A DNA stretch of 44,580 nucleotides from Candidatus Kapaibacterium sp. GTDB lineage: Bacteria; Bacteroidota; Ignavibacteria; Kapaibacteriales; WFXC01. The notes beneath the pieces were generated by a model. It saw only the letters and a list, made by a program, of their open reading frames with translations, did not search any database and was not told the origin of the DNA. The position numbers were made by a program, and so were the translations under genes. The DNA is taken from the NCBI GenBank assembly GCA_027082775.1, contig JALWUI010000159.1, positions 1 to 44,580 on the forward strand, written 5' to 3'. Shown in pieces: positions 1 to 44,580 of this stretch (positions are counted from its first letter, which is position 1; each line of letters begins with the position of its first letter).

Positions 1-282
1 CACTTCGGGACGCCGAATCGCTTCCGACACATCTTCATCGTTGAGAAACGTTCGTTGTTCCCCATTGACCATTGCCAGTCGGACGGTGTATTTCTGAAGA
101 ATCTGACGGGCATGAGCTTCATCGATGGGGAAATGCTCCCGCAGAAACGCTAATGCCAGGGCGCGATACATCGCCCCCGTGTCGATGTACAAATATCCCA
201 ACCGTTGGGCTAACGCTCTCGCCGTTGTACTTTTTCCCGATCCTGCCGGACCATCGATAGCAATGATCAATTTCTTTCCCAT
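1..282 (-). CDS. cmk: Cytidylate kinase (5' part; runs off window)
   Basis: Manual translation from ATG 282 gives [43 protein letters not shown], with P-loop and DTGAMYR motif. Absent from the ORF track because there is no stop in the window. Overlaps the end of the HAD gene. Confidence 0.95.
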
Positions 283-971
283 AGCGCTTCGACCAGTTGT
301 TGCACACGTTGGCTATTCTCAAGGGAATCCAGCAAAGCATCAGGAGCACTCGCCCTCAGCCGCTGTCGAGGAACCGGACCGGTAGCAACTGCAATGACTG
401 GCATTCCTGCCTGGCGTGCCGCCGCAACATCATTCGGTGAGTCTCCGACCAGCACAAAGGGAATTTTCTGGCCATACCGCGCCTGCAACCGTTGTGCAAA
501 GAGCTGAACCAACCGTGTCCGTTCCGGCGACTCATCTCCATAAGCTCCAAGCTCCACGAATCGGTCCAGAGCAAACAGGGACAATTTCCACCTTGCTACT
601 GGCTGAATATTCCCCGTCACCACCCCAATGCCAATTTCCTGCGCGCGGAGCCTTGCAAAGAGTTCCCGCACACCGGGCAACAGTTGAAACTCTTCGCTGC
701 CATAACGCCGTATCTGACGGGCAAAGTGCCGAAAAAAGGCAGGGCGCTGCTGCTCGCCCACTTGAGCATCTATCTCTGCGATTGCCAGAAGTTCACGGAA
801 CAATTGCCAATCTGTTTTCCCTGCCGCCTGCGGATAACGCGCTTCCGGTATCCGAACCTGAAAGAGCTCCTCAAAAACTTCCACCATTACTCGTAACCCT
901 TTGCCGAAATGCCAGCGCAACAACGTACCATCAATATCAAACGCAACGTATCCCCGCGGCAGAGCAACCAT
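267..971 (-). CDS. HAD-superfamily hydrolase (phosphoglycolate phosphatase-like)
   Basis: Motif I FDIDGTL, motif II VVTGN, motif IV VGDSPND. Confidence 0.88.
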
Positions 972-2069
972 TTACGAAACATTGAAGCGGATGTACAAAA
1001 TATCCCCATCCTGAACGCGGTAATCCTTCCCTTCAATCCGGTATCGCCCGGCTTCCCTGACCGCCTGCTCCGAGCCCAGTGCCTCCAAATCCGCAAAATG
1101 CATCACTTCGGCTCGAATAAATCCTCGTTCAAAGTCCGAATGAATCTTCCCGGCTGCCTCTGGCGCCGTTGCCCCACGGCGAACGGTCCACGCCCGAACT
1201 TCCCGGGGACCAACGGTAAAAAAGGTAATCAACCCCAGCAACTCATACGCTTTCCGAATCACCCGATGCAATGCAGGTTCTGTTATGCCAAATTCCCGGA
1301 GAAATTCCTGCCGCTCTTCATCCGAAAGCTGTGCCAACTCTGCTTCCAGAGCCGCACAAATGGTGACAACTTCTGCCTGCCGCTGCTCTGCCCACCGCTG
1401 CACCTGCTCAATCCATTGATTACTCTGCCGAAATCCTTCTTCATCGGTGTTCGCAACATACAGAATGGGCTTATCGGTCAGCAAAAAGTACTGTCGCATC
1501 CAGCGCGCTTCTGCTTCACTTCGATCAAAACTCCGGGCAAGATGTCCCTCAGACAAATGGGCAATCAACCGCTCGAGCAATGCAAATTCCTCCTTCGCAT
1601 CTTTTTCCTGCGCCCGCATCCGCTTTATCACTATTTCTTTCCGCCGCTCCAGCGTCTCCAGATCTTTCAGCAATAATTCGGTCTCCACAATCTGAATATC
1701 CCGAAGCGGATCGACTTTCTCATAGACGTGCGTAATATCGGTCGAATCAAAGCACCGCACCACGTGGAGGATTGCATCGACCTCTCGAATGTGGCTCAGA
1801 AATTGATTTCCCAAACCTTCTCCCTGCGAAGCTCCCCTGACCAGTCCCGCAATATCCACAAACTCAATGGTTGTCGGCGTTACTTTCTGCGGCTGGTACA
1901 ACTGCGCCAGCCACGTCAGCCGGGGATCAGGTACAGGAACCACGCCCACGTTGGGATCAATGGTGCAAAAAGGATAATTCGCCGCTTCTGCGGTCGTCCG
2001 GGTCAAAGCAGTAAAAATCGTTGATTTCCCCACGTTCGGCAATCCAACGATTCCTACCTGTAAAGGCAT
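972..2069 (-). CDS. ychF: Ribosome-binding ATPase YchF
   Basis: [43 protein letters not shown]-terminal TGS-like region [11 protein letters not shown]. Start taken at MPLQ. Confidence 0.97.
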
Positions 2070-2207
2070 TTTTCTTGTCTGCTGCATCCGTGCCACATAA
2101 AACCGCTGTGGAGACGTGAGCTCTTAAAAAACCGTGTATACACACTGGCTCATTACCTGCGCTGAAATTATTATTTTGCAATTCTGTTGGCTCGGGGGAA
2201 GGACACA

Positions 2208-2855
2208 ATGCCTGTCGAAGCCCTCAGATACAGGGTCGTAGCAGCCGATGATCATTCTCTGATCCGTGCCGGCATCCGCTCTGTCTTGGATTCCCTCCAC
2301 AATTTCACACTGGTGGCTGAAGCCAGTTCCTGGGATGAGGTGTTCCGTCTCTTACAAACGCAACCGGTGGACATTTTAATTGCGGATCTTTCAATGCCGG
2401 GTCCGGGGGGCATAGAGACCATCAAGCAATTGAAGGAACAATTCCCTAACCTGAAGATTCTGGTTTTGTCAATGCACCCAGAACACATCTACGCTGTCCG
2501 CTGCCTCCGAGCAGGGGCATCCGGGTACCTCAACAAAGAGGAAGACCTGGACCAACTCCAGCAAGCACTGCAAACGATCGCCTCCAACCAGCCATTTCTT
2601 ACCCCTAAGGTACAGCAATTGCTTCTGGATGCCTCCCAAACCACCGAACCGCACCATAACCTCTCAGATCGCGAGTTTGAAATTCTTCTCCAATTGGCAC
2701 AAGGGAAAACAACTGGAGAAATCGCCGAAAGCACCCAGCTCAGCGTCAAAACGATTTCCACCTACCGACGTCGCATCCTGGACAAATTGGGACTGCAAAC
2801 AAATGCCGACATTATCAAATACGCCCGTGCCCACAGGCTTACCTCAGAATTCTGA
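2208..2855 (+). CDS. NarL/FixJ-family response regulator (REC + LuxR HTH), orphan
   Basis: ADDH, DLSMPG phospho-acceptor, GASGYLNK, LSDREFEIL...LSVKTISTYR. Confidence 0.93.
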   Translation: MPVEALRYRVVAADDHSLIRAGIRSVLDSLHNFTLVAEASSWDEVFRLLQTQPVDILIADLSMPGPGGIETIKQLKEQFPNLKILVLSMHPEHIYAVRCLRAGASGYLNKEEDLDQLQQALQTIASNQPFLTPKVQQLLLDASQTTEPHHNLSDREFEILLQLAQGKTTGEIAESTQLSVKTISTYRRRILDKLGLQTNADIIKYARAHRLTSEF

Positions 2856-2972
2856 ACAAACTCTGTGGATTCCAGCACTTCCTTAGAACCGCAGCGTTTC
2901 AGGAGCACGCTATCGGGAAGTCAAGTCCCGGCAAAGAAAAGAGCGAAAGGATAAGTTTACCGACCATCACGT

Positions 2973-3146
2973 TTAAGGCGGAGAAATGAGGAAAAGCACC
3001 GCAATGATGACAAGCAGAACAATTATTGCCACACTGGCTTTGATCACGCGGCGGAGAACGGAAAATGCCACACCGAAGAGAACCAGTACTACGATCACAA
3101 GGTAAAATGGTGGCAACGAAAAGAGAAAATCAATCCACTGCTGCAC
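2973..3146 (-). CDS. Small 57-aa membrane protein with two TM helices
   Basis: GGAG RBS and GTG start; MQQWIDFLFSLPPFYLVIVVLVLFGVAFSVLRRVIKASVAIIVLLVIIAVLFLISPP. Below the ORF-track length cutoff. Confidence 0.65.
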   Translation of the reverse strand: MQQWIDFLFSLPPFYLVIVVLVLFGVAFSVLRRVIKASVAIIVLLVIIAVLFLISPP

Positions 3147-3174
3147 TTTTACGCTCCTGAACCACTGCGATCCA

Positions 3175-3200
3175 TAAAAAAAGCCCCTTTAACGGGGCTT
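3175..3200 (-). terminator. Intrinsic terminator after tRNA-fMet
   Basis: Minus strand AAGCCCC-GTTAAA-GGGGCTT followed by a T run. Confidence 0.8.
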
Positions 3201-3205
3201 GCTTG

Positions 3206-3278
<73 letters not shown>

Positions 3279-3359
3279 ATATGCTTGCTCTTCGCCGGGT
3301 TTTGACGAAATTTGCAGTTTGCTTATTGTAGCTGTCAGAACAACTGAAGGTTTGCTGCT

Positions 3360-5786
3360 ATGCAGGTATCCCTTCAATGGTTGCGAGAATTTGTCGAGAT
3401 CCAGGAATCACCCGATGTTCTTGCCGACGTGCTCACCAATCTGGGACTGGAAGTGGAAGAGTGGCATCATTTCGGAGAAGAATACGAGGGGTTTCTGATA
3501 GGAACAATCCGCGACATCACGCCGCATCCCGAAAAGCCGAATTTGCAGGTATGTCGCATCGATCTTGGCGATCGCCAGATCACCGTCGTTTCTGGAGCGC
3601 CGAATCTTTCCGCTGGGAGTAAAGTCGTTGTAGCGTTGCCCGGAACAACTTTGCCGGGAACAGGGGAAACGATTGAATCCAGATCGTTTGGCGAAATCGT
3701 ATCGGAGGGGATGATCTGTAGTCGCTACGAACTGGGATTGGGCGATAGCGAAGAAGATCGGTCAACAATCTGGATTTTGCCCGACGATGCACCGGTTGGA
3801 AGCACGCTTCGAACATACCTTCAGTGGGAGGACACCGTCCTTTCAGTCGCTTTGACACCGAACCGAGCAGATTGTCTCAGCCACATCGGCATTGCTCGAG
3901 AAATTGCTGCTTATTACCAGCGTCCGCTGCAACAGCCATCGGTGGTTGTCAACGAACAACCACCTTCCACAAAAGAAGCCATCCGCATTGAGATTCAGGA
4001 TCCGGAGTTATGTCCCCGGTATGCCGGGAGATTGATCCGGAACGTTACCATCGGTCCCTCTCCTCTGTGGCTCCAGCAACGGTTGTTAGCGGTTGGTCTA
4101 CGTCCCCGCAATGTGGTTGTCGATGTCACCAATTACGTTCTAATGGAGCTGGGGCATCCACTTCACGCCTTTGATTACGACAAATTAGCCGGTCCGGCAA
4201 TCATCGTCCGGCCCGCTGAACGGGAAGAACCTTTTGTGACCTTGGACGGGAAAACCCGCTTGCTGCAACCCGGAATGTTGCTGATTTGCGACGCGGAGAA
4301 ACCAGTCGCAATTGCAGGGGTAATGGGAGGAGCAAATTCCGAGATCACGGAACAAACAACCAACGTATTCCTGGAATCCGCCTATTTTCACCCCTCCTCC
4401 ATCCGCCGTACAGCAAAGCAATTGGGACTCAGCACGGAAGCTTCTTATCGCTTCGAGCGTGGAACGGACATCGAAAATGTCCCCAGAGCGCTGGACCGGG
4501 CTGCTGCTCTCATTGCAACCCTGACTGGGGGTACGGTAGCCTCGGATATCTACGACGTTTACCCTTCTCCGCCAATTCCGAAACAGATTCGCCTCCGCTA
4601 CCAGCGGGTTCGTCGGATTCTGGGCGCAGCCATTGACCCGGACACTATCGACCAGATCTTACAACGCCTCTCCTTTACGCCGCTCCACAAAGATCCGGAA
4701 GGGATTGTTGTTGGCGTTCCCAGCTTCCGCGTCGACATCGACGAAGAAATCGATCTCATCGAAGAAATAGCACGTCTCTGGGGGTATGACGCCATTGAGC
4801 CTCAAACCACCTCGAAATTACTCTACACTGCCCCAAAGCTTCCGCCTTCGCTTTTGCCGCTACCGGACAAACTGCCGTTAGCCCAGCACCTGATTCATTC
4901 AGGGTTTACGGAAACAGTGAACCCTCATATGATCGACCCATCGACTGCCAGCCGCTTTACGGATGCGGTGGTTCGCATTGCTAATCCCTTAGGAGAAGAA
5001 CTTTCTGCTCTGCGCCCCTCCCTGATCCCATCGATCATCCGCGTTATCGATCGCAACATCCGGGTACAACGGACAGATCTCCGAATCTTTGAAATTGGAA
5101 AAATTTTCCTGAAAGTGAACTCCGAGCAAAGCTTCATTCCGGGATACACGGAAAAAGAACACCTGATTTTCGCCCTGACGGGACACCATTACCCGAAACA
5201 CTGGGGAGTCAAGCGTCGTCCTTACGACTTTTTTGACGCTAAAGGGATGCTGGAACATCTCATCAAGTTGCTCCATTTAGCCGATGTCCAGCTTCGTCCC
5301 TTTGTAGATCTCCCGTTCTACTACACCGGCAACGCTTTGCAAGCGGTATGGAACGACGAGGAAATTGGATCGGTGGGAGAGCTACATCCGGACTTGCTGC
5401 GCCGCACGGAAATCCAGCAGCCTGTGTTCACTGGGCTGCTCTATTTAGACAAAATCGCTGCCATTCCCCGGCGACAGCCGCGCTACACCCCGGTTTCCGC
5501 TTTCCCAACAGTGGAACGCGATCTGGCGTTTATCGTGGATGCCGCCATCCCTGCCGGAGATATTGAAGCGGTCATCCGCCAGAGCGCCGGTCCCTTTCTG
5601 AAGCACCTCACCATCTTTGACGTTTTCACCAATCCTAAGGTGCTCGGTGAAGGCAAAAAGAGCATTGCCTTCACGCTCCAGTTCAATGCGCCAGACCATA
5701 CGCTCACGGATGAAGAAGTCCAGCAGTTCATCGATCAGATCATCGCTGCTGTTCAGGAAAAATTCAATGCGCAATTGCGCGCTTAA
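3360..5786 (+). CDS. pheT: Phenylalanyl-tRNA synthetase beta subunit
   Basis: 808 aa; SEGMICS, LTPNRADCLS, GHPLHAFD, TEASYRFERG, C-terminal anticodon-binding domain FPTVERDLAF. Confidence 0.98.
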   Translation: MQVSLQWLREFVEIQESPDVLADVLTNLGLEVEEWHHFGEEYEGFLIGTIRDITPHPEKPNLQVCRIDLGDRQITVVSGAPNLSAGSKVVVALPGTTLPGTGETIESRSFGEIVSEGMICSRYELGLGDSEEDRSTIWILPDDAPVGSTLRTYLQWEDTVLSVALTPNRADCLSHIGIAREIAAYYQRPLQQPSVVVNEQPPSTKEAIRIEIQDPELCPRYAGRLIRNVTIGPSPLWLQQRLLAVGLRPRNVVVDVTNYVLMELGHPLHAFDYDKLAGPAIIVRPAEREEPFVTLDGKTRLLQPGMLLICDAEKPVAIAGVMGGANSEITEQTTNVFLESAYFHPSSIRRTAKQLGLSTEASYRFERGTDIENVPRALDRAAALIATLTGGTVASDIYDVYPSPPIPKQIRLRYQRVRRILGAAIDPDTIDQILQRLSFTPLHKDPEGIVVGVPSFRVDIDEEIDLIEEIARLWGYDAIEPQTTSKLLYTAPKLPPSLLPLPDKLPLAQHLIHSGFTETVNPHMIDPSTASRFTDAVVRIANPLGEELSALRPSLIPSIIRVIDRNIRVQRTDLRIFEIGKIFLKVNSEQSFIPGYTEKEHLIFALTGHHYPKHWGVKRRPYDFFDAKGMLEHLIKLLHLADVQLRPFVDLPFYYTGNALQAVWNDEEIGSVGELHPDLLRRTEIQQPVFTGLLYLDKIAAIPRRQPRYTPVSAFPTVERDLAFIVDAAIPAGDIEAVIRQSAGPFLKHLTIFDVFTNPKVLGEGKKSIAFTLQFNAPDHTLTDEEVQQFIDQIIAAVQEKFNAQLRA

Positions 5787-6142
5787 CGGCGGGATACTCC
5801 CAATAGAGAACAACGTTCTGGAACAACGAATCGTTGCTTTTCAGCTCCCTTTGTCATCTCAGCATACAAGTAAAATCGTACCGGCTCCTGTTAACGACCA
5901 GCGTGCCTGCTGCTTTGTTTACCCTCTGCCTGTTTTTATCCAGACACCACTCCTTCGTTTTCCCGCTGGACCGTACTGAAACCTTTAGTGATCAAAGCAA
6001 CTTTGAGCTCCGGTGCAAGAAGCTTACCTCATGCAAGAAACTCACCTCAACTGTGTAACAGCCATTCACCTGTGTGAAGATCCCGCAGAGTTTCGTAATT
6101 TGCAATTTGCTTAGGAAACTGTCGAACAAAGTGCTACAAAAA

Positions 6143-6625
6143 ATGATCCGCATTCAGCGCATCTTAGTTCCCATTGACTTCTCCGAACATTCGCAATACG
6201 CTCTGCAATATGCAGCGGAAATTGCTCAACAACTGGGTGCAAAGTTAACACTGCTTCACATTGTAGAACCTATCGCTTATCCAGCAGATTGGGGATTTTC
6301 ACAGGTCGGATTGGTAGATCTGGAAAAAGAGCTGATCGACACGGCAACCAGCGAGTTAGAAAAAATCACGCAGGAACTACGCGCCAAAGGCATACAGGTA
6401 GACTTCGAGGTGCACAGCGGGGCACGAGCATCGGACGAGATCGTGCAGTTTGCCAAGGAACACAATGTGGATATCATCAGCATTGGAACGCACGGCAGAA
6501 GCGGATTAGAACACTTTCTGTTTGGAAGCACTACCGAGCGTGTGCTGCGGAAAGCGCCGTGTCCGGTCTTAGCCGTTCGACTGCCGGAATACTTAAACAA
6601 AGAAAACGCTGGCGAATCGGAGTGA
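6143..6625 (+). CDS. Universal stress protein (Usp)
   Basis: ILVPIDFSEHS, IGTHGRSGLEHFLFGSTTERVLRKAPCPVL. Confidence 0.95.
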   Translation: MIRIQRILVPIDFSEHSQYALQYAAEIAQQLGAKLTLLHIVEPIAYPADWGFSQVGLVDLEKELIDTATSELEKITQELRAKGIQVDFEVHSGARASDEIVQFAKEHNVDIISIGTHGRSGLEHFLFGSTTERVLRKAPCPVLAVRLPEYLNKENAGESE

Positions 6626-6657
6626 GTCAAACAAAGCATTCCAGACAGGAGATGGCA

Positions 6658-7689
6658 ATGAAAGTTCGGAAGCTGGTAACGATCGAACGACACATTGCAG
6701 AAAATCAGGCACTGTCTCCAGAAGCCAGCGGGGAATTCTCCCGCCTGCTGCGTGATCTTACCTTAGCAATCCGGATCATCGCCCGAGAAGTTCGGCGCGC
6801 CGGGCTGGCGGATATCCTGGGAATCACCGAAGCCACGAACGTTTCCGGGGATGTCGTCCGCAAACTGGACGTCTTTGCTCACGACACGATCGTCCGCGCA
6901 ATGGACCACGGCGGTCATCTCTGCATTATGGCATCGGAAGAAGCGGAAGAGCTGATTCGCATCCCTGAGCAGTACGAACGCGGTAAGTATGTGCTCATTT
7001 TCGATCCGCTGGATGGATCCTCCAACATCGACGTGAACGTGACGATCGGCACCATTTTCTCTGTCTACCGGCGAGTCTCTGACAGCGGCGATGGCACGCT
7101 GGAAGATGTCCTGCAACCGGGGTACAAACAGGTTGCAGCAGGGTACGCCTGCTATGGAAGCAGCACGGTGTTGGTCTACACCACAGGCAACGGGGTGGAC
7201 ATTTTCACCTACGATCCCACCGTCGGTGAATTTTTCCTCACGCACGAAAAAGTCCAAATCCCGAAGCGGGGCAAGTATTACAGCATCAACGAAGGCAACG
7301 CCGCATATTGGTCCCCGCAACTTCAGCGATATGTGCAGTATCTGAAAACGCCGTCGGAAGACAAGCAGCGTCCCTACAAACTCCGCTATGTTGGAACGGC
7401 TGTCGCAGATGTTCACCGAACCTTGTTGTACGGCGGGATTTTTATGTATCCGGGTGATAAAAAGAGTCCAAAGGGTAAACTTCGCCTCATTTACGAAGCC
7501 AATCCAATTGCAATGCTGATCGAGCAGGCGGGAGGACGGGCGACGGACGGAGAACATCGCATCCTGGAGATCCAGCCGACAGAGGTGCATCAACGAACAC
7601 CCCTGTTCGTCGGCAGCCCGGAAGATGTGCTGGAAGCAGAAGCATTTCTGCGCGGTGAGCAACAACCCGTTGCGACCGTAGCCTCGTAG
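6658..7689 (+). CDS. fbp: Class 1 fructose-1,6-bisphosphatase
   Basis: SEE, FDPLDGSSNIDVN, RYVGTAVADVHRTL, GKLRLIYEANP. AGGAG RBS upstream. Confidence 0.96.
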   Translation: MKVRKLVTIERHIAENQALSPEASGEFSRLLRDLTLAIRIIAREVRRAGLADILGITEATNVSGDVVRKLDVFAHDTIVRAMDHGGHLCIMASEEAEELIRIPEQYERGKYVLIFDPLDGSSNIDVNVTIGTIFSVYRRVSDSGDGTLEDVLQPGYKQVAAGYACYGSSTVLVYTTGNGVDIFTYDPTVGEFFLTHEKVQIPKRGKYYSINEGNAAYWSPQLQRYVQYLKTPSEDKQRPYKLRYVGTAVADVHRTLLYGGIFMYPGDKKSPKGKLRLIYEANPIAMLIEQAGGRATDGEHRILEIQPTEVHQRTPLFVGSPEDVLEAEAFLRGEQQPVATVAS

Positions 7690-7707
7690 ATCAAAGCGGT
7701 GTGGAGA

Positions 7708-8454
7708 ATGCCAGACAGTCGAAAACATCGTGGCAAGCATCCCTCGGACGACAAATTGTTTGCGCCAGACCAGCACAGCACGCTGCGGAACGCCGTCTAT
7801 GATCTCTCGTACCTTCTGACCCGCGGCTTCAGCGAAACGGCTGCTCTGAAAACAGTCGGCGATCGTTACCGACTAACGCAGCGGCAACGGCTGGCGGTCC
7901 AGCGCGCCAGTTGTCCCCAGCAGGCATTGAATCAACGGCTGCATTCGCAACTGGATCTGGAGGATCTGGCGGGGCAAACCATCGCAATTGATGGGTACAA
8001 CCAGCTCATTGCTTTAGAAAGCGCGCTGGGCAATGCGTATCTGTTCATCGGGCGAGATGGCTGCTACCGGGACCTTGCCAGCTTACACGGTACGTATCGC
8101 AAAGTGGAAGAAACCATCCCTGCTTTGCAGCTTTTAGGCACAACCTTAAATCAACTTCAGATCCAGCGTGCCATTATCTACCTGGATGCTCCGGTATCCA
8201 ACAGCCGCCGCCTGCAATCGCTGATGATGGAGCTGGCAAAAGAAAACCAATGGAACTGGCAGGTAGAAGTCCAGTTGCAGCCCGATCCACTGCTGGCACG
8301 TGCGCCGTACCCAGTGATCACGACCGATAGCTGGATTCTGGATCGGTGCCATCAATGGGCAAATTTGTTCCCAACGGTGCTCCTGATGGCGCAGCTTTCG
8401 CCGCCCATTGTAGATCTGCAAATTCGACAGGTCTGCGCCGCTGAACCATTTTAA
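7708..8454 (+). CDS. DUF434-family protein with PIN/NYN-like acidic motifs
   Basis: DLSYLLTRGF...VGDRYRL, IDGYN, GRDGCYRDLAS, YLDAPVSNS, VITTDSWI. Family recalled from motifs, not searched. Confidence 0.75.
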   Translation: MPDSRKHRGKHPSDDKLFAPDQHSTLRNAVYDLSYLLTRGFSETAALKTVGDRYRLTQRQRLAVQRASCPQQALNQRLHSQLDLEDLAGQTIAIDGYNQLIALESALGNAYLFIGRDGCYRDLASLHGTYRKVEETIPALQLLGTTLNQLQIQRAIIYLDAPVSNSRRLQSLMMELAKENQWNWQVEVQLQPDPLLARAPYPVITTDSWILDRCHQWANLFPTVLLMAQLSPPIVDLQIRQVCAAEPF

Positions 8455-8461
8455 ATTTGCA

Positions 8462-9208
8462 ATGTCTCCACAGCTTCAGCAACGGCTGGAATCTATCCGC
8501 ACCAATACAACTGCCGGGAGCCGACAGTTGGTACTTTTTGCCCTCGATGCACTGGCAGAATGCCGGTTTTCTTCTGAAGCTCTTTCCCATTTTCTGACCC
8601 AACTCCGGTGGATCCGTCCTGCAATGGCAGCATTTCGCACGATCAGTCGTTTCCTCTCCGATCAACTCCAGCACATCTCCTGTCCAACTGCTGTCGAGAA
8701 AACCAGAGCGCTCATACAACGCAGTTCCCGTGAAACGATCCAGACCGCTTTACAGCAGCTTCCGCATCACGGCACCGTTGCCACCATCAGTTACAGCTCC
8801 CTCATTGAACAAATTCTGGTCGAAGGAATCCACGAAGGAAAACAGTGGAACATCTACTGCTTCCGTTCCGGCACTCCTGCTTATGGCGAATTTTTCCAGC
8901 AACGACTCCATCGGGCTGGCATTCCCGCCACCGTACTTCCAGATGCTGTGCCATCGCACCCCATCGATTTTGTTCTGATCGGTGCTGACACAGTCTCCCC
9001 GTCCTATGGACTTATCAACGGACACCCCAGCTATTCGCTCTGCGCTCTACTCTTCTACCAGATTCCCATTTATTGCTGCGCCGAGTCTTTTAAATATGAC
9101 GCATCGCTTGTACTGGAACCCGGCTTCGACTTTCTTCCTGCTTCCTTCGGTATTCACCAAATTTCCGACTCCGTCTGGATCGATTCTTTAGCAGAACATC
9201 GCTCATAA
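8462..9208 (+). CDS. eIF-2B alpha/beta/delta-like (IF-2B family) protein
   Basis: RPAMA, TISYSSLI, VLIGADTV, IYCCAESFK motifs of the eIF2B / ribose-bisphosphate isomerase fold. Confidence 0.7.
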   Translation: MSPQLQQRLESIRTNTTAGSRQLVLFALDALAECRFSSEALSHFLTQLRWIRPAMAAFRTISRFLSDQLQHISCPTAVEKTRALIQRSSRETIQTALQQLPHHGTVATISYSSLIEQILVEGIHEGKQWNIYCFRSGTPAYGEFFQQRLHRAGIPATVLPDAVPSHPIDFVLIGADTVSPSYGLINGHPSYSLCALLFYQIPIYCCAESFKYDASLVLEPGFDFLPASFGIHQISDSVWIDSLAEHRS

Positions 9209-9359
9209 AGAGCCGTGTTTCCGGACATCGGGCTCCATTCAGCTCTTTTCTTAACATAACGGACAGCCAACTCGCTCCGACCTCCCCTTAAAAGATTTTT
9301 CCTGCAAATTCTTCCTTAGTTTTCCAGGTCAGCGGTTATGTTAAACAAACCTCTTCCCG

Positions 9360-9582
9360 TTTTCCACAATCATCCACAAATCGAGTGTTTCTGAACTGTG
9401 GAAATCCGTGGAAAACTTACCACTTTGTCCACACTTTTACTGTGGAAAACTTGTTTATCCACAACGCTGTGGATAACTCCGCACTTTTCCACATCATTTT
9501 CCACATACGACCAGTGTTCGCTCTCCCCTTGATTCCGTAGGAACGAGCACTTCTTCCATCCCGGCTTTTCCACTTTTCCACA
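9360..9582. other. Candidate oriC: DnaA-box cluster
   Basis: Perfect boxes TTATCCACA 9455-9463 and TGTGGATAA 9468-9476. Near matches start at 9360, 9370, 9397, 9407, 9425, 9441, 9485, 9497, 9566 and 9574, all within a 500-bp intergenic region. Confidence 0.85.
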
Positions 9583-9708
9583 TCTCCTGAAACTACAACC
9601 AGAGAAGAGAAAGCTCAATTCCTGTAACGGAAAATGAAGAGCAACCGCTTCTCTCACGGGTTTTCCCTATATTCGCAACATTGTAGAACAAAGTGGAGCA
9701 AACAGAAA

Positions 9709-10338
9709 ATGAAACGGTTTAGCCTAATTCTGCTTCTCAGCCTTGGAGTGACCATTGCACATGCGCAGTTATTCTATCCGCTTGGTGTCGGAATTGGTCT
9801 AACAGGACAGATGGGAATCAACGCTGGCGATATTCCGCAGGGAGAAAAAACAGAGCTTGCAATTGCGCCTCTACCGAATTTCTTCGCTTCTGCGTGGTAC
9901 ATTGTTTCGCAGAAGGAAGACTTCGGATTTGCGCTGGATGTGGGATACACCACGAACACGTTCATAATGAAGCCGTACCAGAATGTCACGGACCAAAACC
10001 GCTTCCAGTATGTTCTCAGCTACCTGAGCGTTCATCCGTACATCCAGTTCAAAATGTTTAACCTGGGCGTTGGGCTGGGATTCCCGCTAAGCGGCAAAAG
10101 AGAGAACGTTGCCGGAACAATCTCACAAGAACTATCAAACCTTGCAACGGCGATAGAACTCCGGTTCAAACTCTCGGTTCCCGTGTACCGGGATGCAACG
10201 GGTAAGGTGAGTTTCTGGATTACCGGAGCGTACCAGCTTAATGGGATTTATGCATCGGACATTCCCAACAATCCCAAAGTTGCCTCCGCAGGCATTGGGT
10301 TCAGCTATCACTTTCACTTCCGCCTGTGGGAATACTAA
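9709..10338 (+). CDS. Secreted putative outer-membrane beta-barrel protein
   Basis: Signal peptide ending AHA-Q, amphipathic beta-strands, aromatic-rich C-terminus (GIGFSYHF). Confidence 0.65.
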   Translation: MKRFSLILLLSLGVTIAHAQLFYPLGVGIGLTGQMGINAGDIPQGEKTELAIAPLPNFFASAWYIVSQKEDFGFALDVGYTTNTFIMKPYQNVTDQNRFQYVLSYLSVHPYIQFKMFNLGVGLGFPLSGKRENVAGTISQELSNLATAIELRFKLSVPVYRDATGKVSFWITGAYQLNGIYASDIPNNPKVASAGIGFSYHFHFRLWEY

Positions 10339-10349
10339 GTCCGGTGGTT

Positions 10350-12062
10350 ATGCACCGGCAGGTGTGGAACGTCCTTTTTGCGGGCATTCTCGGATTTTTC
10401 AGCATATTTTCCCTTTTCCGATGCGCGCATCCTCTACCGCCACCGGGAGGACCGCGGGATACCATTCCGCCGACTGTTTTGCAGACAATTCCTACCAGTG
10501 GAACCGTTCGATGGGAACGTCCACAGATTTCCATCGTTTTCAGTGAGGAAATCGCCGTTCAATCTCCCGCCAGGTACATTACCATTTTTCCCCCCACGAA
10601 TTTTCGTGCTGAGTGGGTTGAGGATGACGAGTTGGAAATTCATCTGGATTCGCTCCGGAGCAATCAGACCTATGTTGTTACTGTGAGTCCGGCGTTTCGG
10701 GATGTTGAAGGCAATACGCTGGAAAAGGCGGTAACGCTGGTTTTTTCGACTGGTGACACGATCAGTCAATACGGCGTTGTGGGCAGGATATGGGGGAGAC
10801 ACCGTGGGAGTAAAACCATCGTGTTGTTAACGCAGGAAGGCACGAAGTGGCAGGATTCATTGTGGTATCAGCAGCCGGACTACTGGCTGGAGGTGGGAGC
10901 AGACGGAACGTTCCAGTTTCCTGCTTTGCTTCCGCGGCGATACCGTATCGCTGCTTTTGAAGATCGGAACGGCAATGGTCGGTACGATCGTGGATGGGAG
11001 GCAGCGACGGTTGGATGGAGAGAAGTGGTGCTGGGACCGGTGGTGACTGATACTATTGAGCTGTGGATGTCACCCGTTCCAGACCGGGAGCCGCCGAAGC
11101 TCATTGGAGCAACGCCGCTGACTGCTCGATTGCTCCGGCTGCGGTTTTCTGAACCACTCGATACCGCTTCGATTCAACCGGCAGCATTCTGGTGCCGGGA
11201 TACCGCAACAGGACGGATGCTCAAACCATCGGGAGCAGGGCTGGAGCCGGGAAAACAAACAACTGTTTTGCTGGCATTTGCTACCCCGCTGGCATCCAGC
11301 ATCTGGGATGTTGGCGCCAGCACCGTAGCAGACACCGCAGGAAATGTGCTCGACACCCTCCAGAATCAGGTGCAGTTTCGAATGCCCATACTCGCCGATA
11401 CGCTTGTACCACGCATCGCTGAACTTCCCCTCAAGGGCGACAGTTTGCAGCTTCTGCTCCCGTTTTTTCACTGGATCTTTGCTTTTTCTGTTCCAATGGA
11501 TACGGGGGCAACGGCAGCGGCAATTTCACTTCATCGATTGGACAGTGGGCAGACGGTACCATTGCAGAAACGATGGAAAAGCCAGACCCACATTGAACTT
11601 CAGCCGGTGGATACCCTTTTACCACAGCAGTGGTATGAGCTGCGCATTGATACGGTCGCCATCGCTGTTGGAGGGGTATCGTTGCCCTCTCCGGTTCGCA
11701 TCCGTTTCCGCACGCCCGATCTTCGGGACTTTGGAGAATTCGTCGGGGAGATTCAGGATGCGCATCCCGGAGGACCGTATATCCTGATCGTTCAGGGAAT
11801 CGGTTACGGTATGCAGTATCGGCATACGCTTCAGCAGCCGGGCACGTGGCGTATTCCATCGGTGGTGCCCGATCGGTATCAACTGTGGTGCTTTGAAGAT
11901 GCCAATCGCAATGGACGGTTCGATGTTGGACGCATCGATCCGTATCAACCGTCAGAGCGCTTTACGGGGTGGCAAACGGTCGTGCGGGTAGCACCACGGT
12001 GGACTACCGAAGGAATTCAGATCCGGATGCCGGGACATCCCGCCGCTTCTCGATCAGAATAA
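10350..12062 (+). CDS. Lipoprotein with repeated bacterial Ig-like (Big_5) domains
   Basis: Lipoprotein Cys followed by CAHPLPPPGGPRDTIPP, IVFSE/LRFSEP repeats, DRNGNGRYD and DANRNGRFD Ca-loop-like motifs. Confidence 0.85.
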   Translation: MHRQVWNVLFAGILGFFSIFSLFRCAHPLPPPGGPRDTIPPTVLQTIPTSGTVRWERPQISIVFSEEIAVQSPARYITIFPPTNFRAEWVEDDELEIHLDSLRSNQTYVVTVSPAFRDVEGNTLEKAVTLVFSTGDTISQYGVVGRIWGRHRGSKTIVLLTQEGTKWQDSLWYQQPDYWLEVGADGTFQFPALLPRRYRIAAFEDRNGNGRYDRGWEAATVGWREVVLGPVVTDTIELWMSPVPDREPPKLIGATPLTARLLRLRFSEPLDTASIQPAAFWCRDTATGRMLKPSGAGLEPGKQTTVLLAFATPLASSIWDVGASTVADTAGNVLDTLQNQVQFRMPILADTLVPRIAELPLKGDSLQLLLPFFHWIFAFSVPMDTGATAAAISLHRLDSGQTVPLQKRWKSQTHIELQPVDTLLPQQWYELRIDTVAIAVGGVSLPSPVRIRFRTPDLRDFGEFVGEIQDAHPGGPYILIVQGIGYGMQYRHTLQQPGTWRIPSVVPDRYQLWCFEDANRNGRFDVGRIDPYQPSERFTGWQTVVRVAPRWTTEGIQIRMPGHPAASRSE

Positions 12063-12609
12063 GGTACGGAGAACGGTCTGAACTGTTGAGTCGGCGATAT
12101 TGCACTGCTATAGCGATATCGCGGGGAAAGCGACGACTCCAGTGGATGAGTGCTTCGGATTCCTCTGTCCCTGCAGGATGACCGGGATACACCACAATGC
12201 TGATGCGTCCCCCGACGTTCAGCAGGTGGAAAGCCGATCGCACCGCCGCCATCGTGGTTTCAACATCGGTTGTGATACTGCGGTCTCCGCCGGGAAGATA
12301 ACCCAGGTTGAACATTACCGCACGGATGTGTTTGTGCAGAGAAGCGGGAATATGATCCAGAAGTTTGCTATGGCAAGCGCAGATAAGAGTGCAGCGATGG
12401 TTGAGGTGGAATTCCTGCAAAAGCCTGCGGGTCCGATCTAAGGCGATCTCCTGAATGTCAAAAGCGTACACGTGTCCCGTTTCACCCACGTGCTCTGCTA
12501 AGAAAATCGTGTCTTTGCCGTTGCCAGCCGTTGCATCAATGGCGATGTCGCCTTCGTTAAGGACCTGACCGATAAACAGTTGTGCAATGTAAGTGACCGT
12601 TTCCAGCAT
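12004..12609 (-). CDS. mnmM: YtqB/MnmM-family SAM-dependent methyltransferase
   Basis: DATAGNGKDT, VYAFDIQ, VMFNLGYLPGGD and YPGHPAGTEE are YtqB-family signatures. Confidence 0.85.
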   Translation of the reverse strand: MLETVTYIAQLFIGQVLNEGDIAIDATAGNGKDTIFLAEHVGETGHVYAFDIQEIALDRTRRLLQEFHLNHRCTLICACHSKLLDHIPASLHKHIRAVMFNLGYLPGGDRSITTDVETTMAAVRSAFHLLNVGGRISIVVYPGHPAGTEESEALIHWSRRFPRDIAIAVQYRRLNSSDRSPYLILIEKRRDVPASGSEFLR

Positions 12610-12610
12610 T

Positions 12611-13666
12611 TTATCCGAACCGATTCAGATGGACTTCCGAGGGAATGGAATCTTTACCGGATAAAGCCTCAGCCAGCACGGACGCTAAGAAAGGAGCGTA
12701 CCCCACGCCTTTGGTTCCCAGCCCTGTAAAGAGCCAGAGTTGGGGATACTGAGGATGGGGACCAAGAGCTGGCAGGTGGTCGGGAAAAGTGATGCGAACA
12801 CCTGAATGGTGCGCCAGAATCGTTACTGGAACAGTGGCAAAGTTCTGGAGCGCAGAGCGGAGTTGACGGTAGCCTTCAGCCGTTGGCAGAGCAGTTGCAT
12901 CGTCCCATCGGTAGGTGGCACCAAACCGGAATATGTGATTCCCCAGGGGTGCCCAGTGGACACCCCGATTGAAAATCAAATTCTCTGGTAGCGATTCAGC
13001 AGCAAAGGTCAGCGATTCGCCTTTGGCAAACTGGAACGGCAACAGGGAGTTCCAGAAATGAGAATGGAGGATAGAGTCGCCGGGACAAAAAACGGCGAAC
13101 CGTGCTCGCACCTGACGATTCCAGCGAACGCTCCGGTGATCTAATTCGAGTTGAGCGTCGGTGTAGCGACTTTCGATCAGAGCATCGTGGTGGAACAGAA
13201 ATTGCCGCCAGGAGTGTAGAAATTTCTCTGTCTGGAGAAGAAAACTCTGGCGGGTTAGGAATCCACCCAGCGGAGCAGAAACCCATTGGGCAACTTCTTC
13301 GGGAGAAAGAAAGCGATCGATGAACTCCGCAAGAACCGTTTCCAGCTTCCGCTGCTCCCACCGCTTCTTCTGTTCTTCATCTCTGAAGAAACGAGCAATG
13401 GGCAGCGGAAAGAGAAATTGCATATTGAAGAACCGCTCAATCTCCGTAACTGCTTCAATGAGAGCGTCCCGGCAATCGGGAAAGTTCCAGAAGGGCGTAA
13501 AGCGGTATCCGGCGATGGGATTGAAGGTCCCGGTGCCGGTCGCAGAAGCCGGAAGGATTTGAGGGGAGTCCACAACCAGCACGTCCACGCCGCGACGAAT
13601 CAACCAGAAGCTGAGAAAAGACCCTGCAAGCCCCTGTCCAATAATGAGGACGTCCACCGAGCGCAT
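12611..13666 (-). CDS. FAD-dependent oxidoreductase (DAO family; resembles the MnmC oxidase domain)
   Basis: IIGQGLAG, KGE, FGATY, SGVR...DHLPALG, TGLGTKGVGYAP. Confidence 0.85.
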   Translation of the reverse strand: MRSVDVLIIGQGLAGSFLSFWLIRRGVDVLVVDSPQILPASATGTGTFNPIAGYRFTPFWNFPDCRDALIEAVTEIERFFNMQFLFPLPIARFFRDEEQKKRWEQRKLETVLAEFIDRFLSPEEVAQWVSAPLGGFLTRQSFLLQTEKFLHSWRQFLFHHDALIESRYTDAQLELDHRSVRWNRQVRARFAVFCPGDSILHSHFWNSLLPFQFAKGESLTFAAESLPENLIFNRGVHWAPLGNHIFRFGATYRWDDATALPTAEGYRQLRSALQNFATVPVTILAHHSGVRITFPDHLPALGPHPQYPQLWLFTGLGTKGVGYAPFLASVLAEALSGKDSIPSEVHLNRFG

Positions 13667-13697
13667 TGTGCATTCTTTTGCTACTGTGTATAAAACA

Positions 13698-13724
13698 CAG
13701 AAGCGGCGCCGGGCGCCGCTTCTG
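13698..13724 (-). terminator. Hairpin, likely terminator after the bacilliredoxin gene
   Basis: CAGAAGCGGCGCC-G-GGCGCCGCTTCTG (13-bp perfect arms); followed on the minus strand by TGTTTT. Confidence 0.6.
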
Positions 13725-13760
13725 GCAAGCAGGAGGTTTCGAGTTTATTGTGAAACACTG

Positions 13761-14201
13761 CTACGCATTGGACGGTTCTTCTTTTCTGCAAAAACGTTCA
13801 AAAGCTTCAACCAGTGTATCGGCAATTCCTTCCGGATCGAGCATTTCAATGTGATGGCGGTGCATCATAAAGACTAGCTTTCCATCTTTCAGCAGGGCAA
13901 ACGAAGGAGAAGATGGCGGCTGATTGGTAAAGTACTCCCGTGCCCGCGCCGTTGCTTCCAGATCCTGTCCGGCAAAGACGGTAACCAGCCGGTCCGGTAA
14001 TACCGTCGCTTTTTGAAGAGCTAAAGCAACGCCGGGTCGGGCAGCGGCAGCGGTGCATCCGCATACGGAGTTCACGACAACAAACGTTGTGCCCGGCAGC
14101 GGCAGAACCTGATCGACCTCCTCTGGTGTTCGGAGTTCCTGAAATCCGATCCGGGTCAGTTCTTCTCGCATTGGCTGGACTAAAAGTTCATCGTATGGCA
14201 T
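13761..14201 (-). CDS. Bacilliredoxin, BrxA/BrxB (YphP/YqiW) family
   Basis: VVNSVCGC motif, TVFAGQDLEATARARE, PPSSPSFAL. Confidence 0.92.
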   Translation of the reverse strand: MPYDELLVQPMREELTRIGFQELRTPEEVDQVLPLPGTTFVVVNSVCGCTAAAARPGVALALQKATVLPDRLVTVFAGQDLEATARAREYFTNQPPSSPSFALLKDGKLVFMMHRHHIEMLDPEGIADTLVEAFERFCRKEEPSNA

Positions 14202-14357
14202 CGATGCTTATCACCGTTTGTGGAACACAAAGTCGAATTTCCAAAGGACGATTCATCGGGAACGCCAGTGCGTTGGAAGAGGCGTTTCTCAGAGGGAAGC
14301 TCCCCAGTTCCTCGAAAGTACCGACGATAGGGGTCCCACCTCCCGCCGGTATATCCT

Positions 14358-14380
14358 GGGAGCGCCGGCTTTAGCCGGCA
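14358..14380 (+). repeat. REP-like palindromic repeat
   Basis: GGGAGCGCCGGCTTTAGCCGGCA; near-identical copies at 20065, 20129 and 40911. Confidence 0.8.
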
Positions 14381-14460
14381 AAAGAAATGTAGGCTGGCAA
14401 TGCGCGGCGGTATATGAAACAGTGTGGTTTCTACTTTTTCTTTCGCATTCCGTGCAGCGC

Positions 14461-14491
14461 TTGACTTTTTGCAAAGTTTTTTGTATATTTG
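14461..14491 (+). promoter_or_regulatory. Promoter of the S8 peptidase cassette
   Basis: TTGACT-N17-TATATTTG fits both sigma70 spacing and the Bacteroidota TAnnTTTG element. Confidence 0.7.
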
Positions 14492-14535
14492 CACTGTTCT
14501 CATCAGCGGTTCGTGGAACAAAAAAGGTGAGAGCG

Positions 14536-16876
14536 ATGAGAAAACTGCGCCTGTTTTTGTTCTTTCTCTTCCTGTTTGGGGGGGGGGGATATAGTTGCCC
14601 AACTCCAGTTACCCGTTTTCCTTGATACCCGTGGAGATACCATTGATTACAATTTTCCGCCACCGGATACGGCTTACGCGCCGGGAAAGCTCATCGTGCG
14701 ATTTTATCCCCACGCTTTGTACCTTGACTCACTGTGTTACGCTTATCCGGCTCCGATCACGGAGGGAGCGCCGGGTGAAGGGGTTTTGATGTTGCCTCCG
14801 TCGCTGCGCCAGCATTTGTTATCGCAGCAGTTTTCCGTTGCTTCCATCATCCGGGATTCGGCACTTCGAGTGACGCTTGAAAATCTGGGGGTTGATTTCC
14901 TGCAGCGAATGACGGTAGCCAACCCGTGTGCTGATACGATTTCCATCACGCGCTACGGTGATACGGTCCGATGCACTGATTACCTGTGGATGGTGATGAA
15001 GTTTCGGAGTGATACCATCGATATCATTGATGCAGCGGATCAGATTTTAAGCAATCACTGGGATGTGGTGGAGATTGTGGAGCCTAATTACTATCTGGAG
15101 CTTTTGGACCGGACACCTTCTCGAGATCCGAATTTCCCCTTGCAGATCAGCCTGCATCGGGAGATGACGGGAGTAACACGGGCGTGGGACTTTGAGGTTG
15201 GAGATTATGCGATCAAAGTCGGGGTCATAGACGATGGGATATGGTATTATCATTGCGATTTGGGTGGTGGTAAGGGATGGGGATACAAGGTTGCTGGTGG
15301 CTGGAATTGGACGGAAGATACGACAGATTTCAGTATAGGTTCCAGTCATGGAACTCCTGTGGCTGGCATTGTTGGGGCGTTGACCAATAGAGGATGTGTG
15401 GAGCAGGGAGTTGCCGGGATTGCTGGTGGATGGGGACCGGATAACAACTATAGCGATGAGGGAATAGGGTGTGCACTATATGGCTTTCGTGTTGCTCATC
15501 CGCAGTGGTCGGGGTATTTATCTCTTGCTTACGCTATTGCTGCTATTCTGGAAGCCAGCAGTCGTAATCCGAACACCGGGTATGGATATGGAGTGCACGT
15601 CATTAATGCCAGTTGGGGAGGTTCATTCTACAGCTTTGCGTTGAGATCCGCGATATTGTATGCATTTGAAAATGGGGTCAGCTTTGTTGCAGCAAGGGGG
15701 AATAGCTATGATGATCGATTGCATTATCCTGCGTGCTACGACGAGTGGTGGGTGTCCAGTGTGGGGGCATCTGATAGGTCCAGGAATCGGATTGATTATT
15801 CTTCGTATGGCAGGGGGATGGATTTCCTGGCTCCGGGAGGATATTATTCAGGTCCGAACGCTATAGTGTACACTACTCAATACGGCGGAGGGTTTGGATA
15901 TTTTGCAGGAACCTCTGCGGCAGCGCCCCACGTCAGTGGTCTGATTGCACTGTTGTGTTCTGAAGCCCGGGAGCACCAGTGGGATCTGGTGGTGGAGGAT
16001 TACGAAGGAATGATTAAGGCTGCTTGTGAAGATAAGTTGTCACGTTTCTATGACGATCAAACTGGATGGGGACATATCCGGGCAGATACGTTGTTTGATA
16101 TGCTCCAGCGAGGATACAGGGTGAGCCATTTCTCTGTTGATTCAGTGGCAATCGACTCTGTTGGAGAATGGAGTCCGACTTTTTTGCTGCTGGTGCTTAA
16201 TGCTGGAGGGCGACCAAAGCCGTTAGCTTCGGGACCTTACCTGGCACAGCGCCGATGGGTCTATGGTACGATTCATTTGCCTCCACATCGGTGGATAGTG
16301 GATAGTGCAAATCCCCTGTTCGTGTGGGGGCGGAGCGGTGAAGGAGCGCCCAGTGGTTGGTCGCTGGCAAATCCGTGCCTTCAAGCTGGTGCGACGTATG
16401 TTCTTTCAGGACGGGGTGGCAACGGGAAGACTGATGGCATCTACCATAGCCATTCCTTCCAGGTTCGGGTTGCCAACCTGCAGTATAAGCTGGTGTCGCT
16501 ATTGAATGGGAGGCGATCGACGCGACCAAAGAAGCTTGGATTCCATATTTCGGTTTTTGGAAGGGAGAAGGTAACCGATGTAGAAGACCGGGATGGACGG
16601 ACCCGGCATACGGCTGAGGGGCGTCGGTGGGCATTCCGGTGTGTGGTGCAGGATCGGAAGCTCAAGGTGTGGGTGAGCTCCTCAGTCCCGGGAAGTGAGG
16701 AAATGACGGTACGGATTTTTGATGCGCAGGGCAAGATGTTGTATGCTGGATCTGGCGTGTTGCGCCGGGGAGGAGAACCGCAGGAGTTTCTGGTTCCCCG
16801 TCTTTCCCGTGGGGTTTATTTTGTCCAACTGCGGATCGGAGCGGATGTGGTCACGCAGCCGGTATTTGTCTGGTAG
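14536..16876 (+). CDS. S8 subtilisin-like peptidase with T9SS-type CTD; frameshifted at a G11 tract in the signal peptide
   Basis: Catalytic triad VGVIDDG / SHGTPVAG / GTSAAAPHVSG. CTD VRIFDAQGKML...LSRGVYFVQL. ATG 14536 (MRKLRLFLFFLFLF) is out of frame with the body unless the tract is G10. Confidence 0.9.
14578..14588 (+). repeat. Poly-G (G11) tract
   Basis: TTT-G11-ATATAG. Confidence 0.95.
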
Positions 16877-17894
16877 CATTGTCTGGATGCTGCTTTTGCT
16901 GCTGAGTGGTGGGTGGGGTGGATGCCAGGATGTTCCCGTGCAGCCGTCCCCGCCGCCGTGTGAATGGAATAATGGATATCGATTTATTGTACCACCATCG
17001 GGACATATTGTCAGAGGAGCATCGCCGGATGGAATGATGGTGGCATATGAGGACGTACGTGATGAAGGTCCTTTACACATTATCGACGTGAGCACTTATG
17101 AAATATACAAGATTGAGCTTCAGCCATATTTGCCAGAGGGAGAGATTTCTGCTGGAGCAGGAAGGATCTTATGGTGTCCGTATGATCACCGGCGCCTGAT
17201 GGTATTGGCCAAGTCGATAGATCAAGAGGGAAGATTCCGTGACTATGCATTTGTGATCGCTCTTTCAGACGGTATGGCGGTTCGAGTGGAGAAGGTGATA
17301 CCGGAAAGTCCGGGGGATCAGGTGTTTCTGCACTGGATGGCGACTTCAAAGCCTGGAGCAGATTACTTTGTGTTGTCAGGAGAGCGGATGTACTGGTTGC
17401 AGCAGGATACGATTTTGCCGCTTCCGGAGAAGTATCGCGGAGAGCCGCAGCGACGGGTATGGAGTCCCGGCGATCAGCACTGGTTTGGTATCGTAGAGGA
17501 TGGGAACGGTCAGCGACGATTTTTGCTGGATGGAGTGGAGATACAATTACCGAGGGAAACTGGTAGGGCAAGCTGGGCACCCAATGGGCGGAGTTTGATT
17601 TTGTCGCTCTATTATAATGATGAGAGTTGGGAGAATAAAGGTCCGGGCATTGACCGATTCTGGGTTATTACGGATGTCAGTCAGGTGTTGAAAAATTCGT
17701 CACCTGAAGTGGAGCCAGATTATGTGATTGATCCATCAGAGCAGTGGTGTATGTATTCGATGGACCCAGTGCCGCGGTTTACCGGTGATACGACCTTTGC
17801 GGTCTCCCTGTTTCCGCCGGGGTTTTTCACCTGTTACATATATGAGGTTTCGGTTGAAGGACGGATTTTGCGGCAGTTAACATTCGAGTTGTGA
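16845..17894 (+). CDS. Lipoprotein with TolB/WD40-like beta-propeller repeats (paralog 1)
   Basis: Lipobox-like WGG-C; SPDG, WSPGD, WAPNG repeats; ends YIYEVSVEGRILRQLT. Start codon uncertain. Confidence 0.7.
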   Translation: MWSRSRYLSGSIVWMLLLLLSGGWGGCQDVPVQPSPPPCEWNNGYRFIVPPSGHIVRGASPDGMMVAYEDVRDEGPLHIIDVSTYEIYKIELQPYLPEGEISAGAGRILWCPYDHRRLMVLAKSIDQEGRFRDYAFVIALSDGMAVRVEKVIPESPGDQVFLHWMATSKPGADYFVLSGERMYWLQQDTILPLPEKYRGEPQRRVWSPGDQHWFGIVEDGNGQRRFLLDGVEIQLPRETGRASWAPNGRSLILSLYYNDESWENKGPGIDRFWVITDVSQVLKNSSPEVEPDYVIDPSEQWCMYSMDPVPRFTGDTTFAVSLFPPGFFTCYIYEVSVEGRILRQLTFEL

Positions 17895-17901
17895 GGGAGC
17901 G

Positions 17902-19065
17902 ATGGGAGTTGGGAAGAGGAGGCAAGGCGGAGCAGAGCGATGGTGGTTTGTGATTGTGGGGCTCATCGGGCTGATGCTCGGAAGTGGGGGGTGTGGGGAG
18001 GTGGTGGCGCCGAGACCGTGCTTTTTCCCGCACAGTCTGGGGGATAAAAATGCGCAGTTTCCGGAAGAGGGATATCATCAGGTGCTGCGGGTGTCGCCGA
18101 AGGAACGACACATAGGGTTTATTGTACGCCGGCAGCAGTTTTATTTTGGAGTCCGGAGTCTGGACCCGGCGAATTTGCAGTGGGACGATGGACGAATGGA
18201 TGCAGCGATTCGAGCACTGGGGTTCGGCATCAGGGATGTGTTGTCAATGCACTGGGCACCGTATTCCGATCGGTATGTCTTGATAGAGGCACAGACAATG
18301 GTGGATACAGGGAGATGGGTGGCATTCGGGCGGAATTATTTTCTGGTGGACCGGCAGCAGGGGAAAGCCTATCGGATAGCACCATCGGGATATAGCACAG
18401 CATTTTCGGTGGATGAAACGCTGCGGTTCTACCGATGGATGGAGCAATCCGAGCCGGGGAAGAATTTTCTGGATGCGGGGGACAAGGGGATGTATTATCT
18501 TGAGGGCGATGAGTTTTTGCCGTTTGAAAATGATCCGGTGGAACGATGGCGGCGGCAGGTGATGGGAGAAGGGAAATGGGAGCGGCGGTGGTGGCAGGAA
18601 GTGTCGCCGGATGGGGAGAAGGTGTTTCTGGCAGTAGAGCTTTCGGGGCGATATGGGGGATATGCGTACTACGTGAACGGCTACCGGTTGTGGTTTGAAC
18701 GTCGGGCGAGGTATCCGATCATCGTCAGGCGGGCACGATGGTCGCCGGATGGGAAGCGGCTGGCACTGGTGGTGATGCCGGTGCCGCCGAGGCTGTTTCC
18801 GCAGATCTGGATCTGGGACGATGTGGATCGGCTGCTTCGGGAGCGGCCGGTGGTGGCAAAGCCGGATCGGGTGGTGGATTTGTGGCAAACGGCGTGCGGG
18901 TATCGGTTTTTGCCGGGCGGGGATTTTCTGAGCAAAGATCGGCTGGTGGTGACGATGGTGCCGCCGAGGGATACATTGCCGTTTGCGTATGGGTATCTGT
19001 ACGAAGTGGATTTGCAGGGACAGATTCTGCGGCAGTTGACGATGACCCCGTTGCCATATAAGTAG
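17902..19065 (+). CDS. Lipoprotein with TolB/WD40-like beta-propeller repeats (paralog 2)
   Basis: SGG-C lipobox; VSPDGEKV, WSPDGKRL; ends YLYEVDLQGQILRQLT. Confidence 0.75.
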   Translation: MGVGKRRQGGAERWWFVIVGLIGLMLGSGGCGEVVAPRPCFFPHSLGDKNAQFPEEGYHQVLRVSPKERHIGFIVRRQQFYFGVRSLDPANLQWDDGRMDAAIRALGFGIRDVLSMHWAPYSDRYVLIEAQTMVDTGRWVAFGRNYFLVDRQQGKAYRIAPSGYSTAFSVDETLRFYRWMEQSEPGKNFLDAGDKGMYYLEGDEFLPFENDPVERWRRQVMGEGKWERRWWQEVSPDGEKVFLAVELSGRYGGYAYYVNGYRLWFERRARYPIIVRRARWSPDGKRLALVVMPVPPRLFPQIWIWDDVDRLLRERPVVAKPDRVVDLWQTACGYRFLPGGDFLSKDRLVVTMVPPRDTLPFAYGYLYEVDLQGQILRQLTMTPLPYK

Positions 19066-19090
19066 CTGTTTCACAAAGAGGAGTGAGGAG

Positions 19091-19852
19091 ATGCAGCGAT
19101 GGTGGATGGTGGTGATCGTGGCAGTTGGGATCATTGGTGGAGGGATGATCGGGGGATGTGAGGATGTGACTGGACCGCGGGAGACATCGTGGATGATGCC
19201 GCTGGATTCGGGGAATTGGTGGGAATACGAATGGGTAGCGGGGAGCCTTGATACCCTGAAGTTTACAAAGCGGGTGCGGATCGAGGTAGCAGGAAGGCGG
19301 AGGGTTGATGGTCGAGCGGCGGCGATGGTGGTGTGGCGGTGGCAGTCGGAAGGTGGGGAGTTTCGGGATACGGTGTTCTGGGAGGAACGGAATGGGCAGT
19401 TGTGGGAGTATAGAAACTGGTGGATTTTGAGATTTTGGGGGATATCCCTTCGGTGGTTACCAGTGGCAGATTTTGGAAAGCCGAGTTGGAGTTATCGTTT
19501 TCAGTTCTCGGGCGCAGATACAGTAGAGTTGGTAGGAATGAAGCTCGTTGCGGACTGGATAGAGTATGGAGCCCGGTATGAAGGACGCCAGACAGTAACT
19601 TTTCTGGATACTTCTGCTGTTGCTTTGCAATATCGTTGTAGTGTGCGAGATCAGTTTTCATCGTATGGCTCAGGAGAGAGAGTGTATCCGGGATGCGAGG
19701 GGCAATGGTTGTGGATCTGGGTTGTTCGAGGGATCGGGATCGTGCAGTTTCAGGTAGCAGATGACTGGTCGTGGGAGTTTATGACCGATTATGAGCCGTG
19801 CGAGCCGAGGGATCCGGTTATGTGGCGCTTGCGGCGGTATTCGATTCGGTAG
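19091..19852 (+). CDS. Hypothetical lipoprotein
   Basis: GAGGAG RBS, IGG-C lipobox, MPLDSGNWWEY N-terminal motif, WVVRGIGIV near the C-terminus. Confidence 0.75.
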   Translation: MQRWWMVVIVAVGIIGGGMIGGCEDVTGPRETSWMMPLDSGNWWEYEWVAGSLDTLKFTKRVRIEVAGRRRVDGRAAAMVVWRWQSEGGEFRDTVFWEERNGQLWEYRNWWILRFWGISLRWLPVADFGKPSWSYRFQFSGADTVELVGMKLVADWIEYGARYEGRQTVTFLDTSAVALQYRCSVRDQFSSYGSGERVYPGCEGQWLWIWVVRGIGIVQFQVADDWSWEFMTDYEPCEPRDPVMWRLRRYSIR

Positions 19853-20064
19853 TGGGAGGTAAGCCGGTGTGAGCAGTGTTGTGATTTGCCCCGTTCGAGC
19901 ATAGCGTTGACCTTTGGGTGTTGGAGCGCAAACCTGCTGCGTTTGATACTGCACTACGGGTTTGCCAGGCTGAAATCTTCAGGTGCTGTGAGGCAGTTCT
20001 GCTTTGAGGGAATTCCTTTCTTTACAGCACAGCGGAATATCCGTTGTTGCGGAAGTGCCGAGGT

Positions 20065-20215
20065 GGGAGCGCCGGCTTTCGCCGGCAGAGGTTGCACGCA
20101 GAAGCGTGCGCTCCCAGTAAACCCCACAGGGAACGCCGGCTTCAGCCGGCAAACGGTGGAACAAGGCTGCGGGTTGTCCTGCTGAAGGGAGTTGCGCACT
20201 GGAGCGTGCGTTCCC
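20065..20215. repeat. BIME-like array of four REP-like units in alternating orientation
   Basis: 20065-20087(+), 20093-20115(-), 20129-20151(+), 20193-20215(-). Each is GGGARCGC plus a hairpin. Confidence 0.8.
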
Positions 20216-20304
20216 GGTGGGTATGCCGTGGATCAGGGAGCAACATTATGGGGGAAAGAGCGTTAAACAGGCTGGAAAGGTAAAGAAAACAGGAGCGATA
20301 CTGA

Positions 20305-21852
20305 ATGCACTGGCAGCGATGGATGTGGCGTAGTGCCCTGTGGATCATTTTCGTTTCCCTGGCGTGGGGCATTGACCCGATTCCACCAGCGTTGTTCAAA
20401 CCAGTGACACCAGAGCGGGCAAAGAAGCATTTGCAGTTTTTGGCTTCAGATGAGCTTCAGGGACGGTCGACTCTGCGCCCGACTATCTGGATTGCGGCGC
20501 GCTACATTGCTGAACAATTTCGCCGTTTTGGACTGGAGCCGTTTCGCGATACCAGCTACTTTCACCTGTACGAACTTCGTCGTCGGTATTTGGCTTCCGT
20601 TCCGATACTGTACGTTCACCACCGTAGTGGAAAAACCGATACGCTTGCCGCCGGTCGGAACTGGCGTCCGTACTATTTCACCGCTGCGATAGCAGTGGAT
20701 TCCCTGCCGGTGGTGTTCGCTGGTTATGGAGTGTCGCTGCCCGATAGTGCCTATGATGATTATGCGCATCTGGACGTGCGGGGGAAAGCGGTGCTGGTGC
20801 TGGATGGATTGCCGGCGCCGTTGCGGCAGCGGATGAGCCGGCGAGAACAGCGACGGTATGGGGTGCGGTATAAGGCGGAGCTGGCAGCGCAATTGGGGGC
20901 AAAAGCCCTGCTGGTCGTTCGGATTCGCCGAGGGCGGGTGCGGTTAGGGGGATTTCCGTGGCCCCTGCTAAGCCATCGCATTTCCCGCCGGGCAGTACCA
21001 GCCGTTCCAGCAATGAGCATTTCACCGATCATCGTTGTCAGCTTTGGCAAAAAAGCAGCGGAAGCCGTCGTTGGCAGCCTGGATTCCTTGAGAAGCTGGC
21101 AGCGTCGAATCGATTCTACTGGAGTGCCATACACGACCACTTTCAACGGCGTCTGGCTTTCCCTGTCGGTCAGGGATACGGTGGAAAAAATTGTTGTGCC
21201 GAACGTTGTTGGTGTCCTGCGAGGAACGCTTCGTCCTGAGGAATACGTGATCGTCGGTGCACACTACGACCACATTGGAACAGGGGGGACCAAAGCAGAT
21301 ACGATCTACAATGGAGCGGATGATAATGCTTCGGGAACCACTGGGTTGCTGTTGTTAGCAGAAGCGTTTGCACAGGTCAAACACCCACCGCTGCGCAGTA
21401 TCCTGTTTGTCGCCTTTAGCGGTGAAGAGATGGGCTTGCTGGGCTCGAGAGCGTTTGTCAACGACTCCACCGTCCCCGTTGATCGGATTGTTGCGATGCT
21501 GAATATGGATATGATTTCGCGCAACCATCCGGATACCCTGCACGTGGGCGGTGTAGATCTTGCGCCGACGTTGCAAAAGATACTGGAGACAGAAAATCAG
21601 CATCTGACTCGCCCCTTTGTGCTGCTTTACGATATCGATGCGTTTATGGGACGCAGCGATCAGGCGAATTTCATCGAGAAAAACATTCCTTCGTTGTTTT
21701 TCTTTACCGGACTCCACGAGGATTACCATCAGGTCGATGATGAGGTGGACAAAGTGAATTTTGAGAAATTGGCTCACGTGGCGCGCCTGGTGGGGCGAGT
21801 GCTGTGGCAAATTGTTCACAATGCAGCGCCCATTCCATTTGGTGGGCAGTAG
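20305..21852 (+). CDS. M28-family aminopeptidase with PA domain
   Basis: LASDELQGR, VVFAGYG, GAHYDH, NGADDNASG, GEEMGLLGS, NMDMI, RSDQ, HEDYHQVDD. Confidence 0.93.
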   Translation: MHWQRWMWRSALWIIFVSLAWGIDPIPPALFKPVTPERAKKHLQFLASDELQGRSTLRPTIWIAARYIAEQFRRFGLEPFRDTSYFHLYELRRRYLASVPILYVHHRSGKTDTLAAGRNWRPYYFTAAIAVDSLPVVFAGYGVSLPDSAYDDYAHLDVRGKAVLVLDGLPAPLRQRMSRREQRRYGVRYKAELAAQLGAKALLVVRIRRGRVRLGGFPWPLLSHRISRRAVPAVPAMSISPIIVVSFGKKAAEAVVGSLDSLRSWQRRIDSTGVPYTTTFNGVWLSLSVRDTVEKIVVPNVVGVLRGTLRPEEYVIVGAHYDHIGTGGTKADTIYNGADDNASGTTGLLLLAEAFAQVKHPPLRSILFVAFSGEEMGLLGSRAFVNDSTVPVDRIVAMLNMDMISRNHPDTLHVGGVDLAPTLQKILETENQHLTRPFVLLYDIDAFMGRSDQANFIEKNIPSLFFFTGLHEDYHQVDDEVDKVNFEKLAHVARLVGRVLWQIVHNAAPIPFGGQ

Positions 21853-21966
21853 GGTATTTAAACTTTTTCGGGCTGAATAAGAGTCTAATAGTAACGCTTT
21901 CAGAAAATTGGGGATTACTCCTGGTGATTTCGGGTTTTGTTCAACAAACAAATGGAGCGTAGCGCG

Positions 21967-22707
21967 ATGAAAAGGTACAGGAAATGGGTATTCGCCGTTT
22001 TTAGCATCCTGGCTTTGTTAGTGTGGGGTGGGATTACCAGTTGTGATCGCCTGCCGACGCAGCCTCAGCAGACGTTCGTGGGAGATGAAGAAATCGCTAA
22101 TGTTGTCGTTGAAGATTGGGAGATCCCAAATCCTGAGGTCAAGGTGGATCTTGCCAGAGGCGATGGTTCCATCCTGCATCATCCTCGATATGTTCCTTTT
22201 CGTCTGGGATGTATTCTCCGGAAATTGCACCTGACGCGTGAGCAATGGGATTCGGTCAAAACGTATTTGCGCGAATATCGCGCCTGCACCTGGGAAGTAC
22301 GCGATTCCGTGCGGCGAGCAGCGCGTCCGATTCTGGAAGAATATCGCCAGCAACTCCGGGAAATTCTCCAGCAATACCGCAATGGCGAAATTAATCGGGA
22401 TTCGCTGTTTGCCCTGATTCGAGAGTTGCGCCAATCGCTGGTTGAAGCTTTCTCAGATCTGCGGCAGTGGGCACGTCAGCAGATGGAAAATTGCAAGGAA
22501 GTGCTCTTTGAAAAGATTCGGTCGATTCTTACCGATGAGCAGAAGGAAATCTGGGATGAGTGGGTGGATAACGGCGGCAGTTGCGGCGATCACTGGCGCC
22601 GATGGCGGCGGGATCACGGTCGATGGGGACACGGCGGCGACCATGGTCGGTGGGATCGTGATCGGGACCACGGTCGGCACGGTGGACACTGGCGTCGCGG
22701 CGGATAA
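21967..22707 (+). CDS. Lipoprotein with a Spy/CpxP-like helical region and a His/Gly/Arg/Trp-rich tail
   Basis: ITS-C lipobox, LHLTREQ and ILTDEQ motifs, repeated DHGR. Confidence 0.7.
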   Translation: MKRYRKWVFAVFSILALLVWGGITSCDRLPTQPQQTFVGDEEIANVVVEDWEIPNPEVKVDLARGDGSILHHPRYVPFRLGCILRKLHLTREQWDSVKTYLREYRACTWEVRDSVRRAARPILEEYRQQLREILQQYRNGEINRDSLFALIRELRQSLVEAFSDLRQWARQQMENCKEVLFEKIRSILTDEQKEIWDEWVDNGGSCGDHWRRWRRDHGRWGHGGDHGRWDRDRDHGRHGGHWRRGG

Positions 22708-22740
22708 TTCAGTAAAAAAGTTGCTGGCGTAAAGATTGAT

Positions 22741-22773
22741 AGCCTCGGGAAGCGAGCTTCTCGAGGCTTTTTT
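22741..22773 (+). terminator. Intrinsic terminator
   Basis: AGCCTCGGGAAGC-GA-GCTTCTCGAGGCT followed by a T run. Confidence 0.8.
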
Positions 22774-22780
22774 GTTTCCA

Positions 22781-23644
22781 CTATCGAAGAAAGAGCCATA
22801 TGTAGCCAAACGTTGCGGGGGCGCAGAACAGCGCGCTATCAAAACGGTCCAGAAATCCGCCGTGTCCCGGAAAGAACTGGGAACTATCTTTGACCCCCGC
22901 TTTGCGCTTGAGGAGAGATTCTGTAAGATCACCGATCGGACCGATAACGCTAACCATTGCGCCTAAAACAAACCAGTGATACTGCGGTAGTGCAGGGAGG
23001 AGAAGGGAGCCAGCAATCCCAAAAGCGAGGGTGCCGCCGATGAAACCGGCGATTGCGCCTTCCCACGTTTTTTTGGGACTCACCGCAGGTGCTAATTTCC
23101 GCTTCCCCCATTGCCGACCGGCGAACTACGCAGCGGAATCACTGATCCAGATAGTGGCAAACAGTGCGATGATGAGCTTTGCCCCTGCGCGGTCAGGGGA
23201 GCCAATCATTGCAAGCATTGCCGCATCAGAGAGCTCAAAAACGAAGCGGAGCACCAGAAGGAGGGAAAGCGAAAGACCAACATAAAGAACACTGAATACA
23301 GATCCAGCGACAGCAAGAGCAGCATTTCGGTGGGGCTTGTATAGCACGAACGTGGCAGAGAGGATCACACTTCCGGAGAGGAAGAAAGCCAGTGGTTCGA
23401 GAGAGTGATCTGTGATCGACAGTTCGGGAAAGAACAGAAGTGGCAGGAAGAGGTTCCAGGCAAGAACCGGAAAGGAAGCGATGCGGATGTCCATTTTGCG
23501 GAACAGGGCTATCAACTCCAGAGAGCTTCCCAGAATCAGCAGTTCTACGGCGACAAACCAGAGCCATCCGCCGGTCCAGACGATCCAGACAAAGATCGGG
23601 ATTCCAACAACAGCGGTCAGAATTCGTATCCATAGTTCCCGCAT
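22781..23644 (-). CDS. cdsA: Phosphatidate cytidylyltransferase, interrupted by an in-frame TAG at 23126-23128
   Basis: Reads WISDSAA*FAGRQWGKRKLAPAVSPKKTWEG...GDLTESLLKRKAGVKDS...PGHGGFLDRFDS. The two ORF-track fragments are in the same frame. Confidence 0.92.
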
Positions 23645-23730
23645 TGGTACTGCTGGATTGTTGAACAAGTGAAGCGCAAAAGTACAGATTTCCGGGCAAC
23701 AGAGCATAATGAACAAGGGAAAGGAAGAGG

Positions 23731-24474
23731 ATGAGGGTTTCAACACTCCTGGTTTTTGAAGGAACAGAGCCGCATCGGGCGTCGATCGAGGAATGGTTTC
23801 ATAAGCAGCAGGTGCCTTTTCAGAGTGTAAACGCTCAGGAGTTTGGGAAGCGAGCACAGGAGATTGAACAATGGCGTCGCGCGGCTGAGCAACCGGTCGT
23901 TCTCGACTTTCGATGGAACCTTGCCCTGCAATACGGTGCTTTGTCCGATCCTGTGCTGAATCAGTTTGCTACGACTCCAGAATCTGTCTGGATTCTTTCC
24001 AGTTCCCCGTTGCTCCTTACAGCGGAGCTGGCAGCCGCACTACGGTCTCCGTTTGTTGCTCGATTCAACGGGCTACCGACGTTTTTCCCGGATGCTGCCG
24101 TGGTCGAAGTGATGCTCCCCGACGCCGATGCAGCAAAGGTTCGGTTTCTGGAAGAATACTTTAAGCTGCTGGGGAAAGAGGTCGAAGTCGTGGGTGATAC
24201 GGTCTGTTTTACCGGTCCTCGAGTGCTGGCAATGATCATCAACGAAGCCTACTTTTGTTTGCAGGAGCGCGTTGCATCGGCGGCGGATATTGACACGGCG
24301 ATGAAGCTGGGGACGAATTATCCCCGGGGACCAGTGGAATGGGGAGAGCAAATAGGGCTGGATTGCGTCTGTGCTATGCTGGACGCGCTGTATGCTTACT
24401 ACCATCAGGAGCGGTACCGTTGTGCACTCCTGCTGCGGCGTCAGGCGGTGCAAAAGAATGGACGGATGTCGTAG
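23731..24474 (+). CDS. 3-hydroxyacyl-CoA dehydrogenase C-terminal-domain protein
   Basis: PRVLAMIINEA, DIDTAMKLGTNYPRGP, IGLD. No GxGxxG at the N-terminus. Confidence 0.85.
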   Translation: MRVSTLLVFEGTEPHRASIEEWFHKQQVPFQSVNAQEFGKRAQEIEQWRRAAEQPVVLDFRWNLALQYGALSDPVLNQFATTPESVWILSSSPLLLTAELAAALRSPFVARFNGLPTFFPDAAVVEVMLPDADAAKVRFLEEYFKLLGKEVEVVGDTVCFTGPRVLAMIINEAYFCLQERVASAADIDTAMKLGTNYPRGPVEWGEQIGLDCVCAMLDALYAYYHQERYRCALLLRRQAVQKNGRMS

Positions 24475-24488
24475 ATTGCTTTTGCCGC

Positions 24489-25733
24489 TTATTCATATCG
24501 AAGGGCTTCCACCGGATCGAGTCGAGCCGCTTTCCACGCCGGATAAGATCCAAAGATCACACCTAACAGCGTACAGATGAGCACGCTACCAATGATCCAG
24601 TTCAGTGGCAGGACCAGTTGGAATCCTAAGGAAGAGCCCACAAGGGCAGCGGCAATGCCGCCCAGCACAATGCCGGCAATGCCACCCAGTTGAGAGAGAG
24701 TTAATGCTTCCAGCACGAACTGGGTCAGGATGTGACGAACCTTTGCCCCCACGGCTTTACGGAGACCAATTTCCCGTGTCCGTTCCTGCACGGCTACCAG
24801 CATAATGTTCATAATCCCAATGCCAGCCGCCAGCAGGGCAATGATCCCGGTTCCAAGTCCGAAAATCTGGAGGTATTGCATAAAGCTGTCAAACTGCGAG
24901 CCGATCGCTTCGTTTGTTTGCACTTCAAAGTTGTTTTCTTCCCACGGTTTCAAATTTCGCAAGCCGCGCAAAATTGCGATTGCCTGGTCGATCATTTCCT
25001 GTAAGCTCTCCGCAGAGGGAGCTTCCACGTAGAGTGCGAATGAGCGCCATCGTGCCGGAACATTCTGGCTAAAGTAGCGGAGGAAAATGGTTGCGGGGAC
25101 AAAGACGACTTTATCGAGACTTTGTCCCATCACATTCCCACGCGCTTTCAGAACGCCGACCACTTGCAACCGTCTTCCCCGGATGAAAATGTGCTGTCCC
25201 AGCGGGGAAGAAGCGGGAAAGAGCGATCGGACTACATCGGCGCCGACCACAGCAATTGGGCGGTTCAGCAGCAGATCTTCATCCGTGATGGGACGTCCTT
25301 CTTCAATATCCAGCCGGTTTGCAAGGAAAAAGCCGCCATCCACGCCGTAGAGGGTGAAATCATTGTCTGTGGTCTGTTCTTCATACTTGATCCGAACCCC
25401 TGAAATATCGGCAGCGAAGCCAACGGCGCGGGCATACGGTTGCATTCGTTCTTTGAATTTCATCGCTTCTTGAAGGGTAATGGGCGGGCGATTCCGGTAT
25501 CGCCGCCACGCTCGATGCCCAACGACAAAGGAAGGACGGCGGTCGATCCGAAAAGTGTTTTGTCCAAGTTCCAGGATCTGAGAGGATACCGTGTGCTCCA
25601 GGGAGGTCACTAAGGTTCCGGACCCCATCAGGGCAAAAATACCGATGGCAATGCTGAGGAGTGTCAGGAACGCTCGCAATTTGTTCGAGCGGATGGAAAA
25701 AAGTGCCTGCAAAATGCTTTCTCGTAAAACCAT
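24489..25733 (-). CDS. MacB/FtsX-type ABC transporter permease
   Basis: [27 protein letters not shown]; ends [17 protein letters not shown]. Confidence 0.93.
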   Translation of the reverse strand: MVLRESILQALFSIRSNKLRAFLTLLSIAIGIFALMGSGTLVTSLEHTVSSQILELGQNTFRIDRRPSFVVGHRAWRRYRNRPPITLQEAMKFKERMQPYARAVGFAADISGVRIKYEEQTTDNDFTLYGVDGGFFLANRLDIEEGRPITDEDLLLNRPIAVVGADVVRSLFPASSPLGQHIFIRGRRLQVVGVLKARGNVMGQSLDKVVFVPATIFLRYFSQNVPARWRSFALYVEAPSAESLQEMIDQAIAILRGLRNLKPWEENNFEVQTNEAIGSQFDSFMQYLQIFGLGTGIIALLAAGIGIMNIMLVAVQERTREIGLRKAVGAKVRHILTQFVLEALTLSQLGGIAGIVLGGIAAALVGSSLGFQLVLPLNWIIGSVLICTLLGVIFGSYPAWKAARLDPVEALRYE

Positions 25734-25764
25734 CGATTGTGTTCCCTGTGACTTTCCAGACCGG

Positions 25765-27030
25765 TTATTCGTACCGCAATGCTTCCACCGGATCGAGCCG
25801 GGCAGCGCGAAGTGCTGGGGCGAAGCCTGCCAGAACGCCGACCAGCACCGCGACCAGAAGCGCAATCCCCATCAAATGGGGCGGAATGATGGATGCTGTA
25901 AAGCCCAGATCGCCGGGGAAAAGGAGAAATTTTGCTCCGGCGATCGCGCCCTGAGACAAAAGCAGAGCAATGACAGCACCGGCAGTACTCAGCAGTGCTG
26001 CTTCGATCAGAAATTGCAGTAAGATTGCTCGCCGCTTTGCCCCTACGGCTTTACGCAGCCCAATTTCTCGCGTCCGTTCCACCACCGAAACGAACATAAT
26101 GTTCATAATGCCGATGATACCTACCAGGAAAGATAGACCGGTCATTCCAATCCCGATACCCCAGATCGCAATGCGGATGGTTCGCACCTGTTGTTCGAAA
26201 GCATCGATGGAGTTGATCGAGAAATTGTCTGGTTCCCATGGAGCCAGATTGCGAACTTTGCGCATCACCATTCGCGCTTCTTCCGTAACCTCTGGCAGCA
26301 ACGATTGCGACGGGGCTTTTACCACCAGCGTGTAATTGGAGAAGTTGGTACTGTGTAACAGTTGGAACACTCGAAAGGGGATATAGACCGCATTGTCCCC
26401 CCAGTCGCTGATCAGCGTTCCCCGCTTTTTGAGAATTCCGATGACCCGGAATTTTTTGCCTCTGTAGAAAATCGTTTGTCCCAGAGGATTCTGGTTCGGA
26501 AAAAGCTCTTGCCACACATTGTATCCCAGAACGGCTACGTAGCTGGCAGTCAGGTCTTCAATGGGGGCGAGAAACCGTCCTGCTTCGATGCTGTTTGCCA
26601 CTTCCCAGTCGTTGTCACTGGTAGTGCCGATAATCCCAATGCCACTGATGGAGTTTTCTGCTGATCGAACGGTCTGTCCCCAGGCGTTACCCCGCGGATA
26701 TGCTCGCTCTGCCAGGGTCAACTGCGCAATGGCAGCTCGAATCTGCCGAATGGTAATCGGCGGGCGCTTGCGCGCCTCCCGCCACGGCGTTCGTCCCGTC
26801 CAGTCGAATTTGTGAATGTAAATGACTTCGTAGCCAAGACTGCTAATCGTTCGTTCCCACGCAGAATCCAGTCCATCCAGAAACCAGCCCATCAGGACGA
26901 CAAAGGTGACACCGATAACAACGCCCAGCGTGGTGAGCAGGGAGCGAACCCGGTTGGCGGCAATGGCAGCGACAGCAATACGGATGCTTTCGCCAAATTC
27001 TGCCAGAATGTTCAGTGTGCGTTGCATCAT
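25765..27030 (-). CDS. MacB/FtsX-type ABC transporter permease (paralog)
   Basis: [34 protein letters not shown]; ends [11 protein letters not shown]. Confidence 0.93.
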
Positions 27031-27728
27031 ACCGGTATGCTGCTGGTTTTGCTTTCTTCTTTCTGAATTTGACCATCCAGAATGTGGATAATGCGGTTAG
27101 CGTGTTGGGCAACGTGTGGTTCGTGGGTGACGAGAATGATGGTATTTCCCTGACGCCACAGTTCATCGAACAGCGCTAAGATTTCAGCGCCTGTACGACT
27201 ATCCAGGTTGCCGGTAGGTTCGTCGGCTAAAAGAAGCGAGGGATTGTTGATTAACGCGCGGGCAATAGCAACTCGCTGCCGTTGTCCCCCCGATAGCTCA
27301 TTGGGTTTGTGAAAGAGCCGATCTCCTAATCCCACTTTTTCCAGCATAGCCACAGCGCGCTCGTAACGTTCGTCGGCTGGAACTCCTGCATAGATAAGGG
27401 GAAGTTCGACATTGCGCACCGCCGTATAGCGCGGTAGCAGGTGGAAGGTCTGGAAGACAAAGCCGATTTTTTTGTTCCGGATTTCTGCCAGTTCATTGTC
27501 GTCCAGATCGCTGACGTCCTCGCCTTCCAGAAAGTATCGTCCCGAGGTAGGGGTATCCAGACAGCCGATGATGTTCATCAGGGTAGATTTACCGGAGCCT
27601 GATGGACCCATAATCGCGACGTATTCGTTGGGTTCAATCGAAAGTGTAACGCCGCGCAGCGCCCGGACCACCTCTTCTCCCATCTGGTATTCCCGGACGA
27701 TATTTTCCAGGTGAATGAGCGTGTTCAT
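27027..27728 (-). CDS. ABC transporter ATP-binding protein (MacB/LolD-like)
   Basis: [33 protein letters not shown]. Confidence 0.96.
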
Positions 27729-29053
27729 TGTTCACTCTTTCGTTCGTTCCGCTTTGCTTGTTGCCATCGCTTTCTGGACTTGCGTCCGGATTTGTTCTGA
27801 ATAATCAATTTGCTCCCGTCTTTGAGTCGCCGGGCAATGGCGGTGAAACTGCCCGTTACCACCTCTGTTCCTTCCTCCAGTCCCTCCACGATTTCAATGT
27901 AGTTCCCATCGCTGATGCCAGTAACCACCCGAACCATTTTCGCATAACCGTTGTCATTAACAAAGACGACCGTCGGCGGATGCTGCTGTTGCGGTTTTTT
28001 GTTTCCCGGACCACCTTTTTTCCCTTGCCACATCGGTCGTTGGGACCGGCGCACCGTAACCGCCTGGAGTGGCACTGCCAGCACGTTTTCTTTCTTTTCA
28101 GTTTGAATTTCCGCCGTGCAGGTCATACCGGGACGCATCCGGGGATCAGTTTCCAGCAGACGAATTTCTACCTTGAACAGCACCAGATCTTCGTTGCTTC
28201 CGCCGGGACCCTGCGAAATGGGGGCGTTGCCAACGTGCAATACCACCCCCCGGAACTTCTGGTTGGACAATGCGTCCAGTTCCACGAAGGCGGTATCGCC
28301 TGGCTCAATAAGCACAACGTCGTTTTCATCAACCTCCACTTCGGCATTGATCGTGTGGAGATCGGCGATCCGCATAATTTCCGTTCCCTGCATTTGAGCG
28401 GTTCCCACCACTTTTTCCCCTTTTTCAACGGGAAGAGCAATCACTACTCCGTCGATAGGGGAATAGATCTGGGTGCGCTGGAGACTCAGTTCTGCTTGCT
28501 TGAGCGATGCCCGAGCACGTTCATACTGCTTCAAACTGGCCTGGTACCGGGCTTGTGCCTGCTGGAAACGCGCCTTTGCCTGATCCAGCTCTTCCTGCGA
28601 GGCAAATTCTTTTTTGTAAAGCTGGAGTGTGCGGTCCAGCATTGCCTTAGCGTTTTCCAGCTCGGCTTTCGCAACTTCAATGTCCGATTTTGCTGCTTCT
28701 GCTGCTGCCCGAAGTTGTTCCACCTGGGTTTCCACAATGTCAGGTTTGATCCGAACTAACAGTTGCCCTTTGCGGACGGTGTCTCCCTCTTCAACTCCCA
28801 GAAAAATAATTTCGCCGCTGGTTTCCGAAGAAATTTTGACTTCCGTCTCCGGCTTAATGGTTCCAGTCACCGTCACCGTCTGAATGATGGTACGGCGCTG
28901 CACCGGTTCGACGGTAACCGGGGTTCCCTCTTCCCGGTGGGCGGAGACGTAGAAGATAAAGCTGAGAATAAGGAGTATGATGACACTGAGTCCAATCCAG
29001 AGTTGCCGCTTTTTCCGACGTTTGCGTACGCGTTTGTTTTCTGCTGTTGCCAT
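27725..29053 (-). CDS. Efflux periplasmic adaptor subunit (MacA-like)
   Basis: N-terminal TM helix, [13 protein letters not shown], coiled coil, [15 protein letters not shown]. Confidence 0.93.
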
Positions 29054-29082
29054 CGTTCGCTCGCTTTATTGGGACTTCGTTT

Positions 29083-30435
29083 TTACGGTTCAGTTCCGGT
29101 GAGCATCTTCAGTTGGTATTGGGCTTTTAGATAGTTGAACAGAGCAGTCAGGTAGTTCACTTTTGCGGATGTGAATTGCGAGTTTGCCTGTGCGTATTCT
29201 GCTAAGGAAATTTTACCCACATCCAGGCGCTCCTGAGCACTGGCATAATTCAGGCGAGCAGCATCTAAGGCAAGGGTTGCTGCCTGAAGTTCTCGTTCGC
29301 TGGCGTCCAGTTGCAGGAATGCCTGTTCAATATCCGCAGCGATTTGTTGCTCGATCTGTCGCAGTTCCAGTTCTCGCTGCATCCGCTGAACATTCGCTGA
29401 TTGAATCTGTTCATTGGTGCGGAAGTTATCGAAGATCGGTACGCGCAAAGATAGTCCAACGAAGGTGCGTCCTAAGCGGTCGAAATCTCGAAGCTCGCTG
29501 TTTGCCCACGACCAGGAAAGCGCAGCAGAAAGGCTGGGGAAGTAACCGCTGCGCGCTACGGTCAGCGATGCGTTGGCAATTGCCAGTTGCTTTTGAGCTG
29601 CAAGGTAGTCCGGACGACGGCTCAATGCTTGCTGATAGACCGTCTGGAAAGTTCCTATGCGCTGACGGAAATCCTGCATCATCGCTGCAGTTACCGTATC
29701 TGGCAAGCCGGCGGATGAAAATTCCACCGGTAAAGTGGGAGAAAGACCGATGAGACTGAGCAGCTTTGCTTTCGCAAGGGTGAGCTGGTTTTTGGCTTGA
29801 ACCAGTGCTAATTGTTTCTGCGCTACCTGCGCCTGTTGCTGATACAAAGCCGGTTTGGCAATGCGACCGGCTTCGTATTGCGCCTCCAGTTTGCGAAGCT
29901 GCGTTTCCGCTGTTTCCAAGTCCGCTTTGCGAAGATCGATGAGTCGGTAGGATTTCTGGACTTCGAGAAACTGGTCATAGACCTGCTGAAAAACGCGCCG
30001 GCGAGTGTCAGCCGCTTGTAACTCCGTCGCCTGAAGCTGGTCCTGTGCCTGCGCAAATTGGGCTTCGCGAGCAAAGCCGTCGAAGAGCGGAAGAGAAGCG
30101 TTGACACTGAGCGAATAGGAATTGGCAGGTGAGCGTGGAACCGGGATCAATTGCCCGCCGATATTTACGAATTGCTGTTGCTGTTGATCCAGGCGGCGGG
30201 AATACCCGGCGCTGAGAGAAAGACCGGGAAGATACCGCCCGAAAGCGGCGGTGAGACGGGCACCGGCGCCCAGTAATTGGGCTTCTGCCCGCTGGATGTC
30301 CAGATTGTTTTCTCGCGCTAATTGGAGGCATTCTTGCAGGGTTAAAACCTTTGGACCTTTACCCTGAATCTGTGCGCTGCTACCGGCAACGCTCAGCAGC
30401 ATTCCTGCGACGATCGCAATAATTCTCTGAATCAT
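29083..30435 (-). CDS. TolC-family outer-membrane efflux protein
   Basis: Signal peptide, LTLQECLQLARENN, duplicated OEP repeats (YLPGLSLS / YFPSLSA). Confidence 0.92.
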   Translation of the reverse strand: MIQRIIAIVAGMLLSVAGSSAQIQGKGPKVLTLQECLQLARENNLDIQRAEAQLLGAGARLTAAFGRYLPGLSLSAGYSRRLDQQQQQFVNIGGQLIPVPRSPANSYSLSVNASLPLFDGFAREAQFAQAQDQLQATELQAADTRRRVFQQVYDQFLEVQKSYRLIDLRKADLETAETQLRKLEAQYEAGRIAKPALYQQQAQVAQKQLALVQAKNQLTLAKAKLLSLIGLSPTLPVEFSSAGLPDTVTAAMMQDFRQRIGTFQTVYQQALSRRPDYLAAQKQLAIANASLTVARSGYFPSLSAALSWSWANSELRDFDRLGRTFVGLSLRVPIFDNFRTNEQIQSANVQRMQRELELRQIEQQIAADIEQAFLQLDASERELQAATLALDAARLNYASAQERLDVGKISLAEYAQANSQFTSAKVNYLTALFNYLKAQYQLKMLTGTEP

Positions 30436-30521
30436 CGTTTATGCCTTCATCGTCTTCGTTCTTTCTGGCGGTGACTATAAACGTACCGCCGTGTGAATAT
30501 GTTTCACTGGGGTGGAAGCAG

Positions 30522-32195
30522 ATGCGATTCTGGTGGTGGGGCGTTCTCTGGATATGCGCCGTCGGGTGGGGCAGCGCTCAGCCGATGGTTCCGGTTGTAC
30601 GGATGGATACTGTGTGGGTGGGGCAGGGGCGGATAGATACCGTAGCAGTAACACTGTCGCTCCCGTCAGATGAATCCTATCGCATCGTGGCAGTACGGGT
30701 TGTGGATGAGCGTCAGCCATTTACGGTCGCTGTACTGGATGGGGATTCGACGATTGTTCCGGGAGAACCCGTCCACCTGGTGATCCGCTGTTTGCCCAGG
30801 CATAATCTGTGGTATCAGACATTTGTGAACCTTACCGTTCGTTCAACGACGCAGCTCATTGCCCGCCCGGTTCGGCTGGAGGCTCGATGCTACTATGCGG
30901 ATTCTACCTATCGGTTTACCTGGAATCTTCAGGGATCGGCGTTGGTCAATGCCCTGTACGATTATGTGAAGGTGCATCGCGCACTGTTCTATTCCGACGC
31001 TCGCCGGCAGTTGTTCGAGTATGTGGCGAAGGGACCGGGCGATACGATCGAGTGCGTGTATTCGGGGCGGAAAATCGTTGCAAAGCGATATGAGGATGCT
31101 TATGCTCAGGGATTTAATACCGAGCACGTGTGGCCCCGAAGCTACGGCGCAGATCGGGAACCGGCAAAGTCTGATCTCCACCATTTGTTCCCGTCTGATC
31201 AGCAGATCAATGAGAAGCGGGCAAACTATCCATTTGGTCTGGTAAGTCGGCAGGTGTTGTACGAGCAGGGGGGATCCAGGCTTGGATATGATGCCGCCAA
31301 TCATATCGTTTTTGAAGTGCGACCGAAGACCCGGGGCGATATTGCCCGCGCAATGTTTTATTTTGCCCTCCGGTACCGCAATCCGCAGAATTTTCTGGCT
31401 CAGCAGGAGGCGATCCTGCGGCAGTGGCATCAGGAAGATCCGGTGGATTCGGTGGAACGGCGTCGCAATCAGCGCATTCGAACGATCCAGTATCGCCCCA
31501 ATCCATTTATCGATCATCCGGAGTTCCTGGAGCGTATTTATCAGCTCGGTGGGAATCCGGACTTTCCACCAGTGCCTGTTGTGCAATTTGCCGATTCGAT
31601 CTACCACGTGGTTGTGGATCGGCTTCCTGATACTGCCTGGTTTCCCCTGTTTAACATTGGCACGACGGCAGCAATTGCAAAAGATGGGATCGTGAAAGGG
31701 TATCGGGATACTGCAACGGTGGCGACGGCATGGATTTTGAGTGACACCATTCCAGCAGGGGGAATGGAGTTCGTCGCTCTCCGCATCGATTCCAGACAGA
31801 GGACAACAAAACAGTGGCAATCGAGGTTTGCGCAGGAAGACACGATCACGCTCCAGGTGCGATTTCGCAATGGCATACGCCCGGTGAAGGTGCCGGTGGT
31901 TATTCATCAGGCAGTTCCAGCATCGGTACCTTTGTGGTCTCAGCAGATGCCGGTCGTTACAGCGTACGGTCGTACGGCTGTCATCTATCTTCCAGATGCG
32001 TATGTTCCCTCGCCTCCAGCGGCACTTCGGGATCTGCTGGGACGGCGCTGGCAGGTTACGGCAATGGTGCAACCACAGGCAGGTGGCAGCCGAATCGTCC
32101 TGCAATGGAACGCGCCGCTGCCCTCAGGACTCTACTGGTACGTGGTTTCCTGGAATCATCGTTTGTGGATCATACCGGTTGACATTCATCCGTAA
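30522..32195 (+). CDS. Secreted endonuclease I (EndA/Dns) family nuclease with Ig-like flanks and a degenerate CTD
   Basis: NTEHVWPRS, DLHHLFP, NEKRANYPF, RGDIARAMFY, DPVDSVERRRN, NPFIDHPE. C-terminus LRDLLGR...LPSGLYW. Confidence 0.88.
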   Translation: MRFWWWGVLWICAVGWGSAQPMVPVVRMDTVWVGQGRIDTVAVTLSLPSDESYRIVAVRVVDERQPFTVAVLDGDSTIVPGEPVHLVIRCLPRHNLWYQTFVNLTVRSTTQLIARPVRLEARCYYADSTYRFTWNLQGSALVNALYDYVKVHRALFYSDARRQLFEYVAKGPGDTIECVYSGRKIVAKRYEDAYAQGFNTEHVWPRSYGADREPAKSDLHHLFPSDQQINEKRANYPFGLVSRQVLYEQGGSRLGYDAANHIVFEVRPKTRGDIARAMFYFALRYRNPQNFLAQQEAILRQWHQEDPVDSVERRRNQRIRTIQYRPNPFIDHPEFLERIYQLGGNPDFPPVPVVQFADSIYHVVVDRLPDTAWFPLFNIGTTAAIAKDGIVKGYRDTATVATAWILSDTIPAGGMEFVALRIDSRQRTTKQWQSRFAQEDTITLQVRFRNGIRPVKVPVVIHQAVPASVPLWSQQMPVVTAYGRTAVIYLPDAYVPSPPAALRDLLGRRWQVTAMVQPQAGGSRIVLQWNAPLPSGLYWYVVSWNHRLWIIPVDIHP

Positions 32196-32200
32196 CGGCG

Positions 32201-33130
32201 ATGAGAAAGGCGATTTTTTATACGCATCACTACGAAGTGCGGCTTCCGCCGGGACACCGGTTTCCAATGCAGAAATATCGAATGCTGCACCAGGCGCTGG
32301 TGCAGTCTGGATTGGCAGCAGAAGACGAGTTACTTCCTGCGCCGCTGGCAGCGCTATGGGAAATTGAGCGGGTACATACGCCGGCGTATGTGCGGGCATT
32401 TGTGGATGGATCTCTACCACCGTCTCTGGAGCGACGCATAGGGATTCCGTGGAGTCCGGTGTTTGTTCAACGAACCCTTGCCTCTGTTGGGGCAACCTTG
32501 GAAGCGGCGAGAACAGCGATGGTCACCGGCTTTGGCGCTGCTCTGTCAGGGGGAACGCACCATGCGTTTCCCGATTATGGCGAAGGGTTCTGTGTTTTTA
32601 ATGATCTGGCAATTGCCGCAACGATGTTGCTGGAGGAATATGGCGTTCACCGCATTGCCATTGTTGATCTGGATGTGCATCAGGGAAACGGTACAGCAGC
32701 GATTTTCCAGGATCATCCGGCGGTGTTTACCCTGAGCATCCACGCGGCGAATAACTATCCATTCCGCAAGGAACGTTCTTCGCTGGACATTGCGCTGCCC
32801 GATGGATGCGGCGATGGGCAGTATCTGGAAGCCTTAGATCGGGCACTGGAGGGAGTAGCACAATTCGAGCCTGAAGTCATCCTGTATCAGGCGGGCGTCG
32901 ACGTCATCCGGGAAGATCGACTGGGACGATTGAATCTCAGCTTGGAGGGAGTATACCAGCGGGATAAAAAAGTTTTGCAGTTTGCCTATATCCGAAACAT
33001 TCCAATTGTGCTGACAATGGGCGGAGGATATGGCAACCCACTGGAACAAACAATCGCAGCGCATTTGCGGACATATTCAGCGGTAGCGGAGATTTTTTAC
33101 AGGTGCTCCAGCGCAGAACGAATCTGCTGA
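32201..33130 (+). CDS. Histone deacetylase-family protein
   Basis: HRFPMQKY, GGTHHA, GFCVFND, DLDVHQGNGT, GVD...DRLG, MGGGY. Confidence 0.95.
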   Translation: MRKAIFYTHHYEVRLPPGHRFPMQKYRMLHQALVQSGLAAEDELLPAPLAALWEIERVHTPAYVRAFVDGSLPPSLERRIGIPWSPVFVQRTLASVGATLEAARTAMVTGFGAALSGGTHHAFPDYGEGFCVFNDLAIAATMLLEEYGVHRIAIVDLDVHQGNGTAAIFQDHPAVFTLSIHAANNYPFRKERSSLDIALPDGCGDGQYLEALDRALEGVAQFEPEVILYQAGVDVIREDRLGRLNLSLEGVYQRDKKVLQFAYIRNIPIVLTMGGGYGNPLEQTIAAHLRTYSAVAEIFYRCSSAERIC

Positions 33131-33453
33131 CCGGTATTGTACACGATTTTCTTGATGGTGTCGAAACTCAATTCCTTGAACTCGCTCATAATGATCTCTA
33201 AGGCATCGCCAGAAGAAAGACGTTGCGATCGGAGTTGATAGTAGCGGTGATGAATGTACCAGTTGCGCAACATTCGTTCGTTGAAAAAGCCGTGTTTCAA
33301 AAGAAAGAAATACACTTTGTCCGGCATAAAATCCCGAAAAATATTCACCTGGCAGTAAGGCGGAAGATTCTGCTGCGAAGAACTCTTTTGACAACGCTCT
33401 TCACCTGGTGAATTTTCAGCGCCTCGTTCAACGTTAATCAGTTGTACTCCCAT
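33097..33453 (-). CDS. Small hypothetical protein with a possible HTH-like C-terminus
   Basis: LRNWYIHHRYYQLRSQRLSSGDALEIIMSEFKELSFDTIKKIVY. Start uncertain. Confidence 0.6.
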   Translation of the reverse strand: MGVQLINVERGAENSPGEERCQKSSSQQNLPPYCQVNIFRDFMPDKVYFFLLKHGFFNERMLRNWYIHHRYYQLRSQRLSSGDALEIIMSEFKELSFDTIKKIVYNTGQQIRSALEHL

Positions 33454-33781
33454 TGTTGGCTCCTGCCCCTTCGTTGGACTGTTTCAGACCTTTGTTGCGA
33501 ACACTGGGACGATAGAAACGAACATTCCGTCAGGAAATTTGATAGAAAGTTGTTCTGTCTGTGAAGGTGTCGTTCAGGGGACAATGGTATTGCGGAAGCT
33601 TGCGTTTGAGTATGAGAAAAATTTCCCTCTTTTTTAGCGAGCCGCTGCTGGCAGTAAGGTCCTTGATTGCGTGGCGGAGCAGGGGGCAGGCGTTCAGTCG
33701 ATGGATGGTCTGGACCTGGTGGTTGCTTCAGGAGTTGTATTTTTGTACCAGAACAGGGGAAGAACAAACAGGCAGGATGTG

Positions 33782-35440
33782 ATGATGAAGAGGATTTTTT
33801 GCTTTATTTCAGTGCTTGGCATTTGGATGGGAGTGCTTCGAGCACAGGTACTGGACATTGCCGATGCGCGGCAGCAGCCGCCCGGCAGTGTGGTAACCGT
33901 CAGTGGGGTTGTGACCGTCGCGCAGCAATTTGGGAATCCCGCTTTTATCCAGGATCGGACTGCGGGCATTGCTGTTTATGACTTTGATTTTATCCAGCAG
34001 GTGCAGATTGGAGATTCCGTGGTAGTGCGAGGCACGCTGTCGGAGTTTGGGCAGCAGAATGGGCAGCCGGGAAGTGGATTGTTGGAGTTAACCGATGTGA
34101 CCCTGATGCAGAAAGTGTCCGGAGCGCGGATTGATACGCTTGCAGTATCGCTCGCGGCCATTGATGAAACGATCGAAGGACGATTGGTGCGCATTGATTC
34201 GGTCTTCTGGACGCTGTTGCGGGACGATTTTTTCCCTGCGGAATCGCGCAATTATGGGATTTTTGATCCAACGGGAGCGGGCGAAATTCGGGTGGATAAC
34301 AATACGGAGCTGGGAGGAAAACGGATTCCCCACACACCCTTCGATTTGATTGGCGTAGTGTCGCAGTATCGAGGGCAGTATCAGATTATGCCACGATTTG
34401 TAACCGATTTGCAGCCGCTTCCGCCGCGGCAGGCAGTGCCTGATTCCCAGCGGTTGACACTGGTGACCTGGAATTTGGAATGGTTTGGAGATCCCAATCG
34501 AGAACCATCGGATGATGCTGCCCAGTTTGCGGGTGTCTATGCGCTGATTGACAGTGTGAATGCGGATATTTACCTGCTGCAGGAAGTTGCAAACCCGACG
34601 GTATTTCAGCAGTTGGCGGATTCGCTGGCGCGCTATGACGGGTATCTGGCGCCGTACGATCAGGAGCTGCGCACGGGGTATCTGGTAAAGCGGTCGGAAA
34701 TTACAGTGCTGGACACGAATCTGCTTTTTACCGCGGCACCATCTGACGCCTGGGCGTGGGGACGGTATCCGTTCCATCTGGTGTTCCGCTGGCGGGGAGT
34801 CCGGCTGCACGTGCTCAATCTCCATATGAAGTCGGGAACCAATCTGGAGGATCAGCAGTTGCGGTGGCGGGATGCGATGATTCTGTACAATGGACTCTCC
34901 AGCCGGTGGAGCGATTCGTTGCTCATTGTTGGCGGCGACTGGAACGATGATTTCGACGAAAGTATTGTGCCGGGAGTACCATCGCCGTACGAAGCATTCG
35001 TTGCTGATTCAGGGAATTTCATCGTGCCGGATTACTGGTTGAGTGTGCGGGGCGTTGGCACCCATCGAGGAGGCTCGTTTCTGGATCATTTTGTGATGAT
35101 GGGAGTGATGCGGACTTTGCCAATTCAGTGGCAGGCAGGAGTTGTGCTGCCATCTTCTGTGGAACGGAACTTTGCAACGGTTTCGGATCATCTCCCTTTG
35201 CAACTGGAGCTGGTGTGGCAACCATCGACGGTTATCCCGGAGTGGGAAGCGGCGAAAATCCGGGTTCTCCATAAACAGCTTCTGCTGGAGCGTCCAGCAA
35301 CGATCCGGATTTATACGTTATGGGGACAGCACATTGGCACGTGGCGGCGGGTTTATCGGGTCGATCTCTCATTTTTGCCCCCGCAACCGGTCGTGTATGT
35401 GCTCAATGGGCGTCAGCGGGGGATTCTGATGGTACGGTAG
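33782..35440 (+). CDS. Secreted EEP (endonuclease/exonuclease/phosphatase) protein with N-terminal OB-folds
   Basis: Signal peptide LRA-Q; OB-fold VTVSGVVT...FIQDRTAGI; EEP motifs TWNLEWF, LQEV, NLHMKS, GGDWND, LDHF, SDHLP. TATTTTTG promoter element at 33738. Confidence 0.87.
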   Translation: MMKRIFCFISVLGIWMGVLRAQVLDIADARQQPPGSVVTVSGVVTVAQQFGNPAFIQDRTAGIAVYDFDFIQQVQIGDSVVVRGTLSEFGQQNGQPGSGLLELTDVTLMQKVSGARIDTLAVSLAAIDETIEGRLVRIDSVFWTLLRDDFFPAESRNYGIFDPTGAGEIRVDNNTELGGKRIPHTPFDLIGVVSQYRGQYQIMPRFVTDLQPLPPRQAVPDSQRLTLVTWNLEWFGDPNREPSDDAAQFAGVYALIDSVNADIYLLQEVANPTVFQQLADSLARYDGYLAPYDQELRTGYLVKRSEITVLDTNLLFTAAPSDAWAWGRYPFHLVFRWRGVRLHVLNLHMKSGTNLEDQQLRWRDAMILYNGLSSRWSDSLLIVGGDWNDDFDESIVPGVPSPYEAFVADSGNFIVPDYWLSVRGVGTHRGGSFLDHFVMMGVMRTLPIQWQAGVVLPSSVERNFATVSDHLPLQLELVWQPSTVIPEWEAAKIRVLHKQLLLERPATIRIYTLWGQHIGTWRRVYRVDLSFLPPQPVVYVLNGRQRGILMVR

Positions 35441-37313
35441 ATGTTCCACGTGGAACATTGCGGAGGTAGAGTGCCAGGATGGAAAGATCCGCAGCCGTCA
35501 CGCCAGCAATGCGCGAAGCCTGTCCCAGCGAATGTGGTCGGATCTTTGCCAGCTTTTCCCGGGCTTCGGTCGAGAGCGAAGGAATAGCGGCATAGTCGAT
35601 GTCCGGCGGAATCCGTTTTTCCTCCATCGCCCGCAGCCGCTCCACTTCCCGACGCTGCCGCTCGATGTACCCCGCATATTTGATTTCCAGTTCTACCTGT
35701 TCCCGAACGGCTGCTGGAAGGGAGGTGAGATCCCAGCCAAGCGCTGTCAACAGTTCCTCCAGTGTTACTTTGCCCCGCCGCAACAGCTTTTCCAGTGACG
35801 TGGCTTCCGTAATGGGAGCTTCGCCAATAGCGGTCAGATAGGCGTTGATAGCGTCGGGCGTTGCTTTCGTTGTTTGAAGCTGCTGGTGGAGTTGCGCGAT
35901 GGCTGCTTCTTTGGCAAGCAGTTGTTCGTACAATTCTGGTTCAATCAATCCTAATTCGTAGCCATAACGCAGCAGGCGTCGGTCTGCATTGTCCTGCCGC
36001 AGCAGCAGTCGATATTCTGCCCGCGAAGTGAACATTCGGTACGGTTCGTCGACGTCTTTGTTGATGAGATCGTCGATCAAAACGCCAATGTAGGCTTCCG
36101 ATCGCTGGAGTTTGAATTCGCCCTCACCACGTACCAGCAGTGCCGCATTGATTCCGGCAATGAGTCCCTGGGCAGCGGCTTCTTCATATCCCGACGTTCC
36201 GTTGATCTGTCCAGCGAAAAACAGCCCCCGGATTGCTTTGGTTTCCAGGGTAAAGTGGAGCTGGTAGGGGTAGAAAAAGTCGTACTCGACGGCGTAGCCG
36301 TAGCGGAGAATGCGGGCGTTTTCCATACCGGGAATGGTGCGCAGCGCCCGCTCCTGAATATCCCGCGGTAAGCTGGTGGAGAATCCGTTGACATACACCG
36401 AGTTTGTGCCCAAGCCTTCGGGTTCGAGCACGATCCGATGCGATTCTTTGTCTGCGAATCGGTACACTTTATCTTCGACCGAAGGGCAGTACCGCGGACC
36501 TCGCCCCGTGATCTTGCCCGTGAACATCGGGGAGCGATCGAAGCCTTCCGCGATAATTTCGTGTGTTTCTGCGGTCGTGCGGGTCATATAACAGAGAATC
36601 TTGTTTTCGACGGATTGGGTACGCAAAGAAAATGGCTGGGGAGGCTCATCCCCGGGATGGATTTCCATCTTGCGGAGATCGAGTGTTTCCAGAGCAACCC
36701 GTGGTGGCGTACCGGTTTTGAGCCGTCCGCGCTGGAGACCGTAACTTTCCAGCAGATCCGAGATTTTGGTGGCACTCTTTTCACCAAAGCGTCCTCCGGT
36801 TGTCGCTTCCAGTCCGGTGTACATTACTCCGTTGAGGAAGGTTCCGCCACACAGCACGACGGCTGTGGTTTTGAGCTGTTCGCGGTCGTCCAGGAGCACT
36901 CCAACGACCCGATCGTTGCGGACCAGAATTTCCGTCACCGTACCCTCAATCAGGGTTAAGCTGGGCAGGGATTGGAGCAGTTGTCGAGCGAACAGCGGAT
37001 AGAGAGCTTTATCATTTTGCGACCGGGGCGACCACACGGCAGGACCGCGGGAGCGGTTCAGGAGTTTGAACTGAATGCCGCTCCGGTCTGCTAAGACACC
37101 CATCACGCCGCCCAGGGCATCAATTTCTTTCACCAGATGCCCTTTTGCTGTTCCGCCAACGGCAGGATTACACGAAAGCCGTCCAATGGTGTCAAGGGAC
37201 ATCGTCACCAGCGCAACACGGCATCCCATCCGGGCAGCCGCCGCTGCTGCTTCGATGCCAGCGTGCCCACCGCCGATGACAATGACATCGTATGTATCCG
37301 ATCGATTGCGCAT
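35403..37313 (-). CDS. mnmG: tRNA U34 carboxymethylaminomethylation enzyme MnmG (GidA)
   Basis: GGGHAGIEAA, SCNPAVGG, RLKTGTPPR, GPRYCPSVEDK, AGQINGTSGYEEAAAQG. Confidence 0.98.
   Translation of the reverse strand: MRNRSDTYDVIVIGGGHAGIEAAAAAARMGCRVALVTMSLDTIGRLSCNPAVGGTAKGHLVKEIDALGGVMGVLADRSGIQFKLLNRSRGPAVWSPRSQNDKALYPLFARQLLQSLPSLTLIEGTVTEILVRNDRVVGVLLDDREQLKTTAVVLCGGTFLNGVMYTGLEATTGGRFGEKSATKISDLLESYGLQRGRLKTGTPPRVALETLDLRKMEIHPGDEPPQPFSLRTQSVENKILCYMTRTTAETHEIIAEGFDRSPMFTGKITGRGPRYCPSVEDKVYRFADKESHRIVLEPEGLGTNSVYVNGFSTSLPRDIQERALRTIPGMENARILRYGYAVEYDFFYPYQLHFTLETKAIRGLFFAGQINGTSGYEEAAAQGLIAGINAALLVRGEGEFKLQRSEAYIGVLIDDLINKDVDEPYRMFTSRAEYRLLLRQDNADRRLLRYGYELGLIEPELYEQLLAKEAAIAQLHQQLQTTKATPDAINAYLTAIGEAPITEATSLEKLLRRGKVTLEELLTALGWDLTSLPAAVREQVELEIKYAGYIERQRREVERLRAMEEKRIPPDIDYAAIPSLSTEAREKLAKIRPHSLGQASRIAGVTAADLSILALYLRNVPRGTSTVPSESPADAH
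35442..35457. promoter_or_regulatory. parS site (inside the mnmG 3' end)
   Basis: Perfect palindrome TGTTCCACGTGGAACA matching the TGTTNCACGTGNAACA consensus. Confidence 0.88.
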
Positions 37314-37329
37314 TGTTCCACGTGGAACA
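37314..37329. promoter_or_regulatory. parS site (abutting the mnmG start codon)
   Basis: Identical TGTTCCACGTGGAACA, filling 16 of the 18 bp between the GNAT gene and mnmG. Confidence 0.88.
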
Positions 37330-37331
37330 CT

Positions 37332-37880
37332 TTATGGTTTGAGAAACTTCACGTACAGGACGTAGTCTTCATACACATCGTCATCCAGCTTCACAGCCCG
37401 TGGTTCAGTTCCATACTGCTGGAAATCCCATCGCTGGTACAATCGACGTAAAGGGACGTTCGAGCTTGCAACCGCAGTGTGAAGCTGCTCGATAGCAGGG
37501 AGCTCAGCCCGTATCAGCTCAAACAGCGTGCGCAGCAGTTGATGAGCAATTCCCAGGCGACGAAACGTTGGATCCGTATACACCCAATCGATCGCGCCAC
37601 GGTGGTGCACTCGATGGTTGTTCGCCGGTTCGGATCGGAACCGGAGCATCGAAACCAGCTCGTTTTCGAAAAAGGCGCCCAGCAGGAAAGAAGCTGGAAA
37701 GCGGAGCAGCCGATGAAATGGCTCAGGCGAATGGCGGAATTGCTCGACGAAATACGGCAGATCGAATGGAAAGGCTTCCGGATGTTCTCGCAGCGCCTGT
37801 TCCATCAGGCGTAAGTACTCAAAGCGGTCGGTGTTGCGCAGAGGACGAATGGTAATGATGTCGAAAATGGAACGATGCAT
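37332..37880 (-). CDS. GNAT-family N-acetyltransferase
   Basis: VYTDPTFRRLGIAHQLL acetyl-CoA motif, N...LYQRWDF...GTEPRA. Confidence 0.88.
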   Translation of the reverse strand: MHRSIFDIITIRPLRNTDRFEYLRLMEQALREHPEAFPFDLPYFVEQFRHSPEPFHRLLRFPASFLLGAFFENELVSMLRFRSEPANNHRVHHRGAIDWVYTDPTFRRLGIAHQLLRTLFELIRAELPAIEQLHTAVASSNVPLRRLYQRWDFQQYGTEPRAVKLDDDVYEDYVLYVKFLKP

Positions 37881-37889
37881 TTCTGATGC

Positions 37890-39263
37890 TCATTTGCCAA
37901 TACAAAACCGTGAAAAAATGGCTTGCAGCACTTCGTCTGTATAAACTTCGCCAGTGATCTTGCCGATGGCGTTCAGCGCTTCGCGCACCTCAACAGCGAC
38001 AAATTCATTGGACAGACCGGCACGGAGTGCGTCGATTGCCGCTGCTAAGGAACGAGCAGCCGCAGCTAACAACGTTGCCTGACGTTCATTGATCAGGCCA
38101 TCGGTGACGCGCTGACTGTCCTCTTTTGCAATCGTTGCCAGTGTGCGCTTGAGCTGGCCAAGCCCTTCCCCCGTTCTGGCAGAAATGCCAAGGGTCTGAA
38201 CCGATCCGTTCGAGGGAAATGCTGAAGGAGGATCCGGGATCAGGTCCAGCTTGTTGTGGACCAGTAAATACCGCGACTGCGGATAGCGTTGCTGCAGCGC
38301 GGCAAGTAAAGAGTTTGAGTGATCAAATCCCAGCGAGGCATCGTTAAGGACCAGGACCAGATTAGACTGTTGCAAGATCGAGTGTGCCAGCTCGATCCCT
38401 TCCAGCTCAATGCGATCCGCCGGTTTGTCACGAAGACCGGCGGTGTCTACCAGTTTAATGCTCATTCCGTCCAGAAACAGCACTTCTTCAATGTAGTCGC
38501 GAGTGGTGCCCGGCAGGTCGCTGACAATTGCCCGCTGCTTGCCCAAAAGCGCATTCAGCAGAGAAGATTTTCCCGCATTGGGATATCCTACGATACCCAC
38601 AACATATCCCCCACGGAGAATTTCTGCTGCAACGACGCTATCAGCTAATTCGGAGCAAATGTGGTGAACTGCTTTTAATTGCTGGATCACGGTTTCACGG
38701 TCGATCAGCTCAATGTCTTCCTCTGCAAAGTCCAGCTCCAATTCTAATAGACCAGCGATGTCAATCAGTTGTTGCCGCAACTGTTGCAGCCGACGGGTCA
38801 GCCCACCAACCAGTTGCCGGGCGGCTGCCTGTGCGCCCGGAATGGTCTGAGCGTGGATTAAGTCGGCGACTGCTTCAACCTGCGTCAGATCCAGCTTGCC
38901 ATTGAGAAATGCCCGCTTGGTGAATTCTCCCGGCTCTGCGTGGCGAGCGCCAGCCGTGATCAGTGCGTTGAGAATCTGTTGCGTGACCAGCGGTCCCCCG
39001 TGGCAGCCAAATTCCACCACATCTTCGCCGGTGTACGAATGAGGAGCGCGGAACACTGAAGCCGTGACCGTATCAATGAGCTGCGGACCGTCGTAGAACT
39101 TCCCATAGTGAATGGTGTGGGTGGGCACTGTTGCCAGCGCCGCTTTGCCACGGAAGCAGCGATCGGCAATGATGAAAGCATCCGGTCCTGAGAGCCGGAC
39201 AATTGCAATACCCCCAATGCCGGGTGGCGTTGCCACTGCGCAAATAGTGTCTTTGCTGATCAT
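37890..39263 (-). CDS. mnmE: tRNA modification GTPase MnmE (TrmE)
   Basis: DTICAVATP, SYTGED, GYPNAGKSS, GTTRD, DTAG, NKLD, C-terminal FCIGK. Confidence 0.98.
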   Translation of the reverse strand: MISKDTICAVATPPGIGGIAIVRLSGPDAFIIADRCFRGKAALATVPTHTIHYGKFYDGPQLIDTVTASVFRAPHSYTGEDVVEFGCHGGPLVTQQILNALITAGARHAEPGEFTKRAFLNGKLDLTQVEAVADLIHAQTIPGAQAAARQLVGGLTRRLQQLRQQLIDIAGLLELELDFAEEDIELIDRETVIQQLKAVHHICSELADSVVAAEILRGGYVVGIVGYPNAGKSSLLNALLGKQRAIVSDLPGTTRDYIEEVLFLDGMSIKLVDTAGLRDKPADRIELEGIELAHSILQQSNLVLVLNDASLGFDHSNSLLAALQQRYPQSRYLLVHNKLDLIPDPPSAFPSNGSVQTLGISARTGEGLGQLKRTLATIAKEDSQRVTDGLINERQATLLAAAARSLAAAIDALRAGLSNEFVAVEVREALNAIGKITGEVYTDEVLQAIFSRFCIGK

Positions 39264-39337
39264 CTACAGACGTGCTTCGATGAAACTTCCTCCTGCTGTG
39301 TAAACCACTTATTGACGAACAATCAGCACGAAAAGCG

Positions 39338-39961
39338 TTACTCTCTTGAAAAATATCTTTCCCGGAAAGCTACAGCGGTCGGACGTTGTCGCAAGAGTTG
39401 TTTCCGTATGATCCTTTTGAGGTCGATAGCGAAATCCGCCAGAGATCGGAAAGGGCGAAACGACAGGTGGTGTTCCCGCAGCAGTGCTTCCAGATCCCCG
39501 CGAGCGTAAATAAGATCGGCGCATTCGTAGAGGACAAAAGCTGAGGAATGAGCAGAGACCAGTACCATCGTTGTATTCGCAGTCAGCAGGCTCAGGCACG
39601 AATGCAGCAACGGTGCGGCAGCGTCATTGCCAAGAGAGGCGCTATCGAGTATCCACAGATGGTCGCCGGCGATGCCCACCCGATGCAGAAGTTCCGCCAT
39701 CGGCGAGGCAGGATACCGGGAGAAGAAACAGAGGGAAAGCGGAAAAGTTTCCGTCAACCGGCAAACCGGAAAAACGCCAGTGTCGATCTGGAGGATCCGG
39801 TATCGTTCTTCCGTCTCGGAGGCAGCGGTGTGAAGCGAACGGAGAAAGGATGGAGGAATGTCGGGAAGCTGGAAAACCGTCGACTCCAGTTGGCAGAAGA
39901 TAAGGGTGGAGCGCAGGTGCAGCAGGGTTGATGTGAGATTGCCAGAATGAATAATCCTCAT
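39338..39961 (-). CDS. Hypothetical protein
   Basis: About 207-aa ORF co-oriented upstream of mnmE; no motif recognised; start uncertain. Confidence 0.4.
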   Translation of the reverse strand: MRIIHSGNLTSTLLHLRSTLIFCQLESTVFQLPDIPPSFLRSLHTAASETEERYRILQIDTGVFPVCRLTETFPLSLCFFSRYPASPMAELLHRVGIAGDHLWILDSASLGNDAAAPLLHSCLSLLTANTTMVLVSAHSSAFVLYECADLIYARGDLEALLREHHLSFRPFRSLADFAIDLKRIIRKQLLRQRPTAVAFRERYFSRE

Positions 39962-40605
39962 CGGAAATGGATCTTTTGCCTTACGCGGCAGGTTGTACGA
40001 GTGGCGCTGAGCTTCATTGTGGTGAATGCGGAATCTCAAAGCGTTGCGTTCCAAGGAAGGCGCTCGAATCCATTCGGGTTGACCACATTGCTGATAAGAA
40101 TGAGCGGAAACGGCGCGCTTTGTGAGGTTGAACAGTGACCAGAGCGCCTGCTATTGGTATTCCTAACAGTGGGAGAACAGGAGGGCTCTTCGGGGCAATG
40201 CTTTAGCAAAGGCATTGGCAGGAGAAGGGGCAGGAGGCGACGCGCGGTGTGCAGGCTCAGGGGTCGGACTGGTGGCGCCAGAGCACTCAGGGATATGCTG
40301 AATACGCTGGGCTGGATTGTCATCGGGATTTTCCGTATATTTGCAAAATAAAAAGAGGTGACCGGGGGCACGGTCACCTCTTTGCTTGTGGTGAGTTCCA
40401 GGGCGCACTGGCTGCAGGGACGGCTAATTTCCCTCCTGACACAGGGGCGCTGAGGGCATCGGGGTGAAGCGCTGTGCAGAGGGCTCTATGTTGAGAGCGT
40501 TGGCTGCCATTAATCCGTTGCCGTTGCATTCCTTTGTTTTCTGTTCCTTACCGCTCTTGCCATTCATATATCAAACACTGTGCCAAAGGGAAATTACCCT
40601 GCTTG

Positions 40606-40694
40606 CTATCGCCTTTCAAGGGTTATTGTCGGCAAATCCGATGCTCCTATAACCCACATTTCTCGCAAGAGAACAATCGTTCAAACGGCGTTGT
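40606..40694 (-). pseudogene. Possible decayed TnpB (IS200/IS605/IS607) zinc-ribbon remnant
   Basis: TTPFERLFSCEKCGL*EHR, then DLPTITLE after a frameshift. Resembles the TnpB C-terminal pattern R.F.C..CG...DRD.NAA.NL. Confidence 0.3.
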
Positions 40695-40737
40695 GTTACA
40701 CTATGGTGTCAGGTTCCGTTGGCAGCGTCAGGGAAAA

Positions 40738-40993
40738 TGCACACCTCAGAGTGTGCATTCCCAGCACGATATGGAGGGGCACAACGCCGCTTCGCCCACG
40801 GACGACCCGCCGATGCGATGCAGTGTGAGCGGAGGAGCCGATCTGGAATCTGTTTCGCAAATACGTGATGGTAGGGGGCAGACCGATGTGTCTGCCCTAT
40901 GTCAGATGCAGGAAGCGCCGGCTTTAGCCAGCAAAGAAAGTGCACCCTAAGGGGGTGCGTTTCCGGTGAATGCACACTGAAGTGTGCGCTCCC
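40738..40993. repeat. REP cluster: GGGARCGC-type units plus one GTAG-type REP
   Basis: 40738-40762(-), GTAGGGGGCAGACCGATGTGTCTGCCCT 40871-40898, 40911-40933(+), 40941-40964(-), 40971-40993(-). Confidence 0.75.
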
Positions 40994-41021
40994 GGATCCT
41001 CTCCAATCCACATTTTCGGTC

Positions 41022-41052
41022 TTGCCTGTGTCCGGAATTTTTTGTATATTTG
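41022..41052 (+). promoter_or_regulatory. Promoter of the second secreted-protein cassette
   Basis: TTGCCT-N17-TATATTTG; shares TTTTTTGTATATTTG with the promoter at 14477-14491. Confidence 0.7.
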
Positions 41053-41096
41053 TCCCATCCTTGAAAAGTCTGTTTCACAAATTCTGGAATCCTAAA

Positions 41097-42628
41097 ATGA
41101 TGAAACCGAAAACATTTTCTGCAAATCGTGTGTGTGTGTGTACACACTCCTGTTTCTGATGACCCTCCCGCTGGCAGCGCAGGGATTGTATGTCTGGAAA
41201 CTGCAACTGTATTGGGGGAAGGATTCCACATACGATTTTGATTTGCGGACACCGGCTATCCAGCGATCTGTTGTCGTAGGTATCAATCGCTTTCCGCTCA
41301 AAGGGAGACACGAGGTACACATTGGGGAAGCTGATGGAGGAGGTGGATATGATCAATTTATCCGATTCCGGGACGTAGGCGATCAGCACCTGGAAGGCAG
41401 GAGTGTGGTTCGAACGATTGATGGCATTGGGTATCTTGTAGCAGGGGTACGCTATACGACTGGTTCGCCAGACTCAGTGATGTTTTTATTCCGATGGGAC
41501 ACCAGCCATACGAACGTATGGGCACAACAGGTGCGGTTAGCAGATCCCTATGGTTTGCCGTATGAGACCGTAATGCCTACGAAGGTGATCAATTACCGGG
41601 GGCTGTATTATCTGGTTGGCGGTTATGGACGGATAGGCGGTCGTCAGGATGCGTTTTTGCTGAAGGTCGATGATCAGGGAGCAATTGGATGGGTGATGAT
41701 TTACCGGGATGTTGCAACACCGGATCACGACAAATCGCCGTTGTGGTTATGGGATTTGGAAGCAGCGCAGAGCAGTGGGGAAGTGGTGCTGGTCGGATCG
41801 CGGGTGACACTGTTTCGGAATGCGCTGCCGGATGTGGGATGTTTGAATGAGCGGCAGCAGGCGTGGATGGTGGTAGTTGATGGGAATAATGGGACGTTGC
41901 TGAGCAATGGGATCTATGCGGAGTACAAGGATCAGTGTACAGAGTTAAAGAAGGTGCGCGTCGCAGAGGAGATGGCAACGGGGAAGCAGTATGTATTGAG
42001 CTGTGGGTGGGGGACACATCGGATACCGGGGACCAGTGCGACGATTACACCGTTGACCTACAATGGGGAGTTAGGGAACTTAGCAGGGGGAAATTTGCAG
42101 TTTCAGATGACGCTGGTGGGGATGGGCGGCAATCCGGCGTATGAGCAATTTCGGGATCTGGAATACTGGATGGTACAGGACACGGTGCAGGATATGCTGG
42201 CGTATGTGGGGAGTGTTCGTGACAGCAGTTGGTACACGCCTGTGGGGCAGTGCTGGGACGGGTTCTGGTGGAAAGCAGGGAAAGAGATACACGTGATGCA
42301 GGGATTTTACTATGGTTGGGGGCAACCGCAGCCATATCGGTTGCGGCATATGGAGAAAGTTGAAGCGGATTCAGCATTGTATTTGTTGGGGTATGATGTA
42401 GCGATCTCGCGGGCAGTGTTATGGAAGACAGAGGGGAGGGTCTTTCGACCCAAAGGGGAAGTAGTGCAAGAGTGTCGAACGGAGGTTGCAGGGGCACCGG
42501 ATCGACCGTTTGGGTTGTATCAGGAGTCGATGGAAGCATTGCCGGGGAGCGTGATCGTCGATCCGTTGCAGGTGGAGCTTCTGGATAAGTGGGGATTTGG
42601 AATAGAGTGTTCTGGTACCCTGGATTGA
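41097..42628 (+). CDS. Secreted beta-propeller-like protein; frameshifted at (GT)7 in the signal peptide
   Basis: MMKPKTFSANR joins VCVYTLLFLMTLPLAA-Q only with (GT)6. Body has blade-like repeats (YLVAG, YYLVGG, DAFLLKVDDQG, VVLVGS). Confidence 0.75.
41128..41141 (+). repeat. (GT)7 dinucleotide repeat
   Basis: AATC-GTGTGTGTGTGTGT-ACAC. Confidence 0.95.
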
Positions 42629-42673
42629 TCTCAGTAGCGGAGAAGGGTGAGTGATCCCGCAAGGAGGAAGGCA

Positions 42674-44580
42674 ATGAAAAAGGTGGTAGTGATTGCAATG
42701 ATCTGGAGTTTGCAGTGGGCTGGCAGCTGGGGGCAATGCCAGCCGGCAGCGTTCAGTAACAGCTATTTTGGTAAGGAGTTTTGGGTTTTACCTATACCAT
42801 TTACCTGGCAACACGTGCAACCAGTGGATTGGGCAATTGCGCTGATAGCACCGTATGGCGCAGAGGTACGGGTGGATCTTCCAGCACTCCAGTGGCAGCT
42901 TCCTCCGATTCGCCTGGCTCCGGGGGAAGCGAAGATGCTGAATACCGGGGAAGAATTGATCAGAATTGAGCAAATACCCATTGGGGAGATTATATCAAGG
43001 GTTATTCGTATCCGGTCGGATCGTCCGATAGCGGTCATTGTGCATAGTTTTTTCTGGAGCTTTGATGTTCCCCGTCCGACGTATAGTGCTATGCCTTCGC
43101 AATATGTTGCCTATCCTCTGTCGGTGTGGGGGCGACATTACTTGCACGCGGGATATTATGACAGCTATTGGATGAGATCTTATCCGGAAAGTGTAACCGC
43201 GCCAGCGGGATTTATGATCATAGCTAAAGAAGACGGGACAGCCGTGACGATCCGGGTTCGGGGCAAGGGCTGGGGATGGATCCGCTTTCGGGGTAATGAT
43301 GAAAAGCTGGTGTTTCCACGGGATTGGGGAAAAACCTATCAGGTGGTGTTGCGCAAGGGGGAAGTGCTGAATTTTGGGAGTCTGGGACAGAGCTACATTT
43401 ATGACAATGGACAACATACGTTTGGAGGACTGGACTTCAGCGGGACAGAAATTAACGCCAATAAACCCATTGGGGTTATCTCGTACCATGCGAACGTGCC
43501 AGCGCCGTACAACTTATGGCATTCACTGGGGTATGCTATGGGCGATGAGACTATAGCTGAGATGTTACCGCCAGTAGCGGCGTGGGGCAAACAATTTTAT
43601 GCCCGTTCGGTACGGGGGCAACGCCAGTGGGTTCGGCTGGAGAAAGGAGATAATTTCCGGGTAATCGCGCTGGAGGCAAACACAGTCTTTACCGTGCGGT
43701 GGTATGATCCGCAGAGCGGACAATTGAAAGGACAATGGTCGGGACTGCTTCGGCGGGCAGGGGAGTTTATGGATTACGTTGTTTTCGAGAATCTTCCGGA
43801 GTGGATCGAGGGGTACTCGGTCTGGGAAGCAGATAAGCCAGTGATGTTGATCCAGTACGGTGGGAATCAGGCAGATGGGAGCTGGGTATTTCAGTGGGTA
43901 GCATCGCCGGAGCAGTATTTGTGTGAGCACTGGTATTACCAGTGGCAGAGCGGCGGTTTTAGCAATCAGGCGAACATCGTGACGGTATCGGAGCAGGGCG
44001 GAGAAGCGATCAAGGGGATAGAGTATGACGGGGAGCCGTTATGGCAGCGGTATCCGGGGATTGTGGTGCAGCAGATTCCCGGGGAGGCAGTCTGGGGGAT
44101 ACAGGTGAGTGGATTAGAGGCGGGAGGGCATCAGATCAGGGCGCCGGTACCAATGATGGTGCAACCGAATCAGTTGGGTACCGATGTTTCGCAGGCTATG
44201 TTTGCCACCGGCTACACCTTAGCGGCGTGGAACCGATTGGGGAAGCTGGACACGGAAGCGCCACGATTGCAGCGGCAGGATAGCTGCGGTATCGCCACCG
44301 TTACCGCCCGTGATGACTCCCTCGATCTTCCCTACGAAGATACCGGCATTAGCAGAGTGGAACTGCTCAGCGATCGGTCCTATAACTACCGCCTCCGAAT
44401 GGTCTCACCACCGGTGCTGGAAAACCGCGGCGAGGGGTACTGGCGACAGATCCGCTTCCGACTGGAAGTGATCGATCCTGCCCGTGATGGCAAAGCGGTC
44501 TATGGGGTGGTGGACTGGCGGGGCAATGTGCGGCTGGATAGTGTGGTGTACGATGCACCGGAACTGGCACTGAGTGACAC
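42674..44580 (+). CDS. Large secreted protein with IgGFc-binding N-terminal domain (runs off window)
   Basis: AGGAGG RBS; MKKVVVIAMIWSLQWAGSWG-Q; GKEFW, IRIRSDRPIAV, YPLSVWGRHY, FMIIAKEDGTAVTI. Absent from the ORF track, consistent with no stop before the window end. Confidence 0.8.
   Translation, partial: MKKVVVIAMIWSLQWAGSWGQCQPAAFSNSYFGKEFWVLPIPFTWQHVQPVDWAIALIAPYGAEVRVDLPALQWQLPPIRLAPGEAKMLNTGEELIRIEQIPIGEIISRVIRIRSDRPIAVIVHSFFWSFDVPRPTYSAMPSQYVAYPLSVWGRHYLHAGYYDSYWMRSYPESVTAPAGFMIIAKEDGTAVTIRVRGKGWGWIRFRGNDEKLVFPRDWGKTYQVVLRKGEVLNFGSLGQSYIYDNGQHTFGGLDFSGTEINANKPIGVISYHANVPAPYNLWHSLGYAMGDETIAEMLPPVAAWGKQFYARSVRGQRQWVRLEKGDNFRVIALEANTVFTVRWYDPQSGQLKGQWSGLLRRAGEFMDYVVFENLPEWIEGYSVWEADKPVMLIQYGGNQADGSWVFQWVASPEQYLCEHWYYQWQSGGFSNQANIVTVSEQGGEAIKGIEYDGEPLWQRYPGIVVQQIPGEAVWGIQVSGLEAGGHQIRAPVPMMVQPNQLGTDVSQAMFATGYTLAAWNRLGKLDTEAPRLQRQDSCGIATVTARDDSLDLPYEDTGISRVELLSDRSYNYRLRMVSPPVLENRGEGYWRQIRFRLEVIDPARDGKAVYGVVDWRGNVRLDSVVYDAPELALSD

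Follow-up and report, generated by a model that had tools for sequence, protein, structure and literature searches.

The window analysed here, a 44,580-nucleotide stretch of a Candidatus Kapaibacterium sp. contig, carries on its minus strand two close-packed genes whose products would act in succession on the same tRNA nucleoside. The upstream gene (nt. 12,611–13,666, 351 a.a) encodes a DAO-family FAD-dependent oxidoreductase that is probably a cmnm5(s2)U34-to-nm5 oxidase acting like MnmC1, and the downstream gene (nt. 12,004–12,609, 201 a.a) encodes a predicted tRNA nm5(s2)U34 methyltransferase, MnmM (YtqB family). The modification that the pair would complete, mnm5s2U34, adjusts how Glu, Lys, and Gln codons are decoded. 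A route joining MnmC1 with MnmM has already been predicted in print, and the window pair is a separate-gene example of that route.

The earlier note had placed the end of the DAO gene one nucleotide before the start of mnmM, and both the open reading frames and the junction sequence bear this out. Read on the minus strand, the junction (nt. 12,607–12,613) is TTCGGATAAaATGCTG, comprising the oxidase stop codon (TAA), a single base, and the mnmM start codon (ATG), with mnmM in a different frame. Both further genomes from the genus (L089 and L090; oxidase at nt. 1498–2553 and MnmM at nt. 891–1496) show the same 1-nt spacing. A terminator-like hairpin of 12 pairs (9 G-C) followed by a T run, found by consensus scan only, lies on the same strand at nt. 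13,698–13,724, 3′ of the upstream bacilliredoxin gene, and marks the pair as its own transcription unit. A sigma-70 promoter scan upstream of the pair gave no match, a result that carries no information in this phylum.

The methylation step was assigned to MnmM through its membership of a family over a curated cut-off, scoring 208.5 bits against the NCBIfam NF053511 model (equivalog cut-off of 135), with residues 5–189 matching profile positions 3–183 of 183. The protein also matched Pfam PF06962 (149 bits) and aligned, through residues 13–192, with a solved YtqB/MnmM structure (8h0s; 149 bits). Its D-A-T-x-G-N-G-x-D motif, which we take to have a role in SAM binding, is invariant at D25, A26, T27, G29, G31, and D33 among 13 sequences of the order.

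The oxidase is a clear member of the DAO family (Pfam PF01266, 93.4 bits) and scores 65.6 bits against the MnmC1 profile TIGR03197 (MnmC_Cterm), with six further members of its family at 45–89 bits. The pair had been described in the earlier note as a split MnmC, which is no more than a figure of speech, given that the methylase is MnmM rather than MnmC2 and that the oxidase misses the MnmC1 equivalog cut-off of 174.2 bits, so that orthology to MnmC1 is not demonstrable. Members of the oxidase family are at present annotated just as "FAD-dependent oxidoreductase" or "glycine oxidase".

In its motifs the protein resembles MnmC1. It contains a FAD-binding GQGLAG (residues 10–15), an arginine at R291, and GLGTKGVGYAP (residues 315–325), and the likeness of this last motif to the oxidase domain of MnmC, which had been pointed out beforehand, is real: the E. 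coli MnmC pair of GVRCATRDHLPMVG...ALGSRGLCSAP aligns with GVRITFPDHLPALG...GLGTKGVGYAP in the window oxidase, with the GVR...D-H-L-P...G and LG[ST][KR]G..AP motifs corresponding to E. coli MnmC R567 and R618. An LG[ST][KR]G..AP-type motif was shared by E. coli MnmC1 and all 75 oxidase-like rows, whereas all 10 ThiO proteins lacked it and had, towards the C-terminus, a GH[YF]R[HN]G motif (as GHYRHG) that is absent from the 75 rows, including the window oxidase. The arginine of the GVR motif is invariant in the oxidase family. E. coli MnmC, a bifunctional protein with MnmC1 as its C-terminal FAD domain (PDB 3awi, 3ps9), shares with the window oxidase the proposed reaction, the FAD GxGxxG motif, and the coupling to an nm5U methylase, and the two align at a hhalign probability of 97% over 321 columns with ~21% identity. 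Unlike MnmC1, the window oxidase is not fused to MnmC2 and lacks an insert of ~23 residues preceding the LGSRG motif.

The structure model of the oxidase (pLDDT 94) has as its closest solved folds oxidases of glycine or N-carboxymethyl-amines and MnmC. Foldseek ranked ThiO first (TM 0.85) and MnmC twentieth (TM 0.77–0.79), and a profile of the oxidase family run against solved chains likewise scored ThiO (79 bits) above MnmC (57.5 bits). ThiO (B. subtilis 1ng3/1ryi, TIGR02352) shares with the window oxidase the Arg in G-x-R-P and a chemistry directed at a glycine moiety. According to Kim & Almo 2013 (PMC3648344), ThiO is also the nearest structure to MnmC1 itself. Further top fold and profile matches included the iminodiacetate oxidase IdaA (6pxs) and CmiS2 (6j38), both flavin oxidases of the glycine or N-carboxymethyl-amine type, which act on small-molecule or carrier-bound substrates and have no link to tRNA genes. 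A complex prediction of the oxidase with MnmM gave scores of 0.00 and 0.00 (mark 0.32) and counts neither way.

The sequence trees place the oxidase among glycine-oxidase-like flavoenzymes in a clade apart, here called DAO-X, which excludes ThiO with SH-aLRT supports of 97 (63 rows) and 99 (49 rows); the phylum's true ThiO proteins group in their own clade (support 95–99). A position inside the ThiO clade, which would have weighed against the earlier proposal, was thus not what we observed. The deeper order of these clades is less firm. The non-ThiO grouping had a support of only 18 in the first tree, and a tree forced to join DAO-X with ThiO had a likelihood higher by 23.8 units (p-AU 0.80), whereas in the second, better-sampled tree the grouping of MnmC1, a further oxidase clade (clade 2), and DAO-X against ThiO was supported at 87, unstarred. 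As canonical MnmC1 the trees contained just the E. coli protein, which sits on a long branch. YurR of B. subtilis, a comparator named in the earlier note, was not linked to tRNA in the literature searched. A tblastn search of a plasmid collection for named ThiO or MnmC sequences gave a single weak match.

The association with MnmM is most direct in fusion proteins. A search for MnmM homologues retrieved 74 long ones, of which 64 were fusions of ~550 a.a with an N-terminal oxidase and a C-terminal MnmM, and six carried a radical-SAM domain instead. The oxidase parts of these fusions align over the whole window oxidase (23–39% identity, E-values down to 4e-53), and their domain order is the gene order at the window locus. 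All 20 sampled fusions fell in the DAO-X clade, where the tree gives them two or more origins. The converse search for longer oxidase homologues (616–2000 a.a) gave a single match and was uninformative.

As separate genes, the oxidase and MnmM co-occur in 26 of 41 genomes of the order (Kapaibacteriales). In 18 of these 26, spread over six families, the oxidase gene lies immediately upstream of mnmM on the same strand; in one more it is 1.9 kb away, and in the remaining seven the two are unlinked. The linkage is conserved, and its recurrence both as adjacency in the order and as fusions indicates that the pairing goes beyond chance. In two genomes of another family, a DAO-X gene follows immediately on a MnmC2 gene (PF05430; 2-nt gap, 8-nt overlap), an order matching that of the domains in E. 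coli MnmC; both of these MnmC2-adjacent oxidases also fell within the DAO-X clade. Depending on the lineage, DAO-X genes are thus free-standing, directly upstream of mnmM, fused to MnmM, or directly downstream of mnmC2. Homologues in Bacteroidia had no MnmM within 5 kb in any of 80 loci and no tRNA-related neighbours, and their conserved neighbours, clustered for 78 of the loci (L060 and L070 being without a full ORF), were the unrelated BamA-like protein, YicC, a MBL hydrolase, and a CDP-alcohol transferase.

Across a phylum sample of 201 genomes, we noted 95 matches to the oxidase profile. MnmM was found in 19 genomes and MnmC2 in 77, and in no genome did the two occur together. One or the other methylase was present in 86 of the 95 oxidase-positive genomes, and 96 genomes had neither oxidase nor methylase. 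The exceptions were nine genomes with the oxidase and neither known methylase, and 10 with a methylase and no oxidase, five of which encode MnmL. Where both MnmM and MnmC2 are missing, the 18 proteins encoded beside the oxidase included no methyltransferase that could serve as a third partner. The 95 matches mix two clades, of which clade 2 includes a 33-genome family with one member (G171) placed in the tree, and a Fisher p-value overstates the association between oxidase and methylase given that related genomes are not independent. In some families the clade 2 oxidase adjoins a true thiO gene, and true ThiO and an oxidase of the present kind are found within the same genomes.

The remainder of the pathway is encoded in the same genome, which is 99.2% complete. 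MnmG (nt. 35,403–37,313, minus strand; TIGR00136, 831 bits vs. a cut-off of 525) together with MnmE (nt. 37,890–39,263, minus strand; NF003661, 388 bits vs. 380; TIGR00450, 372 bits vs. 253) makes the cmnm5U34 substrate, and mnmA is also present. The two genes do occur in the window, as had been remarked, but they lie 22–25 kb from the pair behind many unrelated genes and so lend no support by linkage. Searches of the genome found no MnmC1, MnmC2, or MnmL over cut-off, and neither ThiG (PF05690) nor ThiH. The other comparable DAO protein of the genome (G000 C58), considered as a rival candidate, was set aside as a L-2-hydroxyglutarate oxidase (501 bits). Fusion, adjacency, and co-occurrence, together with a genome lacking the alternative enzymes and the ThiO partner ThiG, support the proposal in the earlier note that the DAO protein oxidises cmnm5U as a stand-alone enzyme, with MnmM as its partner.

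The bicistronic pair would complete mnm5s2U34 on tRNAs handled by MnmEG and MnmA, an explanation that, taken as a whole, we regard as quite likely. The FAD oxidase would oxidise the N-carboxymethyl C-N bond of cmnm5(s2)U34, and hydrolysis of the resulting imine would yield nm5(s2)U34 and glyoxylate. The reduced flavin would probably be re-oxidised by O2, by analogy with E. coli MnmC1 and glycine oxidase. MnmM would then methylate nm5(s2)U34 to mnm5(s2)U34 using SAM.

The oxidase might instead act on tRNA alongside MnmM through another reaction, either trimming a different MnmEG side chain or demethylating mnm5U as an "eraser". The nine genomes with an oxidase and no MnmM or MnmC2, the sarcosine-oxidase-type folds among the structural neighbours, and a family that is not demonstrably a MnmC1 orthologue would fit such a role, which we consider unlikely given that a carboxymethyl substrate would suit both the glycine-oxidase-like pocket and the Arg that is invariant in the family. 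In addition, that the oxidase is found fused or adjacent to two nm5U methylases of unrelated kinds suggests that nm5U is the intermediate they have in common, and a demethylase joined to a methylase would presumably run a futile cycle. Somewhat less probable again is a small-molecule amine oxidase (of glycine, sarcosine, an iminodiacetate-like compound, or a D-amino acid) with no role in tRNA, its adjacency to mnmM stemming from a shared small-molecule pathway or from genome packing. Its best profile and fold relatives are indeed oxidases of free substrates (ThiO, CmiS2, IdaA, and sarcosine oxidases), the protein lies under every curated cut-off, and the Bacteroidia homologues lack tRNA-related neighbours; however, such an enzyme would not be expected to be fused in 64 of 74 long MnmM homologues with at least two origins, to adjoin MnmM in six families and MnmC2 besides, or to be accompanied by a nm5U methylase in 86 of 95 genomes, and the MnmM partner clears its equivalog model.

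An identity with ThiO, the glycine oxidase that serves thiamin thiazole synthesis, seems very improbable, even though ThiO is the protein's top structural and PDB-profile match, one annotation source labels many homologues "glycine oxidase", and the AU test is compatible with DAO-X as a sister of ThiO. Unlike ThiO, the window oxidase neighbours MnmM rather than thiS/thiG, and it reaches 46.7 bits on TIGR02352 (cut-off of 250.8), a profile that gives 315–376 bits for the phylum's true ThiO proteins. These true ThiO proteins, with GHYRHG in place of LG[ST][KR]G, form their own clade and co-exist with oxidases of the present kind in the same genomes, and a glycine oxidase product would be without a partner in a 99%-complete genome containing neither ThiG nor ThiH.

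The reading of the window oxidase as a cmnm5(s2)U34 oxidase joins it to systems already described. In Bacillota, the same pathway step upstream of MnmM is carried out by MnmL (YtqA/YhcC radical-SAM), which is likewise adjacent or fused to MnmM but, unlike the window oxidase, belongs to an unrelated enzyme class and is oxygen-independent. The MnmC1+MnmM route was predicted in a preprint by Jaroch et al. (bioRxiv 10.1101/2023.12.21.572861) from fusion proteins that are likely those retrieved here. In the fusions, as in the window pair, the oxidase comes first and MnmM second, but in the window the two activities are borne by separate genes one base apart. That preprint reports neither MnmC1 nor MnmC2 in 520 of 968 surveyed genomes. 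The MnmEG ammonium route in vivo has been questioned for E. coli by a 2026 preprint. New from the present analysis is the observation that, among the phylum's sampled "MnmC2-only" genomes, most encode an oxidase of this kind as well.

The window locus offers a clean, unfused, and readily cloned example of the predicted oxidase plus MnmM route. The oxidase group is large (3,265 clusters at 50% identity, E ≤ 1e-30) and may derive from glycine oxidases through a recruitment separate from that of the proteobacterial MnmC1. There is perhaps an even chance that this stand-alone MnmC1-like group is the phylum's general cmnm5-to-nm5 enzyme, pairing interchangeably with the unrelated MnmM or MnmC2. In that case, the phylum's "MnmC2-only" bacteria would for the most part use the glycine route via a cryptic oxidase and not, in the manner of Aquifex, the MnmEG ammonium route, contrary to what genome censuses restricted to COG4121 imply. 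Should the proposed activity be true, thousands of proteins could be named, the idea that MnmC2-only genomes depend on the MnmEG ammonium route would be revised, and MnmL would have an oxygen-dependent counterpart outside Pseudomonadota.

The candidate tRNA oxidase, a DAO-family protein (351 a.a., nt. 12611–13666, minus strand), and the YtqB-family methyltransferase MnmM (201 a.a., nt. 12004–12609, minus strand) are encoded by two ORFs that meet at TAA-a-ATG (stop, one base, start), with mnmM in a different frame. The earlier note had described two ORFs separated by 1 nt and its coordinates proved exact; given that the same 1-nt spacing is kept in both other genomes of the genus, the pair represents a true split rather than a frameshifted fusion. 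Directly upstream is a BrxA/BrxB-family bacilliredoxin gene (nt. 13761–14201, minus strand; 193 bits vs. a cut-off of 100), with a strong terminator-like hairpin (12 pairs, nt. 13724–13698) on its 3′ side, and with both of these upstream the oxidase and mnmM genes look like a separate bicistron. The bacilliredoxin gene also hints at bacillithiol use in the source organism. At the opposite end, mnmM shares its last 59 nt (nt. 12004–12062) with the 3′ end of a convergent 578-a.a. ORF carrying Big_5 Ig-like domains (nt. 10326–12062), and the final ~12 MnmM residues lie outside the family profile.

The second protein of the pair is MnmM by family assignment, scoring 208.5 bits on NF053511 (cut-off 135) and aligning at 149 bits with the solved structure 8h0s of YtqB/MnmM (residues 13–192). 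The oxidase matched PF01266 (DAO, 93 bits), while its best NCBIfam matches were MnmC_Cterm (TIGR03197, i.e., MnmC1; 65.6 bits, cut-off 174.2) and ThiO (46.7 bits, cut-off 250.8); falling below both cut-offs, it belongs to neither curated family. Six relatives behaved similarly in the NCBIfam scan (45–89 bits on MnmC1, 31–102 bits on ThiO), with neither family consistently preferred.

A function for this oxidase alongside MnmM, as the stand-alone cmnm5U oxidase proposed in the earlier note, is supported by gene fusions, adjacency, co-occurrence, and the lack of rival enzymes in the genome. Among 74 long relatives of the window MnmM from a large protein collection, 64 were matched by both window proteins using BLASTP, with an essentially full-length oxidase at the N-terminus (23–39% identity, E down to 4e-53) and MnmM at the C-terminus, a domain order identical to the gene order in the window. 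Precomputed Pfam domains identified six more as radical-SAM (MnmL-type)–MnmM fusions, and the remaining four had other extra domains or none. Across 41 genomes of the order (counting the window's own), 32 contained the oxidase (E ≤ 1e-10), 27 had MnmM above cut-off, and 26 had both. The linkage is conserved, as in 18 of these 26 genomes mnmM directly follows a same-strand oxidase gene (gaps of ~17–214 nt between matches), spread over 6 of the 11 families; one further genome has a gene of opposite strand in the 1.9 kb that separate the two, and in seven they are distant from each other or on different contigs. No MnmM was found within 5 kb of the oxidase homologues at 80 Bacteroidia loci (Cytophagales, Chitinophagales, and others; 26–35% identity), where the conserved neighbors have no relation to tRNA.

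Co-occurrence was surveyed in 201 genomes sampled evenly from the phylum. The oxidase family profile matched 95 of these (E ≤ 1e-25), a mixture of two oxidase clades: DAO-X, the glycine-oxidase-like clade holding the window oxidase, and a second clade (clade 2). MnmM was present in 19 genomes and the alternative methylase MnmC2 (PF05430) in 77, never together, and 86 of the 95 oxidase-positive genomes carried one or the other (18 MnmM, 68 MnmC2). Nine genomes had an oxidase without a methylase, ten a methylase without an oxidase, and 96 neither, a table on which a Fisher test overstates the association, given related genomes are not independent. Five of the ten methylase-only genomes encode the alternative enzyme MnmL (TIGR01212 above cut-off). 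In two genomes of one family, a DAO-X oxidase gene has the MnmC2 gene as its immediate upstream neighbor (L120:2504-4200 in G117 and L121:1653-3411 in G185; one 2-nt gap and one 8-nt overlap), an unfused arrangement in the same order as the domains of E. coli MnmC; in the other 66 genomes with MnmC2 and an oxidase, the genes are unlinked. In the nine oxidase-only genomes (G004, G014, G041, G075, G098, G102, G135, G173, and G192), either nm5(s2)U would be the end product or a third methylase exists; no methyltransferase adjoined the oxidase in the three that were checked (including G004 and G014), nor in G023 and G037, which belong to the same family.

An unlikely alternative is that the oxidase is a glycine oxidase of the ThiO type, to which its fold is closest. 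Using its AlphaFold model (pLDDT 94, pTM 0.92), Foldseek placed ThiO first (1ng3, TM 0.85), followed by CmiS2, other glycine oxidases, sarcosine oxidases, iminodiacetate oxidase, and MnmC (3awi at rank 20 and 3pvc at rank 22, TM 0.77–0.79), and a profile from 28 family members likewise scored solved ThiO chains at 79 bits vs. 57.5 bits for MnmC. This ranking does not speak against an MnmC1-like role, given that the B. subtilis glycine oxidase is described in the consulted portion of Kim & Almo (PMC3648344) as the closest structure to MnmC1 itself, with no significant MnmC activity on free glycine or sarcosine. In a quick maximum-likelihood tree of 81 rows (omitting the near-identical L089 and L090 of the same genus as the window, and L095, with an ORF truncated at the end of its contig), the window oxidase fell inside a 63-row clade (SH-aLRT 97) with every order-level homologue, 14 stand-alone Bacteroidia proteins, the two proteins encoded next to MnmC2, and each of the 20 fusions sampled. 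The ThiO proteins of the phylum (315–376 bits, TIGR02352) formed a separate clade (support 99), thereby placing the window oxidase outside ThiO. The two are also separated by a motif of the LG[ST][KR]G type close to the C-terminus, present in all 75 oxidase-like rows and E. coli MnmC1 and in none of 10 ThiO, all of which have GH[YF]R[HN]G in its place. Residues R291 and K319 of the window oxidase align with R567 and R618 of E. coli MnmC, which presumably matter for catalysis.

Support for deeper groupings among DAO-X, clade 2, E. coli MnmC1, and ThiO was inconsistent, in trees whose only canonical MnmC1, that of E. coli, is on a long branch. All non-ThiO rows grouped with a support of just 18 in the first tree, and the AU test did not reject DAO-X with ThiO (constrained tree 23.8 log-likelihood units better, p-AU 0.80); a second tree (68 rows, 19 dropped for speed and six added) separated MnmC1, clade 2, and DAO-X from ThiO with an unstarred support of 87. 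Clade 2 oxidases (105–153 bits on the family profile; L123/L128 in G043, L124, L129, L130, L131, L134, and L139–L143) were seen in families f24, f45, and f47, where their genes adjoin a true thiO gene divergently or stand within 4 kb of it, and are joined by families f28, f32, f34, and f36 according to BLAST and the second tree. All of these listed genomes carry MnmM or MnmC2, elsewhere than at thiO.

The window's own genome (99.2% complete) encodes MnmA, and no MnmC1, MnmC2, or MnmL was detected in it above cut-off. ThiG and ThiH were likewise not found there, so that a ThiO role for the oxidase would be without a partner. The sole other comparable DAO protein of the genome is an L-2-hydroxyglutarate oxidase. 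Three COX1-family genes make aerobic respiration plausible, which, if present, would be in keeping with a flavin oxidase that depends on O2, as MnmC1 is reported to do in the consulted part of a 2026 YhcC preprint.

The earlier note had also pointed to mnmE and mnmG. Both are indeed in the window and above curated cut-offs (mnmG, nt. 35403–37313; mnmE, nt. 37890–39263; both minus strand, with a 182-a.a. GNAT acetyltransferase between them on the same strand, nt. 37332–37880), but they are not linked to the pair, lying 22–25 kb away with unrelated genes between, so all that follows from their presence is the existence of the enzymes that make the substrate. The cumulative GC skew reaches a minimum at ~8000–10000 and rises through the rest of the window, which, along with the proximity of mnmG and mnmE, could point to the region of a replication origin. 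Also in the window are a class 1 fructose-bisphosphatase (nt. 6289–7689, plus strand; a 466-a.a. ORF matched from residue 128, the first start codon probably lying upstream of the true one), a DUF434/DUF5616 protein followed 8 nt on by a short IF-2B-family protein (50.6 bits; together nt. 7699–9208, plus strand), and an efflux operon (nt. 24489–30435, minus strand) encoding, besides a MacB-like split permease pair, an ABC ATPase together with one membrane-fusion and one TolC-like outer-membrane protein.

Taken from sequence comparisons, we consider it likely that the oxidase converts cmnm5(s2)U34 to nm5(s2)U34, which MnmM would then methylate. The oxidase would remove the carboxymethyl group by FAD-dependent oxidation of the C–N bond, probably with O2 as the electron acceptor, and hydrolysis would yield nm5(s2)U34 and glyoxylate. 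In the portion of Jaroch et al. (bioRxiv 2023) consulted, MnmC1/MnmM fusions are listed from InterPro and “suggest” that MnmC1 and MnmM can convert cmnm5s2U, predictions that “await experimental validation”; the MnmC1 census there is limited to COG4121 members, in classes already summing to 968 (216 + 232 + 520), so that free-standing oxidases seemingly went uncounted. The consulted parts of a July 2026 review (PMC13602947) and of the YhcC preprint name MnmC, MnmL/YhcC, MnmM, and MnmC2 and no others, the preprint giving “standalone MnmC1” as a category. We found no assayed stand-alone oxidase with MnmM in the literature on MnmC, MnmM, YurR, and cmnm5s2U/mnm5s2U. The locus is thus a putative unfused example of the predicted oxidase and MnmM route. 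New here are the placement of the oxidase, by sequence, in a large clade separate from both ThiO and curated MnmC1 (3,265 representatives among 1.84 billion at E ≤ 1e-30), and the conservation of its linkage to MnmM over six families of the order. Also new is that oxidases of this kind are found with MnmC2 as often as with MnmM in the sampled phylum, which puts in question the inference that a genome with only MnmC2 uses the ammonium route.

Follow-up and report, generated by a model that had tools for sequence, protein, structure and literature searches.

The window (the whole stretch of 44,580 nucleotides analysed here) is contig C159 of G000, a 215-contig metagenome bin of 2,744,381 bases (2.74 Mb) from Candidatus Kapaibacterium, an uncultured member of the Bacteroidota from hydrothermal vents. 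It carries two secreted-protein cassettes, both on the + strand, which we compared with two sister species genomes (G001 and G002) and one JGI metagenome contig, the bins coming from different records. Signal peptides were called by eye and by paralogy.

The first cassette encodes a subtilase (S8 peptidase; 14576..16876, 766 codons) that matches PF00082 over profile positions 3-288 of 288 (116.6 bits versus a cut-off of 21.8). Its putative C-terminal T9SS sorting domain lies just at the cut-off of TIGR04183 (23.0 bits; cut-off 23), and PF18962 reached 18.3 bits versus a cut-off of 27. By direct reading and comparison with a paralogue, the signal peptide starts at ATG 14536, and its n-region and h-region (MRKLRLFLFFLFLF) extend to 14577; apart from one R-to-K exchange, this part is conserved in both G001 and G002. 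A G11 tract (14578..14588) follows, whose in-frame lengths are 7, 10 and 13 nucleotides. With G11, the frame of ATG 14536 ends at the stop codon 14623-14625, and the long ORF lies in frame +1 relative to this ATG. The intact S8 paralogue of contig C104 (MMRSRVYGFLLHLFVVGAIIAQPP...), which has no tract, confirms the S8 start and signal peptide. In the ORF listing, the first start of the long ORF is TTG 14576, just before the G tract. The remainder of the S8 block (16845..20119) contains three ORFs (a lipoprotein-like one from 16845, 17902-19065, and 19091-19852), none of which matched a family above cut-off in the profile search.

The second cassette begins with a start codon and n-region (MMKPKTFSANR; 41097..41127), followed by a (GT)7 tract (41128..41141; direct reading) that n = 6 or 9 would bring into frame, and by a 494-codon ORF (41144..42628) with the h-region TLLFLMTLPLAA and then Q. 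The frame of ATG 41097 meets a stop after 20 codons with (GT)7, and the first start of the 494-codon ORF in the ORF listing is GTG 41132, within the tract. The next gene (42674..44578), which runs off the contig, encodes a large IgGFc_binding-domain protein (PF17517, E = 4e-30) with its own signal peptide (start MKKVVVIAMIWSLQWAGSWGQ). The sequence-only reading had proposed that both tracts break a signal-peptide frame and that the loss of one unit restores it (10 for the G tract, n = 6 for (GT)n). Both statements were borne out, the starts of the first genes needing only a slight correction to ATG 14536 and ATG 41097.

The 494-codon ORF matched no Pfam family, and its protein belongs to an orphan secreted family with only 5 clusters among 5.77 billion proteins. 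The AlphaFold model is all-beta (pLDDT 63, pTM 0.73) and, among PDB structures, most closely resembles beta-propellers (CylK, TMq 0.45); the gene is predicted to encode a beta-propeller protein. The same pair of genes, beta-propeller and IgGFc-binding, is also found on contigs C90 and C50 of G000.

Promoters and cassette boundaries

Direct reading located a Bacteroidota-type promoter ahead of each cassette, TTGACT-N17-TATATTTG at 14461..14491 (TTGACT 14461-14466, TATATTTG 14484-14491) and TTGCCT-N17-TATATTTG at 41022..41052 (TTGCCT 41022-41027, TATATTTG 41045-41052), of a type that we take to be the Bacteroidota consensus. As had been noted from the sequence, both share a 15-mer (TTTTTTGTATATTTG). 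Of its six copies in the genome, five belong to repeat-bearing loci and the sixth is on contig C170. The -7 box TTGTATATTTG has 16 copies, including some upstream of a tRNA gene and of other genes, and the S8 paralogue of C104 has TTTTTTGCATATTTG at the equivalent promoter position. The promoter of the (GT)n cassette is part of a family-wide promoter-leader module that is 79-95% identical among its four copies in G000.

The palindromic units that had been reported ahead of the cassettes are indeed present, GGGAGCGCCGGCTTTAGCCGGCA at 14358..14380 and GGAAGCGCCGGCTTTAGCCAGCA at 40911-40933. The pattern matches the window four times (14358, 20065, 20129, and 40911) versus 0.00 expected from 100 shuffles, and the core occurs at 276 sites in 132 clusters over the genome. 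The stems show compensatory variants (GCCGGC/GCCGAC..GTCGGC), and no Rfam family was matched. The unit at 40911 opens a composite element of three hairpins (40911..40993) that folds at -41.2 kcal/mol (z = -3.1 on the + strand and -5.25 on the - strand) and whose unit of about 83 nt is also found on dozens of contigs. These elements are short imperfect palindromes with many intergenic copies and qualify as REP.

The first REP unit, an exact pattern match, coincides with the left end of the S8 cassette, since homology with G001 and G002 starts at 14356, and a pair of units (20065..20151) marks its right end, since homology with G001 ends at 20119. Between them, the block 14356-20119 is colinear with contig C15 of G001 (87.8% identity over 5791 nt), and in G001 the outer flanks of the S8 block lie about 68 bp apart, forming an empty site. 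The composite REP is the left boundary of the (GT)n cassette, where homology with contig C131 of G002 starts at 40908. With these end points, the REPs are the exact boundaries at which both cassettes moved between chromosomal sites. The shared architecture proposed in the sequence-only reading thus stands in part: its elements exist and the REPs bound the homology of the cassettes, but the REP-promoter portion is not specific to switched genes, because REPs occur genome-wide and the bases common to both promoters largely reflect a -7 box consensus that is also found ahead of a tRNA gene and other genes.

Repeats in the leaders of predicted secreted-protein genes

The genome scan that the earlier reading had called for revealed an enrichment of simple repeats in signal peptides. 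Apart from the G11 tract, no G/C run in the genome exceeds 8 nt, the length of the next longest. Only five dinucleotide repeats of at least 7 units exist in the whole genome, (GT)7 on C159, (GT)13 on C90, (AC)12 on C50, (AC)11 on C196, and (TC)14 on C82, and all five sit between the n-region and the h-region, at the 5' ends of ORFs that encode a signal peptide. All six repeat-bearing loci of G000 are OFF in the assembly. Among the G/C runs of 7-8 nt, 47 of 54 lie inside unbroken ORFs, so homopolymer error is not general. The predicted signal-peptidase I junctions (...DIVA/Q, ...LPLAA/Q, ...TVEA/Q, ...AIIA/Q) place Q directly after the site, as in the Bacteroidetes Q-rule, described in PMC5837995 and PMC10653852 as a glutamine immediately following the signal-peptidase I site; the leaders are thus predicted to be cleaved as Q-rule substrates. 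The protein of the (TC)n locus scored 21.2 bits with TIGR04183, below the cut-off of 23.

The (GT)n gene family comprises 23 loci in G000, G001, G002, and the JGI contig, and it is genus-restricted. All 23 share the promoter-leader module, the geometry of start codon and n-region, and an identical spacing of 31 nt from ATG to tract, with n ranging from 5 to 16. Among the 21 loci that could be scored, 5 are ON and 16 are OFF (7 in phase +1 and 9 in phase +2), a count that fits a random phase (P(≤5) = 0.25 for 21 loci at 1/3). The ON alleles yield complete leaders, e.g., MTKAKTFSANRVCVCVCVYTLLLAMTLPALAQ. An in-frame GTG is available in every (GT)n tract, and the family proteins in public records (489-507 aa) start at or after the tract; gene callers thus systematically mis-start or split repeat-switched genes. 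Many copies of the family lie at contig ends, and truncated copies lacking leader and propeller are found on C54, C67, and C57.

Counted as distinct places in the match table, (GT) tracts of at least 7 units number 4 in G000, 9 in G001, and 10 in G002, while of 38 other genomes from the order, 33 lack such tracts and 5 have one each. This excess is genus-specific. Poly-G/C leader tracts of a similar kind are also present elsewhere in the order, in other families, and hint at an ancient origin of the strategy in Kapabacteria.

Tract polymorphism and selection behind the tracts

Tract lengths vary between related genomes, as the earlier reading had asked to be compared, while the orthologous flanks remain 91-99% identical; the lengths were read from assembled contigs, which drop minor variants, and the exact length in a metagenome consensus assembly may misreport a mixed population. 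The G tract has 11 nt in G000, 11 in G001, 9 in G002, and 14 in run X3, and independent Logan contigs from the source run gave G11 again at a depth of 16.8. A contig from run X6 with only 15 nt on one side of the tract suggests 12 (depth 4.1). The (GT)7 of the window corresponds to (GT)8 in the G002 orthologue (flanks 98.7% identical), and a second orthologue pair has (GT)13 and (GT)12 (flanks 96.3%). The (TC)n gene is OFF in G000 with (TC)14 and ON in a sister species with (TC)13. The tract length is therefore polymorphic between strains within conserved flanks. At the same position, the homologue in G002 of the (TC)n gene has (AC)11, which, together with the stable, tract-free S8 paralogue, points to convergence.

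The ORFs behind the tracts, including those behind OFF tracts, are under purifying selection. The S8 ORF shows dN/dS values of 0.157-0.199 at dS up to 0.58, with 637 codons open in all three genomes, and three orthologue pairs of the (GT)n family gave 0.111-0.213. No internal stops occur over 494-766 codons in any species, and in run X3 all other indels within the S8 ORF net to a multiple of three. These values indicate that the function of the genes has been kept despite the OFF alleles.

A proposed multi-locus switch and its relatives

We consider it likely that these loci are simple-sequence-repeat contingency loci that together form a multi-locus 'phasome' in Candidatus Kapaibacterium from hydrothermal vents. 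The claim from the sequence alone, that slipped-strand ON/OFF switches act on secreted proteins of an environmental FCB lineage and were captured OFF, gains support from the tract lengths that differ within 91-99% identical flanks, the existence of both ON and OFF alleles, the purifying selection, the recurrence of G11 in an independent assembly, and the unbroken majority of short runs. The enrichment of repeats in signal peptides, the identical geometry of the 23 family loci, the convergence, and the genus-specific excess count in its favour as well, whereas the out-of-frame state of every G tract observed, the OFF state of all six loci of G000, the alternative GTG and TTG starts, and the presence of MutS1 and MutL weigh against it.

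In the proposed mechanism, each gene would be transcribed from its near-consensus Bacteroidota promoter and translated from the conserved ATG through a short, positively charged n-region into the tract, G(n), (GT)n or (TC)n, and then into the hydrophobic core of a Sec signal peptide with its A/Q cleavage site. Slipped-strand mispairing during replication would add or remove repeat units. One length in three would join the ATG to the long ORF (ON), and in the other two phases (OFF) the ribosome would stop after 16-48 codons, leaving the secreted protein absent or without its export signal. In the OFF phases, internal GTG or TTG codons could also give a leaderless-like product without the n-region. 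Since the tract, which would encode Gly, Val-Cys or Ser-Leu, lies in the cleaved-off leader, a change in length should cost the mature protein nothing. Both switched genes of the window, the S8 subtilase with its putative T9SS sorting domain and the first gene of the two-gene cassette, are OFF in the assembly, four further switched genes would lie elsewhere in G000, and recombination at REPs and at the shared promoter-leader module would reshuffle cassettes between chromosomal sites. Switching within a lineage would be quick and reversible, which is what defines such loci, and would act at the protein level on surface-located products, the selective agent being perhaps phage or attachment. Hypermutability in Helicobacter has been put down to missing mismatch repair. 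MutS1 and MutL were found in all three genomes (G000, G001, and G002), and thus, unlike in Helicobacter, missing mismatch repair cannot explain hypermutability here.

The G tract invites another reading, in which the tracts attenuate expression instead of switching it heritably: slippage of RNA polymerase on G11, or frameshifting by ribosomes, would restore the frame in some messages and give a steady low level of secreted protein, largely irrespective of the DNA length. It is established that transcription can slip on long homopolymers, and all bridged observations of the G tract (11, 11, 9, and 14) are out of frame, yet the ORF is strongly conserved. Four independent tracts would all be out of frame by chance with a probability of (2/3)^4 = 0.2, which is not significant. 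This reading leaves the dinucleotide loci unexplained, as we know of no such slippage on dinucleotide repeats; in-frame (GT)n and (TC)n alleles exist, and the lengths spread over all three phases, as expected from mutation of the DNA, so that we regard attenuation as unlikely. Slightly less probable again is that the repeat toggles localisation instead of presence, the out-of-frame forms starting at the internal GTG or TTG and yielding a protein that lacks the charged n-region (or, in the case of S8, the whole signal peptide) and is cytoplasmic or poorly exported. GTG 41132 and TTG 14576 are the first starts of the long ORFs, and it is there that public gene callers start the family proteins of 489-507 aa, but it is hard to see what role an S8 protease bearing a putative T9SS sorting domain would have inside the cell, and ATG, n-region and 31-nt spacing are conserved at all 23 loci, which argues for translation from the ATG.

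Long homopolymers and microsatellites are error-prone, the bin has 215 contigs, and family copies often lie at contig ends, all of which would favour a sequencing or assembly artefact hiding ordinary genes with true lengths of G10 and (GT)6. The second assembler that reproduced G11 from the source run, the 47 of 54 shorter G/C runs without a frame break, and the same architecture with different lengths, ON and OFF, in three bins and the JGI contig render it very improbable. We give least credence of all to decaying pseudogenes, inactivated for good by frameshifts at mutation-prone repeats: all six loci of G000 are out of frame and truncated copies exist on C54, C67, and C57, but dN/dS stays at 0.11-0.21, internal stops are lacking, indels elsewhere preserve the frame, and the tracts remain long and pure.

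Taking the contingency-locus reading further, we lean towards a non-pathogenic vent bacterium with full multi-locus phase variation, which would combine four repeat types, six switched genes here and, in each of the two sister species, 10 or more (GT)n loci with the exchange of REP-bounded cassettes and of the promoter-leader-repeat module between expression sites. It would be a free-living counterpart of the surface variation of Neisseria and Helicobacter, presumably driven by phage or predator pressure or by attachment choice in vent biofilms. The mechanism is already known, chiefly from pathogens such as Helicobacter and Neisseria; the lineage, the habitat, and the gene family are new. Our search of one literature collection returned no report of phase variation in Kapabacteria and no phase-variable simple sequence repeat system of this kind from hydrothermal vents, and among the listed papers that combine slipped-strand or phase variation with Bacteroidetes or type IX secretion, no title or opening of an abstract describes such a system. 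An uncultured environmental Bacteroidota lineage displays a complete genomic signature: repeat enrichment in signal peptides, a switch module shared by a paralogous family, ON and OFF alleles, and purifying selection.

The opa genes of Neisseria carry CTCTT repeats within the signal-peptide coding region and resemble the present loci in having the repeat in a cleaved leader, in numbering many paralogues whose 5' region is conserved while their bodies have diversified, and in that most copies are OFF at once, but their unit is a pentamer and they encode beta-barrel adhesins of a human-adapted Proteobacterium. In Helicobacter pylori, the outer-membrane protein genes sabA, oipA/hopH, hopZ, and babA contain CT dinucleotide repeats early in their coding sequence (5' part), and the review PMC3960876 describes, as proposed here, a paralogous surface-protein family with a dinucleotide repeat near the start, slipped-strand ON/OFF switching, and alleles exchanged between loci by recombination. 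The proteins are unrelated, however, being here an orphan beta-propeller with an IgGFc-binding-domain protein and an S8/T9SS protease; moreover, the repeats are GT, TC, AC, and G, and the host is an uncultured vent member of the Bacteroidota with MutS and MutL, in which we infer switching from sequence. The poly-G phasomes of Campylobacter and Neisseria likewise use coding-region G tracts as frame switches at several loci per genome, although the host here is environmental. The review PMC11868660 covers SSR-controlled phase variation as well as multi-locus repertoires. According to it, genomes with many phase-variable loci appear to be confined to pathogens, and it asks whether database bias lies behind this, a question that becomes testable on existing vent metagenomes. 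The same review describes invertible promoters in Bacteroides, of the same phylum, which also turn surface structures ON and OFF stochastically, but by site-specific DNA inversion by invertases and not by repeat slippage. A phylum known for inversion-based switching would thus also use repeat slippage.

Two frameshifted leaders in the window

The window is one complete contig (C159) of 44,580 bases. Its genome bin comprises 2.74 Mb in 215 contigs, with 52% G+C, and the DNA of the window is present in runs labelled as hydrothermal vent metagenome. The sequence was re-read at the REP, promoter, start and tract of two sites, whose tracts lie 26.5 kb apart, and both match the sequence-only reading. 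At the first site there is a REP unit (14358-14380), a promoter TTGACT-N17-TATATTTG (14461-14491), an ATG at 14536 and a G11 tract (14578-14588). The frame of this ATG stops at 14625, and the +1 frame contains a subtilase ORF (S8) of 766 codons that ends at 16876 (PF00082, 116.6 bits), with a putative C-terminal T9SS sorting domain right at the NCBIfam cut-off (TIGR04183, 23.0 vs 23). An intact S8 paralogue on contig C104, which begins MMRSRVYGFLLHLFVVGAIIAQPP and contains no tract, shows the ATG at 14536 and the S8 leader to be real.

At the second site, a REP (40911-40933), the first hairpin of a three-hairpin composite of about 83 nt, precedes a promoter TTGCCT-N17-TATATTTG (41022-41052), an ATG at 41097 and a (GT)7 tract (41128-41141). 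The ATG frame meets a stop after 20 codons, and an ORF of 494 codons, matching no Pfam family, ends at 42628; downstream of it, a gene encoding an IgGFc_binding domain and its own signal peptide starts at 42674. Thus, both tracts were captured OFF, i.e., with the ATG out of frame with the long ORF, as had been proposed.

All the predicted leaders, those of the window (14589-14600 and 41178-41183) as well as those on contigs C82 and C104, would end in A|Q. These ends fit the Q-rule of Bacteroidetes as described in PMC5837995 and PMC10653852. According to the former, the rule is not valid for the entire FCB group, and thus Kapabacteria obeying it may be of interest.

The (GT)n family and tract lengths in related genomes

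The second gene belongs to an orphan family that would encode secreted beta-propeller proteins. The approximately 220 bases from REP to tract are repeated on contigs C90 (94.9% identity), C196 (81.7%) and C50 (79.3%), and the protein bodies of the family share 39-47% identity only. Further copies were found in the two sister-species genomes, nine in G001 and at least nine in G002, and one more on a JGI metagenome contig, the single further contig obtained when metagenomes were scanned for a leader pattern of 25 nt. The tract lies 31 nt from the ATG at 23/23 family loci, with n between 5 and 16. Among the 21 loci that could be scored, five are in frame and 16 out of frame (7 in phase +1 and 9 in phase +2), an ON fraction consistent with one in three (P = 0.25). 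The ON alleles give complete leaders, such as MTKAKTFSANRVCVCVYTLLFAMTLPLLAQ in a 516-codon gene of G001 (contig C45).

The distribution of the family is very restricted: among 5.77 billion proteins a profile search retrieved five clusters, and in a set with a single genome for each prokaryote species the family was found only in the two sister bins. The protein model, built with 11 sequences, is all-beta over residues ~50 to 310 (pLDDT 63, pTM 0.73). Its best fold match is CylK (E = 9e-7, TMq 0.45) and it resembles beta-propellers only generically; the fold matches, with TMq of at most 0.45, allow no function to be assigned. Truncated copies are located in the window's genome on C54 (~870-1041), C67 (~6403-6518) and C57 (~960-1066, minus strand), and also on C125 and C34 of G002. 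They carry the family promoter with a -7 box 1 nt shorter (TTTTTTGTAATTTG) and a short ORF beginning MTAVFTSWMKDF that matches the C-terminal ~90 residues of the beta-propeller protein, without leader or repeat.

Comparison of related genomes, which the sequence-only reading had suggested as a check, revealed GT, TC and G tracts that differ in length between conserved flanks. The (GT)7 of the window is (GT)8 in G002 (flank identity 98.7%), and the (GT)13 of C90 is (GT)12 in G002 (96.3% identity over 2,051 aligned bases); apart from the tract, the latter alignment contains just two indels, both in REP units. The G tract has 11 bases in G001, 9 in G002 and 14 in a divergent strain from run X3 (depth 116). 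A contig of run X6 suggests 12 (one G more, depth 4.1) but reaches only 15 nt beyond the tract on one side, and that of run X5 only 19 nt; both fall short of the 31-nt rule and are not counted as firm. The 12 runs consist of assembled Logan contigs (independent run contigs), and thus the run-derived lengths, compared at the G-tract site, represent one length per contig and not a distribution. None of the observed G tracts has an in-frame length, which is not significant with about four independent observations.

A third locus type is found on C82 (L042, 3522-4746), with an ATG at 3522, (TC)14 at 3563-3590 and a 384-codon ORF whose T9SS tail scores below threshold. This allele is OFF, and its G001 orthologue (C16, L047) carries (TC)13 and is ON. 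In a G002 homologue (C64, L048) the corresponding position is occupied by (AC)11, in frame by hand count, and therefore the repeat motif was replaced or gained independently.

Three other families of the order also show poly-G/C tracts (G10, C10, C9), located no more than 6-13 codons into ORFs whose N-termini are hydrophobic (L055, G025:C2:~281527; L064, G031:C44:~11180; L057, G008:C1:~72333), i.e., at 3/12 loci sampled in 12 genomes, each one base off frame by manual reading. Poly-G of at least 9 as a genus-specific trait was rejected, being found in 35/41 genomes of the order, in some at contig ends.

Probable slipped-strand switching and its alternatives

The G11 tract is unique among the homopolymers of the genome, the next G/C runs being seven 8-mers, and just five dinucleotide repeats have at least 7 units: (GT)7 in the window (C159:41128), (GT)13 on C90 (C90:1421), (AC)12 on C50 (C50:3226), (AC)11 on C196 (C196:1036) and (TC)14 on C82 (C82:3563). 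All five lie between a conserved ATG with charged n-region and the hydrophobic core of a signal peptide. The longest A/T homopolymer, an A13 on C87 (6290-6302), lies directly 3' of a TTTG in AT-rich promoter-like DNA and could be a promoter-spacer repeat; it ends 6 bases from the contig end, and the downstream gene is unassembled.

An assembly error could have produced the broken frames, but 47/54 of the G/C runs of 7-8 nt lie within unbroken ORFs and therefore the assembly does not suffer from general homopolymer frameshifting. Moreover, the independent Logan contigs of the run that contains 100% of the stretch reproduce G11, in a contig of 4,472 nt (depth 16.8). Gene decay is likewise contradicted. 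The S8 ORF is open across 637/637 codons compared in three genomes, with dN/dS of 0.157-0.199 at dS of 0.27-0.58, and orthologue pairs of the (GT)n family gave dN/dS of 0.111 (both OFF), 0.208 (OFF vs ON) and 0.213 (only 12 differences). In the S8 ORF from run X3, every other indel or replaced segment nets to a multiple of three. These genes are thus not simple pseudogenes, and purifying selection on the ORFs implies protein production frequent enough for selection to act. Tract polymorphism between conserved flanks, the existence of ON and OFF alleles and purifying selection support the proposed slipped-strand switch, and the best reading, which we consider probable, is classical phase variation within a cleaved leader.

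Two less likely alternatives are that OFF alleles are leaky through slippage of transcription on G11, and that internal GTG or TTG starts yield a product without export signal. For the leader mRNAs, folding was no stronger than for shuffled sequences (z = 0.10 and -0.07), and thus a switch based on RNA structure is unsupported. Loss of mismatch repair as the cause was rejected, MutS_I and MutL_C being present in 3/3 genomes. In both sisters the distance between mutS and a (GT)n locus is no more than about 3 kb (G001:C11:47059-50353; G002:C20:1-2858), which may be coincidence.

REP-bounded cassettes and known systems

The shared REP-promoter architecture was confirmed as far as its elements are present at both sites, but not as something specific to switched genes. 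The REP family comprises 276 core sites in 132 clusters genome-wide, with compensatory stem variants, and the 11-mer TTGTATATTTG is found upstream of a tRNA gene and further unrelated genes as well, so that REP and promoter form no special switch unit. The promoter type of Bacteroidota is TTG...TAnnTTTG, which the 11-mer presumably fits. A REP lies within 300 bp upstream of 83/3054 crude ORFs (2.7%), is absent from the (TC)n locus and the S8 paralogue, and varies upstream of S8 (1, 1 and 5 copies). The REP was therefore rejected as a specific switch part, and we read the REPs as recombination boundaries, not regulators. Rfam gave no match for REP or leaders; its sole match in the window is a tRNA gene (3206-3278, minus strand).

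Homology between genomes starts exactly at REPs (14356 and 40908). The S8 block (14356-20119, 5.76 kb) is colinear with G001 from REP to REP pair. In G001 the block is absent from the corresponding site, where the window's outer flanks are separated by ~68 bp containing a REP-like remnant (G001:C15:102267-102336; L071 3781-3850), and it is located on the same contig at a distance of 57 kb. G002 includes a site with the REPs and gene 2 and no S8 gene. Also in G002, a (GT)n cassette of the window type adjoins the flank that in the window's genome (C67) bears a truncated copy, and the window's own flank in G002 bears that truncated copy, as if the two chromosomal sites had undergone a reciprocal exchange (window 40908-44580; G002:C131 and G002:C34:1-620; G000:C67:6400-6560). 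In the JGI contig, a leader of the window type is combined with a body of the C50 type to form a mosaic. Together, these observations indicate that cassettes are exchanged between sites, with the caveat that in metagenome bins the joins at repeated modules, those of the G002 swap included, can be chimeric.

Searches of the available literature found no report of such a system for Kapabacteria or vent bacteria. The closest known systems are the opa genes of Neisseria and the poly-G phasomes, and also the CT-repeat outer-membrane protein genes of Helicobacter pylori, as described in PMC3960876. Given these precedents, the mechanism itself is already known. What is new is the lineage, the habitat and a gene family with a shared promoter-leader-repeat module, together with the coupling of switch loci to REP-bounded cassette exchange.
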